Part shown: positions 1 to 64,000 of the stretch, piece by piece
Layout: each line of letters opens with the position of its first letter
Position numbering within the stretch: the first letter of the stretch is position 1
Source of the DNA: Takakia lepidozioides
Lineage: Eukaryota > Plantae > Bryophyta
Length of the DNA stretch: 64,000 bases
Direction: 5' to 3'
NCBI GenBank assembly: GCA_030704615.1
Contig: CM060733.1
Span: forward strand, 23,932,001-23,996,000
The notes under the pieces: model-generated
The model's database searches: none
Told to the model about the DNA's origin: nothing
What the model saw: only the letters and a program-made list of their open reading frames with translations
Program-made: the position numbers and the translations under genes

Positions 1-1631
1 CCCTTTTCACTTTTTCTTCTCTCAAATCCTTTTTCCTTGGTGTGTGGATTCCTCACTTTTTCACAACAGCATGGCTATGATGCAATGCAAATGCACATCC
101 AGCCAGGCATCCAGTGCATCCATCATTGAAGTCAACCTTGGTTACAAGACATGATCTGCCCCTCTGTCGGTCTTTCTCTTTTCTCTCTCTCCAGTGACTG
201 GTCCTTGCACTATCTTTCCCCAAGTGGATCCTATTTGGCCAAGGTGCTTCACAACCCTTCTACAGATCTCAAATCACACACCCTGACAGCTCTCTTTTTC
301 TCCTCAAATGCAAACCTCAGTCATTCACATGTTGAGAACACTTCTATAAATCAGATCCAAACCCCAAAACAGTATTGACTTTTCTTCCCCATCCACGTCA
401 TCCCTCTCAGTTCTTCAAATCCGTTTCTGTCTGACCATCCCTGTTCTCCTTTATCCACCAAGCTAATTCTACACTGGCTCCACTGTTTTAACATCCAGGG
501 CTGGTTTGTTTATGCTGGCTGAAGACACTGAAAATAAAGAAAATGAACACAAAAACAGCAACCATTCTGACCCTGATGTGAGCTATCCTTGTCCCCTCTA
601 TCTTTTTCCTAATGACAGTGTAGCAACAGGTGCATCCATCTCCACCCTATCCTGGTTTGAATTCCAGTGTCTTCATTCCATTTTCAAAGGCCTTTTCTAC
701 TCCTCACATTTCTGTCCCCTTCAGCAGATACCTGAGACAGTTCCAAAAACTTCACAAAGTCATTCCTAAGTGCCCAAAAAGAGAAGCCAACACTCTTAGA
801 ACTTATCTGTCTTATACTCGTGTGAAGCGGTGGTTCTGCCTGCCAAGCTGGCACCTCACCATCGCTGTCATCAGCCATATTCAATGCTTCTCCTCATCTT
901 GATTCCAGTTCTCATCATGTCATGACGGCTTGCTTCATCAGCTGGCAACATCCTCGTGCTTGCCAACCTCTACCCTATCCCTCTACATGTGTACTTCTGC
1001 CCTAAGGATTGATGTGCTCCTACAGCTCTAAGACAGAAGGCAACTACAAGTTTTAACAGATGACCTGAGTCGCATCCACCAGCTTGCACTTCTCATTCCC
1101 CAACAGCTGTTGTTGCGCTCCATCTCCTCATAACTGTACTCTTCAAGACAATGGCGGCAGTGGTAGTGCACCGCTCTTAGCACCTGCTCAGCTTTCAAAA
1201 TTGATTATCACCACGCAGAAAGAGGCACCGCTTCTCTTTGCACAAAATGCCAAGCAGATCCCTTAACGTCGCGCTTTAAGGCAAGCTGATTCACATGGTG
1301 CAGGTGTAAGTTCCCAAGCCAGCCTGCCTGACAACACTACGGCAGCAGCTGTGAAGAGTTGCCCATCGTCTTCCTCCTCGTTTTCCTCAGCTCGAGTTTC
1401 TAGGTTGAACATACGCGACGAAAATCATTCATTCCAAGGATGAAAATGCGCATGTTATGACTTAGCCATATTTTGTCCTGGCAGAGCAAGAGCATAGTGT
1501 TCCCATGGAATTACCTGTAGGCCTGGGTAATTCCCTCCCGACATTAGTACCAGGCACTCCCTTCTTCACCAATGCTGTAATTTGATTCCCAACAAAATTT
1601 TCAATGTTACTCCCCTGCATTCACACTACAG

Positions 1632-2100
1632 TTTTGCACACTTTGAGGTGGCGGTGTGGTCTTGTTGCCAAGCTCGCAACTTCTTCCCAATGGTGGACTA
1701 TATTTTTGCAGCCCACACTAAGCTAGTTTTCCAGTGGGATGCCCTTCACTGTGATGAGGATCCAGTCCTCCCATGCCGTAAGGGGTCTGATTCAAAGCCA
1801 TTATATTTCAAGAACTTGTCTAGAGTGTGGGCAAACTGGCCAGAATGGACTTATGAGGACACTGTTCTTGTTGACGACACACCAAGAAAGGCGGCAAACA
1901 ATCCTCCCTTCAGTGGGATTTTTCCAGAGCCATGTAAAGTGCAACCAGATTCACCAACTGATGAGTATCTAACAGAGGTGTTGTGGCCTTTCTTGTGGAA
2001 GGCATCGAAAGCTGCCAGTATTCCCAAGTTTTTGGAGTCTCAGCCTGTTTTCGGACAACAACCATACAACACTGCTACTGTGAAGGTACAAACATTCTGA
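1632..2100 (+). CDS. FCP1/NIF-like HAD phosphatase-homology exon inside the CACTA element (C-terminal part of the domain)
   Basis: FEVAVWS...LVFQWD...C...KPLYFKNLSRVW...DTVLVDDTPRKAANNPPFSGIFP matches plant FCP1-homology proteins. AG acceptor at 1630-1631. The catalytic DxDxT motif was not found in the window. Confidence 0.65.
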
Positions 2101-2572
2101 CAGTGCTCCAGAGGCTACAAGTTTTGTGGGTTCATTCATTGCATTCTTTCCTGGATGCTTCTCCTCGGTTGCTTGATTAATGCTAGGTTTTCTTTGCAGG
2201 TTTTCATGTTGGTTTTTTTTGTTTGATTCATACTTGGATTTTGTTTCTATTCACTATTCATGTTTGCTCATTGATTTCCTGGTTGTTCTCTGGTCTGTGA
2301 CACAGGAACTTGTGACAAACAAAGGTGATATTGTCGACAAGCTGGTACAGACTAGGGGCAAGAGTGTCGACCCGACGAGTAGCCCCCCAAAAGAGGTCTC
2401 ACAACCACTTGAGACTGCAAATGGAGTAAGTCCAGGCCCTTGTCTTGTTTGTTTTATTTTTTCCAACCTTGGGGCTCTCTTTAATTCGCAAATGTTGAGT
2501 GTCCTAGTCGTGTGTATGTCATGGGTTTTCACATCGTGTTCTTTTTTGTGTGGAGTTGGGATTACAATTCAG

Positions 2573-2852
2573 GGTGGGTAACGCGGTTCGGCTGTTGGAT
2601 GTAAACTCCAAACGCAAGAAAGTTGGAGTAGGGCTGATTGTTGCTCTTCAAGGTGCTGTGGTGGGTTACAGGTACCCTGCTGTGCCCCTTGATTATGCAT
2701 GTGTGTACATCAAAGAGGCATGTGTCAGTAACACCCCTCTACCATATGTGAATGGTGTTAGGAAACATACCGAGTTGGGGCAGGTGGTTGGCCAGACAAC
2801 ACTTTGGAGTCTAAAGTTACTGAAACTTATGGAGCTGCGGAGGGATAGTTAG
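2573..2852 (+). CDS. Last exon encoding a Tnp1/En-Spm-like C-terminal domain
   Basis: V.LLD......VG.G.I....G...G....VP.DYACVYI......NTPLPY......TELGQVVGQTTLWS resembles the C-terminal domain of CACTA-associated proteins. It follows a TTCAG acceptor and lies about 1.1 kb from the terminus. Confidence 0.6.
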
Positions 2853-3389
2853 TATTGCATTGTTTAACAGAGTTCTTGATTCTAATAGCACCATAACATA
2901 CTAGCTACAACAATTCAGCCCATGTGTGGGCTTGCTTGTTTTTTGCTGGGCCTTTTGAGGCATGGATTTTTTGACCTTGTGGCTTTTGAGGTGTCCATTG
3001 GGACATTGGTCTCATTTGGATTTTTGTAATGTGATTTATAGGGCTTGTATTCCCCTGTAGTTGACTATTTTCAATCTCCTTGTGGTTGATAGTATGCAGG
3101 AGGGATCCATTCTGTTTTCATGTTGGAATTTCACCATGTAATGAAGAATTTAAATCATTTAATCCACTTTCATTTTAAATAATACCATTTAATAAAGTTT
3201 TCCAAGGCTGCAATCCCCCTATTCTTTTAAATATTAAATGAAAACTAAAAATTAAAATATAAAAATTAAAAATATAAACTATTTCGGAAAACAATCTTGA
3301 TGACACGTAGCATCACACCTGCTCAAACCAGAACACGTGGCAGTATATGACACGACATTCTTTATCTATATTTTCACCACGTGTAAAGA

Positions 3390-3975
3390 TTCGTAGTCAT
3401 ATATGCTAGTCATATATTTTGTCTGTGTGCCACATGTCACATCTCAAGTGCAACAAGTGTCCCGCTAACAACTCTCCATGTAGATATCCCTGTAGTCATA
3501 TGAGCGAGTCATGTAGTCACCACGTGTACATACGTGTCCCGCTAGCGCCTCTCCATGTAGGCATCATGTGCAGACATGTAGTCATATGATCATGGCAAGA
3601 AGTCGTGACATGTCAAATTCGCAGTGGCGCACATGTCCATCCGTCGCCTCTCCATGTAAGCATCACTTTGTAGACATATAGTCATATGATCCCCTGACGA
3701 ATGCATGACGTGTCGCTTGCGCAATGGCGCACGTGTCCCGCTGAAGCATTTCCATGTAGGCAGCGCTCAACAGACAATGTAGTCATATATTAGTCATATA
3801 GTTGTGACTGCAACCCTCTCTGCAACAGGACTCCAGGTGCCACGCAAGCAGTCACGGATATGACTTGCAAAACGCAGTCCTAAAGACTAGTCGCTACGAC
3901 ATGGTTTTTTTTCACTACAGAGTGATGTAGAACGCATATAAAACTGAAAAAATAGTCATATGTGAAGTCATAAAA
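3390..3975. repeat. CACTA subterminal repeats (TAGTCATAT motif and about four degenerate ~100-bp units)
   Basis: TAGTCATA recurs near 3394, 3407, 3494, 3580, 3680, 3780, 3792 and 3953. The unit CGTGTCCCGCT..CTCTCCATGTAG..GTAGTCATATG repeats between about 3455 and 3800. Confidence 0.8.
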
Positions 3976-5172
3976 ACGCTCATCTGTTGTAGTGTAAGGA
4001 CTTTGAAGCATACAAATTGGCACATTAATGCAAACTAATGAAGCTTACTAACGCGTTATACAATCGTTAAACAGATGCCTAATGATTCGGTTTTCCCTTT
4101 GTTTTTTTCTTCCCCGAAAGAGAGAGAGATCGTCGCAAAACACAGTTCAAAGCGCTTGAACTCAGACACCCTCAGCATTCTTCGCCATTCTCCTCCACCT
4201 CCATCGCCGCCGCTCCACTGCAAGCTGCCATGTCGTGATTGCCATGTCGTGATTGCCATCTCTCTACTGCATTACGCTTTGATAGACACACGTACACACA
4301 GAAGAGCTCCTCGACCTAACAGGTGCGTTCGATCATCATGTTTAGGGTTTCATTTCATGCGAGGGCGGTAACTCAGGGTTTGGTTCTATGAGACGGCGTC
4401 TATGGAGCGGGCGTTTGTAGTCGAAGTGGCAGGAGTAGTGTTGGCCTCGGGTTTGTGTTTAGGAAGGGGTGAGTGAGGGAGTGAGTGAGTGAATAGTGTT
4501 CGTGCGGTCGCTTTGAGTTTAGTGAGGAATTGGAGAGTGGCGGAGCATTGTGATTGCGGTTTGTGGAGGGCAGAGCGGAATGACGGAAGTTTCTAAGGAT
4601 TTCTTGGAGCTAGGGAGTAGGATTTTCTTAGTTTTGAATTTATTTATTTATTTTTTCGGTGAAGGGAGGAGGAGTGTGTATGTGTGTGTGTGTGTGTGAA
4701 GGCGGTGAGCTAGGATGGAGGAAAGCGGAGGGAGCCGGAGGTTGATTCGTAGACGATGATGCTCTAAGATGAGATTTTCGGTTGTGAAGTTTTGGTTTAG
4801 GCTCTGTGTTTTTTGGAATTTTTAGAGAGGTCTGTGCAGCCAAGGAGCAGTTAATTATGTGAGGAAGGGGCTACAATGTTGGGTGTGTTGGGTTGAGATA
4901 GGGTAGCTGCGTGACGCACACTTTGCCAGTTGCTTTGTGGGAAGTGAGAATATTTCTTTCTTCTGTTTTGGGTTGAAAAAGTGATTGTCTAAATTGACGT
5001 GTTTTTGGATGACATGAACTTGGGATTCTCCCTGTAGTTAGGTGCGTGCATTGTGCTGAGCAATTTCATATATGTTGGAGGATTGGTCGAGGGTCATCAA
5101 TAGTGTTGTAATGAATTCCAATTTCAGAAAAATTCTTACCTCATCTGTGCTTGTATTGATAATGTGGGGCAG

Positions 5173-5344
5173 GAGTGTGCCGCAAATTGTGGTAACGTTT
5201 GAGCTGCATGACATTGGGTTCATCAATGTTAAAGCAGAGGACAAGGGCAGAGACAAATTTCACGAAACAATCATCGGGAATAACGAGGGGCGGCTCAGAC
5301 ATAGGGATTACATTATGGCGATGGTGAAGGAATCCAAAGATTAA
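5173..5344 (+). pseudogene. Isolated BiP/HSP70 substrate-binding-domain exon fragment
   Basis: [40 protein letters not shown]...MVKESKD* aligns by eye to the HSP70/BiP consensus [54 protein letters not shown]. It starts after a CAG acceptor and stops prematurely; no other HSP70 exons were seen. Confidence 0.75.
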
Positions 5345-5978
5345 TCCAGGGATGGGCTGAAAATCCTTCTTGTGCCAACTGTTGCCCAAGCTGGCATGCC
5401 CACCTCCATGGGAAATGGTCACAAAAGAGTTGGGATGACAAATCGCCTAGAATGCGCCTAGAACAAGTATTGTACTTCAAAGAAAAAGAATATGTTTCAC
5501 TTCTACTTGTTTGACGGCAACCTATACGTGTCGAGTATTGAGCTCTACCACTTGTTGAGGGTGGATCCAAGTCATCTAGTACCAACTCTCATTATGAAAG
5601 AAAAAAATTATGAGAATATGTTTTCAATTATACTAGTAGTGATAGCTACTAGGTGTTTATGGCTAATGGCTTTCATGCGAGGGCTTTTCTCACTTTTTCA
5701 TGAATAACTATGTAGTCATAAATGTAGATGACTGCATTTTAGTCATAAAAACTTGTTGTAAAAATCCCGATTTGACATATTGCGCTCCATTGGACCTTGG
5801 TCTATTAATAATTATCACGGCAGATGTTCGTGGGGGTATTTTACCCGTTGCCTCAACATAGTCCCACATAATTTTAAGTTGTCAACCCGAGTTGTACTCA
5901 TAACCTACTTTTAATACATTCATCTAATCACTTTGCATTTCATGAAAATGGAGGGAATATTTTAATTATTCTTCCAAA

Positions 5979-8900
5979 TCAGTTTATTGCTAGTTGGACC
6001 AGCTCTTGTTGCTCCTTGACATGAAGACTACCAAATCCTGTTGCTGTAGCGGCCGATGGAGGTCTGCCTGCATAGATGACATCTTCTACTTTTCCACGAC
6101 CTAGTATGTTCATCGTGTTTGCTAGGCGAGGCAGCACATAAGAAAACCCACCCATGTTCATTGGTTCCTCTTGACACCACACAATCTTTGCTTCTGCAAC
6201 ACAAAAATAAATCTTACAATTTGGATCCATATCATATTAAATTTTGATCTTCTATTGGTCAAAAATTGTCTATCAAAAGTTTTACACAACAAACTTATTA
6301 ACATTGGTTCATAACATTGATTTCCAATGTAACTTTGTGAAATAAACCAAATAAGATTTTCTTATATATGCAAATTTGTTGCAGAGGCACCAATCTTTTT
6401 AGTATTGTGGACTCATTCTTCATATCAATTTGATGAGAATGGGAAGTGGAAAAGAAGGTCATTGGAATAGAAAGTACTGGGGTAACGCTTGAGCTCGCGT
6501 TGTATAAGATCATATGGGAAAGGACAGAGCTGTTCCACTCTACAAATAGCCACATCATTGGCTTTCACTCGTTGTCTCTCATCATTTACCTCATAATACA
6601 CCTGTAGTACAGTTTTTTTCTTAAGTATGGATAGACAAACTTTTGCTTCAACACATGAATGAGTTAAGCACATTTTTTAGACTAATGTGCAAAGAGAAAC
6701 TAGCAAGTTAGGAACAAAATTCCACAAACAAAATAATAAAATGTAAGATTGACCCCTAAATGTCTGCAAGGCCCATAACGCTTGGTTTTTATCTTCAGAC
6801 ATATGAGACTCAATCTTGGTGCTTGGAAGGACGCCTCACGTTTGCACCCTGCAATAGGCAAAAGTGATTGGCCCTTGGTTCTTTAGGTTTTAAAATTCAA
6901 GAATTTTGGTAATTTTTTGGATTTTGTTTTGTTGGTTTTTGTGTTCTTGGGGCTCAAAATCTGTGCTTGAGCCCCTCAAATACCCTCAAGTACTATGCTC
7001 CAGCCTTTTTGGCATGTCTTGAATACCCAAACACGAAGAAAGAACCAATAAAAAAAAGTAAAAAATAAAAAAAAACTGCTTTGACCAACCATCAATTTTT
7101 GGCCAGTTGGCATAATTCCTTAATTGTTACATCCAACACCTTGTGTAGATGAAACACTTGGTCCATGGGCCTAGGCCCCAGTCCATGTCCATTTCGAGAC
7201 CCATATATATATTTAAAAGACTTGGCAAAAACTTGGGCTGCATCAGCAATTGTGGAGGTTTGGCAGATGTGATCTGTTTTGCCCCAAATTTGAAGAGCAT
7301 GTGCAAGGGGTAGATGGGCACATCATGGGTGATCAAATTTTCCAAAATAGTAATTTTATTGGAAACTCCACCCTTTTTCAAGGCAGGGGATAGGTTGTTT
7401 CTGGAAAGTCAAACTATCTTTCGGATTAACGTTGAGGTAATCTGCAGCTTGAAAATAATTGTAGGTATGTCTGAAACATTGAGATAAATTTGTTGTTTAA
7501 TGTTACTTCTTGGTTTGCATCTTAATGGAGGAGATCAAAGCATCTTAAACATCATCATACCTTGCCAGAGCAGAGAACAAGACGACGTATGTGATCCTCG
7601 CGATCTTTATGGTTATTTTGATCCTTGATGAGGCGCTTGAATCTTGTGCCTTGTTTGTCAAACCCTGGGTGTCCCTCCATATCATTGAATTCTGACAAAT
7701 TGGAACGACACTGTTGGTGTCTCAAAAGATTTTTTGGAGACATGACAATCAACGGTTTTCGAAATTCTCGATGGATCTGCATATAAATGTTCAATGCCTC
7801 CCACTAAGCTGAATTAAAAGAACATTGAGGCTAGTATCATTGCAAGGACAATCTAGAGTGAACATCAAATATGTCTATATCTTTCCATTAATATGTTCAT
7901 GATCAATGATTCCATTTCCTAATGCTTGCAGTAAAAGAAATCAAACTAAAAAATAAAACACAAAACAATATGAATGAATAGAGAGGTTAAAGGATATGCC
8001 TGTCGCCGAAGAAGATGGAAGTAGTTGGCAGGTGTGGTAACATTGACAACTTGCCAATTAACCTCTTGGGTCTGTCGACTTAAAGTATCCTCCAATTCTG
8101 GTACAACATGTGGATTATCGTCACTCATCTGAAAAAATCACATTAGAATACAAAATTTAATGAAATGTTAATTTTTTTCTATAGATAAAAATTAATAAGA
8201 TGATTACATGAAGACATTCATCAAATGAAGCAACCATTACTTCTTAGCCACATTGCAAAGCGTTGCATGAATTATCTAAGATCATCCTCAATATTTATGT
8301 TATCGAAATGATATCGGAACATCTATTTGATTTTCTGTCTCTTTTTCTGTGGATGTGTTGTTTAGGTTGTATTTCTACATGATCTCTAATATGAAATAGC
8401 ACTTGAAAAGATGCATTGGTATAACTAGTTTGTCAACAACATCTTGACATAGAAAGATACCGACAGCTTGTGGTGTGCTAATTAAAACAATTATATCAAT
8501 GTTTCAAACAAAGTTAACGTTGAGATGGTTTTGATATTCAATATCCCATCTTTGCAGTCTTATAATGAGCTTAGAACTGCTCTAAATTTCACCTGAAGAT
8601 AACGCTCCAATCGTGCACTTGAATGCTCAGGCCCCTGCCCATCATAGCCGTGGGGAAGTAACACAGTCAAGCCTGTTTGGCGTAGCCATTTGGATTCTCC
8701 ACTGCTAACAAACTGGTCAAATATTACTTGTGCTGTGTTGGCAAAATCGCCAAATTGTGCCTCCCACAATACCAATGAATTTGGATTTTCCATAGAGTAG
8801 CCCAGCTCAAAACCTAACACTCCGAATTCTGAGAGAGAGCTGTTCGCTCATCCCCAAATTAGTGTACTTCTTTATGAATCAGGGTAATGAGCTTTATTTC

Positions 8901-11900
8901 CACATGAATGATGGAGAGATTGAAAAAATACATTTAAATCAATAGTAAATAAAAATAAAAATAAAAATACATGTATTTTGACATTGTACATTTGTATGGA
9001 TTTGAGACCGATCATATAATATGATCCGGATATTTATTAATGTTCAAATTTAGTTGTAAACTAAAAAAATTGTTCCCAATTTCTCCTAAGAGTCTTGAGA
9101 TACATTATGTACCCATTTTGACAAGACGATCCCAACACACGATAGGGCAGAACCAAAACATAACCTAAAATGTGGAGCTATGTGGATATCCATGAGCACC
9201 TTGTGTGCACGACCACAACATGGTACCACTGGGTATTTATTTATTTAAAGCAACAACATCTTACATATAGAATGCAATGTTCACAAAGATTGATATAAAT
9301 CTACATGCATATCAAAAGTTGACGATAAGAAGTTGTACCTATTGCAAACAGTGAACTTTTCGGCTTCTTGGCTTTTCATAACATGTTCCAGTGGACAATA
9401 GATCTGACCATTCTTTTGGTCATGCAATATTGCATGGCGATGACTGAAGGTCCCCCTCTCCACGTCTTGCCCACTTAGGCGTACATGATTGCCTTCCACA
9501 AGAAGGGTTCCAAATGCCATGGCTTCAGCTGTTGCCCAATCCACTCCCTCCCCTTTTTCTATCATCAGAGCTCTCTGATCATACACGCGCTTTATTGCCT
9601 TGTGCGGATTGAAGCTGTTTGGAAGAGTGGTGATAGACTTGCCTACCTCTTTTAGGACTTCTGGCTTGACACTGTTGCACACCGTAGGAACGTCCAACAG
9701 ATGACACAGTGGATATTAGTGCACAAGACCGCCTTACAAGTGGTCATGGGTTCAAAGCCACATAAGTGTATGTTGGATGTCACACATTATGGCCAACCTA
9801 GCCATAAAAAGGGGTACACATGTCAATCGGCTACTTTATGTGTGTGTATCTGAGGACTTTCGAGTCCTTGGATGAGGATTGGGCAACCCGTTGCCCTAAT
9901 TTTAGGAATCTACTAGTCCATATTCAAATTGATTATATATCATAAATGAATAAGTAAATAAACACAAAGGGGTCATTGAGATATATTCAACCATACCCAG
10001 TATTGCGAACTCGAGAAAGTTGCTCTGGACCTTTGAAACCTGCCCAAAAAGCTGCGAGCCAATCTCGCTTGCTTGGAATGTAGTCTTTGCTGTTGTTAAA
10101 CTCCTCATTTAAAATTGCAACAACTCTATTTTGCAGGGTACTGATCTCCTCCTTCCCTAACAAACCATTGTCTACAAGTTTTTTCTCATAAATGGCCAAA
10201 GCCGTTGGATGGTTCTTGATTACCTACAAAACGAAAATGTTGGTCCTTTTGGTAAAGAAGGGAAACTTTGAACGTGGACCTACATGAAGAATAATGATCT
10301 AACATAGAAGCAAAGAAGAGGGAGGAAGATTCATTGCTTCTTTTGTATGACCTAGGGGTGCGAGGTTGATAAATATAAGCATTAATAGGTCACTTCAGTA
10401 TACGTTGTACCTTAGAGGACAACGACCCTAAGCTCACTTAAGACAAAACAAAAGATCAGTAGGAAATAAGCTAGGTAATGGTGAAATGACAATAGAATGA
10501 GTATACTGTAATCATGAAAGAGTTTCCCTAGTAATAAACTTTGGTTTCAATGTGACTATTTCTTCGAGGTCTTATCAGCATGAAAATTGATGCAACTCCA
10601 ATATTCAACCAAAAAGTATTGACCTTGGAGGAACATGACATCTTTTCAGTTGACTTGACTCTCAAACTGAGCCAAAAAGCCTTGTAGTGACAATTCTTTG
10701 TCATATTTTCAAAAATATACCTCATTCTTTTACATATTTTTTTAATACATTTCTTCATCATTGGACACAATATTTGAGCTATAGGTAAAAGTAGCTTGTT
10801 ATGTAAACCAAAGATCAATAGATTTCCAGTAGAGAAAAAACCCATATACAAAAGTCATTGCAGCAAAGAAAAAGGTGCTTAACTACTTCCACACCTGGTA
10901 CATGGTGGGTTGTGTAAAGAAAGGTTCGTCAATTTCATTGTGTCCAAACCTGCAACCATTTGTTATCCCAAGATGGTCTTAACCAACAATCTTGTAAATA
11001 TAATATTTACATTAAATTTGAGATATTACACTGTAATTTCAATAAATTGAGTGTCATACTCATTGTAATGCTTAGATACATCTCAAATGAAGACCTTGTA
11101 GTTATTTTTTATGAACCATTGTTTGGGAACACTAGTTGATCAAATAAATGGTACATTTGCTAGACATGAATATATGAGGTACTTGTTAGAAACATGATAT
11201 GATATTCGTATTTCTATAAAAATTAGTTGGTCATTAGTGGAAAGATCTTAGCATTGGTGGAGCTTTGGAACTCCAAAGCCAATGTTCTACAAGTGTTACT
11301 TGAAACAAAATAAAATAAAAACCTTTAAATTCCAATGCACCAAACCATCCCATCTACAAACAATCAAGTTCTCCCATAACGTTCATTTTATTGTGTCACT
11401 ATATTGAAAATGAAAAAACATAGCAAGCATATTATTTATCCAGATTTTATTCTTTTGACCTCCGATAGCAGACAATATCCACCACTACATCAGAATGAAA
11501 TTTGCAGCGCCACTCAGCCGCCAACTGGCATGCTCGGACTACTGCCTCCACATCATCACCGTTAACATGAAAGATAGGGGCACAAAGGGCCTTGGCAACA
11601 TCTGTGCAATATGGAGATGAGCGGCTAAACTTTGGGTCTGTTGTGAAAGCTACCTGGTTGAAAGAAAGAAAGGGTGGAATAGGACTATATATTTTTCATT
11701 ACCAAGTTTACTTCAATCCATCATGTTGGGTTCTTATAATCTCACGTAGAAATCACTCACATAATTTTGTATATGTTGTTGTGATGTTACATGGGATGTA
11801 ATTTTATGAATAAGATTTCAAACAAATAGACTATCTACTCTAATTTCAAGTTTAGTTGATTGCTATCAAGAAACTTGAGAAGAGATGGAAAGAAAATACA

Positions 11901-14900
11901 CAATGGTATATGGTTTTGGAAGTTTCATCCACCATTAATCATGACTAGTACAAATTGATTTTATACATAGAATAGTCTTTAACCACAAAACCGTATAATA
12001 TTTCTATTTTTATTTTTTATTTTTTTTGAGGAACAGGGAACGCCCTGGTTAATTTATTTGAATTATTGAGGGGAAAAAAAATTAAAACCCTTGATGCCCG
12101 TAGGCTGCCATAAGGCTTACACACACGGCGTACCGTGACTGAGATACCAAGAACAATAACATGCTGCCAGCAAAGAGGCACAACAAGAACGTGCAAGGAG
12201 AGCCCGAACTATGATGTTTGGGCAAACCAAAAACTCAGAGCCAGAAGCTCCGATATTACAATCCCTAGAGCAGTCTACCAAGGTTGATTGCGGAGGGATG
12301 ATAGCGAGCCAAAGAGACATGACAAACTGCGAAGAGCCCAAAAGCCCAATAGCCCAGAGATCTATCTGTAGAAGAGGTTAGTCTTCGTGGAAGCCTTAAC
12401 ATGCTTCCAATTCACATCTGACTTGTTCTACTTAGAAAATGAAACATTTAACCTTCTCGGGTACATATACATGTTAGCTTCAAAACAAGAGAAATTTGAA
12501 ACTCTTCTTAAATTAAATTTTTTCCCTATTACCCTTCGGGCCTTCGGGATCAAGTAACACCATAAGTTACGTTAGCAAGAGTCCACATATGTTTTGTTTT
12601 TTTTTTAATTTCCCTATGAAAAACAAGCATTGCTAAGAAATACCTTGTTTAAAATATTACTTGGTACGAGATATAAATATTAAATAAATATATAAATATA
12701 TAAACCAACCACACCTGATTGTTGACAACTAAGTGAATGCTGCCCCCAGTTGTATAATTAGGAAGGTCGCTCAAATGGAAAGTTTCGTATACCACACCTT
12801 GTCCAGAAAAACTTCCATCTCCATGTAATAATACTGCCATGCTTTTATGTCTATCTTTGTCATTTGTGTAGTATTGTTTGGCGCGTGTCTTTCCAATCAC
12901 AACTGGGGCCACAGCCTCCAAATGACTCGGATTTGCCAACAAGGATAAATGGATTTTCTTACCACTTCGTGTTGGCCGATCATAGGAAGTCCCCAAATGA
13001 TACTTCACATCTCCACTTCCTGTGTAACCACCCCCCTCGCCAATAGGTTTGATCCCGGCACTAAATTCACTAAAGATGTGTCTCAAGGGTTTGCGCACAA
13101 CATTTCCTAAAACGTTGAGGCGCCCACGATGGGGCATACCAATAACGATGCTTTCTACGCCACAATCAGCAGCTCGATCGATCAACTCCTGTACACCAAA
13201 ATTTATCAACAGACAAACATAAAAAAATACTATATATATATATATCATGGTGGGCATCTGCATGCCCCGATTTTAATTTTTAGACAATTGTCAAGTGTTG
13301 GATGTTAAAAGACCTTAGATAAGAGAAAAATGGTCATGGACACATACACCTAAAATCTCTAGTGACTTCAAATCTATACATGTAATATAGTATGTGCTAG
13401 AATAATATATTGACATTGCATATTGAGAAACACAAATAATTTAACAACCATTGTTTAGAATTTACACCTAAACAAATATAACATAAAGTTGTACATACCT
13501 TCATCCCAGGTATAAGGGTTTCGCAGCCTTCCAACCCAAATCGTTTGGCAGCTGTCCATTTTTGGGCTAGAAAATTCTCAAATAATGTGCCCCACAATAA
13601 CCGGTCAAGAATCTCTGAGCGCTGACTAGGGGTGTATTGTATAACCTGTAGATATAATTTTGTATCCAAACTCATTGATACTAACATTCATTTTGAAGTT
13701 GCATACTCAATATCAAATAGACATTAATGCTCGATTGCATGATGAGTTCAAGTCTCCCTTAGTGTCAACAATTGTTGCATGTTATGGCAAAAGATCCCCG
13801 AAAAAGTCAAAGATTAGTAGCATATTAAAATGAAATCATATATAATTAACCACCCCCTCCTATAATTGAAGATTTTACATTTTAGTGCAAATCTTCTATA
13901 AATTCTAGGCTATATCGATGTGAAATTTTATAAATACTCCCCTATACACCTAGAAGATGTCACCTTCCAAATGGAAGGCGGTAGCCTTTTGGGAGTGAAG
14001 TGACAACATAAGTTACATTTCTTTCGCAATAGTCTTCTTTCCTATCTTCCTTCCTCTATATAGACATATGAAGTTTTTTTATGAAACACAAAGACCCTTA
14101 CCTGGTTCTCAATTTGTTCTCTTAGCCAATTGCACTTGTCACGGTGAGGGATGTGCATGTATTCATAGCCAATAGTCCCACAATAAGCTTGCTCCAAGCG
14201 TGATAAAATTGATCGTAGTTTTTGGATTGGATCATTTCCACCAAGAATCCCTGTCATTGCCTCGACTCCGACAGAAAATTCACGGTCCATGTCGGCATCC
14301 ACAAACCCATAGCTCTTGAAGTCTAGTTCAGAGGGTGTTGGTCGATTATCCAATCCCAAAGGGTCAAGTTTTGCTTTCATGTGACCATTGACTTGATAAG
14401 CCCTCACCAACAACAAAAGTCGCATGCTATCCTGAATACACAGATGTCACTAGATAACTACTAAGGATAGACAATTTTATTTGGTAAAAATGAGGGAAGA
14501 AGAGAAAGAAAATATATATGCAAAGACAAATAAGCTTTACTAAGAGAACTAACATTCTTCAAATGAAATTCCAGAGTGTGATAGTATTTTGGTCCTGAAT
14601 AATAGAAAATAGCAATCACTTCAAGTCTTAGGATTTAAGATGAAAAGTCAATAGTGATTACATTGATCCCTAATATCATTCAATTGTAGGAGGTTGAACG
14701 ACTTCTATGGTTTCTTGTAACATATTATAATTCAAAATAAGTTTGTCTAATTCCGTCCCAGCTTTGCAATAGGCATATATTACCTGTGCTGATTGACCCC
14801 CAGTAAGCCTTGGACTTCTTGAGGTTGCCTCTGATGTCCCTGTGAAATTCTTGAAGAAAACATCCCATGATGCATCCACACTATTGGGATCCGCTTCCCA

Positions 14901-15269
14901 CATCCGCTGAAGCTCTTCCAAAAATACACTACTTGTTCCATCTAAGAAATTGTCCTTTAATTTTGAAAGAGGAACTGTCCTTGGATGGGGTGTACCCTGA
15001 CAACTCAGTCTGTTGCCATGAAACGACCTTGTGACTTGTGGTCCTTTCTTGTGGTAGATCTCTGGGCCCCCTCCCAACAAACCTAAATTATATATAGAAC
15101 ATCTCGCATGTTGGGAGAAAGTAGTATAATTTGATTTTGAATGGGACAAGAGATGCTCGAGAGTGCTACCAAGATTATGGTAGCGATGATGAAGCGGAGG
15201 TCTTAATGTAGTATGGGAGCTTCGAAAAATTGTCTTGGATGTGAGCATAGATGCCCTATACCACGCCAT
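5979..15269 (-). CDS. OGDH: 2-oxoglutarate dehydrogenase E1 component, mitochondrial; 13 exons, 1058 aa
   Basis: Exons 15269-14784, 14431-14102, 13645-13499, 13188-12715, 11653-11460, 10949-10895, 10223-9997, 9671-9339, 8839-8593, 8128-8000, 7776-7561, 6601-6478 and 6193-5979 join in frame (3177 nt). Motifs include [64 protein letters not shown] and [10 protein letters not shown]. Confidence 0.95.
12005..12360 (-). mobile_element. Possible 3' end of a retroposed element in OGDH intron 4
   Basis: A GC-richer block in an AT-rich intron. On the minus strand it ends in AATAAATTAACCAGGGCGTTCCCTGTTCCTC plus an A-rich tail (T-tract 12005-12027). No recognisable protein motif. Confidence 0.3.
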
Positions 15270-16685
15270 TTTGGTACAATCACATCAAGCCAATCGACAC
15301 TTGAGATGGGGTGCACAAACCTTTCAAGTTTTGGCATTCTTCATGTAGCCTCTATATCCGAAAAATACATAGAGATTTAAACCTTGATTACCAAGGCCAA
15401 GCCTCCCAATAAATGTCAGCGATCAACTTGAATTGAGGAATGTCAATGACTGGCCCGATCATCATGGTTGCAAAAAATATGACAAGAAGACACACCTTCT
15501 CGCTCTCTAGTCTACATGATGGCGCCATAACTAAAGCTCGTAGCTTCCCAATTGCTAGGTTCAAATCTTGTGGGATAGAAGTATAACATGATTTCAAGAG
15601 AGAAGAGGTAGAGAAACGTGATAAAAAAAAATTCCATCGAAAGGTAAAATGTTACAAATGCAATGATAGGTTCTAGTTTCTAGGTTTTGAATAACTATTT
15701 GATACTCAGAATACTAATTTATGAAATAAGACTAAATAGACGAGTGTTACTTTGTTGTATTGTATCTCGAATAGAGACCTTGAACTATTTGTATAGAAAA
15801 AAAACTCTTAGGTGGAGATTCAATTATATGATTATACGATAAAATAAGATAAATAAAAACTCCAAAGTGCGGTTAGATTGCATATCTCCACCATTATGCA
15901 CAATCTACATATCCATCCGGAGAAAGTTATTTTTATGGGAAATGAGTTTCTCCAGTGAAAATATTTTTCAATATTTTTTAATTTTCGTTCTATTTTCCAC
16001 CCACGAACTACACCCAACTATACGTGATATATCTCATCTTACAAAATGCTGTCGAAAAAAAAGAGAGAAAAATGCTGTCACTTATATTAAATTTAATAAT
16101 TTAATAAATATTTAATTATTATATATTTGATGTTTTACGGTCTCCAACACTAAGAGTGTGATAACTTTTTTCCTCTCAATAATTTCACGTAATTCTATAT
16201 GTTTAAATTACATTCAGAGACCATGTATCTGATCTGCCCCAAGCCCGAGTATGCAGTTTGGAAATGACCACCAGTTATTCTTATTTGGTGAGAACTGCCA
16301 GTTATTTAAGATTTTCACTGATGTATGGAACCGTAAAGAACTTTCAGCTTTTTCCCTCAAAGGAAACCAGTGACTTAAACCTATGAATCTACGCGCCAGC
16401 CTGGCGGGTAGATTATAGGGCTCATTTCGGTAATCCCCTCCACTCGGAGGCTTACGCTAAACATATAATGTTAGGTAAGTATCATGTGAGCAAGGGAAAA
16501 GCCCAAAGAGCACAATCCATGGTTATAGACTAATACGCTTGCAAACGAAAATACAAGTCCTAAGCTGAGTGTATTGAGGGCGATTATTAGGTTTAGGGGA
16601 AGGGCAGCTGATGAGGCCCTTCCACCGTTTAAGAATGTGTGAACGAACTAGATGATGAAACCCTAATTTATGACAAGCCTCACGT

Positions 16686-19358
16686 TTACGTGGAATGACC
16701 CCAAGCGCCTTTGCCTCTCGAGAGCAGAGAGGCATACAAGAGCTCGTTCCAGGTATCGGGCACGCCCGGCAGGCACCAGTGGCTGCAGTCCTGCTTTCGG
16801 ATCGGCGTTTTGGTTTCACGGTTGTCTCGGTAGTACAGGGAGGCATGCCCATCTGCCCTGTAATTAGTGGAGGTGGTGATATCAAGATATGTGACAGCAG
16901 CCTTCTTCTTGACGTTCTGCTTGATTTCATTGGCAACGACATCATTAGTCCATGGAGCAGGCCATGAGGCCGCTTGCTCCGTCGATATGGGGTGTGTCTC
17001 TGACTCACAATGGCCTCTCGACTTTCGAGCGCCGCCACTGCACAAACCCGAAGAAGATCACTCAAAATTATTTGTCCTGGCTGCTTAGTTGGGCGACCAA
17101 TTTACATAGGAATGTAAGATTTTCGAATCCCCATACGTGTATGCAGTTTCTCACATATCTAACTATGAACTGATTGACCGTGGGTACATCAGAAGCAGAT
17201 AAAAATCCATGCATCGGACCATGAGTGGAAACTGGAAACCTACAGAGAGCCAACCAACCTCCCACCAACACATTCGAGAGCGCACAGTTGAAGACTTGCA
17301 CCCCACTTGCACAGGAGTCAAATTTTCTTTTCGTTATAAAGTACTTGAGAATGTGGGGGGCAGAGAACTTCACCGCACAGTCTACACATGCCCCAACATG
17401 CAGAGCTGGACTGCTAGGTCTACACAAATCTTGATAAACGGTTGATTCATTAGATATAAGCTAGAAAAGATTGCCTGAGGTGCTCTAAGTAAATGTCATC
17501 TGGAGTATGATCCAAATTTTATATAGAGCTAGCAAGCATAATTATAACTTGTACAGCAAGGTGCCTGAAGGTACAGCAAGTACCTGAAATGAGCAGGAGA
17601 GTAGCTTCGGAAAAAGACCTGTGTCTTCTGTGGGTTGATGTTAGAGTCCACCCACTTGCCCCATGTTCTTAACGATTTTACAAAAGCAATTTCAATCCCC
17701 ATCCCCATCTTCACTGCACCTCCCTCCAGGAAATAACAACCGCTGCCATAAGAAACACCCGTCAATGAAATCAAAATACCCACTTCAGGATCATCAGATA
17801 CTATAGCAAACTATGGAAGGGGTGCTTCACCTAGCACTACGAGAGAAGCTTACATCTTAGTAGTCTTGTCCCGAGTCCACCAATGCCCGGCATTGAACAG
17901 CAAGATGTCGGCACCCCGCCATTTTCGTGATAGCCCATCCATCGAGTCCACGTGAAGTGCACAACTCATATTGTTCGGCGATTTAGGGGGAGGTCTGCCT
18001 TGGGCGATGAGATAGGGAGCGCGGTAGTATTCAACCGTGCAATCGTAGTCAGGAAATCGGAAGGACAAAAACCCCTTGTGTTTGGTGATGGCCTCTCCAT
18101 TAACCTCATAGATGCGGCTCTTGTTTCGCACTACTGCAGCAAGCATGCATAGCATCGATTCCCATTGATTGCGTCCTATAGAATCCCCGACAAAAGCCAG
18201 GCGAGAACCCCGCAATCTCTCCAGCATATCACTGGCATCAAATCTGTCAGTAGACAAACCAGAAGCATTAGAAAGTTCGGAAATAGATTATCCGCAGCAA
18301 GATCTCTATGATGTTGTGATACATGAATCAGTTGGGTGTGCAGTATGCACTGGGTTACTGTCGTTGTGCCCACAGTAACACATGCAGAAGGTATGGCTCA
18401 CGAGTATGAGTTCTAACTAGCTGTAACCAAGCCTCCATACAATATCAGGTTCTTGGACAGTTGACAAAACCTCTTAAAGTGCAAGCAAAACAAACCTGGT
18501 AAGGTTGCAACCATGAGGCTGCCAACGATACTTCATGAAGTCCGTGTCCGGTCTAGCATTCTCTTGGCAGCGGAAACCAGGATCCACAAAGGGGCAATTC
18601 TCGGATCTATAGAGGGGATAGGACTCATCATAAACCCATTCCCCTTTAAAAAAATTGCAACCTGAAGACCCCCGCGAAGCAGCAGATTCTTTGTCAACAG
18701 GTTCTAGAATCAGTTCTATGTTTGGCTGAGGTTTTCCAGCCTGGGGTGTTGTCACTTCCCCTTTCAGATCGTCACTAATCACAAGGGGCAGCTCTGATAC
18801 TCTAGCTTCTGTATAATTTGAAGCCATAATACTTCCAGGGATGTCAGCTGCCACAACGAACCCAGGCCTTTTTGTGGCTAATTCTGTTTCATTACGATCC
18901 ACCCAATTGCTGAGGTCAAGGGCAGGCGGCTCCAACACATTGATCTCTAGTGTACCGTTCTGGGAACCTGAATCAAGCAGCAACTCTTGTACAGATGCGT
19001 CGTAAGACGCCTTGGGATCAGAATTCTCCTCGATTTCCGGGTTGTTAGTTGTATGGTAGTTGTAAGGGAGGTTAAAAGTCTCTGGCCCCCAACTAGAATC
19101 CTCGGCGAGATGCGGAAGTGTGGAGTGGGGCGGGGATGAAAGAGACTGAACCTGAAGAATATTGGACTCGGGCCTGGAGTTGCCTTGGTGCAAGAATATT
19201 TGCTCCGAACATACAAAACAGATCAGTAGGATAGCGATACTGAAGGCTAGAAACAGTGAAGTCCCATAGAATTGAAAGTCACAGGATGCTGATTTCCACT
19301 TCCACGGGCTACTGCTGACTTTCGAATCCAACTTCTTCTGCCCAAGCCTTAACGCCAT
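16686..19358 (-). CDS. Trichome birefringence-like (TBL/PC-esterase) cell-wall O-acetyltransferase; 4 exons, 587 aa
   Basis: Exons 19358-18496, 18243-17854, 17742-17584 and 17037-16686 join in frame (1764 nt). It has an N-terminal TM helix, a PMR5N-type C..F.G.WV.D.SYPLY...CPF segment, [12 protein letters not shown] (GDS) and [15 protein letters not shown] (DxxH). Confidence 0.93.
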
Positions 19359-22210
19359 TGCACCGGAGAATTTGTCCTATCTCTGAATGCGGACAATAAC
19401 AGCTCGACCTTCTACATAGAGAACCACTTCTTTATAAGAGAAGACATTCGATCTCAAGCTCTTCGAGATCATCCGTGTCATTCCTTGCTGGGCATCATGC
19501 AAAACGAACCCTGATTTGAGGAACGCGTATCTCCTCAGACCCCGGCCCGAGAGATTACGAAATCTGATGCTGTCGTTACCGAGACTATCAACCCCTCATG
19601 TCATATATACACCTAATGAATGGAAGGATCAGTTTGTCAGTTCTGGCTAAGCAGCAGAGTCGCAAAAGAGAACTTGTCGCGATTTCAGTTCTCAATCCGC
19701 CACAGGAGATTCACAAGTTCATTCCATGAAAGAAACCCATCTCCGAATTTGTGCCTGCAGGCTTTGCTCACTGCAGGAAGCAAATGTATTTTAAAGGAAA
19801 AATCAAGGAATCATTCTCGAGCAGATGTACAAGGCAAGCTCGTGAGATCCTTTCCAGTACACAAACTTGTGCGAGGTCAAGGGCTCGACGACGGGCCCGT
19901 CGCAAATGCCCGACATGAATGATACCGAACATCCCATCCCATCGGAACACCTGAGGTCACCAGTCCATTATCTCTCCCCACTAAAGCCCATTGATCACAT
20001 CTACTTCGACGGAGTCCTCTTACATTATGCACACTCTCCGTATATATTTAGATCCAATTCTTGTCAGTAGTATACTCCAGCTCCGCTGTCTCAAGAATTC
20101 TCCACTGCACCCACAACAATGAGCGAATCTAGAATCCGATTTTCGAAACCCAACTTCTACATCACCCGAGGATTCAGCAGCGGCATCATCTCTCTCTCTC
20201 TCTCTCCCCAAACACGGGTCTATACTGCAGCGGCTGTTTCACCTACTGCAAGCTTTTCACCTTAAGATGACTGCCCACGTGTAGCGTATGAACTATGAAC
20301 AAATCAAATCACACTACGGCATTTTCATTCCTCTAACTATCAAATACTTGCTAAAACACATTTCACGACGTGGATCCTTCACAGCATTTTCTAAACAACT
20401 GAACGAAAGATGCGGGAATCCTCCAGAGCCAGGACTCGAGATTCATATCTAAACTACCGAAATTTGAATGCAGCCCATCACAGGAATCCTCCGCAAGATA
20501 GTGTGACCTCGGAACCTGTCGGCCAAAAACACGGACACATATATCATACAAAACTTGTGATTCTCTGTTACAAGTGTTTGATCATCAGTTTTGTAAAACA
20601 TTCCATATTATACCAAAGTCATGTTCTGGAAGCATGCGTGTTTGCCGTGCTGGAATGGAAGTCCTTGACGCTCCGACCCATTCAGCGATTTAGACAAAAC
20701 TTATTATACTCTTTATTCAACATCCGTGGGCCCTCCCTGTCTGTGCTGGGAGACAGTCATGGGCTGGTGATGGGATCCGAGAGTGACCATCTTTTTCTCG
20801 CCCAATAGGGACCTTACACTCGCATCTCTCACACAAATTGGGGATAAGTGTAACGCTTTTGTTAGGAGCCCACCAACATGGCACTCAGTCGGGCCAGTCC
20901 GGATCTCGCCCACTCATTCTCTTTCCTTTCTTCAGTAGGCTACCCTTGCTTCGAACACCTTTGTACTACCGGTATGTACTACTCAAATACAGAGTCAATG
21001 TTTCTGAATCTGACACTGGCACTGGAGCTTACAGGAAAAATGACAATATATATTGCTCGCATTTTGCTGAAGACAAGGTGCCTTTTTGGCGGACCCTTGT
21101 CCCATCTCCTCAGTTTATTAAGTAAAACCCAGAAAAGGAGTGAGATTATCAGAACGTCACCCCACCCCACAGACGCATTCCTCCCTTTGGCAGTCGTAGT
21201 TGTTTGCATCATCAGTTCAACACTTTCTTAGCACATGTGCCCATTGCGCAGCGGAAAACAAAGGCGTTGGAAGCCCAAATGTATATTTTCTGTCTTTTCT
21301 TGTAGCCTTCTTAGACAACGATTTCTGTTGCTTTACAAAAGGCTCAAGCTCTATCTATTTTATGTCGGGTAGAGGTTGCCAGTGCGGCTTCATCTTGCCT
21401 TCGGGCACTTTCTGACCCATTCTCTTTCCTGTTGTCTGACCTTCTTCAGGCAATAGGTGATACTAAAATAGTTTGATTTCTTTTTGTCAATATATCTAGC
21501 TATGTGAGATTTTGTTTCTCCTCTTGGGGACACTTCTACCCATTTGCACAGTCACCCCACTTGGGTCTTTTGATCAAACTATGTGGAACTTTGCTTTTTC
21601 TTTTGGAGTGTAAGCTGTCTGACTCTGGATTAACCGGGCAGGCAGTCAAAAGATCAGTATACCTTAATTAGTGCCCATCATACCTTGAGTTAAGGTACCC
21701 CCATATCAAATGAGTACATCAGAATGATTTGACAGCTCAGTTTGCATCTTTGTTGGGCAGGACTACACAAAGGGTGTCTGTAGTTGAGAACTTTTCACAG
21801 AGCCATTCAACATCTGACAGATATTGGGTGACCTGTTTGGATGAACTTTCAGTTTTAATTCATGTGCTCGCCCGACATAAGGTTTATTTTCTCATTTCTC
21901 AATCCAGTCATAAGTACAATTTTCATTGGCCCTGCCGGGATTTGTGAGCTGTCGCTCCCAGGTGTTTCCCTTCACAAAAAAAAAAGAAAAAAGACGGGAC
22001 TATGCAACAGGTTTTGATTCTTAGCCCCTATACTCTGGAATGTCAGAATTCACATTTGGGATGGAGAAGAGAGACAGAGCTGATGAATGGTAGCTCAAAG
22101 AGTGCTGGTTTGCTGGCATGGACTCCATCTTGTCGTCATACCACTCTTCCAATAACTGAAATGCGAAGGACGGCCGCAGCCCCAATCCTTCCCACCTGTT
22201 AGCTGCCAAG

Positions 22211-22213
<3 letters not shown>

Positions 22214-22248
<35 letters not shown>
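22214..22248. repeat. (GA)n microsatellite
   Basis: Uninterrupted GA run. Confidence 0.95.
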
Positions 22249-22249
<1 letters not shown>

Positions 22250-22432
22250 ACTGTAACCTAGAAGCGCTATCTGTACAATATACTGTACAATAGATGTTAG
22301 CCAAACATGAACATGACAACGGAAATGACCTTCCGCTCAAGCTGCAGAAGACAGAGCAGAAAAAAAAAAAGCTCATGTCACACCCAAAGGGGACAGTCAT
22401 CTAAACCCTGGAAAGTTCATGTGGAGAAGAAG

Positions 22433-23190
22433 GGGAGGGCTCACATTATATGCCCCTATTTTTGAAGTCACATGCAGCAACCGAGTTAATCTTTGGGACC
22501 AAGATGTAAGTAGCCTTGCTAAAGTACTTGATTGGGGCTAAACCCACTCTTCCTCCTGTATTGATTTGGGCTAAACTTGTCTGGCCTATGTGACAAATTT
22601 TGCCAGGAATCAGGGGTACCCATAAAATACTTTCCCAGGATTTGCTGTGGAGAGAAATATGGGTTAGGTGCCCACAATCCACTTCTCCCCAATATCCGAA
22701 ATATTGTCTGAATGCCGCCCCTAAAGGGCACACTTCCATGGAGCTGGTGACTTGTCACATGGAAGAGACTCTTATTTTATAAAAAGTGTTCAAGACACAT
22801 GAGAGGCACATGCTGAGATGGAGGAGAAGGGGGGCGTCATGGGGTGCTCATGGTGTCCAATTTCTTCTAACCTAATGTGGGGTATTGAGAGTCATATCTA
22901 CGCCCTCTCCCAATGCCCTTCAGGTTGGTCACAAAGTGCGCTGCTCTCTGTCTCTCCCTCTAATACATCTTCCCGAACTGGGTGCGGGATCTATGGCCAC
23001 AAGGCTACATTTTGTCTCTCTCAAACTGGCGTCAGCCCCTGACAAAGGTAAGTTCTGTCCCTTTGGGTTCCGCTCAAACTGGGCACGGGGTCAATGGCCA
23101 CAAGGCTACGGCAAACAACGTCTTATGAGTACATTCTCTCTAGAAAACCTCTGTGCGCTGTCCCAGGTAGAGCTAAACATGCATTTTGGA
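22433..23190 (+). pseudogene. Inverted, decayed copy of the PIG-A upstream region, exon 1 and part of intron 1
   Basis: 22816-23190 matches the reverse complement of about 27660-27951, with indels, a stop and a ~100-bp insertion. 22433-22812 matches the reverse complement of about 28343-28490 in blocks (GGAGGGCTCACAT, TCACATGCAGCAAC, ATCTTTGGGACCAA, ATTTTATAA.AAGTGTT, AGGCACAT). Confidence 0.85.
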
Positions 23191-23538
23191 TGTTCTGGAC
23201 ATTACATAAGATTCACTCATATGACATACATAAATGGAATGACATCATGTGATTAACGCTATGAAAATCATGTCAATGAACTATCAAACTCACTTTCACA
23301 CCTTAACTTTGGGCTCATTGGACTACGTGGCGAGTTGTATATGCTGGGTGGCAAAGTGCTGTAATCCTTTTGGTGCAGTTGAAAGGTGGATAATCTACAA
23401 GTATGAATGTTAAGTAACTGTCACTACCAGACTCCTCAAAAGCTTTGTGCAACTCTTAATGGGACTGCATCTACCTCTATGGAGCTCTCATCTTAGTCTC
23501 CGACATTGAGTGTTTCCATGCTATACCAAGAGCTGAAA

Positions 23539-26500
23539 TTATTCCACCTGGTCAGCGAGAGACTGTTGTAGTGGCAACTCGGGGGCAACTTCAACTTCAT
23601 CCGATGGCTGTTGTTACAAATTGCAACCGAGAAATGGGAGTTAGTCATAGGAGGATGCATTGACATTCCTTCCATGCTCCCTCCCTGCCTGCTAGATTAG
23701 TCTATTGCAGGAGGCCAAGAACCAGGCTCAATTGTCTCTCTCTCTCTCTCCCTCTCTGCTGGCGACAAGTTTTCCAATGTGACTGGCACTGGTACCAAAT
23801 CCTCAACATGGGTATCAGTTGACACGAAATTACTCAGTTCCAATTTACTACCAACAGCACCACCTGCAGCTGGTCTACCTCAGGGCGATTATCGTGACCA
23901 GCTAAGATGAAGCTAAATCCTGTGTACGTTTTAGCTGTTCATAACTGAAGGGACTTTCACATAAGATACATTCACATAGGAGATTTTGGCGACTGACTTT
24001 GAAAGGATATGCTTACTGCACCCATAATTGTGAAGCATTGCCACACAGGAATGGAGAGAGGGAGACAAAATTGATGGGTCCACAAATTGGAAATGAGAGG
24101 CACCTGCCACCACTCGAGGAAGCACCAAATAATGAAGTCAAGCACCACCACCAGACAAAATATTTTGCCTGCCCATGGCCCACAGGCGTAGTACCTGTTG
24201 ACCCCTCCCGAAAACATGTGCTTCAGATCTTGGTTTGACTGAGTATTGATGTACACGATAATGCCATGACTCATACACATTTGCCACCATCAAGAAATGC
24301 AGGATGACCAGAAGTATAGTGACCTAGCCCTTTCTACCTCCTTGACCCACAATTTCTCGTGAGGGAGCTTACCAAGAGAGGCGAAGCAGGAAATCATCAT
24401 CATCTGAACTAAGAGCATGGTCATACACCAGTTCTGTTCGCTTGGCCACATCCATCCAGCTATATAGATTCTTCATCTGCAGCAAAAATACAGACAAGGA
24501 TCAGTGGATCAAGGAGGATAACAGTCCACATGAACTTATACACATCCCAAGCAGAGAAGAGCATTGAGAAACAGCCAACATAAAATCTGCAGCATAGAGT
24601 CATCTGAGAAAGAAAATGTGAAATTTAGACATACACGATTGTGCATGGAGAATGGGTCCACTTGGGGAAGCAGCTCAATAGCCCGTCCTATAGCAACCAC
24701 CATATCTGTGGGCACCGGCTGTGCTAACACTATCATGTCAGGGGGTAGCACCTGGAACACCAAAAGAAAAGTTCAAGGAAGAAGCCCATTGCCACATTTG
24801 ATGTCCTCTCACATTCCAATATGGTTAATGAGGCTTAACAATATACCAAAACTATTGGTCTCAACTTTCCAGTCCCATTTGCCAACTCTGAACCCAGTGA
24901 GGAGGTCCCATTTTGCACTGCAAGCACTTGACTTACAGCACAAAATCACAACTTGTTGTGTATTCATAAATTGTTCTGACAAACCTGAGATGCACAACAG
25001 CCCACAACTCTTACTGCTCGACGTTCAGCCTGAGACTGGATTGTGCAAAGCTCTCTCTAAGGACTAGTTTCACTGGTCTAATCCGCACAAAGAAGTATAG
25101 GAAGGTTAGAATCTAGTGGGGCTAGACTCTGCACATTGAACAAGTCAGTCAGTGAGGTTCTTGTGTATCAATCCCCTAGATATGAATCCATCTCTTATCA
25201 TTAGATGATAACTGAATATCAATTCTTCTAGGTATGAGCATCTATAGATTAGAGGAGAGACATGGAAGCCATACATGCCTCGGGGACACCACCCACACTT
25301 GTGCTTACGGTGAGAAGCCCACAGCTGGCTGCCTCCAGTATCGCGATGCAAAATGCCTCCGTCAGTGAGCTGCTACCCATTTTCATCACAATGGAACTTA
25401 ACTTGTGAAGAACAGAGTTTTGTAAAGAGAATGTACTCATATGATGTTATTTGCCGTAGTTTAGCAAAGAGACAGAGAGGAAGAAAAGACATACATGTAA
25501 ACATTCCACTGGTCTTCCTAGGTTATAGATAAAAAGCTGAGCTGTACTAGATCATATCTAGTGTACCTGTTAAGAAAGATGTGGCCGCGCACCAAGACTG
25601 AGCTAACCTCGGCATGTGGAACTGCCCCTAACATGTCAACACGATCTTGCAGCCCGTGCTTGTCCCTCATCTCTTCAAGCCGCACCCGCTTGGGACCATC
25701 CCCTCCCACTATGAACCGCACCTGCAAACGCAACTGACCGATTAAAAATTCTGTTGCGACGTAATAGTCATAAGCTCTTGTTCAACTGATGGTTCTACTA
25801 CAGAACAAAGAAATTAGGGGTCAGTCTCATATCATATATTGGTGACTAGTGGATAGCAGCAACAATCTGCTTTGTATTCCATGAAAGTGCACTAGTATCA
25901 CTTCTTGAACTGAATCTTTCCTGTTGATATCTTTATGTGGCTAACTCCCAACGCTAGCGCGCAAAGGGCTCTTGAAAAGGATGTGAGAGCTGGCTTTGAG
26001 GACCAGATGAATAAAACAGCTGTTCACCTTTCTCTTGACCTGGGAGCCAGAGCAAGTGAGCCCTAAATAATACAACCCATGAAGCCAAATCATCAAGCTA
26101 CAAAGAGATCTCTGAACCTACTGTACAAGACTGTCAAATGGCAGGCAATTCTCAATACATTAATCTTATACACTGATGTCAGTTGGGGACTCACCAAATT
26201 TGAAACATCATTCTTCTAAGCTGATGCCAGTTGGGATTCACGGGATGGAGCCACATGAAGCCTAGTTGGCAACAGACACTAACTACTTCATGGAGTCAGA
26301 TAGGTACCCTTCCAGTACAATATCCACTAACAAAAGAATACAGATTTGAAATCATATAAGGAATTCAAAATTCCAGTTCTGGCAGTAAAGAACAGTGATA
26401 CCATCAAATAAGGACCCATTCATAATCAGCCATCAAACACTTCGCTCTATCATGATAGTTTTGAATTGAAGAAAAGTATTGGGGTGTGAAGCTTCACAAG

Positions 26501-27961
26501 CGTGGCCTGCAAGTAAAAGAGATAGAATTCCAAAAACAACCGTGAAAATCAAAAGAACAGGAAGGTTGAAATGCCCGATTACATGTGGGAAGAGCTTGCA
26601 GACTTCCGGAATGACCTCCACCAGCAGGTCTGCACCCTTGCGATATACCAGCCGGCTTATCACTACAATTATCACCTGGTCTCTTCGATTAGGGCGGGCA
26701 CATGGATTCGGACGAAACATGGCCGTGTCCACAGCATTTGGAATGACAAAAACTTTCTCTGGGTTGAGCCCTGAACGAAGAACTGTGTTCTCTTTGCTGG
26801 TGTGTGAAACACAGATAGCTTGGTGCACATCTGCTAGTGTAAATTGCAAAACCTTCATCCAGTTTCAATAATCCAATGTAAGTAAAGGGACACAAAAAAA
26901 AGACTCTGAACAACAGAATTAATTATGCACTGAATGGCTCCTTCCTGAATATGCCTAATGGAGAGGATATATTTAAAAGCAACAAGTGGTTATATGCATG
27001 GAGTGGATTCCAAGCCTATAAATTGCTCCCTCTCTGCCCTAGCTGCTCAGTCCAAACTAGATGTAAGCTAAAGGGCCACATTTGCAGTTCCTACCTATGG
27101 TAAAATTGCCTGTCACAGTTATTATATCAATACTCATTGGTGACTGTAAAAACCACTGACTCTGTGAACAACAAATCACAAATTGCGCCTATCTTGGAAG
27201 GGAAAATTCTCAGAATCATACCCTTCTCTATGAAGGTAAGAAGAATTAGTCTCCAGGAAATAATTACAGAGAGCACACACCTTATTCATATGAATACTGC
27301 CCGGATCAGCAAAGCCATAGAGAGAGTGATCCGTGAAGACAACCCGCAGTCCCATCGTGCGAGCGTGCAAAATAGCTTCATGACAGAGTGTGGAAAAAGC
27401 CTGGTGTCCATGCACCAGGGTGATGCCCTCCCGGACAAAGATGGTCCGGAGGATTGGCAAAGAACCGAAGATGGTGGGAAGCGAATTCTGCTGAAAGAAA
27501 GGCAAACGCGGGATATAGTACACTTTGAGGCCATTCGTCATGTAGCGCACACCGCTCCGCCGCCCATAGGCATGAGTAGCAACAATTACCTGAGTTTTCC
27601 ATCAGAAATTGAAAACCCCAAAATCAAAATTCTCACACTCATCTACACCACAAATCGAGTCCAAAATGCATGTTTAGCTCTGCTGGAGACAATGCACATT
27701 GAGATTTTTTTAGAGAGAGAGAGAATGCACTCATAAGACGTTGTTTTCCGAAGCCTTGTGGCCATAGACCCCGCACCCAGTTCGGGAAGACGTATTAGAG
27801 AGAGACAGAGACAAAGAGCAGCGTACTTTGTGGCCACGCTGAAGGAGGCATTGGGAGAGGGAGTAGATGTGACTTTCAACACCCCCAAAATTAGGGTAGA
27901 AGAAATCGGACACCATGAGGACCCGATGACGACCCCTCTTCTCCTCCATCTTCGCGGCCAT
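23539..27961 (-). CDS. PIGA: Phosphatidylinositol N-acetylglucosaminyltransferase subunit A (GPI-GnT catalytic subunit, SETH2/GPI3 orthologue); 9 exons, 446 aa
   Basis: Exons 27961-27827, 27589-27281, 26852-26583, 25721-25567, 25369-25279, 24751-24635, 24476-24373, 24194-24104 and 23607-23539 join in frame (1341 nt). Motifs [58 protein letters not shown] and a C-terminal TM segment. Confidence 0.95.
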
Positions 27962-28035
27962 GCCAACCCGCCAACTTGCATGCGTGCATGCGCCCCTCTT
28001 CTCCCTCCTCCTTCCTCAATCTTCCATATCCACTC

Positions 28036-28343
28036 CCGCCTATGTCCAGTTTGCACAGGGCGCAACCGGGAAATTGAAACTGAAGAACACTTCTTCTTCT
28101 ATTGCCCTCTATACTACGAGATCCGTGGGAGATTCCACTGTCTATTCCGTGGAACTCAACCTCTCAGAAATGCTTGGCAGATTACCTGCACGAGGCACTC
28201 ACCCTTAGACAATCACTCGAGCAATAGTTTTTATCTTTGGCTCTGGTTTTGTTTTCTCTCTCATGTTTCCTTCCATTTTGTCCCATGAGCTCTACGAGCT
28301 TTCCGCTGACGTTATAAAACACCATTTCATTTCCTTTCCTGAA
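28036..28343 (+). mobile_element. Severely 5'-truncated LINE fragment (C-terminal Cys/His motif plus 3' UTR); same family as 53007-54152
   Basis: RLCPVC...IETEEHFFFYCPLYYEIRGRFHCLF and the downstream UTR are near-identical to about 53832-54152. It ends in a CATTT-like repeat tail. Confidence 0.85.
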
Positions 28344-29032
28344 TGTGCCTATGTTTAGTCTCAAACACTTATTATAAAATTCCGTGTGTCCCTCAGGGGC
28401 TCAAGTATTTTAGGCGTTTTGTTGGTCCCAAAGATCTGAAACTCTGTTGCTGCATGTGAGTTAAAACAGGGGGATTGATGTGAGCCCTCCATCACATGGG
28501 TACAGAGTTCCAACCATGACAGGCAATGTGAAATATGTAGCACAAGCAAGTTATGAGCCCCTTTACTACAGCATAGAGTAAGTCATCTTACTAACTGCCA
28601 GACTGCCATTGTGTGTTCTAAAATCAGTAATAGGGATCACATGACGATTTTGCATATTGAGTGATGGTGGGCATGCTTTCAGAGTCCCTTCCTGTCTGCA
28701 TTCAAAATTGAGAGGAATTATTTATGTAGGTCAACAGGGCAAGGTCCAACCCAAGGGATAGTTTTAGCATTTGAAATCATAGAACACATCATACATAAAA
28801 ACCACAAAGACACAAAAATCAGAAGCTAACTCACATTGTTGTGTTTATTACACAACAGAAATGATGCTGTCAACAGTTGACATTGGTACCAGCCTTTGTT
28901 GTGTCAAAGCCCTTGTTTCTGTCCTAAACTAGTTCAAAGTGGGATACAGCTGAAAACATTGATGCCCCTCACAAATGGCCACAACAACCGTTGACATTCC
29001 GACGACTGACACATTTTCTTTCATTCTTTGGT

Positions 29033-32000
29033 TCACCAGTAATCCCCACAAGAGCAGACTCCATCATGGAAGTGGTGAAAGCGGTTTGCATCCCGCACAA
29101 TCACCACTCGCCCAACAATCTTTGAGATGAACTTGGTAGCGGTGTGGCAGTCACCACACACCCGAAGGTTCTTGATAATGCGGATAGGCATCCCGGGGGG
29201 TGTGCTGATAAGCCCAAAAGCAATGGCCAGCTTCTCACTGTGGTGGCAGAGAGAAGCTACCTTCTGCTCCTCCTCCACATCATGCAATACAAAGCTAGTG
29301 TCCGGAACGTACCCCGCCTGCTTCATCTGCCCAGATAATCTCTCCAGCTCAGTGTGGATTTCCTCAATATGTGGATGTAACGTGTCTTCTGTAATGAACT
29401 CATGCACCTGGTCGTTCACCTCAATGCAACTGCGCCCTGGCTCCTTTCTGACACCTCTGTCCTGCATCATTTGTCTCACCTTTGCTTTATCGTCCCATCT
29501 TCCAGCAGCAGCGTAGATGTTTGATAGCAGCACATAAGCTCCAGCATGCTGTGGATCCGACTTGAGAATCGATTTTGCAGCACGTTCTGCTAGCTCCACA
29601 TTGCCATGGACTCTGCAGGCACTGAGCAAGGCCCGCCACACTGTAGCATCTGGTTCAATTGGCATTTTGTTCATGAAGTCCTCTGCGTCATCAATTCGCC
29701 CTGCACGGCCAAGAAGATCCACCATGCAGCCAAAATGCTCCACTGTAGGTGTGAGCCCATAGTCTCCATTCATGGAGTGAAAATAGTGTCGGCCTTCATC
29801 CACCAGGCCTGCATGGCTACATGCAGAAAGAAGAGATAGGAAGGTGATTCCGTCCGGAGTCAAGCCTTCCTGTTGCATTTGCTCGTACGTCTGAACAGCC
29901 TCTTCACCATACCCGCACTGGGCATATCCTGCAATCATGGCAGTCCAGGATACCACATTTCGCTTGGCCATTTTGTCAAACACTTGACGGGCATCCTTAG
30001 TGCTCCCACATTTTGCATACATGTCAACAAGTGTAGTCTCCAAAGTAATGTCTGATGTGAGGTAACTTTTGGCAATGTCAGCATGGACCCGGTGACCCCT
30101 GTCCAGGGCTCCTAGGCTGGCACACGCTTTTAGAACACAGATGAATGTGACCATGTCGGGCACTGTCCCTTCTTGTTGCATTTGTTCATAGATTCTGAAA
30201 CCTTCTTCATCATGGCCATGCTGGGTGTATCCAGCAATCATAGCATTCCATGAAGCCACATTTCGTTGAGCCATTTGGTCGAATAAATGACGTGCATCCT
30301 TGAGGCTCCCACATTTGGCATATCCTGTGATCATGGCAGTCCAAGAGACCATATTTCGGTTTTCCATTTTGTCAAACACTTGACGCGCATCATTTAAGCT
30401 CCCACACTTGGCATACATGTCAACAAGCGTGGTCTCCAAACCAATGTCTGAACCACTTCCTCTTTCCAGGATATCAGCATGGATCTGCTTGCCCTTCTCC
30501 AAGGTTCCTAGGCTTGCGCACACATTGAGAATGCAAACGAAAGTAACAACATCAGGCGTAACACCTTCCTGTTGCATTTGCTCATAGATTTTGAGGGCCT
30601 CTTCACCATGTCCATGCATGGAATATCCTGCGATAATGGCTGTCCAAGAGACCACATTCCTTTTCGCCATTTTGTCGAATACTTGACGCGCATCCTTTAT
30701 GCTTCCACATTTGGCATACATGTCAACAAGGGTGTTCTCCAAATTGATATATGAAGGAATTCCAGTTCTGAGGATGTCAGCATGCACCCACTTGCCCTTT
30801 TCCAGGGCTCCAAGGCTGGAGCAAGCATTGACAACAGAAATGAATGTGACCCTGTCAGGCATCACCCTTTGCTGTCGCATTTGCTCATACAGTTTAAAAG
30901 CCTCTTCACCATGCTCATGCTGGGCATATCCTGCAATCATGGCATTCCAGGAGACCACGTCTCGTTTAGCCATTTTGTCAAACACTTGATGGGCATCCTG
31001 TATGCTCCCACATTTGGCATACATGTCCACAAGGGTATTGTCCAAATTAACATACGACCTGATTTCAGTTTTGAGGATGTCACCATGTACCCGCTTGCCC
31101 TCTTCTAGAGCTCCTAGGCGGGCACATGCATTCAGAACGCAGATGAATGTGACCACATTTGGTGCCACCCCTTGCCGTTGCATTTTCTCATAGATTTCAA
31201 GAGCCTCTTTACCATGCCCATGCTCAGCATACCCTGCCAGCATGGCGTTCCATGAGACTACATTCCTTCTGGCCATATTCTTGAACACTTGATGCGCATC
31301 CTTTATGCTCCCACATTTCGCATACATGTCAACAAGGCTAGTCTCCAACATGATGTCAGATACAATTCCAGTCTTGATGATGTCAGCATGGACCTGCTGG
31401 GCTTTTTCTAAGGCTCCTAGCCTAGCACATGCATTGAGAACGCAAGTGAAAGTCACACTGTCAGGCATCACGCCTTCGCCTTGCATTTGCTCATAGATTT
31501 GGAGAGCTTTCTCAGCATGCCCGCACTTACTATATCCAGCAATCATCATACTCCAAGTAAATTTATCTCGTTCAGGCATTTTGTCGAACACTTGGCGTGC
31601 ATCAACCATGCTCCTGCACTTGGCATACATGTTGATAAGGGTGTTGTCAAGAAAGATGCTTGCCTTGAATCCACTTTGGATAATGTGGGCGTGCAACTGC
31701 TTTCCCTCTGCAAGGGCTTTAAAATTGATGCACCCCTGCAAGAAAGAGACGTATGTGTTGGTGTCTGCCTGAATGCCCCCTTGGTTCAAAATCTGCAGGG
31801 CCTCTTTCAGTTGTCCTTCCTTACATAATGATCTCACATCCCCATAATGGCCAGAAGAAGTCTTGTTGACTCCCTTTCTTGTCCATGTTTCAAAGGCAGT
31901 GGTGATCATGGAGGTGCTAACCTTGCCACCAGTTTGGTGTCCATCTAACAATTGGCCATGGTTCAACCCTGCCATCCTGCATGAGTCAGATCTATGTCTC

Positions 32001-33485
32001 TGTGAATGCATATTCATAGAGTACATCTAACATCCCTAAGACTGACTGGAAACAAGGTGACAAAACTCTTACGGTTCATCTAGAATGGGATTTGACTTTA
32101 GTCATCTCAAAACACAACAGTACCTGCTGCATTCTCGACCTGGAGCTGCATGGTGCCCATCAATATTAGAACCACTGCCAGATTGAGTTTGACCTTGCAT
32201 CATGGCAGCTAGCTCTGTCTTCAACCAAGGCGGGTTTGACCGACTCTCAATCCGAAGGACCTCCTTTGTGAACTTATGTCGGAAGTCTGGTGATAGTGAA
32301 TTCCTCTGTGTAAGGCAAGCCAGGAGAATGCCATACCTTCAACCACAGCCCGATAGAGACCACCAAACCTCCCATGCATCATATCAAACACCAGGCCACA
32401 CCTTTGACCAACATTGAATGCTATATTCTGGCTAACAACCTACTCATTGCAGGTATGATATCTAACGTCAGCATCGTCAATAATCTGGGCAACTGAAACC
32501 ATAGAAGGGTCCGTTTCGAAAAAGAAACAAAATCATAAGTTCATAGATAGCCCCACCTTATCAAACCTGTTGTCCCACCACTGTGAAGGATCTGACATGA
32601 ACTCATGCCAAAGCTGTTCTATGTTCATTGATTGGCCTGCAGCCAAATAACATGAAATCTATATGAGCATGTACTCTACTAGAAGTCTTATTGTAGAATG
32701 CTAGAAAAGCTTTCCTCGGATTGATTCTCTCTCTCCCCTCTGCACACCACGGGTGGGTGAGATCTGGCCACAAGGCTACAGAAAGCATGGTCGATCAATC
32801 TACTCTCCCTGTCTGATGCCATCTCCACCCTCAGTTTGACTGCCGATATTATTCACTTCTTGGACCTAAGCCAGCAAGTTTGTGACAAGAGCCACACAAG
32901 ACCGCTACACAACCAGTGAGAGCCAGAATACAAATAAAAAAGGCAACATACATGTTGTGATGTACGTAACCCTGTGCTGTGGGAAATCAGGCACAGGGCT
33001 AAAAGCACCACCTCATTCTCTGGAGCAGTCATGGGGCCCTGCCTTACTAGTCAAGGCGAGGCCCATGTCAGAATGCCCCAGTCCTGCCAGGCTGCAGACA
33101 GATAATCTAAGTACATGCTAGGATATCAAGTCAAAATCCCGCTTTGCAGAGATTAAGGTTGGATTTCCATGTGTGCTGGGACGTGTCAAGGACAGTTTGG
33201 AGCCTGGATGGTTTGACACACACATTAGAGACGCCAAAGTGACAAACTCAGACAAACTAGTTGGATGTCTGTACCTTCTTTCGGTTTCACAGAAAACTTG
33301 GGAGGCACCACAGCCAGCATTCTCAAGGAAATCGGGCACTCCATTGTCAAGGTGGATGCCCCTTCGAGCTCTAGCTGCCCCCTTATTTGGATGCATGAAG
33401 TGAGGCATCCCGCCCGTTGAGGTGAACAACAAGGCACTGCCGTGGATACGGAATGTCCGTACCCATCAGAGCACGCTGCCATCAT
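29033..33485 (-). CDS. PPR-1: PDF(OSB-type)-PLS-PPR-E-DYW protein; 4 exons, 1138 aa; predicted C-to-U organellar editing factor
   Basis: Exons 33485-33275, 32636-32557, 32305-32124 and 31976-29033 are all GT-AG with phases 1, 0, 2 (3417 nt open). P-L-S repeats, E domains, HSEKLA, CGDCH and terminal DYW are intact. The PPR-DYW part is secure; the three upstream exons are a manual model. Confidence 0.88.
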
Positions 33486-33949
33486 CCCTTCGCTTGTGTG
33501 TGCGAGGCAAGGAAAAGAAGCAAATGTGAAATCGGTGGCTCTACTGTTTTGAGTGTCTCTCGAGGGAATGCGTTAAAGAACTGTGCTTCCGTTCTCACAC
33601 GAGGACAAGACTTTTCCTGCAAATTCATTAACTCCGCTGCCCTTTGCAACTACCTCCTGCCTTGAGGACCATCTTGGTCCCAAGATATTATTTACTCGAC
33701 CATGAAGATTGAACCTGATGAGAGGAAAGAGCGGTACGATGTGAGAGAAACGGAGTGGCATCTCATGCTTACTTTCTTCAAGAATCTGCACCGAGTAACA
33801 AAGCAAATGAGCTTAAGTTCTGCGTGACTCCAAGTCTCCCCCCCAAAAAATTTTAAGCTAAATCTTTGGCAGGGGTCTCCTCTGACGCGACATGTGCAAA
33901 ACAAAACAATGAAAATGCTCTTTCTTTCTCTCGAATGCAAGGCACCGCG

Positions 33950-34368
33950 ATGGTGGCAAGGTGCTGCGGCGCTCTCCCCAGCACGCAGGGGGATGCAACA
34001 CCCAAGGCCCTGCGAAGAAGAATGCACTTCACGTCATGCGGAAGATTAAGGGGCGAGGTTGTGGATTTGAAAGGGACATCCACATTGGCAAGGCCAGTGG
34101 TGGCACCTCCCCACCAGCCTTCAGTGAAACTGAAAGAAGGTATAGACGTGCAACTTTTTGCGCCTTGTTTGGGGTCTGTGCGTCAGACCCATGTGGGCTC
34201 CAAATTGTCATGACCCACACCTCATAGTGTTGCTCTCCTTGTGGTATACCCAGTCCACAGCAGGGTCAAAGAAGGTCTGTCAAGCATTGGGAGCAGGACC
34301 GACAGGCTTACCTCCGCCCTCAGCTCTTCACTATTCCTGAAACTTCACTATACGCTATTAATTTTTGC

Positions 34369-34408
<40 letters not shown>

Positions 34409-37400
34409 ATCGTCTCTTTCAGTCGTCTCTTTCGAATTCTCTCAGAAAACTCAGCTATTTTGGTTTTACAGTATACTGTCCGAGATTAAACCCACTGCTG
34501 CAGGTATGAGAAAGAAAGATCATCGTTGTCATAATCATTATTCTAGGCAACTGAAGCAACAGTATAATCATTTCAACCCCAGATGCCAGAATCATTAAGT
34601 AAGAATACAGACAGACTCACCTTATCAAACCTGTTATCCACCACTGCAAAGGATCTGACATGAACTCCTGCCAAAGGTGCTCCATGCCCAATGCTTGGCC
34701 TACAGGCAAATACCGCATAAATATAAGATGTTTAGGAGCTCCAAATGACCACAAGTCTAGCTGGGGATTACTTAGTGGGCTTTCCCCCACTAAGTACTCC
34801 CCAGCAAGACTTATGGTCATTTGGAGCTCCTAAACATCTTATATTTACGCGGTATTTGCCAACAGGCCAAGCATTGGGCATGGAGCACCTTTGGCCAGAG
34901 TTCATGTCAGATCCTTTACAGAAAAATCTCGGACAGTGTACCGTAAAACCAAAATAGCTGAGTGTTCTAAGTTGTTCCTATTTTTGATATGAATCCTGTG
35001 GGGGTGCTTTGGTGGTTGTTGCCTGGTCTGTTGGGGGACAAGGTTGTTCCCTATTATGTGAAAGATGCTGGGGAGCTTTGGTGGTCTGAGCAGGTCTGTG
35101 GTTGATCCAAGGTCGCCAGACTTCAGACATATGTGCACAAAGGAGGTCCTTTGGTCAAATCCCTCTTGGGTGAAAGCAGAGCCAGCTGCCATGGCACAAG
35201 ATCAATCAGGATCTGAGGATGGATCTAGTATCAATGTGCACCATATAACGACAGGCCGCCAATACAGCAGGTATGGTTTTGTGGACAGCAAGTCAACTGT
35301 ATATCTTTAAAGAGAGAGAATCGCTTCAGTGTATTCTCAATGTACAGAGCCTGTGGCAGTTTGTACCCTGTCATTATGTACATCAAAATGCCCGTGGTCG
35401 TGAAGATATATGTGATGTGTTGGGAAGTATCTACAAGTGTCAAGATAAACAATGTCCATATAAATATTAGACTTTCTGACTTGGAGATCTGAGTTGCATA
35501 GGATGACAGAGTCGGAGGGAGCACAATCAGTCATTGGACATCAGCCTGGCGGCAGCAGTAGCACCTCCACCAGAGCCTCTACTTCTGAAAAAGGCCCAAG
35601 AGAGGGAATCAGCAAAAAGTCTTGTGACATTCACAGGGATGTGAGGACACTATGTAAGGAGGGACGACTGAAAGAGGCGATGCATATATTAAAGCAACCA
35701 GGCATGCGGCCAGACTGCAACACTTATGTCTGTCTCTTACAGAGTTGCATCAAGAAGAAAGCCCTAGCAGAGGGAAAGGAGGTGCAAGCCCACATCATCC
35801 AAAGTGGACTCAAACCGAACATAATTCTTAACAACACCCTTATCAACATGTATGCCAAGTGCGGGAGCGTGGTGGATGCATGCCAAGTGTTTGACAAAAT
35901 GTGTCAACGAGATAAGTTTACATGGAGTATGATGATTGCAGGGTGTGCGAAGCATGGACATGCTGAGAAGGCTTTCAAAGTCTACGAACAAATGCAAGCA
36001 GAGGGAGTCATTCCTGACAGGGTGACTGTCACTTGTGTTGTCAATGCATGTGCCAAGCTAGCGGCCCTGGAAATTGGCCAGCGGGTCCATGCTGACACAA
36101 TCAGAAGTGGAATTGCCTCAGACATTACTCTAGAGACCTCCCTCATTGACATGTATGCCAAATGCGGGAGCATGAAGGATGCGCGTCAAATGTTCGACAA
36201 AATGGAAAAACGAAATGTGTTCTCTTGGACTGCCATGATCACAGGATACGCAAAGTGTGGGAGCATGAAGGATGCACGTCAATTGTTCGACAACATGACC
36301 GAAAGAAATGTGGTCTCATGGAACGCCATGATCACAGGATATTCTGAGCATGGATATGCTGAAGATGCTTTCAAAATCTACGAGCAAATGCAATTGGTAG
36401 GGGTTACACCGGACGCTGTCACATTCATCTGTGCTCTCAATGCTTGTGCCAGCCTAGGAGCGCTGGAAAAGGGCAAGCGGGTCCATGCTAATATTCTTGA
36501 AACTGGAATTGGGTCTGACGTTACTTTGGAAACTACCCTTGTTAATATGTATGCCAAATGCGGGAGCCTAAAGGATGCACAGGAGGTGTTTGATAAAATG
36601 GAGAGACGCAATGTGGTCTCTTGGACTGCCATGATTGCAGGATATGCACAATGCGGGAGCCTAAAGGCTGCACGTCATTTGTTTGACAGTATGACTGAAC
36701 GGAATGTGGTCTCATGGAATGCCATTATTTCAGGGTACGCACAGCATGGGCATGGTGAAGAGGCTTTCAAAATCTATGAGCAAATGCAACGAGAAGGGGT
36801 GACGCCTGACCTGGTCACATTCAATTGTGCTCTCAATGCGTGTGCCAGGCTAGGAGCCCTGGAAAAGGGCCGGCGTGTCCATGCTGATATTGTCAAAACT
36901 GGAATTGGGTCTGAGATGACTTTAGAGACTGCCCTTGTTGACATGTATGCGAAATGTGGGAGGATTAAGGATGCACGTGAAGTATTTGACAATATGACCA
37001 AACGAAGCGTCTTCTCCTGGACTGCCATGGTCACAGGGTATGCTAAATGTGGGAGTGTACAAGATGCACGCCAAGTTTTCAACCAAATGGACATACGAGA
37101 CGTTGTCTCATGGAACACCATGATCACAGGATATGCTCAGCATGGGCATGGTGAAGAGGCTTTCAATTTGTACCAGCAAATGCAGCAGGAACGGGTGATA
37201 GCTGACAGGGTAACGTTCACTGGCGTTCTCACTGCATGTGCCACCCTTGGGGCCCTAGAAAAGGGCAAGCGGGTCCATGCCGATATCCTCAAAATGGGAA
37301 TCGTGTTGGACATCAATTTGGAGACCACCCTTGTTGACATGTATGCCAAATCTGGGAGCGTGAGGGATGCACGTCAAGTGTTTGACAATATGCCCAAACA

Positions 37401-38325
37401 AACTGTGGTCTCCTGGACCGCCATGATTGGAGGATATGCCCAGCATGGGCGTGCTGAAGAGGCTCTCACACTCTATGAGCAAATGCGACAGGAAGGCTTC
37501 AAGCCGGACAGTGTCACATTCACCTCTCTTCTCTCTGCATGTAGCCGTGGGGGACTAATGGATGAGGGCCATCACTACTTTGATTCCATGAGGCGAGACC
37601 ATGGCCTCATCCCTACAGTGGAGCATTTTGGCTGCATGGTGGATCTTCTTGGTCGTGCAGGGCAATTGGATGCTGCGAAAGACTTCATCAACGAAATGCC
37701 TATCCAACCAGATGCTATGGTGTGGCGGACCTTTCTTGGTGCCTGCAGAATTCATGGCAAGGTGAAACTAGCAGAAGAGGCTGCAGAACGGCTTCTCGAG
37801 TTGGATCCACCACATCCTGCAGCTTATGTGCTACTGTCAAACATCTATGCTGCTGCTGGCAGGTGGGAGGATAAAGCAAAGGTGACGCAGATGATGGAGG
37901 ACAGATGTATAAGAAAAGAGCTAGGACGCAGCTTCATTGAAGTGAATAACCAGGTGCATAATTTCATTGTAGGAGACGAAATGCATCCACAAATTGAGGA
38001 GATCTATGCTGAGCTGCAGAGATTGTCTGGGCAGATGAAGGAGGCTGGGCACATGCCTGACACACAGTTTGTATTGCATGATGTGGAGGAGCAAGAGCAA
38101 TTTTCTCATTGGCACCACAGTGAGAAGCTGGCAATTGCCTTTGGGCTCATCAGCACGCCCCCTAGAACACCCCTTCGTGTCATCACAAACCGTCGGCTGT
38201 GTGATGACTGCCACATTGCCACCAAGTTCATCTCCAAGATTGTTGAGCGAGAACTTGTTGTCCGGGATGCCAACCACTTTCACCACTTCCAAGTCGGGGT
38301 CTGTTCTTGTGGGGATTATTGGTGA
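33950..38325 (+). CDS. PPR-2: PLS-PPR-E-DYW paralog with a disrupted 5' PDF region
   Basis: The main exon 35502-38325 is open and has HSEKLA, CDDCH and DYW. Exon 33950-34139 is homologous to PPR-1 exon 1. The PDF first-half exon (from 34866) has lost WWDNR..K and its donor. 35065-35270 (SPDFRHMCTKEVLWSNPSWV) splices in phase 2 to 35502. Confidence 0.8.
34371..34403. repeat. (GA)n microsatellite
   Basis: Uninterrupted GA run just left of the palindrome. Confidence 0.95.
34444..34968. repeat. Long fold-back palindrome: core arms 34644-34779 and 34786-34921 (6-nt loop), outer arms 34444-34487 and 34925-34968
   Basis: The 136-bp core arms pair without indels, with about 10 mismatches by hand count. 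The 44-bp outer arms pair across a 156-bp segment (34488-34643) present only on the left. Confidence 0.95.
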
Positions 38326-38926
38326 ACCAAGCCATGCCACTTGAAATGAATATGGCCAGCCACACACAATACAGAATTTTGGAAGACCCTCAGGTGGGCC
38401 ATGATTGTCAGTTAGTTCTGTCTGAAGTACTTAAGTTGAGCATGATAGGTTAGCCACCTATGTGTCAAATGATTGCCAACTATGATACACAACTGCACCT
38501 TTTCTCACTTATGGGTAATTGTGCAGTACTTTATTTCCACTAGGACTCTTGCCCCTTAATAAGCATCAAACACCAAAACAGGTACCAATCGCAGACCTTC
38601 CATTTTAGGTCCATCTTCGCTTCTTGTGAACTGACAAAGTCATTTGACTTAGGATTTCAAAGGCTAATCCCACCCATCCCTCACCAGAAAAGATCTGCTG
38701 AAGTACAAGCCATCAATCCCAAGTGAAAAACAGAAGCAACTAGCCATCAATCTGTAGATTACAAATGTGTTGCCCATGCAAGGTGCCTCCAGAATTCTAT
38801 CCACATACACATTCAATGAAGTGCATGTATCACACCCGCACTTCAGACACCATCCTGATCAAGCTTCCATGAAGACTCACCATGATGCACCATAGAACGA
38901 CCAAACCAGTACTGCCATGTTGATCA

Positions 38927-40491
38927 TCACCCAACATTCCTTTGAGGCTCTTGGTCAGCCAAATAGCCATCAAATGGTTCAACATCCATCTTTCCATGCA
39001 CATCAGTCTCACCCATACCACCACTTTCAGCCTCTGAAAGTGACTCATCGCCAAGTTGGAATGTACTATGCCGAATGACGTGGATTATGTCGAATGCTGG
39101 ACGCACTGCTGGTGGACATGCTGCTGATGAGACTGTCGGTTTTTCATGGATCTGAATGGTTCCCTTTTCCTGCAATTTACTATCCAAATCTGATGTCCTT
39201 GATGGCTTGGCAGATTCTGGCCCAGGTAGAACAACCATTCCTACTTCTTTCTGGGTTGAGAGAGCAGGCAAGCAAGGCTCACTAACTTGTTTAGTGGTTT
39301 CTGAGAAAGAAGAGCTAGGAGATTTGATGGTAACATGACTCCGCGATGATGTTGGCCCCACAGTGTTTGATGACTTGTGGTTACCTGAGTAGAAGATGAA
39401 CATGGATATGCCTCATTTATGCAGTCACTTGTGGTTATATTGAACTCCGGTATCAGGTCCAATCGAGGAGCATTGACAGCGACGTTGGGGGATTGGTCAT
39501 TTCTTAGTCCTCGATCTTGTATAGTGTCTCCCCGATCAGTGGTATTAGAACGAGTCACTGTGACGTCCTTGGAATCTCCTTGATGGGACATAAACCCCCT
39601 TGGGATAGTCAAAATGCGAGAATGGAGCAAGGCTTTGGCAGTTTCTGAACCCGTGCTCCAAATCCATCGCCCTCATGCAATGGTGATTGTGGGTGAGGTC
39701 CACTTATTGCCACCTGTGTACGGATTTGAGGACTGGCGATTGCTACGGTGCTACCTCGGCCACTGACAGAAGGTGAGCTCCTGCGAGGTGTAGCAGACTT
39801 GTGCGCAAGTGGGCGAGATGATCTTCTTGGGGTCACCACAGCAGGGCTGCCTGGTGTACGCTGTTTCTTCAGGATCGGATCCTCCTCGGAACTTACCTGC
39901 CCTTTATTAGATAATGAAGCTGGTGGCAGCCCATCTTGCTGCCATTTATTCTTCACTGTATCCAGGGTCAGGTGCTGCCAAAAACCAATACACACTGTCA
40001 ATGAACTTCACAATCATGAACCACTTGGAGTATAGTAGTTTTGCTACCCAAAATGGAATAGCTCCCAGCAGCACAAGAGGTGGTCTGAGAAAAATCAACT
40101 GCCACATCATCCATGAAGCACATTCTTGGTTTTCACCTTAAATACCCAAGATGGAGAAGCTTACATGCTGTCTTACTTGAGGCCCTGGAGGAGTTTTTCT
40201 ACCGTAGGTATCAATCTTCATCCTCAATCCATGAACAACTTCGCCAGCTGGAGTTGAGGGGCTCTCGGCAACAGGAGGTCCCCGGCTCATGCAATGAGAT
40301 CTGGGGGTACTGTGTGCTGCCAAATGCCCATTTTTCTCTTCTTGCCTGTCCCTTGTGGCTGGATCATTCCTAGGATGAAGCATATTGACAGCGTACTGCG
40401 CAGCGGCAGACTGCTCTTCAGCCCATTCTCGTTCTGGCATTAGGACCGGACTAAGAGCACGGAGTGTGATATCACCATGGGATGCCCACAA
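38927..40491 (-). pseudogene. Chain of overlapping, frameshifted S/P/R-rich ORFs of unknown origin
   Basis: Minus-strand ORFs 40491-40138, 40001-39609, 39630-39241 and 39403-38927 tile about 1.6 kb with coding-like GC content. No recognised domain. Confidence 0.3.
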
Positions 40492-40622
40492 AAAAGTGCA
40501 GTCCTGAATGTTGCGTTCAATGACACATATGGTTTCTTACAACTTCCTTCTTGCTTAAATAAAAATATTCTGTCCTCTGCATGTTTGAAGCCAAGTACCT
40601 GCTTTCATTACTGCTGCTCATA

Positions 40623-43600
40623 TCACCAGTACTCCCCACAAGAACAAACCCCATCCTGGAAGTGGTGAAACCGGGTGGCATCCCGGACAACAATTGCTCT
40701 GCCAACAATCTTGGAGATGAACTTGGTTGCTGTGTGGCAATCACCACACACACGAAGGTTCTTGATGACACGAAGAGGAGTCCCAAGGGGTGTGCTGATG
40801 AGCCCAAAAGCAATGGCCAGTTTCTCACTGTGGTGGCAAAGAGAATTTTCTTTTTCTTCCTTCTCCAAATCATGCAATACAAAACGTGTGTCAGGCACGT
40901 ACCCAACCTCCTTCATGTGCCTGGACAATCGCTCCAGCTCAGCATGGATTGCCTCAGTTTGTGGATGCAATGTATCTCCCACAATAAACTTATGTATCCG
41001 ATTGTCAACCTCAATGCAGCTGTGCCCTGCCTCCTTTCTGACACCTCTGTCCTTCATCATTGCTCTCACCTTTGCGGTATCATCCCACCTGCCAGCTGCA
41101 GCATAGATGTTTGATAGGAGCACGTAAGTTGGAGCGTCCTGTGGATTCCAATTCAGAATGCTTTTTGCTGCACGTTCTGCTACATCCACATCACCATGAA
41201 CCCTGCAGGCACCAAGCAAGGCCTTCCACACCACAGCACCTGGTTCGATTGACATTTGATTAATGAAGTCCTCTGCCTCATCCAATTGCCCAGAGCGGCC
41301 AAGAAGGTCCACCATGCACCCAAAATGCTCCATTGTAGGAGTGAGACCATAATCACAAATCATGGAATCAAAGTAGTGACGGCCTTCATCCACAAGGCCC
41401 GCATGACTACATGCCGAGAGAAGACATATAAAGGTGACAGCATCCGGCATCAAGCCTTCCTTTCGCATTCGTTCAAACAGTTGCAAGGCTTCCGCACCAC
41501 ACCCATGCTGAGCATACCCTGCAATCATTGTGCTCCATGATACCACATTTCGTTCAGTCATATCATCAAAGACTTGACATGCATCCTTCATGCTCCCACA
41601 CTTAGCATACATATCAACAAGGGTATTCTCCAGATTCAAATATGACTCTATTCCAGCTTTGATGATCTCAGCATGGACCTCTTTGCCCTTTTCCAGGGCT
41701 GCCAGGCTCGTACATGCATTGAGAACGCAAACGAACGTGACTTTGTTGGGCAATACCCCTTGCTCTATCATTTGCTCATAGGTCTCGAGCGCTTCCCTAC
41801 CACACCCTTGCTGAGCATATCCTGCTATCATCGCACTCCATGTGAACACATTTCGTTGAGACATATTGTCAAACACACAGCGTGCATCCTTAACACTCCC
41901 GCATTTTGCATACATGTTGACAAGCACAGTGTCCAGAATGACATCTGGAGCAATGCCAACCTTGCTGATAACAGCATGGAGCTCCCTGCCTTTTTCCAGG
42001 TCTGCCGGGCTAGCACACACATTGAGAACACTAGTAAATGTGACCTTGTCAGGTGTCATCCCTTCCCGTATCATGTGCTCAAAAGTGTGGAAAGCCTCCC
42101 TAACCCAACCATGCTGAGCATATCCTACGATCATAGCGTTCCATGACATCACATTTGGCTTTAAGCCTTTTTGTTGCATCAGTTCAAATAGTTGCAGGGC
42201 CTCCCTAAGACACCCACATCGAGCATATCCTGCGATCATAGCACTCCATGAGATCACATTTCGTTCAGCCATATTGTCAAAAACTTGACGAGCGTCCTTC
42301 ATGCTCCCACATTTGGCATACATATCTGCAAGGGCAGTCTCCAGGACGACATCTGGAGCAATTCCAGCTTTGATAATGTCAGCATGGACCTCCTCGCCCT
42401 TTCCCAGGGCTGCAAGGCTGGCACAAGCCTTGAGCAGGGAAATGAACGTCACCCTATTGGGCAATACCGCTTCCTCTTTCATTTGCTTATAAGTCTCAAA
42501 AGCCTCCCTACCATTCCCATGCTGAGCATATCCTCCGATCATCGCACTCCATGAGACCACATCCCGCTTAGCCATGTTGTCGAACACTTGACGAGCATCC
42601 GTAAGGCTCCCGCATTTGGCATACATGTCCACGAGGGTATTCTCAAGAGTGATATCTGAAACGATTCCGGAATTGACAATGTCAGCATGGACTGCCATGC
42701 CCTTTTCCACGGCTGCAAGGCTGGCACAAGCCTTCAGCACACAGATGAAGGTGACCCTGTTCGGCATCATCCCTGCCTGTCTCATTTGCTCATAGGCCTC
42801 AAAAGCCTCCCTACCACACCCACGCTTGGCATATCCTGCCATCATTATATTCCATGTAGATATATCTCGTTCAGGCATTTTGTCAAACACTCCATATGCA
42901 TCCACCACATTCCCGCACTTGGCATACATGTTGATGAGGGTATTGAGTAGAGAGAGATTTGGGGTGAATCCACTTTGGATAATATGGGCATGCACCTGCT
43001 TTCCCTCTGACAGGCATTTCATCTTGATGCACTCCTGCAAGAGGTAGACATATGTCATGGAGTCTGCCGAAAAACCTTCTTGGTTCAAGAGGTGCACTGC
43101 CTCTTTTAATCTACCTGCCTTAGACAGTGTCCTCACATCCCCACATGTGGCCAAGGAGTTCTTGTGGACTCCCTCTCTTGGTCTTCTCTCAAAAGCAGGG
43201 GTTGCCGTGCAGGTGCCTGATCCAAATGACTCTGCCTGATTCAAGCCTGCCATCCTGCATGAATTAAAAGGATCTTAGTCATCAACTGGACAAGAACAAC
43301 CATGAAATATATCTTAAAGCATGTACATACCTCCAAGAAAAAGATCGCTTCATGAAGACAGGGCCTTGCCACATATTAATCAAGTTTTCAATTCCACATC
43401 ACAGCATAAAGGTGCACAACTTCAACCATTATACAACACAGACACTAGCTGTAAGTCCTTTACACTTTTATATCACTACGAGAACCACTTCTGACGACTG
43501 TCTTCAAGTTTACACGCCGAATAACATCTTCTGCTCCTTGAAATATAGAAATGAGACGCTAACTGTCCCCCCTTGCAAAAATAAAGTAGCAAAACACCCT

Positions 43601-43848
43601 GTGCATCTAACAGAAGATGACAACCCCGAAAGATCGGCATCTGTAAAAGGGCAAGGAGTGTCATACTGCAAGTGTACGGATGATCCCCCTCCACCAGGGC
43701 TTGCTGCATACTTTTGCATAGTTCCTTCCAGCTTATCTGATGGACCATCTGCCCATGCAGGTTTCTTGTGGCTATGAACCCACAGTGCCTCCTTGGCGCT
43801 CTTGTGGCTGAAATCTGGTACGCTGAGACTGACCTGCAGCAGCCACAT
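40623..43848 (-). CDS. PPR-3: PLS-PPR-E-DYW (terminal EYW) protein with an upstream exon carrying the C-terminal half of a PDF motif
   Basis: The main exon 43254-40623 is intact (HSEKLA, CGDCH, CSCGEYW). The upstream exon 43848 (or acceptor 43833)-43598 encodes VPDFSHKSAKEALWVHSHKKPAWADG. It joins in phase 2 at the same CAG|G ATG GCA acceptor as PPR-1, although the donor GG|GTGTTT is weak. Confidence 0.85.
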
Positions 43849-44239
43849 CCCATCCCCGCCTCCTCAGCAAGTATGAATAGGATCGTCGTTTATTCCTCGT
43901 CTTATAGATAAATCTTAGACGAGGAATCGAAATCTACATTTGGGGTGCCTTTCCCTTTGTGGACATTATGAACACATCGGCAGTGGCACGGTTGTGGGGT
44001 TAAGTATATCTTGAAAGAGTACCGAAAGCGTTCCCTCTTGTGCAAACTCTGCCATAGCCTACTTCTCGTCAGGAAAAGTATGAGAAATTTGAGAGGAAGG
44101 CACCTGAACTTCAGCGCACACACTGTTTGCCTCTAGCTTGTCTTCGATGTGGGAGTCGACAAACGTTGTGAATGGCAGCCTCCAGGCATTTAACTTTGAC
44201 ACACCAGATTTTGTTTCTATTTAGCGATAGTAGTATATC

Positions 44240-44456
44240 TTTTTTCTTTTTCTTTTTTTTTTGAAAGGGAAACACCTGGGAGCGACAGCTCACAAATCAG
44301 GCCCCTTGATAGAGAGAGGAGAAAATAACCTCTCAGTAACCTCGCCCGTAAGGTTTAGGGGGAGAAGAGTGTACCGCACCCGTCAAGTAGCAGGATTTGA
44401 CCCCAGGGTCATCCGGATGGCACTCAGTGCACTTTTACCAACTGAGCTACTGACTG
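44240..44456 (-). mobile_element. tRNA-derived SINE-like element
   Basis: The minus strand reads TAGCTCAGTTGGTAA (A-box) ... GGGGTCAAATCC (B-box-like), then a ~120-nt body and an A-rich tail (T-tract 44240-44262). No TSD was found. Confidence 0.65.
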
Positions 44457-45349
44457 TTGGTGACAAAGTCACTGAGTGAGACACACTCTCTGTGTCCCGT
44501 AATGGCCTTCTGGTTGTAATTGAAGCAGAGAGACCGAAAGATCAGTTTATTTGGCTTTACAAGACTGACTGAGACACTCTATTTTGGAATTTAACAGTTG
44601 AGTGAATCCACCATTGCCTCGCTAATGAGGAATAGACAATAGACGTTTGGCACCAGGTGATCTCCACAGATAACTCCACCTCATCAAAGAGAAGGGCATC
44701 ATGCTTAGAGATTCCAGTGGTTCAACCTCAGCAGATGTGCCCATTGCAGCCGTGTACAAACTCAACTTTTGTTTGCATTTAAGATCCAAAGGGAGAGTTA
44801 GCAGCTGAACAAACACATTCTAGCTGTTCTTTCACTGTGAATTACCATCCGACCACATGCAGAGCCAGATGGGATTATTTGCACACATTGCAGGCAAACA
44901 TTCATTGGTATGAATATCATACTCTGCAACACACGCACGAATTGCGTATTTGAGTTTATCCCAAAAGGAACAGCCCATTTGAGCGGTTACACTCCCTAGC
45001 TCCACTACCGAAACTTGTTAATGGCATCCATATCCACTGTTGAGTTTACGCTATCAATGTTGCTCGGATGAAAAGGCCCCTGCTGTAGAAATCCAATCCA
45101 GCTTTTATGGTCATGCAGATTGGTATATTCATCAGAGACATCTGCTGTATACGGCCATTGAGATGACAGAGGACACTGACACAGGTGGCCGTGGGCTGGA
45201 CCACCACCAGATGCCTGTTCAGCACAACCAACACGGAAATGGGCTGTGCTAGGAATGTTGGCGCTTCATAGCACCTTTGCACATAGATCATTGCTTCATT
45301 GCAATCTGCTTCAGGAAAGACGGCGGTTGCATAAAACATGCCGATCCAA

Positions 45350-47466
45350 TCAAAGTTGCTGCTGGGATAGGATCACAAGAAGGCCTTGTTGGCCCAGAAG
45401 TATCTCATTGACGAAGCTCATTAGGGCTACCCATATGACAGGGGACACATCCACCCCTCCCACAGGAGGAATCAGCCTTCTTGTTGGCCCCAGCACAGGC
45501 TCTGTTGGAGCATAAGCTATGACAAATGGGAACTTACTCACTGGCAGCTGGGGGTACCATGACATCACAATGCGCACAATGAACAGCAGGTTGAGTGATG
45601 CAAACAGCGGACCCAATATGCTGATTGCAAGCCTTGCTGCCTCTGGATCCAAATCAGCCAGTGTGAGACCCGGCAATCTTCCCAAAGAGAGTGATAAGAC
45701 TTCAGTCGAAATAGCGTCTACTCCCAGTGCTGCAGCCCCTGACGCAAATATGACCGATGCAGGAAGCAAGCTCCCAAGGGCCAACATAAACTTGGAAGCT
45801 GCTACTAACATTGGCATGGGCTCACTTGCATCTTTCGGCATCCTTGATCCATGACAATTTACTAGCCTTCCTTCTTGTTGTGTAGACCCATGATTCCACA
45901 TCACCTTCCCTACTTTGGGCATTCTCCTTCCAATTGCTGCTGCCACCCATGCACATGCATATTATATCACCACAGGTTGATCTTTTACCAGATGTCAAAT
46001 GGCTGTCTGGTACCCTTTTTTGGAAGAAATGAGAATCTACAAATCCACGGGTGCTACCCGTGTAGCTCTCCCCAATGGCATAGTAACCTCTTCCTCGGTA
46101 ACAGTCGGGCGAGAACTAGGTGCTATGAAAAAACAAGAACTCCTCAAGCAGGTAACTAGTAATGCACCATTTAATGAAACTGTTGGCACATGACAAACCT
46201 CACATTCAGATAAGTTCAAAAAGATTGAGATAGAAGAATTACCTCCAAAAGCAATGGCATGATGGTTATCTGAAACCTCTTCTTCAGGGGGATATTGTAC
46301 TTTATCCCTGCAACATAAAGCAAACACAACTGAGATCCAGCCGAGGTAGATATAGTCGTAGTTTTCAATATGGCTTTGAGACCTTGTGCAGACTCTGAGC
46401 TGGAGGATGGGGAAGGCGGACAGGGTCAAAAGTGAGATTGGCTGGCTCATCTAACCCTCTCTGTCACCACAATATCCAATAACCTGCTCATAAGGCTCTG
46501 CATCTACAGACAAAGCTTGAACTTTCTTTCTGTCTCTGGAAAGAGAAAAACCAAATTCCACACCAGACAGAGAAATCTTGCACTTTAAACCCACTGCGTG
46601 CACCAAACACAAGGTAGAGCTGTGGTTGCAGAAAAATAGCTGTAGAGCAAATAGCGCAGCTTTAAAGTTACCAACATTGAATGACTACACCTTGTGACAG
46701 AGTAGATGATCTAAGATTATGACGTAAGAGAGTCTCGGAGAAAGTGGAAATACAATATTATTAGCTGATTTATTGAAGGAAGAAGTGTCCTGCAGCTTAG
46801 TACAGAATTCTGGGTCTTACATGAATGTAGCAAGGAAGCCATACACATCCTCTACACTTAGTGAAGGTTACTGAGCTCGACCCAAGCCTCTTCTTCTGAC
46901 CAGGCCACCTTGACACATTGCATCAGAATTGATGGACTATGGCAATGCTTGGGAATTCGGGAACAAACGCTGACAAAATTAACTTTGCCAATTCAAAAAA
47001 TTTCAAGAATGACCAATCTTGAAGGATGTGCGGAAGAAAATAGAAAAACACGAACGAAAAGTGTTTGCGTGCGCAGTAAATGAGAAGCAGGCCCGAAAAT
47101 GAGGCAGCGCCTGCTTATGTTGAGAGAAGAATGCATAATATACCCTTTGACAAGCCCCACGAAGCCGAAGCTGCCAAGAGAACCCATCTGATCAGGGGGA
47201 ACAATGAAGGTCCCACCCAAGGAGGAGCCCCGGCCAGTGCTGCTAAAGCTTGGCCATAGACCTTTCCCGTCCACTCCTTCAGGCTCCTGCATATCGGTGG
47301 AAGACGACGATTTCTTCAGCTCAGCCCTGGCATTAGCCACAACCCTCCTGGCGCTTCCCACAGATCCAAACAATGGCCGTCTCCCATCTGCCCCACCAGC
47401 AATCCCAGATAGCAGCGAATGCAGGGCGGGTGCCCTTTGCAGCATCCATCTCGCAGCTTCCCCCAT
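45350..47466 (-). CDS. CCB3: CCB3 (cofactor assembly of cytochrome b6f heme ci; YGGT family), chloroplast
   Basis: 45939-45350 encodes ADLDP..A.LAI.ILGP...LFIVRIVMSWYPQLPV.KFP.V.AYAPTEP.L..TR..IPPVGGVDVSPVIW...EILLGQQGLLV.LSQQQ. Tentative upstream exons 47466-47144 and 46307-46243 join in frame (325 aa in total). Confidence 0.85.
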
Positions 47467-47747
47467 CGTCCTCTCCTCTCCCCCTCCTCTCTCCTCTTCC
47501 TGCGGTCTATCCCTGCAAGTGTCAGAGGCTATATATTATTATTATATATATATTTCTTGTATCGTTTAAGGGAAAAAATAAAACCCCGACAGTGAATGCC
47601 ATAAGGCAGGGTTTATTATGTTTTAGTGATAAGGGGGAAAAAATAATGATAATAGTTTGTTGCACTGGGTTTTGTTTTTTTGTTTTGTTTTTCCAAAAGG
47701 CCGCAGCGCCTTTTTTAAGAAATTTGGAAAACAGCACGAGTGGCTAC

Positions 47748-48192
47748 AGAGTTTTGCAAGAAATGGCCGTACACTCTGTTCATCCACTGAACTTCATCCA
47801 TCTCTGTACTTTAATCCATTTGTATCATCCGTATTTGGCGAATTCATCCATAATTTATTTTTTATTTGGAGATGCTTGGCGATTTCATCCATGAAAAAAC
47901 AAGGGATTTACGACAGAATATTTCATTTTATTTTTTGAGGTCGAAATCTGGCGAAAATTCGCCAATAAAACAAACGCTGCGAGGTTTTGCAGGAAATAGC
48001 CGTACACTCTGTTCATCGACTAGACTTCATCCACCCTGTACTTTAATCCATTTTTATCATCCGTATTTGGCGAATTCATCCATAATTTATGTTTCATCTG
48101 GAGATGTTTGGCGATAAAAACAAGGAATTTACGACAGAATATTCCATTTTATTTTCTGAGGTTGATATCTGGCGATAAATCACCAATAAAAA
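47748..48192. repeat. Two tandem copies of a ~230-bp unit
   Basis: GTTTTGCA.GAAAT.GCCGTACACTCTGTTCATC...TCTGGCGA.AA.TC.CCAATAAAA occurs at about 47750 and about 47983. Confidence 0.9.
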
Positions 48193-48292
48193 AACTCGGG
48201 GGCCGGAGATAGTAGACCAAAATATATTGATTAAAAATTGGTTATTTTTGTCTTTTGTTTTTGTTTTCTGTTTTCTTTTTTTTAAATCCGTT

Positions 48293-48545
48293 GGAACTTG
48301 GGATATTAATTAATTAATTAATATTATCAAATCGAGTTGAATTATCTTGAACAATTATGAGATTTATAATAAAACAATGAAATTGCCGGTTTGTCAGTGC
48401 CACGTGTCCTTACCTACCCACGGAACTTGCGATATAAATTAATTAATTAATGTTAAAAAATCGGATTGGATTATCTTGAACAATTATGAGATTCATAATA
48501 AAAAATGGAATGGCCGGTTTGTCGGTACCACGTGTCATTACCTAG
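48293..48545. repeat. Two tandem copies of a ~130-bp unit, each with a G-box/ABRE-like CACGTGTC
   Basis: GGAACTTG.GATAT.AATTAATTAATTAAT...GCCGGTTTGTC.GT.CCACGTGTC.TTACCTA occurs twice; CACGTG at 48401 and 48529. Confidence 0.9.
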
Positions 48546-48651
48546 AAGAGGTTAACTGAACTAGGGTTAAGTTTAAGTGAAGCTTGGGTGCGGTAAAGAG
48601 TAACTCTTGGTGAGTTCCCTCAACTCCCTGGGCCTCTTGTTCTGCAGTGCG

Positions 48652-51600
48652 ATGGAGGCAGGCGATCAAGAAATGCGGAGGACGATGATGGAGCAGCAGC
48701 GCGTTAACATGTGGTATCAGAATTGCGACGCTGGACCATCGCAGTGGCAGGGAATTGAGATGCAATACTCGCAGCAGCAGCCTTCTTATCATCCGCAGCC
48801 TGCGTACTGCTCTGAGCAAGCTTACTATTCTCACCCGACGCAGACGCAACCGCCACCGCAACAGAATGCCCTAATATATGCACAGCAAGATCAGGTACGA
48901 TGGAGAACCGATTCTGTGACTTTTTAGTGATAAAGTGAGTGCATCAGCGTTCTCTTACAGGAAAGCGACATCATGGTGAGGCGGGAGGAAGTCGCTTTAA
49001 AAGTAGATTCACGTGAATCAGAATTTTGAACATAATTGTAAAGCATTGTATTGTTGTGTCATGAGAAGGATTTGGCATCTTGGTTTGAGGAAGACTCAGG
49101 AGAATTAAGCTTTTATACTTTGCAAGAGGAGCCTCTATCATTAATACAACTAGGCCTAGTACCGATCGGCGCAATTGATTCGTTCTAAGTGCAATTGGTG
49201 CTGGGACTTTCGTTTGGGACGCGATCAGCGACCTTCGCCACAAGTTCTTTCATGGTGAATGTAATACGGCTTACCGGTAAGCCACAAATGTGAACGGTTC
49301 CGGTGACTGTGGCCATAATTAAGGCTATTGCGCAAAGGCAGTTACCGGTTGTTGGTTTTTAGAACCATCAAGAAATATCAGTGAAAATCGTCTTTGATTT
49401 AGATCCCTCCTTCCCTCCTCCTAACTTGAAATTCTGGTGAGCACGAAGTGAGTGAGCCAATTGGCCGACGTGCGCGCATGAGATTTTTGCAAATTATCCA
49501 GTCACTGGTCACATGTGCCCCTATAATGGATGAAGCCTTTTGCTATTGCGGGGTCTTCCGTGATTGGATGCACCAGTAATATACTCGTCGCCAGACCAGA
49601 TGTGGTTCGGTAGAAAATTCAATTAACAATGGGTTAATTCAAGTGGAGCCTACTGATCTACTGGAGCCATTCAAGCTTAATGTCAGATGTTAGGGGAGGA
49701 TCAATTATTTGTCCTGTGTGAAAACGTCCATTTATAGCTCGGAAGCCCAGTCACATTCACATATCAATGAGAAGCCACATTTTATGAGCTTGCAAATTCC
49801 CACCATCTTGGTAGTGCTCTAGGGTCCTTGTATGAGAATTTGAGAAGGCCACTAAAGATTGGGGGATCTTGACTACAGACCAGTTAAACATGACACTTTC
49901 CTTTGTTTTGTCTCAACAGATGCCCCATCTGCCCAAGTCCCCCTGATTCATCATCCAAGAAGGACATTTGGCAAACTGCCTCACTGTGTCAACAGGATTT
50001 AAGCCTGTCTGAGTGAGGGTTAATTTTAGTTGATCCAGTCACGTGGGAGAATACCTTTCAGTATTGTGCTGCTAAATTCATTTCTTTGAGAAAGAGAGCA
50101 CGTGAGATCTGAACTATCAGCGAAAAGTTAACAGCCTAACTAACGGACACTAGCAGTATTGTCAATCTTTATATGGAACTATAGACATTTGTTCAGTACC
50201 ACAATTGTTTTGTAGCATCCTCTTCTTATCCCAGAAACTGCTGTAGTGATCATGATATGTGAATTAATTCATTCTTGTGGATTGTATGTTGCACTTATGG
50301 TCCCCAGGGGCGGCCGGCAAACAATGGATGGAATCACCATCAGGGTTCGTTCACTGGTATTCTTTGCCCCTCTTTTATCCTGAGCTGACCTCCGGTCCAG
50401 AAAGTATGATTCTCACGCCTTGGGGTCCATAATATATCCAAGTACCTGTGACTAGCCACCTTTACAATGGGACTGGCCTTGGTTAACGTTTCCCCCCAAG
50501 AGCCAATGACCAATAGATGAACAGAACGATTCCAAGGTGACCATAGATTTAGGAGAGTTCCAAGCCCTGCGAGTCTCAGATTGCATGAACAGCCAAGTTA
50601 TGATGGGAAATTGGCAGGATACAACAACGTAGGGCCTACCCAAGAGGAAGATTGGGCAGCCAAGGCCAGAGCATGGAGAGACGCCAAGGCAAGCCATGAA
50701 GCTGCAGAACAAGCACAGTTTCAAGCACAATTTCAAGCACAATCCAATTTGGCAGCCCAGCAACTACAATCTAGCCAGGAGGCTGGCACTTCAACTTATG
50801 GGCATGTATACTCTGGCTATGGTCACAATGTGCAGCCCCACTTTGAACAGGAAACCCCATCAGCTTTCAGAGATGGAGAAGCAGTATGCTCAGCTCAACA
50901 AGGATCTGCAATGAACTACAGCCCAGCAGCAGCTCTAACTCCAGCGCAGCCCCCACCTCCACTTCAGCATAGTCTTTCACATAATGTTCCTAGCAGCTAT
51001 TCACAGGATATGTCAATTTATGGTCACAATGCTGCTACAGCAGGTAGACCTTCTCCATCCATACTATTGGCCACTCACATGGGTTAAATCACCTCTTTGT
51101 GTCTTCCTGGCAGTCACGAGTGAAGCTTCCCCTGTTTAGTTCAACCGCTTTTTAAATCAAGGTCTATCTCATTAGTAAAGTTCATCCTTTTTCAAATTGA
51201 GTTGTGCAGATTAAGCAGTTATCCGATATGTCCCAGTATCATGTTTGTGTACTCAGAGGATATCTTTCCTTATGGTTGTCCTCTTTTCTTCTGAATTTAA
51301 GTCCAATATCACTGGTACAAAGCAAACCATTTTGTATAGTGTACTGCAACAGCAAAATATCTTGCTCAGTTTTTGAACATGTCATCTACCTTAAAGCTTT
51401 ATCACATGGTCTTTGTCTGCCTGTCCGACATGGGATCTCAGCCATAGTGCTTGACTAACTGACTCCCAAGTTTAGCTGAAGAAGACCTGGTTTTGCAACT
51501 AACCTACATGCATCATCGGGGTGGAGTTTGACTTTGGGAATGGTTCATTTTTTGGAACTCCTGTCAGGTGTGGAACAGCAGGAGCAGCCACATACTACAC

Positions 51601-54600
51601 ATCCTCCCGTTATCCATTTGCGACATCAATTTCAGCAGCTACCGCCTGATAGTGAGAAATCCCTGTGGAAGGCACGCATGTTGCTGCTGCAGTTTGGTTT
51701 AGGTGACCCTCCTTCCTCTGACAGCTTCCACCAGCAACCACAGTATGAGTACCAGCACCCTCCCTCTCAAGACCAACAGCAGCAGCCTCTATCTCAGTTT
51801 ATGCCACCCATGGGCATGGAGGGGCATGATACCAGCGGCTACGGTGGGCCCTCACCTTCATGTGGTTGGCTTTCTGTGGGAGGACCTGGTACACCTTCTC
51901 CTTCAGCTGCCATAGGGTCAGAACTGGGTGGTGGCCCTCAACTGGACCCTCAGGTATGCACTGTCTGGTTTGAACAGTGCTCACTATCATGTTGTTGTGC
52001 TGTAAAGTTTATCTTTTTCCTACTTTGTGTCGAGAATTCAGTCTGGTAGTGAAGTTCTTTGTGTTGAATGTGTTGTGATGGTTTGATGTAACTAATGAAT
52101 CTTTCTTTCCAATTTTGTGGAAACATGAAGGTCTAGACCAATTAGGTGAATTTTGGTGACCTGACAAAGCAGGATCCAGAAATCCTATGCTGTCTGGCTT
52201 TGGTCACATAGAAATCACAGTAGAGGTCACGGCACCTAGTGCAGTATACATGGGGGTCTTCATTTTAGCCTGACCTTCTCTGTGTGGTTGGTATGGGCGT
52301 GTCAGTTTGAGTTCCAGCACTATCCTCCAGAGCCCCAGCAATTCGAGGGAGGTACCATTACCCACAGGCCAGACTTCCCGTCGTGGGGAGCTACTCCAGG
52401 TGGATTCTTCGGCTTATCTAGAAGCCCGAATATGGGGATGGATATCCCTACGTTCATCGAGAATGGTAATGGCCATATGGGTGGGCCGGAGCGTGCTAAG
52501 AAGGTAATTGTCTTTTGATGATTGCTTTGCAGGTTGCCTTCAGCAGGCAATATCCTTTGGGGTACCTTCTGGTCGACAGATCCAGGGTGAGGGGTTTGAC
52601 AAGACTGGGTCATTGAGTGCAGGCATCAGTGCCCTCTTGGCTGAAGGACGAATTATTGAAAAAGAGAAATGTTGCAGCGGTTGGCTCAGCACCCATGTCC
52701 AAAGACGATGATTCTGGCAATGGAAGTGGTTTTGAAGCTTCCACCGGCACTAAACTTGGGTTCTTGGATACCACAAGGAGCGAAGTCTCCCGAAAGAGCA
52801 ACGTGGAGGATGAGGATGATGAGGTCAGCATTTTCTTTTTCCATTTTGAGGGCAGTCACAGCTAGATGCACACATAATCATGTCTCTCATTGTGGAATAT
52901 GTAAGAACTACAGCATTGGAATTAGGGTGGCAACTGATTAAGGCAGGTTTGAAGGTAGATTTTTTCCTCTCTCCCTGTCATCTTCAACCAGCAGGAAATT
53001 GAGATTGTGAAATCATACCGGTACCTGGGTCTGGTTATCCACTCCCCCAAATTCCACTTTGCAGCCACTGCCCTGGACAGATTGACTAAAGGTAAGGCGG
53101 CCTCCGTCCGCCTTCAGGCCAAATGCAAGCAAATACATCTGCCTCACCCCCCAACCAAAAAGTGGCTGTTTGACACCGTCGTCAGCCCTGCTACCATCTA
53201 TGGTTGTGAGTTCTGGGCACCTGGTGTCCCTGTCTCCTGGTGGGAAAAGAATCTGGAACCATTGCAGTCATCTTTTCTCCAAGCAATGCTTGGCGCCAGA
53301 AGCACAACTCCATCTCATATCCTAGGTGCAGAGTTCGCATGTGTACCATTGCAAACCGAGGCCCCTCTTCCGGCTTACAATCTTTCTCCATAGATTACAG
53401 GCCCTTCCACCCAAGGGGCTCGTGGCAAGGGCCCTCGCAACATCTATGAGGCTCAAAGCTGCAGGTTTCAGGATCTCCTGGTATGCTCGAGTGGACAGTT
53501 TATTTCAACGCAACGGACTCTCTACTGCTTCCCTATTACCAATGAATCCAGACGAGGTGGACATCACTTCCAGACATGACCGCAACAGACTCATTAGGAG
53601 AGAGCTTATGGAATTACATGTCAAGAGAGCTTGGAAGCTACCCAATCTCACGACAAAGCTCCACTTCTATCGAGAGACATTCTTGGTGCTCCGAGATGAT
53701 AGAATCTTGAGGCCAAATTACCTTTCAGCATCCTTATCTCCTTCCCTCCTGAGGGCATTGGGGCGGTTCAGGGTGGGTTCCCACAACCTACGGATAGAGA
53801 CTGGCAGATGGGAAAACCTGCAACGGGAGGACCGCCCATGTCCAGCTTGCATAGGGCGCAGCCAGGAAATTGAAACTGAAAAACACTTCTTCTACTGCCC
53901 TCTATACTACGAGATCCGTGGGAGATTCCACTGTTTATTCAGTGGAACCCAATCTCTCACTGAAGTCTTCCACTATGAGGATCAAAAATGCTTGGCAGCC
54001 TACCTGCACGAGGCCTTCACCCTTAGACAATCACTAGAACATTAGCTCTTATTCTTGGGTTCTGATTTTGTTCCTCTCTCATGTTTTCTTCCATTTTGTC
54101 CCATAAGCTCTATGAGCTTTCCCCGGACGTTATAAAGCACCATTTCATCTCATTTCCCTGAACTCTCCCTCCGGCCTGGGTTGTGGGTAATGGATTATTG
54201 GGCACTGCTGTTGATGTAGGATCACGTGGAGGGAGCAAAGAGGGCAGCCATCAATCAAGAGATAAAGCATGTGCTCACAGAAGTGCTGTTGAAGGTATAA
54301 TGTTGCAGGTTGTCTGCCCCTACTTGTGAATGGGAGAAACTGCCTGGGAGGTATTACTTGACTGGTGGCTTTGAGCAATGGGCCTTGGAAGTTCAATCAT
54401 GATGTCTTTCCTTGTGGTATGTTGTGGGCGATGGATAGCACAGGTGACTGATGACTTGTTTGACGAGATTGCACAAGAAGTTATGGAGGAGGATGGGCAA
54501 CATGTGTTAGAAGGTCTGGCACCTGCCTTACCATGACTCACGAAGCAAGTCTGCAAGACCAGTATGCAGACTGACACTGGGGATACAAAAGAGACTATGA

Positions 54601-56413
54601 GTTCCATGGATGCCTGAAGCCAAGGATACAACTCAAACAACAAAGAACCAAAGAAAGTGGGAGAGACAGGCCCAGGATAGGGGAGTGTTGTCTTCAGCCC
54701 ATTCCTGCTGTGGCTTTCAGCCATACGCCTCGTGCTTGGTAGGGCAGGAGTAGTCTATAGTTGGTATTCCTACCGAAACTTGGTAGCGAAGACATTGAAT
54801 CACAGCTGTAAGTATTGTTGGTTGCTGTAACTTCTTGGTTCTAGGAACTGTTGTATCTCTGATATAAAGCATGTGTACGGACTGCTATCAACAGTATTTT
54901 TGTTTGGATTGTGCTAGAGACAGTGACAGTATCAGCTTCCACCCATGTGACAGAAGCGGGTTTGACTCTGGGCAAGGCATCATCTCTCTCTCTTTCTCCT
55001 GCTCCCCCACTACCTGCCAGATTGCTAGTAGACCCTGGTGTCAAGCAGAGCCAGGCTGCCAGTGATGGTGATGGTGAAACCTGGAGCTCAGGTGTTCCTG
55101 CTGGTAATCTACTGGGGCTTGCAAACTATGCCTCAGATGATGAGGATGGGGATAGCTGCAACAAGCAATTTTTTGAAAGTGCTCAACATGAGGGGGAGAA
55201 ATGTGAGAAGGAGACGAGGAAACCTTATGACCTTAGGGATGTATGGGTTGAGAGGGCTCAGATGGCAGAAAGGATAATAACAAGAGAGGAGGGAGATGCA
55301 AAGAAGGAAGGTGATAAAGACACAGATGGAGAGAAAGAGGGGAGAAATTGGAAACAACTAAAAGGGAAGAAACGCTCGAATGAGGAAGGCAACAGTAATG
55401 ATCTTGATTCAGGGAGCCCAAGGTGGGCTAGGCATGTAGGGATAGAGAAAGCAGGTAGCGAACCTGGTCCAATAGATGGTTCAGGTTTAGTTCAACCAGA
55501 GGTGATTGACATAGAACACCAAAGTGGTGTGATTCATAGGGAGCCGAAAGGAGAGGGTCTAAATCATGTGGGCAGAAAGTATGTGGATGCAAGCCCTTCA
55601 GAGTTGCACAGTGGGGTGGAAGCCTCTGAAAAGAGCAAGGCAACTCATAGTAATGTCTTTAATGATCTGGGTGTAAAAAAGGAGACGGAAGTGGAACTGA
55701 AGCATGAGCAATCATGTAGGAACAGCAAAGGAGTAGTTACTTCAGGGGGTTTCAGTAAAAGAAAAATAGACAGCAGGGATGTAAATGCTCAGAAGAAAGA
55801 TCAGGATAAGATAGAGGGGGTCAATATACATAGGGATCATCATGGACCTCAGAGGAGGAGGGGCAAGAGAGGTGACCGTGATGACAAGAAGGACAAGAAG
55901 CGGGATAGGGCCAAGGACTGGGATGTGGTACTTGAGAGGACACATGAAAAAGTGCTCGCCAAGGAAGATTCTGAATGGGGCATAGAGGGAGAGAACAAGA
56001 GAGGGGAGCGAGAGCTTGACAAAGATCACCGGGGATTGGGATCTGTCAAGCATGGAGGGGGAAGCAAGTGCAAGGAGGGGAGGGGTTCTATGAGAAGGCT
56101 GCGTTCACCAACATTGAGTAGTCGAAGCCATAGCAGGAGTGCCTCGTCTGGCAGTTGTACCAGCAGTGCCAGTCCCCGGAAGAATCAAAGCCCAAGGCGA
56201 AGGTAAGAGCATGTGTCCTTCTAGTTAAGAACCAAGCTATCCATCCCTCTTTTAGCCCTTTTGTGAATGATACCCTTTTTTCTCAGTAGTTAGTTGAAAA
56301 CCAGCAGCTTGTAAGTTTGTTTCACTTGGTTTGTGCAGGAAACAGCAATTTGGAAAATCCATCCGTCCGTCCATCCCCAGTGAGTCTCGAGTCCCAATGA
56401 GATCCAGACCAAG
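48652..56413 (+). CDS. PNISR/SFRS18-like Arg/Ser-rich nuclear protein (multi-exon; some 5' junctions and the 3' end unresolved)
   Basis: Motifs EEDWAAKARAW (about 50640), VPSWLKDELLKK (52623-52823), AINQEIKHVLTEVLLK|VTDDLFDEIA (54220-54294, 54444-54513), LLGLANYASDDED and a K/R/D/S-rich tail (54918-56202). Other exons: 48652-48894, ~50580-51043, 51703-51953, 52306-52503 and 56339-56413. Confidence 0.75.
53007..54152 (+). mobile_element. 5'-truncated, frameshifted LINE (RTE/RTEX-like) in an intron of the PNISR-like gene
   Basis: End of the RT domain (SYRYLG...YGCEFW), a frameshift near 53365, and C-terminal RFRVGSHNLRIETGRW...RPCPAC...ETEKHFFYCPLY. It ends in a CATTT-like tail rather than poly(A). 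The clade assignment is inference. Confidence 0.85.
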
Positions 56414-59400
56414 GTGTGTTTCAAGTTGGCATGCCCTCTATTCACTAATGCAAACTCAGTGCTCTTCTGATGGATTGGTAAACTCCTCCATGCAACCTGA
56501 AGGGCACCCAATCTGCCTGATACACTTTAATATGTGGGTCCCCTGTTAAGTTGTCGTGGAGTTTTGAGGTGATTAACATACCTGATGTCAATTCTTCTTT
56601 GTCAATATGGATGTAGATGTTGATTTGGACATCCATTGCTTAAATAGACAAGGACGCACCCAGTGTGCCAAACAATCTGGTCACCTATGGTTGGAGTCGT
56701 GCATTGCTATGCGTTCAAACTGAACCTTGGTCATTAGTTCGAACAATACAACCTGGTGATTTGCAGCTACAGAGCCAGTGATAGTGAAGGGAAGTGTGCT
56801 ATCTTGAGATGGAATCAGAATGACCAAGCCAGAAGAGATGCTCAGCTTCTAAACATTAGATTGCCTTAATTATCCATACCAGGTTCATAACTGTCCTATT
56901 CAGATTTTGGAAAGAGTCTGGCAAGTGCTTTGTCCAGTTGACTCGTCACATAGTCAATTGCCTTGTCATACTGGGTTTCAGATAAACTTTTGTATCATTA
57001 CAAGCATATCCTACCCCTTCAGACATTGGGTCATGTATTGGAGTGAGCAATCCATCCTTGTTGGTAAGGCTAGCTCGTGGTTATTCACTTCCGTCTTAGA
57101 ACTTAACATTTGGGTATTGGAAATTCCTTCGCGTAGTGCAGAGAATTTCAGTTGGAGATGAGTGTCCACATCTTGGCTGAAGGAAGGCTGGAACATGAAG
57201 GTTCATTACTCACTGTCATGATTTAGTGAGTTCTGTGAAGCCATGGGCATCTGTGCAGACTCTATAACCTTCAGGAGTTTACAGATGCTTGATTAGCTCC
57301 TTCTGGTCAAGCTCAAAACCACAACCAATAATGACCTGTGTATCTAATATGTTTTGGAGGCACAAGGGATCAAATTGGGTTCCAAGGTTTTCCGCAGAGG
57401 CGGCCATCATCGGTTCTTGTTCTGTGCCTTACATGGCAAGCTATGATGCCACAGCATTTATCTTTAGTGAACCTCACACTCTTGCTCACCCTCAAACGAG
57501 GGGTTTGATTACAGACGTTTTCCCTCCTTGTGAGGAAAGATGCTGCACACACCTCGATCGTTTCATACCTTGCCTCCTGTTGGGGATGGGCTCTATGATG
57601 TGGTAGCAATGTAGTACATGGAAAACACAAATAGAGGCATGCTCTGTCTATCTCCATATTAAAACTCTTCGCCTCATCGAAAATCCGGAAAACAAGACAT
57701 TGCCAATTGAGTATCTCGACTTATCTGCAGTGAAATATAGAGAGCTCAAACAAATACGCTTGCTTGAATAATTTTGTTTATCCAAAGATACAGTCCAGTT
57801 TAGTACACCACTACCCCCACAGGGTTATTGGCTCAGTGTGCAGGTCATACCTTTTGCTAGGGCCCCTGTCAGCCAATTCAGAGGAGGGGATGGGGACCGC
57901 ATTTAGGAAAACCAGTATTGATTGCCACTCACGGGCAAAAATGATTTTTGGGGGCAGCAGTCACAGTCAGCTCCATTGCCAATTGTCCTCGCCATGATTT
58001 CAAGCATGGATGGTAGGAACAGAGATAATAAACTCAAGTTGTGGCATGGGGTTTTGATAGCCGAGTACCAAACCTGCTGAGTCAATTGTTTGGCCACTCG
58101 TGATGTTTAATTCCTAATCTTAGACTGAAATTTCAGGAAGGGAGGGGATGAATGTACTTACTACTCTCCTTCATCTTGAATTGTTCCTTCAACTGTCTAC
58201 TTCTTCCTCTGTTCAATCTGTGGCATAGACACAGATCTTGTACAGCTCACATGACATGATTGAAATTCCGCGTAGTAAGCAGATACTGCAAGCAGCCTTA
58301 GGGATGCACAAGAGTCTATGCTAATGCTCCGTTTCTAAATTGAAACACAACCCTGGTAGGTGCGACCAAAAGATGAGGTTTCTTCAGCTGTGTCTTATCC
58401 TGACCAGTGATTAATATGTTCTGCTTCTACCTGGGTCTATCTTATCATCTGCTTTAGAACTCCAGCACTGGACTTGCGCAAATACCTCTGGTGATTGTCT
58501 TCCAGACATCCAGATTCAAACATCTCAAGCGAATCCATTTTGCATCCTTTGAATGCAGATACTAAACGAGCACCACATTGTTGAAGGTCGACAGAAAAGG
58601 ACATCCACAGAGCCATTCATATGGGCCTTTGTGATGTATTTTGAATACGACCAGTAAAGACACCTTAGCAACATCACAAAAACAGATCTTTTCTTCTACT
58701 CAACATAGCCTGTGTATGCTGGGCACCATCAAGATAGGTTTCCTTCGCACATTGTACAGCCTTTTGACACTATAAATTGAGCATTCATCTGAAATAGAAA
58801 GGGACGTACAAATTGACATTCTTCTTCCGAGCAAAGACCCGGTGAAGCTCTAACAACAATTGGGCTATCTTTTGAAATGCCGACACAATTCAAATTCCAT
58901 CAGCAACAATTTACTTGCAAAACAGCAAGCTGACATGGCGCATTGGTGCAACCTGAACCTGGAAGGCTGGAAGGTTGAGGATTACCAAAAAACATGAAAG
59001 ACTGAAAGTGTGAGAAACATTTTCTTTTCTTGACAAGGACACGGCAATTGGATCCATTAGCATGCCTGACGGCTTTGGCTACATGTGACAAAAGTGCAAT
59101 CCATTAACCGTGCTCCATGAATGCAAGACTGATTGACGACATGACGACTGTGAGCCTCGTACTTAAACCCTCCCTCTGCATGCCCCTCCCTAGTGATGCC
59201 ACAATCCAGCACCATCCTCCATGCAAATTTATATAGAAAAAGGAAAAAAAAAGGGAACAAAAGGAAAAAGAGCCATGCCACCACCACACAAACATCAAAT
59301 CGGAAGCACTCTGAAGCACTAGGACAGCACTCTGATTTCGTCCACTATCACCAGAGTCAGTCATAATCAACCCCCCTTCACTCATTACCTGCTCCAGTCA

Positions 59401-59589
59401 ATTGCAATGATTGGCTGACTTCCACTGATGCAGGGTAGACCCCACTACCATTTCCTGTGGATATGCCACAGGAAATGCCCTCAACAGTACATGATGGTCA
59501 ATATTCTCAGGAAATGGTGGACGAACTGATTAGCTAAGCAGGTCAATGAGTGAAGCAAGATACTCACACCATTCCAAACCAACATCGTT

Positions 59590-62500
59590 TCACCAGTAAT
59601 CTCCACAAGAACAAATCCCATCTTCAAAGTGGTGAAAGCGGTTAGCGTCCCGTACAACAATTGCTCGGCCAACAATCTTTGAGATGAACTTGGTGGAGGT
59701 GTGGCAGTCACCACACACCCGAAGATTCTTGATGAGACGGAGAGGTGTACTAGGGGCTGTGCTGATCAGCCCAAATCCAATGGCCAGCTTCTCACTGTGA
59801 TGGCAGAGAGAAAATTCCTTTTGCTCCTCTCCCACATCATGCAATACAAAACGCGTGTCAGGCACATACCCCGCCTCCTTCATCTGCCCAGACAATCTTC
59901 TCAGCTCAGCATGGATTTCCTTAATTTTGGGATGCCATTTGTCATCTACAACAAAGGTGTGCACCCTGTTGCCAACCTCAATACAGCAGCGACCTGGCTC
60001 CTTTCTAACCCCTCTGAACTTCATCATTTTCCTCACCTTTGCACTGTCGTCCCACCTGCCAGCTGCGGCATAGATGTTTGACAGCAACACATAAGCCGCG
60101 GCATCCTGTTCATCCCACTTGAGAATAGATGTTGCCGCACGTTCAGCCATCTCCACATTGCCATGGATTCTGCAGCCACCAAGCAAGGCTTTCCACACCT
60201 CATTATCTGGTTTGATTGGCATTTTATTAATAAGCTCCTCTGCCTCATCCAATCGCCCTGCACGTCCAAGAAGGTCCACCATGCAGCCAAAGTGCTTTAC
60301 TGTCGGAGTAACAACATGATCTTGACTCAGGGAATCAAAGTAGCGTCTTCCTTCATCCACTAGGCCAACGTGGCTGCATGCAGAGAGAACACATATAAAG
60401 GTGATACTGTCCAACTTGAAGCCTTCCCTCTGCATTCTTTCAAATAGTTGCAGGGCCTCCATATGACAACCATGCTGGGCATATCCCGCAATCATCGCGT
60501 TCCAGGACACCACATCTCGTTCAGTCATATTGTCAAACGCTCCCTTTGCATCCTTGATGCACCCACATTTGGCATACATGTCCACCAGGGCAGTGTTCAG
60601 AATGACATTTGGTACAATACCAGCTTTGATGATGTCACCATGAACCTCTTTGCCCTTTTCCAGGGCTGCCAGGCTCGCACACACATTGCAAATGCAGACG
60701 AACGTGATGTGATTTGGCTTCACCCCTTCCCGCATCATTTGCTCATATGTCTCCAAAGCCTCCATCCCACACCCATGCTGCGCATATCCTGCAATCATGG
60801 CACTCCAAGACACCACATTTCGTTCAGCCATATTGTCGAACACTCCCTTTGCATCCTCAATGCACCCACATTTGGCATACATATCCACCAGGGCACTGTT
60901 CAGAATGACATCTGGTACAATTCCAGCTTTTACAATGTCACCATGAACCTCTCTGCCCTTTTCCAGTGCTGCCAGGCTCGCACATGCTTTGCAAACACCA
61001 ACAAACGTGATGTGGTCAGGCTTCACCCCTTCCCACATCATTTGCTCGTAGGTATCTATAGCCTCCATACCGCGCCCATGCTGTGCATATCCTGCGATCA
61101 TGGCACTCCAAGACACCACATCTCGTTCGGCCATATGGTCAAACACTCCCTTTGCATCTTCAATGCTCCCACATTTGGCATACATGTCCACCAGGGAATT
61201 CTTCAGGATGACATCTGGTACAATTCCAGCTTTGATGATGTCACCATGAACCTCTTTGCCCTTTTCCAGGGCTGCCAGTCGCGCACACGCATTGCAAACA
61301 CAAACAAAAGTAACCCGGTCTGGCTTCACCCCTTCCCGTATCATTTGCTCATAGGTCTCCAAAGCCTCTGCCCCACACCCATGCTGTGCATATCCTGCAA
61401 TCATTGCACTCCAGGACACCACATCACGTTCAGCCATATGGTCGAACACTCCCTTTGCATCCTCAATCCTCCCACATTTGGCATACATGTTCATCAGGGC
61501 AGTGTTCAGAACTACATTTGGTAAAATTCCAGCTTTGATAATGTCACCATGGACCTCTTTGCCCTTTTCCAGGGCTGCCAGGCTCGCACACGCATTGCAA
61601 ATGCAAACAAATGTGACCCGGTCAGGCTTCACCCCTTCACGTATCATTTGCTCATATGTCTCCAAAGCATTCCTACCACACCCATGCTTGGTAAATCCTG
61701 CCATCATTGTATTCCATGTGATCAAACCTCGTTCAGGCATTCTGTTGAAGACTTGGTGTGCATCCGCGATGCTCCCGCACTTCACATACATGTTGACAAG
61801 GGTGTTGTGTAAGAAAACATTTGGCTTGAATCCACTTTGGATAATGTGAGCATGCACCTGCTTCCCAGATTCCAAGCCTTTCATCTTGATGCACTTATGC
61901 AAGAGACAGACATAAGTATCTGAATCTGCTGAAATGCCTCCTTGGTTTAAAGTCTGTAGAGCCTCTTTCAGTTGCCCTGCCTCACATAGCATCCTCACAT
62001 GACCAGAAGTGCCAGAAGAGAAATTGTGGACTCCCGCTCTTGGTCCTGTTTCAGAAGCTGTGCTCATGGCCGAGGTGCCTGATTTTATCAACTGTGCCGC
62101 CACTGCTGCTGCTTCCAGTTGACCATCTACCCATGCAGGTTTCTTGTAGCAATTGATCCACAGGGAATCATAGGTACTTTTGTGCTTGAAATCCGGCCCT
62201 CTTGCATGAATCTGGACCCACACTCTATCCCTGATACTTCGGCTATCCCTGGCTCTGCACAAATCATCTATAGATCCTCGCCTTGCTGATTGCAGCTGAC
62301 AAAGACAGCCTAAATTTGTTCTACCACACACCCTGACCCTACTTATCATACACGAGTTTCCGATGCTGAAGTGCTCCCAAGACATTAAGAAGGTGCTAGG
62401 AAGAGAGAGGAGGACAGTTTCCAACAAAGCTTTGTATTGCATCTTGTTGTGTGCTTCTCTCTGGAATCTAACAGGCATTCACCTTTTTGCCTTGGTTGTC

Positions 62501-63968
62501 CCACCATTAACTGGGGTCTGAATCCAATGCTTCTCCTCGTCTCTGTTATCTGTTTCTTGATACTTTCCGGCTGCCACATTGGCAGTAACATGTCAAAGTC
62601 ACTCCAAACCACCGTAGATCAACCCAATCATTTGCAGAATTCGACATGAAAATTAGGGACAATTCTGATAAGAGGGTAAAACAGGCTGAAATGTGCTGAA
62701 GAAGTGCCCTCACCACATTGTCCTTGACCTTGTGTCTTGAAAGCAGCTAGTTTTTCTTCCGCCCATGAAGGATTCAACCGACCATCAACCCAAAAGGACC
62801 TCTCTTGTGTGCTGCTTGTGCCTGTAGTCAGGTGAACTCGGATTGGTCTGTGAGAACCACCACTGTGCAGCTGAGCAGCCATAGATTTAACCTCCGCCTC
62901 CTAAGACCAAGCTGACCTTCCCAAGTACCTCATAAACACCACGAAAAATACCAAATCATGCTACGAACAGGAAGAGCCCACATTTGCAGGAATTCTTCAG
63001 ATCATACATGAAGAAAGCCACACCTTGCCATTGCGGCTGTCACACCATTGTGAAGGACATATAAAAAACTCATGCCAGCTCTGCTCCATGCTCCACAGTA
63101 GACCTTCATGCCGGAGAATTCGATAGCATCAACATTTTTGGCAATTGTTTTCTACAGACGAGCTTTCAACAACATTCATGCAAGTCACTTTGGGCTCCAT
63201 TGGACTCTACACAATTGGACACAGAAGAATATGTCGAAACTTACACAGATGCTAAACCACCTTAGTCTGGAGTTTTTGGTGAAAACGACCAGGGAGCAGC
63301 CATAGTCTCAACCCTCCCAAGTACCTCGCAAACTCCAGGGAAAAGACCTTGCGCATCCTACCTTTCATGCCCTGCCCAGGAAGAACAACCGCCGCTATGG
63401 ACAGTAATACCCAGTTTTTGCAGAGCAAAGCGAGATTCTGACTTCACTCAACAACTAGGAGTGCAATCCAATCCACACAACATGATCATACCAGAGTTTA
63501 GTCGAACTCTGTCAGACTCTTCACATCCTACATGAAGAAAGCTCACCTTGCCATTGCTACTGTCCCACCATTGTGAAGAATCTTTAAAGAACTCTTGCCA
63601 GCACTGTTCCATCCTCCAGCGTTGACCTACGCGCCAGATATACCAATTATCGGCCTTGAGATCCCGTGCGCTTTCTTGCTTCTTTGCCCAGAGTACATTC
63701 ATTTCTGCGGAATTGCGCAAAACACAATTCCGAACCTGGATCCCACGGCGCATACATACAACACAGCGACCCCAAAAATGGAAACCGCCAAGTGTTTCGT
63801 GTTCTCACCTAATTTGAATGGCACCCTTGAAGGCGCCATTGCCACCATATGCAAATCACTCCGTCCACTTCGCATTGCCCAGAGAGGGATGCCGGCCCGT
63901 CTCCAGAACGCGGGAAGATGCTGAATGCAAATTAGGCCACGCTTTGACGGCCCATGAGCATATTCCAA
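59590..63968 (-). CDS. PPR-4: PLS-PPR-E-DYW protein with multiple upstream PDF exons; start probably at or beyond the window edge
   Basis: The main exon 62211-59590 (874 codons) begins IHARGPDFKHKSTYDSLWINCYKKPAWV and ends HSEKLA...CGDCH...DYW. Upstream exons: A (donor at 63809), B 63626-63547, B' 63103-63024, C 62847-62714 (frameshifted) and D 62570-62483 (deletion plus stop). Confidence 0.85.
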
Positions 63969-64000
63969 CTCTGGGTCTTTTATACTTACAGAGATGCTTT

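Follow-up and report, generated by a model that had tools for sequence, protein, structure and literature searches.

Predicted OSB-homologous PDF exons, in differing states of erosion, upstream of four PPR-E-DYW genes in Takakia lepidozioides

Few plant organelle proteins have been studied as intensively as the PPR-DYW editing factors, which also serve as programmable RNA editors. Those described from Physcomitrium, such as PPR56 and PPR65, have one large exon that encodes a PPR array followed by E1/E2 motifs and a DYW deaminase (HxE, CxxCH), and a review of the Physcomitrium proteins lists RRM, LAGLIDADG, SMR, NYN, CBS and SAP as extra PPR-protein domains, a list from which PDF is absent (PMC10482289, PMC9459714). 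The PDF motif belongs to the OSB family (Arabidopsis OSB1-4), and summaries of Zaegel et al. 2006 report it to be sufficient for ssDNA binding in AtOSB1 (PMC6963530, PMC4166229). The four genes analysed here are built like the Physcomitrium factors but, unlike them, encode PDF modules on small upstream exons. With the OSBs they share a module of about 50-60 residues, comprising a helix, W-W-D-N-R, a 13-residue spacing, P-D-F-K-H-K, L-W and a P-x-W-V helix; whereas OSBs combine an SSB-like OB-fold domain with C-terminal PDFs, these genes have no SSB domain, and their PDFs are N-terminal and continue into a PPR-E-DYW editing factor. Also comparable are Diphasiastrum complanatum O6H91_01G051500 and O6H91_10G061300, with one to three N-terminal PDFs followed by PPR-E(-DYW), which show the same 80-nt exon, two intron positions and phases, and 52-54% identity in the PPR body. 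They differ in being lycophyte proteins annotated merely as hypothetical, whereas most copies described here have damaged modules. Our literature search found no description of a PDF-PPR-DYW architecture.

The large exons of the four genes lie as follows in the window, the whole 64-kb stretch of DNA that was analysed; the first three were assigned by Pfam together with motif and acceptor checks.

29033 to 31976, minus strand: PPR-1, single PPR-E-DYW exon, phase-2 entry (AG, G, ATG)
35502 to 38325, plus strand: PPR-2, PPR-E-DYW exon, phase-2 entry
40623 to 43254, minus strand: PPR-3, PPR-E-DYW exon, phase-2 entry, EYW end
59590 to 62211, minus strand: PPR-4, PDF second half of the third repeat and PPR-E-DYW in one ORF without an intron (32.1 bits with the PDF HMM; Pfam)

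Pfam identified PPR, E and DYW domains in all four intact ORFs, with E-values down to 1e-135 for the PPR families and of about 1e-19 for the E motif, and essentially the entire 93-position profile of the DYW deaminase (PF14432) was matched in each (93/93 in PPR-1). A sequence check found HSE and C-x-D-C-H motifs in every deaminase domain, and the C-terminal tripeptide is DYW in PPR-1, PPR-2 and PPR-4 and EYW in PPR-3. By these features the genes are of the PLS-class PPR-E-DYW type, with a putative C-to-U editing role and a putative organellar location. The paralogues are 61-68% identical in pairwise comparison (dS ~0.7-0.9), and their PPR-E-DYW bodies, with dN/dS of 0.25-0.31, are held under purifying selection. 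A Pfam match to Transpos_assoc in PPR-4 (43.8 bits, above the cut-off) was treated as spurious because it falls on a PPR helix pair, away from the PDF.

PDF pieces were sought with a regular expression for the second-half core, run over six frames of the window, and with a profile HMM of 150 complete public modules, run with filters off against the six-frame translation of the whole window; exons were searched singly, never as joined (spliced) protein models. The regular expression gave five matches, at 32290(-), 35116(+), 43818(-), 62832(-) and 62196(-), each of them preceding a PPR-DYW ORF of the same strand or lying at its 5' end, with a chance expectation of ~0.07 matches (a rough estimate from residue frequencies). 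The HMM matches were confined to the neighbourhoods of the four PPR-DYW ORFs, and the one strand exception among PDF-like pieces is an inverted first-half copy at PPR-2. An earlier, sequence-only reading had placed PDF second halves before every PPR array, and both methods agree in putting pieces just 5' of the four ORFs. Its 80-nt first-half exons, phase 1 to 0, at 32636-32557, 63626-63547 and 63103-63024 have the AG acceptor and GT donor, and the AG/G ATG phase-2 acceptor that it saw in PPR-1, -2 and -3 is present at 31976, 35502 and 43254. Beyond its list we found one first-half relic in PPR-4 repeat 3, one decayed second half in PPR-4 repeat 1 and two first-half copies at PPR-2. The two PDF subtypes that it distinguished, N-P-x-W and K-K-P-A-W, are real sequence variants, but both fall within the C-terminal helix of a single kind of module, a helix that is present in OSB proteins as well.

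A profile made from the window's second-half exons alone retrieves 373 proteins at E<=1e-3, including proteins named OSB1 and OSB3 at source (E ~1e-23 to 1e-10), and for this reason the window's PDF exons are, on profile evidence, homologous to the OSB PDF motif. Among the 89 of these proteins that are at least 250 aa long, Pfam finds SSB in 39 and PPR in nine. The reverse profile, from public PDF modules, matches the window's exons, and W-W-D-N-R and P-D-F are 13 residues apart in public proteins. For a two-module OSB fragment AlphaFold predicts a fold of helix, three short strands and helix (mean pLDDT 83, module cores >90), for which no PDB relative was found (Foldseek, none at E<=0.001; best VIA Z 4.3, helical hairpins only). 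Pfam, which has no PDF model, gave no match to the PDF exons, and a metagenome scan with the second-half alignment yielded 53 pattern matches and none confirmed. A region-limited word-index search with the PPR-4 PDF stretch returned four candidates, none of which scored, a null that is not evidence of absence because the stretch is too diverged for exact 5-mers.

The state of the module differs from gene to gene. Upstream of the PPR-1 body lie, with bit scores from the PDF-module HMM:

32124 to 32305, minus strand: PDF second-half exon, 182 nt, phase 0 to 2 (29.9 bits)
32557 to 32636, minus strand: PDF first-half exon, 80 nt, phase 1 to 0, with the W-W-D-N-R part (24.3 bits)
32804 to 32822, minus strand: candidate start exon (ATG and phase-1 GT donor), found by eye, uncertain and without homology support

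Both PPR-1 PDF exons are open, with correct phases and all four splice sites, and when joined they give the canonical 13-residue spacing from W-W-D-N-R to P-D-F. The second half has the PDF core and an N-P-P-W helix, and the conserved Trp of the L-W pair is replaced by Arg. PPR-1 is predicted to encode a complete PDF module that differs at one conserved Trp and reads in frame into the PPR-DYW exon. This module too may be decaying, since a nearly invariant Trp has become Arg and dN/dS in its PDF exons is relaxed (~0.65, over very few sites).

At PPR-2 and PPR-3 the pieces are:

34441 to 34971, no strand assigned: PPR-2 hairpin built from the first-half exon
34621 to 34699, minus strand: PPR-2 inverted first-half copy, 79 nt, donor kept, with a 1-nt deletion that shifts the frame
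34866 to 34921, plus strand: PPR-2 sense first-half remnant, acceptor intact
35098 to 35270, plus strand: PPR-2 PDF second half, open frame, phase-2 donor (18.9 bits with the PDF HMM)
43667 to 43833, minus strand: PPR-3 PDF second-half exon, K-K-P-A-W, phase 0 to 2, acceptor intact (23.1 bits)

Both PPR-2 first-half copies, sense and inverted, sit within the hairpin, whose inner arms (34644-34779 and 34786-34921) are 136 nt long and 93% complementary and whose outer arms are 47 nt. The sense remnant is cut after 18 codons, so that the W-W-D-N-R part is absent, and the second half has lost its ancestral acceptor through a ~38-nt deletion relative to PPR-1; for these two reasons PPR-2 has no in-frame join. 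At PPR-3, the PDF-module HMM found no first half in any of six frames upstream as far as the next gene. As far as can be read from their sequences, PPR-2 and PPR-3 are reduced to half-modules, and their translation probably starts at downstream ATGs; in-frame ATGs stand at 35065 (PPR-2) and 43848 (PPR-3). A tRNA-like stretch upstream of PPR-3 is recognised by neither ARAGORN nor Rfam.

PPR-4 has three PDF repeats, every one of them damaged in one half; besides the second half within its large ORF, its pieces are:

62483 to 62570, minus strand: repeat-3 first-half relic, 88 nt, off frame
62714 to 62847, minus strand: repeat-2 second half, P-D-Y core and N-P-S-W helix (regular expression, HMM)
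63024 to 63103, minus strand: repeat-2 first-half exon, 80 nt, phase 1 to 0, open frame (splice-site check)
63251 to 63280, minus strand: repeat-1 second-half relic, P-D then a stop, with a 1-nt deletion against repeat 2 (by eye)
63547 to 63626, minus strand: repeat-1 first-half exon, 80 nt, phase 1 to 0, open frame (splice-site check)
63809 to 63875, minus strand: putative start exon, ATG, 22 codons and 1 nt, GTGAGA donor, phase 1

In repeat 1 the conserved Arg of D-N-R in the first half has become Ser; the second half of repeat 2 carries a frameshift and a TGA stop at 62787-62785, and the first-half relic of repeat 3 a TAA stop at 62509-62507. The last second half, a K-K-P-A-W variant, has an intact phase-0 acceptor (62212/62211) five codons before P-D-F, and both helix variants, N-P-x-W and K-K-P-A-W, stand in series in this gene. 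As the frames are read here, an in-frame module can arise only if a first half is spliced straight onto the final second half, and would be usable only if four dead exons were skipped. The earlier statement that all four genes carry PDF modules therefore holds only if relics are counted, given the half-modules of PPR-2 and PPR-3 and the exon skipping needed in PPR-4, whereas its view that the module is being lost copy by copy fits a series in which one module is complete, another could be recovered only through exon skipping and two are half-modules.

Relatives elsewhere indicate that the exon plan is old. The family that had been proposed does exist beyond the window: 14 of the best 120 public homologues, mostly annotated Diphasiastrum proteins, have one to three N-terminal PDF modules, and one transcript-type contig holds three PDFs and PPRs within a single ORF. 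A Diphasiastrum PDF-PPR gene (L006) has an 80-nt first-half exon and a second-half exon of phase 0 to 2, which leads into a phase-2 PPR exon; a moss-like metagenome contig (L001) shares the 80-nt exon; and in both, as in the window, a phase-0 intron follows the Lys past W-W-D-N-R. In a liverwort Riccia OSB gene (L007) the PDF is split at the same position and phase, with the same phase-1 entry, so that the intron architecture seen as common to the window's genes is ancient as well as shared; it could in principle be a parallel gain, because the PDFs of a poplar OSB1-like gene have no intron. In a module tree of 40 columns, confounded with taxonomy, PPR-attached PDFs cluster, with 3 label changes against ~30 when labels are shuffled.

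The proposed source in the 5' region of an OSB-like gene is at odds with the layout of OSB genes, where the PDFs follow SSB and lie at the 3' end (last exon in poplar, last two in Riccia); furthermore, no SSB-like sequence was found in the window (Pfam reports no SSB for the ORFs, and four N-terminal OSB regions used as tblastn queries gave no match at E<0.08). Instead, the PDF-splitting intron common to OSB and window genes favours exon shuffling, with a symmetric (phase 1-0-1) pair as the moving unit, over fusion with the 5' end of a gene. We consider it likely, with good confidence, that the four genes are old DNA-level duplicates which carry an OSB-homologous PDF acquired by exon shuffling and now eroding over conserved PPR-DYW bodies. 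They would descend from one PLS-class PPR-E-DYW gene for an organellar C-to-U editing factor, with a short start exon ending in phase 1, at least one PDF module, each of an 80-nt first half (1 to 0) and a second half (0 to 1 between repeats, 0 to 2 in the last), and one large PPR-E-DYW exon entered in phase 2. An ancestor with at least two repeats, as envisaged earlier, is plausible, given both variants in series in PPR-4 and the one to three repeats of relatives. Because the OSB-homologous PDF shares its splitting intron with the liverwort OSB gene, shuffling would be the most likely route, before the lycophyte and Takakia lineages split. An intact module would presumably add sequence-unspecific single-strand nucleic-acid binding N-terminal of the PPR tract, on the RNA 5' side.

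Other readings of the same exons can be weighed against this history. All PDF exons, those of PPR-1 included, might be non-coding relics, with four plain PPR-DYW proteins made from the ATG after the phase-2 acceptor or its PPR-4 counterpart. This would accord with the ATG directly after the acceptor in PPR-1, -2 and -3 and at the matching place in PPR-4, with damage to three of the four modules, with the Trp-to-Arg change in PPR-1 and with a dN/dS higher in the PDF exons than in the body. Here the dN/dS comparison suggested by the sequence-only reading gave 0.3-0.65 for the short PDF exons against 0.25-0.31 for the bodies, the PDF figures being too noisy to decide. We nevertheless regard the relic reading as unlikely, as the PPR-1 exons are open, with correct phases and four splice sites and the exact 13-residue spacing, and reach 24 and 30 bits with the family profile, and PPR-4 retains two open 80-nt exons with intact splice sites.

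That all four genes still make PDF-PPR-DYW fusion proteins draws on second halves that are open in every gene and on the exon-skipping route in PPR-4, but is very improbable and largely refuted by the sequences themselves: PPR-3 has no first half before the next gene, and PPR-2, with its truncated sense copy and deleted acceptor, cannot join in frame. Scarcely credible is the idea that the pieces are separate OSB-like genes or pseudogenes, or a mobile element, beside the PPR genes, since the window has no SSB-like sequence, the pieces have matching phases, occur solely upstream of PPR ORFs and, save for the inverted PPR-2 copy, share their strand, and PDF is joined to PPR both in annotated Diphasiastrum models and in a contiguous transcript ORF.

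An N-terminal homologue of an ssDNA-binding motif, carried by many PPR-DYW factors of seed-free plants, would add a new accessory component to the editing machinery, and the exon plan (80-nt exon, symmetric phases, liverwort OSB intron) offers it a concrete route of origin by exon shuffling. As a more tentative possibility, PDF-PPR-DYW proteins could form an undescribed ancient class of editing factors of seed-free plants, in which an OSB-derived module, shuffled in with its intron, tethers the enzyme to nascent RNA or to single-stranded DNA of the organelle. Editing would then be coupled to transcription or the nucleoid, and clusters like this one would mark where the module, no longer needed, is being shed. 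Taken together, the four paralogues offer a naturally occurring gradation from a complete module to half-lost ones, all with intact deaminase bodies, and this cluster shows that the PDF module is dispensable for keeping an editing-factor gene alive. Finally, a recent survey stresses retroposition for PPR expansion (PMC13386178); here, in contrast, the paralogues have retained homologous introns and therefore arose by DNA-level duplication, as the sequence-only reading had supposed.

Within the window lie four complete PPR-E-DYW ORFs (PPR-1 to PPR-4), together with exons of three further genes:

12649-15269, minus strand: exons of 2-oxoglutarate dehydrogenase E1 (E1_dh and 2-oxogl_dehyd_N domain), an ordinary nuclear gene
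18474-19358, minus strand: exons of a PMR5/TBL-type protein, an ordinary nuclear gene
29033-32026, minus strand: PPR-1 ORF, PLS-class PPR-E-DYW, complete
35494-38325, plus strand: PPR-2 ORF, PLS-class PPR-E-DYW, complete
40623-43253, minus strand: PPR-3 ORF, PLS-class PPR-E-DYW, complete
45350-45946, minus strand: exons of a YGGT-family protein, an ordinary nuclear gene
59590-62478, minus strand: PPR-4 ORF, PLS-class PPR-E-DYW, complete

Pfam searches identified PPR families (with E values as low as 1e-135), an E motif and a nearly full-length DYW deaminase profile in PPR-1 to PPR-4. The HSE and C-x-D-C-H motifs are retained in every ORF and the terminal tripeptide is DYW, except in PPR-3, which has EYW; the PPR-DYW part is predicted to act as a site-specific organellar cytidine deaminase. 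Pairwise identities of 61-68% (the closest pairs being PPR-3/PPR-4 at 68.2% and PPR-1/PPR-2, which are arranged head to head, at 67.7%), together with a dN/dS of 0.25-0.31 at a dS of 0.7-0.9 between the PPR-DYW bodies of the paralogues, indicate old duplicates under purifying selection. Because the paralogues have kept homologous introns, in which patches of sequence can still be aligned, the cluster grew by DNA-level duplication, as a sequence-only reading of this region had proposed. A survey of PPR expansion in hornworts, mosses and lycophytes describes mainly dispersed duplication tied to retroposition, and mentions neither OSB nor PDF (PMC13386178).

The PDF module, a motif of OSB proteins, is encoded by a first-half exon (the W-W-D-N-R part) and a second-half exon (the P-D-F core). 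A regular expression for the second-half core, applied to all six frames, gave five matches, each located on the strand of one of the four ORFs and either 5' of that ORF or at its 5' end, which bears out the earlier statement that PDF second halves precede every PPR array. With the PPR-1 first half as query, tblastn recovered six related pieces: three at PPR-4, two at PPR-2 and the PPR-1 exon itself. Exons of the window entered the searches individually. A profile HMM derived from 150 distinct PDF modules of public proteins, run with filters off against all six translated frames of the 64-kb window, matched only in the 5' neighbourhoods of PPR-1 to PPR-4, and no SSB-like sequence was found within the window. 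The three 80-nt exons and three phase-2 acceptors reported by the sequence-only reading are exactly as described, with AG and GT present.

Since Pfam has no PDF model, a second profile was built from the four open second-half exons of the window alone and searched against 1.84 billion representative proteins. It matched 373 proteins at E<=1e-3 and 52 at E<=1e-10; among the matches listed, 89 are at least 250 aa long, with a Pfam SSB domain in 39 and PPR repeats in 9. Source names of the matches include “protein OSB1” (Populus), “protein OSB3” (Canna, Chenopodium, Lupinus and Amborella) and “organellar single-stranded DNA binding protein 3” (Striga). In the matched public proteins W-W-D-N-R begins 13 residues ahead of P-D-F, and placing the two PPR-1 exons side by side gives the identical spacing. 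The segment behind the core (x-P-x-W-V, then a helix) belongs to the module in OSBs as well. Thus the sequences N-P-x-W and K-K-P-A-W then D-G are as previously described, but the two “subtypes” they were taken to define are mere variants of this post-core helix; a PDF-PPR transcript of a different organism shows the K-P-[AS]-W-V-D variant in each of its three modules. AlphaFold gave a confident model of a two-module OSB fragment, folded as a helix, three short strands and a helix, for which no solved structural relative could be detected.

The combination of PDF with PPR-DYW extends beyond this species. One to three N-terminal PDF modules occur in 14 of the best 120 public homologues of PPR-1, the closest of which are Diphasiastrum complanatum proteins (52-54% identity). 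One of the top matches of the second-half profile comes from a 4.7-kb contig assembled from a sequencing run: an ORF of 1371 aa in which a short presequence is followed by three PDF modules and PPRs; being contiguous, it is transcript-like. In the openly accessible literature we found no paper pairing “PDF motif” or OSB terms with DYW in the PDF-PPR sense, and a review of Physcomitrium PPR proteins gives only other accessory domains, not PDF. Exon plans can be compared across three genes:

PPR-1: first-half exon of 80 nt, phase 1 to 0, followed by a 251-nt intron; second-half exon of 182 nt, phase 0 to 2, followed by a 147-nt intron; PPR exon in phase 2
Diphasiastrum O6H91_01G051500: first-half exon of 80 nt, starting cag|GC exactly like PPR-1; second-half exon of 146 nt, phase 0 to 2; PPR exon entered after ag|G
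Moss-like metagenome contig: first-half exon of 80 nt, followed by a 156-nt intron; second half runs on into the PPR ORF; no separate PPR exon

The Diphasiastrum gene carries an additional degenerate PDF repeat upstream which ends in phase 1, so that the repeat unit is a symmetric 1-0-1 exon pair. The last intron is present in PPR-1, PPR-2, PPR-3 and Diphasiastrum and absent from PPR-4 and the metagenome contig, where loss is more likely than gain.

The sequence-only reading had derived these genes from the 5' region of a probable OSB-like gene fused to an intronless PPR-DYW exon. This picture does not fit, because OSB genes carry their PDFs at the 3' end. In the OSB gene of the liverwort Riccia fluitans (SSB plus one PDF), an intron divides the module at the same residue and with the same phase (0) as in the PDF-PPR genes. 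Entry into the first-half exon is likewise in phase 1 after cag|GC, although this exon measures 107 nt rather than 80 nt. In a Populus OSB1-like gene, by contrast, both PDFs lie on a single exon. These comparisons are most simply explained by a split exon pair that is ancestral in land plants and moved, together with its intron, onto a PPR-DYW gene by exon shuffling. Three paralogues retain an ATG immediately after the phase-2 acceptor, as would be expected if the PPR exon had formerly been an entire gene without introns. In a tree built from 116 second-half modules, the PPR and SSB labels change 3 times, against about 30 when shuffled, which fits few origins, with just 40 columns and labels confounded with taxonomy.

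The modules are in different states of preservation. In PPR-1 both halves are open, with every splice site present and correct spacing, and a candidate start exon in phase 1 lies at 32822-32804; Arg replaces one nearly invariant Trp (of the L-W pair). In PPR-2 the first half on the sense strand breaks off after 18 codons inside a near-perfect hairpin (34441-34971; inner arms of 136 nt with 93% complementarity, a 6-nt loop and outer arms of 47 nt) built of the first-half exon and flanking sequence. A frameshifted first-half copy of 79 nt in the antisense arm keeps the 3' part of the exon and the donor, both missing from the sense arm. A (GA)n microsatellite (34368-34405) lies immediately upstream of the hairpin. 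A deletion of about 38 nt has removed the second-half acceptor of PPR-2, and as the next AG is in phase 2 there is no in-frame join; a half-module protein could start from the in-frame ATG at 35065. PPR-3 retains an intact second half and acceptor, with an in-frame ATG at 43848, and the PDF-module HMM found no first half in the 1.5 kb that separate it from the YGGT gene upstream. A tRNA-like stretch, possibly a SINE head, followed by an A-rich run, lies upstream of PPR-3 (44390-44460, minus strand) and was called by neither ARAGORN nor Rfam.

Three repeats (R1 to R3) precede PPR-4. R1 has an open first half and a decayed second half; R2 has an open first half, but its second half is frameshifted and interrupted by a TGA stop; R3 has indels and a TAA stop in the first half and an intact second half that is continuous with the PPR ORF. 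The R3 acceptor (62212/62211) is intact and in phase 0, and splicing the R1 or R2 first half directly to it would yield an in-frame chimeric module with canonical spacing. Over 112 nt, flanks included, the first halves of R1 and R2 share 83% identity and are thus younger than the gene duplications.

The suggestion that the module is being lost copy by copy holds, in that modules erode while the PPR-DYW bodies remain constrained, which argues that PDF is dispensable in this subfamily. The dN/dS of PDF exons between paralogues is 0.3-0.65, based on just 9-37 synonymous sites, and the evidence for constraint on them is conservation across lineages rather than dN/dS. The PDF of AtOSB1 is reported to be sufficient for ssDNA binding (PMC6963530, PMC4166229). 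An N-terminal PDF would be positioned 5' on the RNA to which the PPR tract binds, where it could provide unspecific affinity for single strands or anchor the factor to nucleoid DNA.

A Pfam Transpos_assoc (PF13963) match in PPR-4 (61820-61930, residues 183-220; 43.8 bits against a curated cut-off of 27.7), with a weaker one in PPR-3, was rejected: it coincides with an ordinary pair of PPR helices, and the model seems to give false positives on PPR proteins. A 431-aa ORF (54911-56206, plus strand) within strong positive GC skew has no Pfam match, nor do ORFs at 53326-54045, 50581-51087 and 51528-52049; these may be a repeat element. Finally, some public proteins (P0123, P0124, P0128 and P0134) carry 8-12 tandem PDF modules and one profile match joins PDF to a kinesin motor domain, so that the module occurs in more architectures than OSB and PPR.
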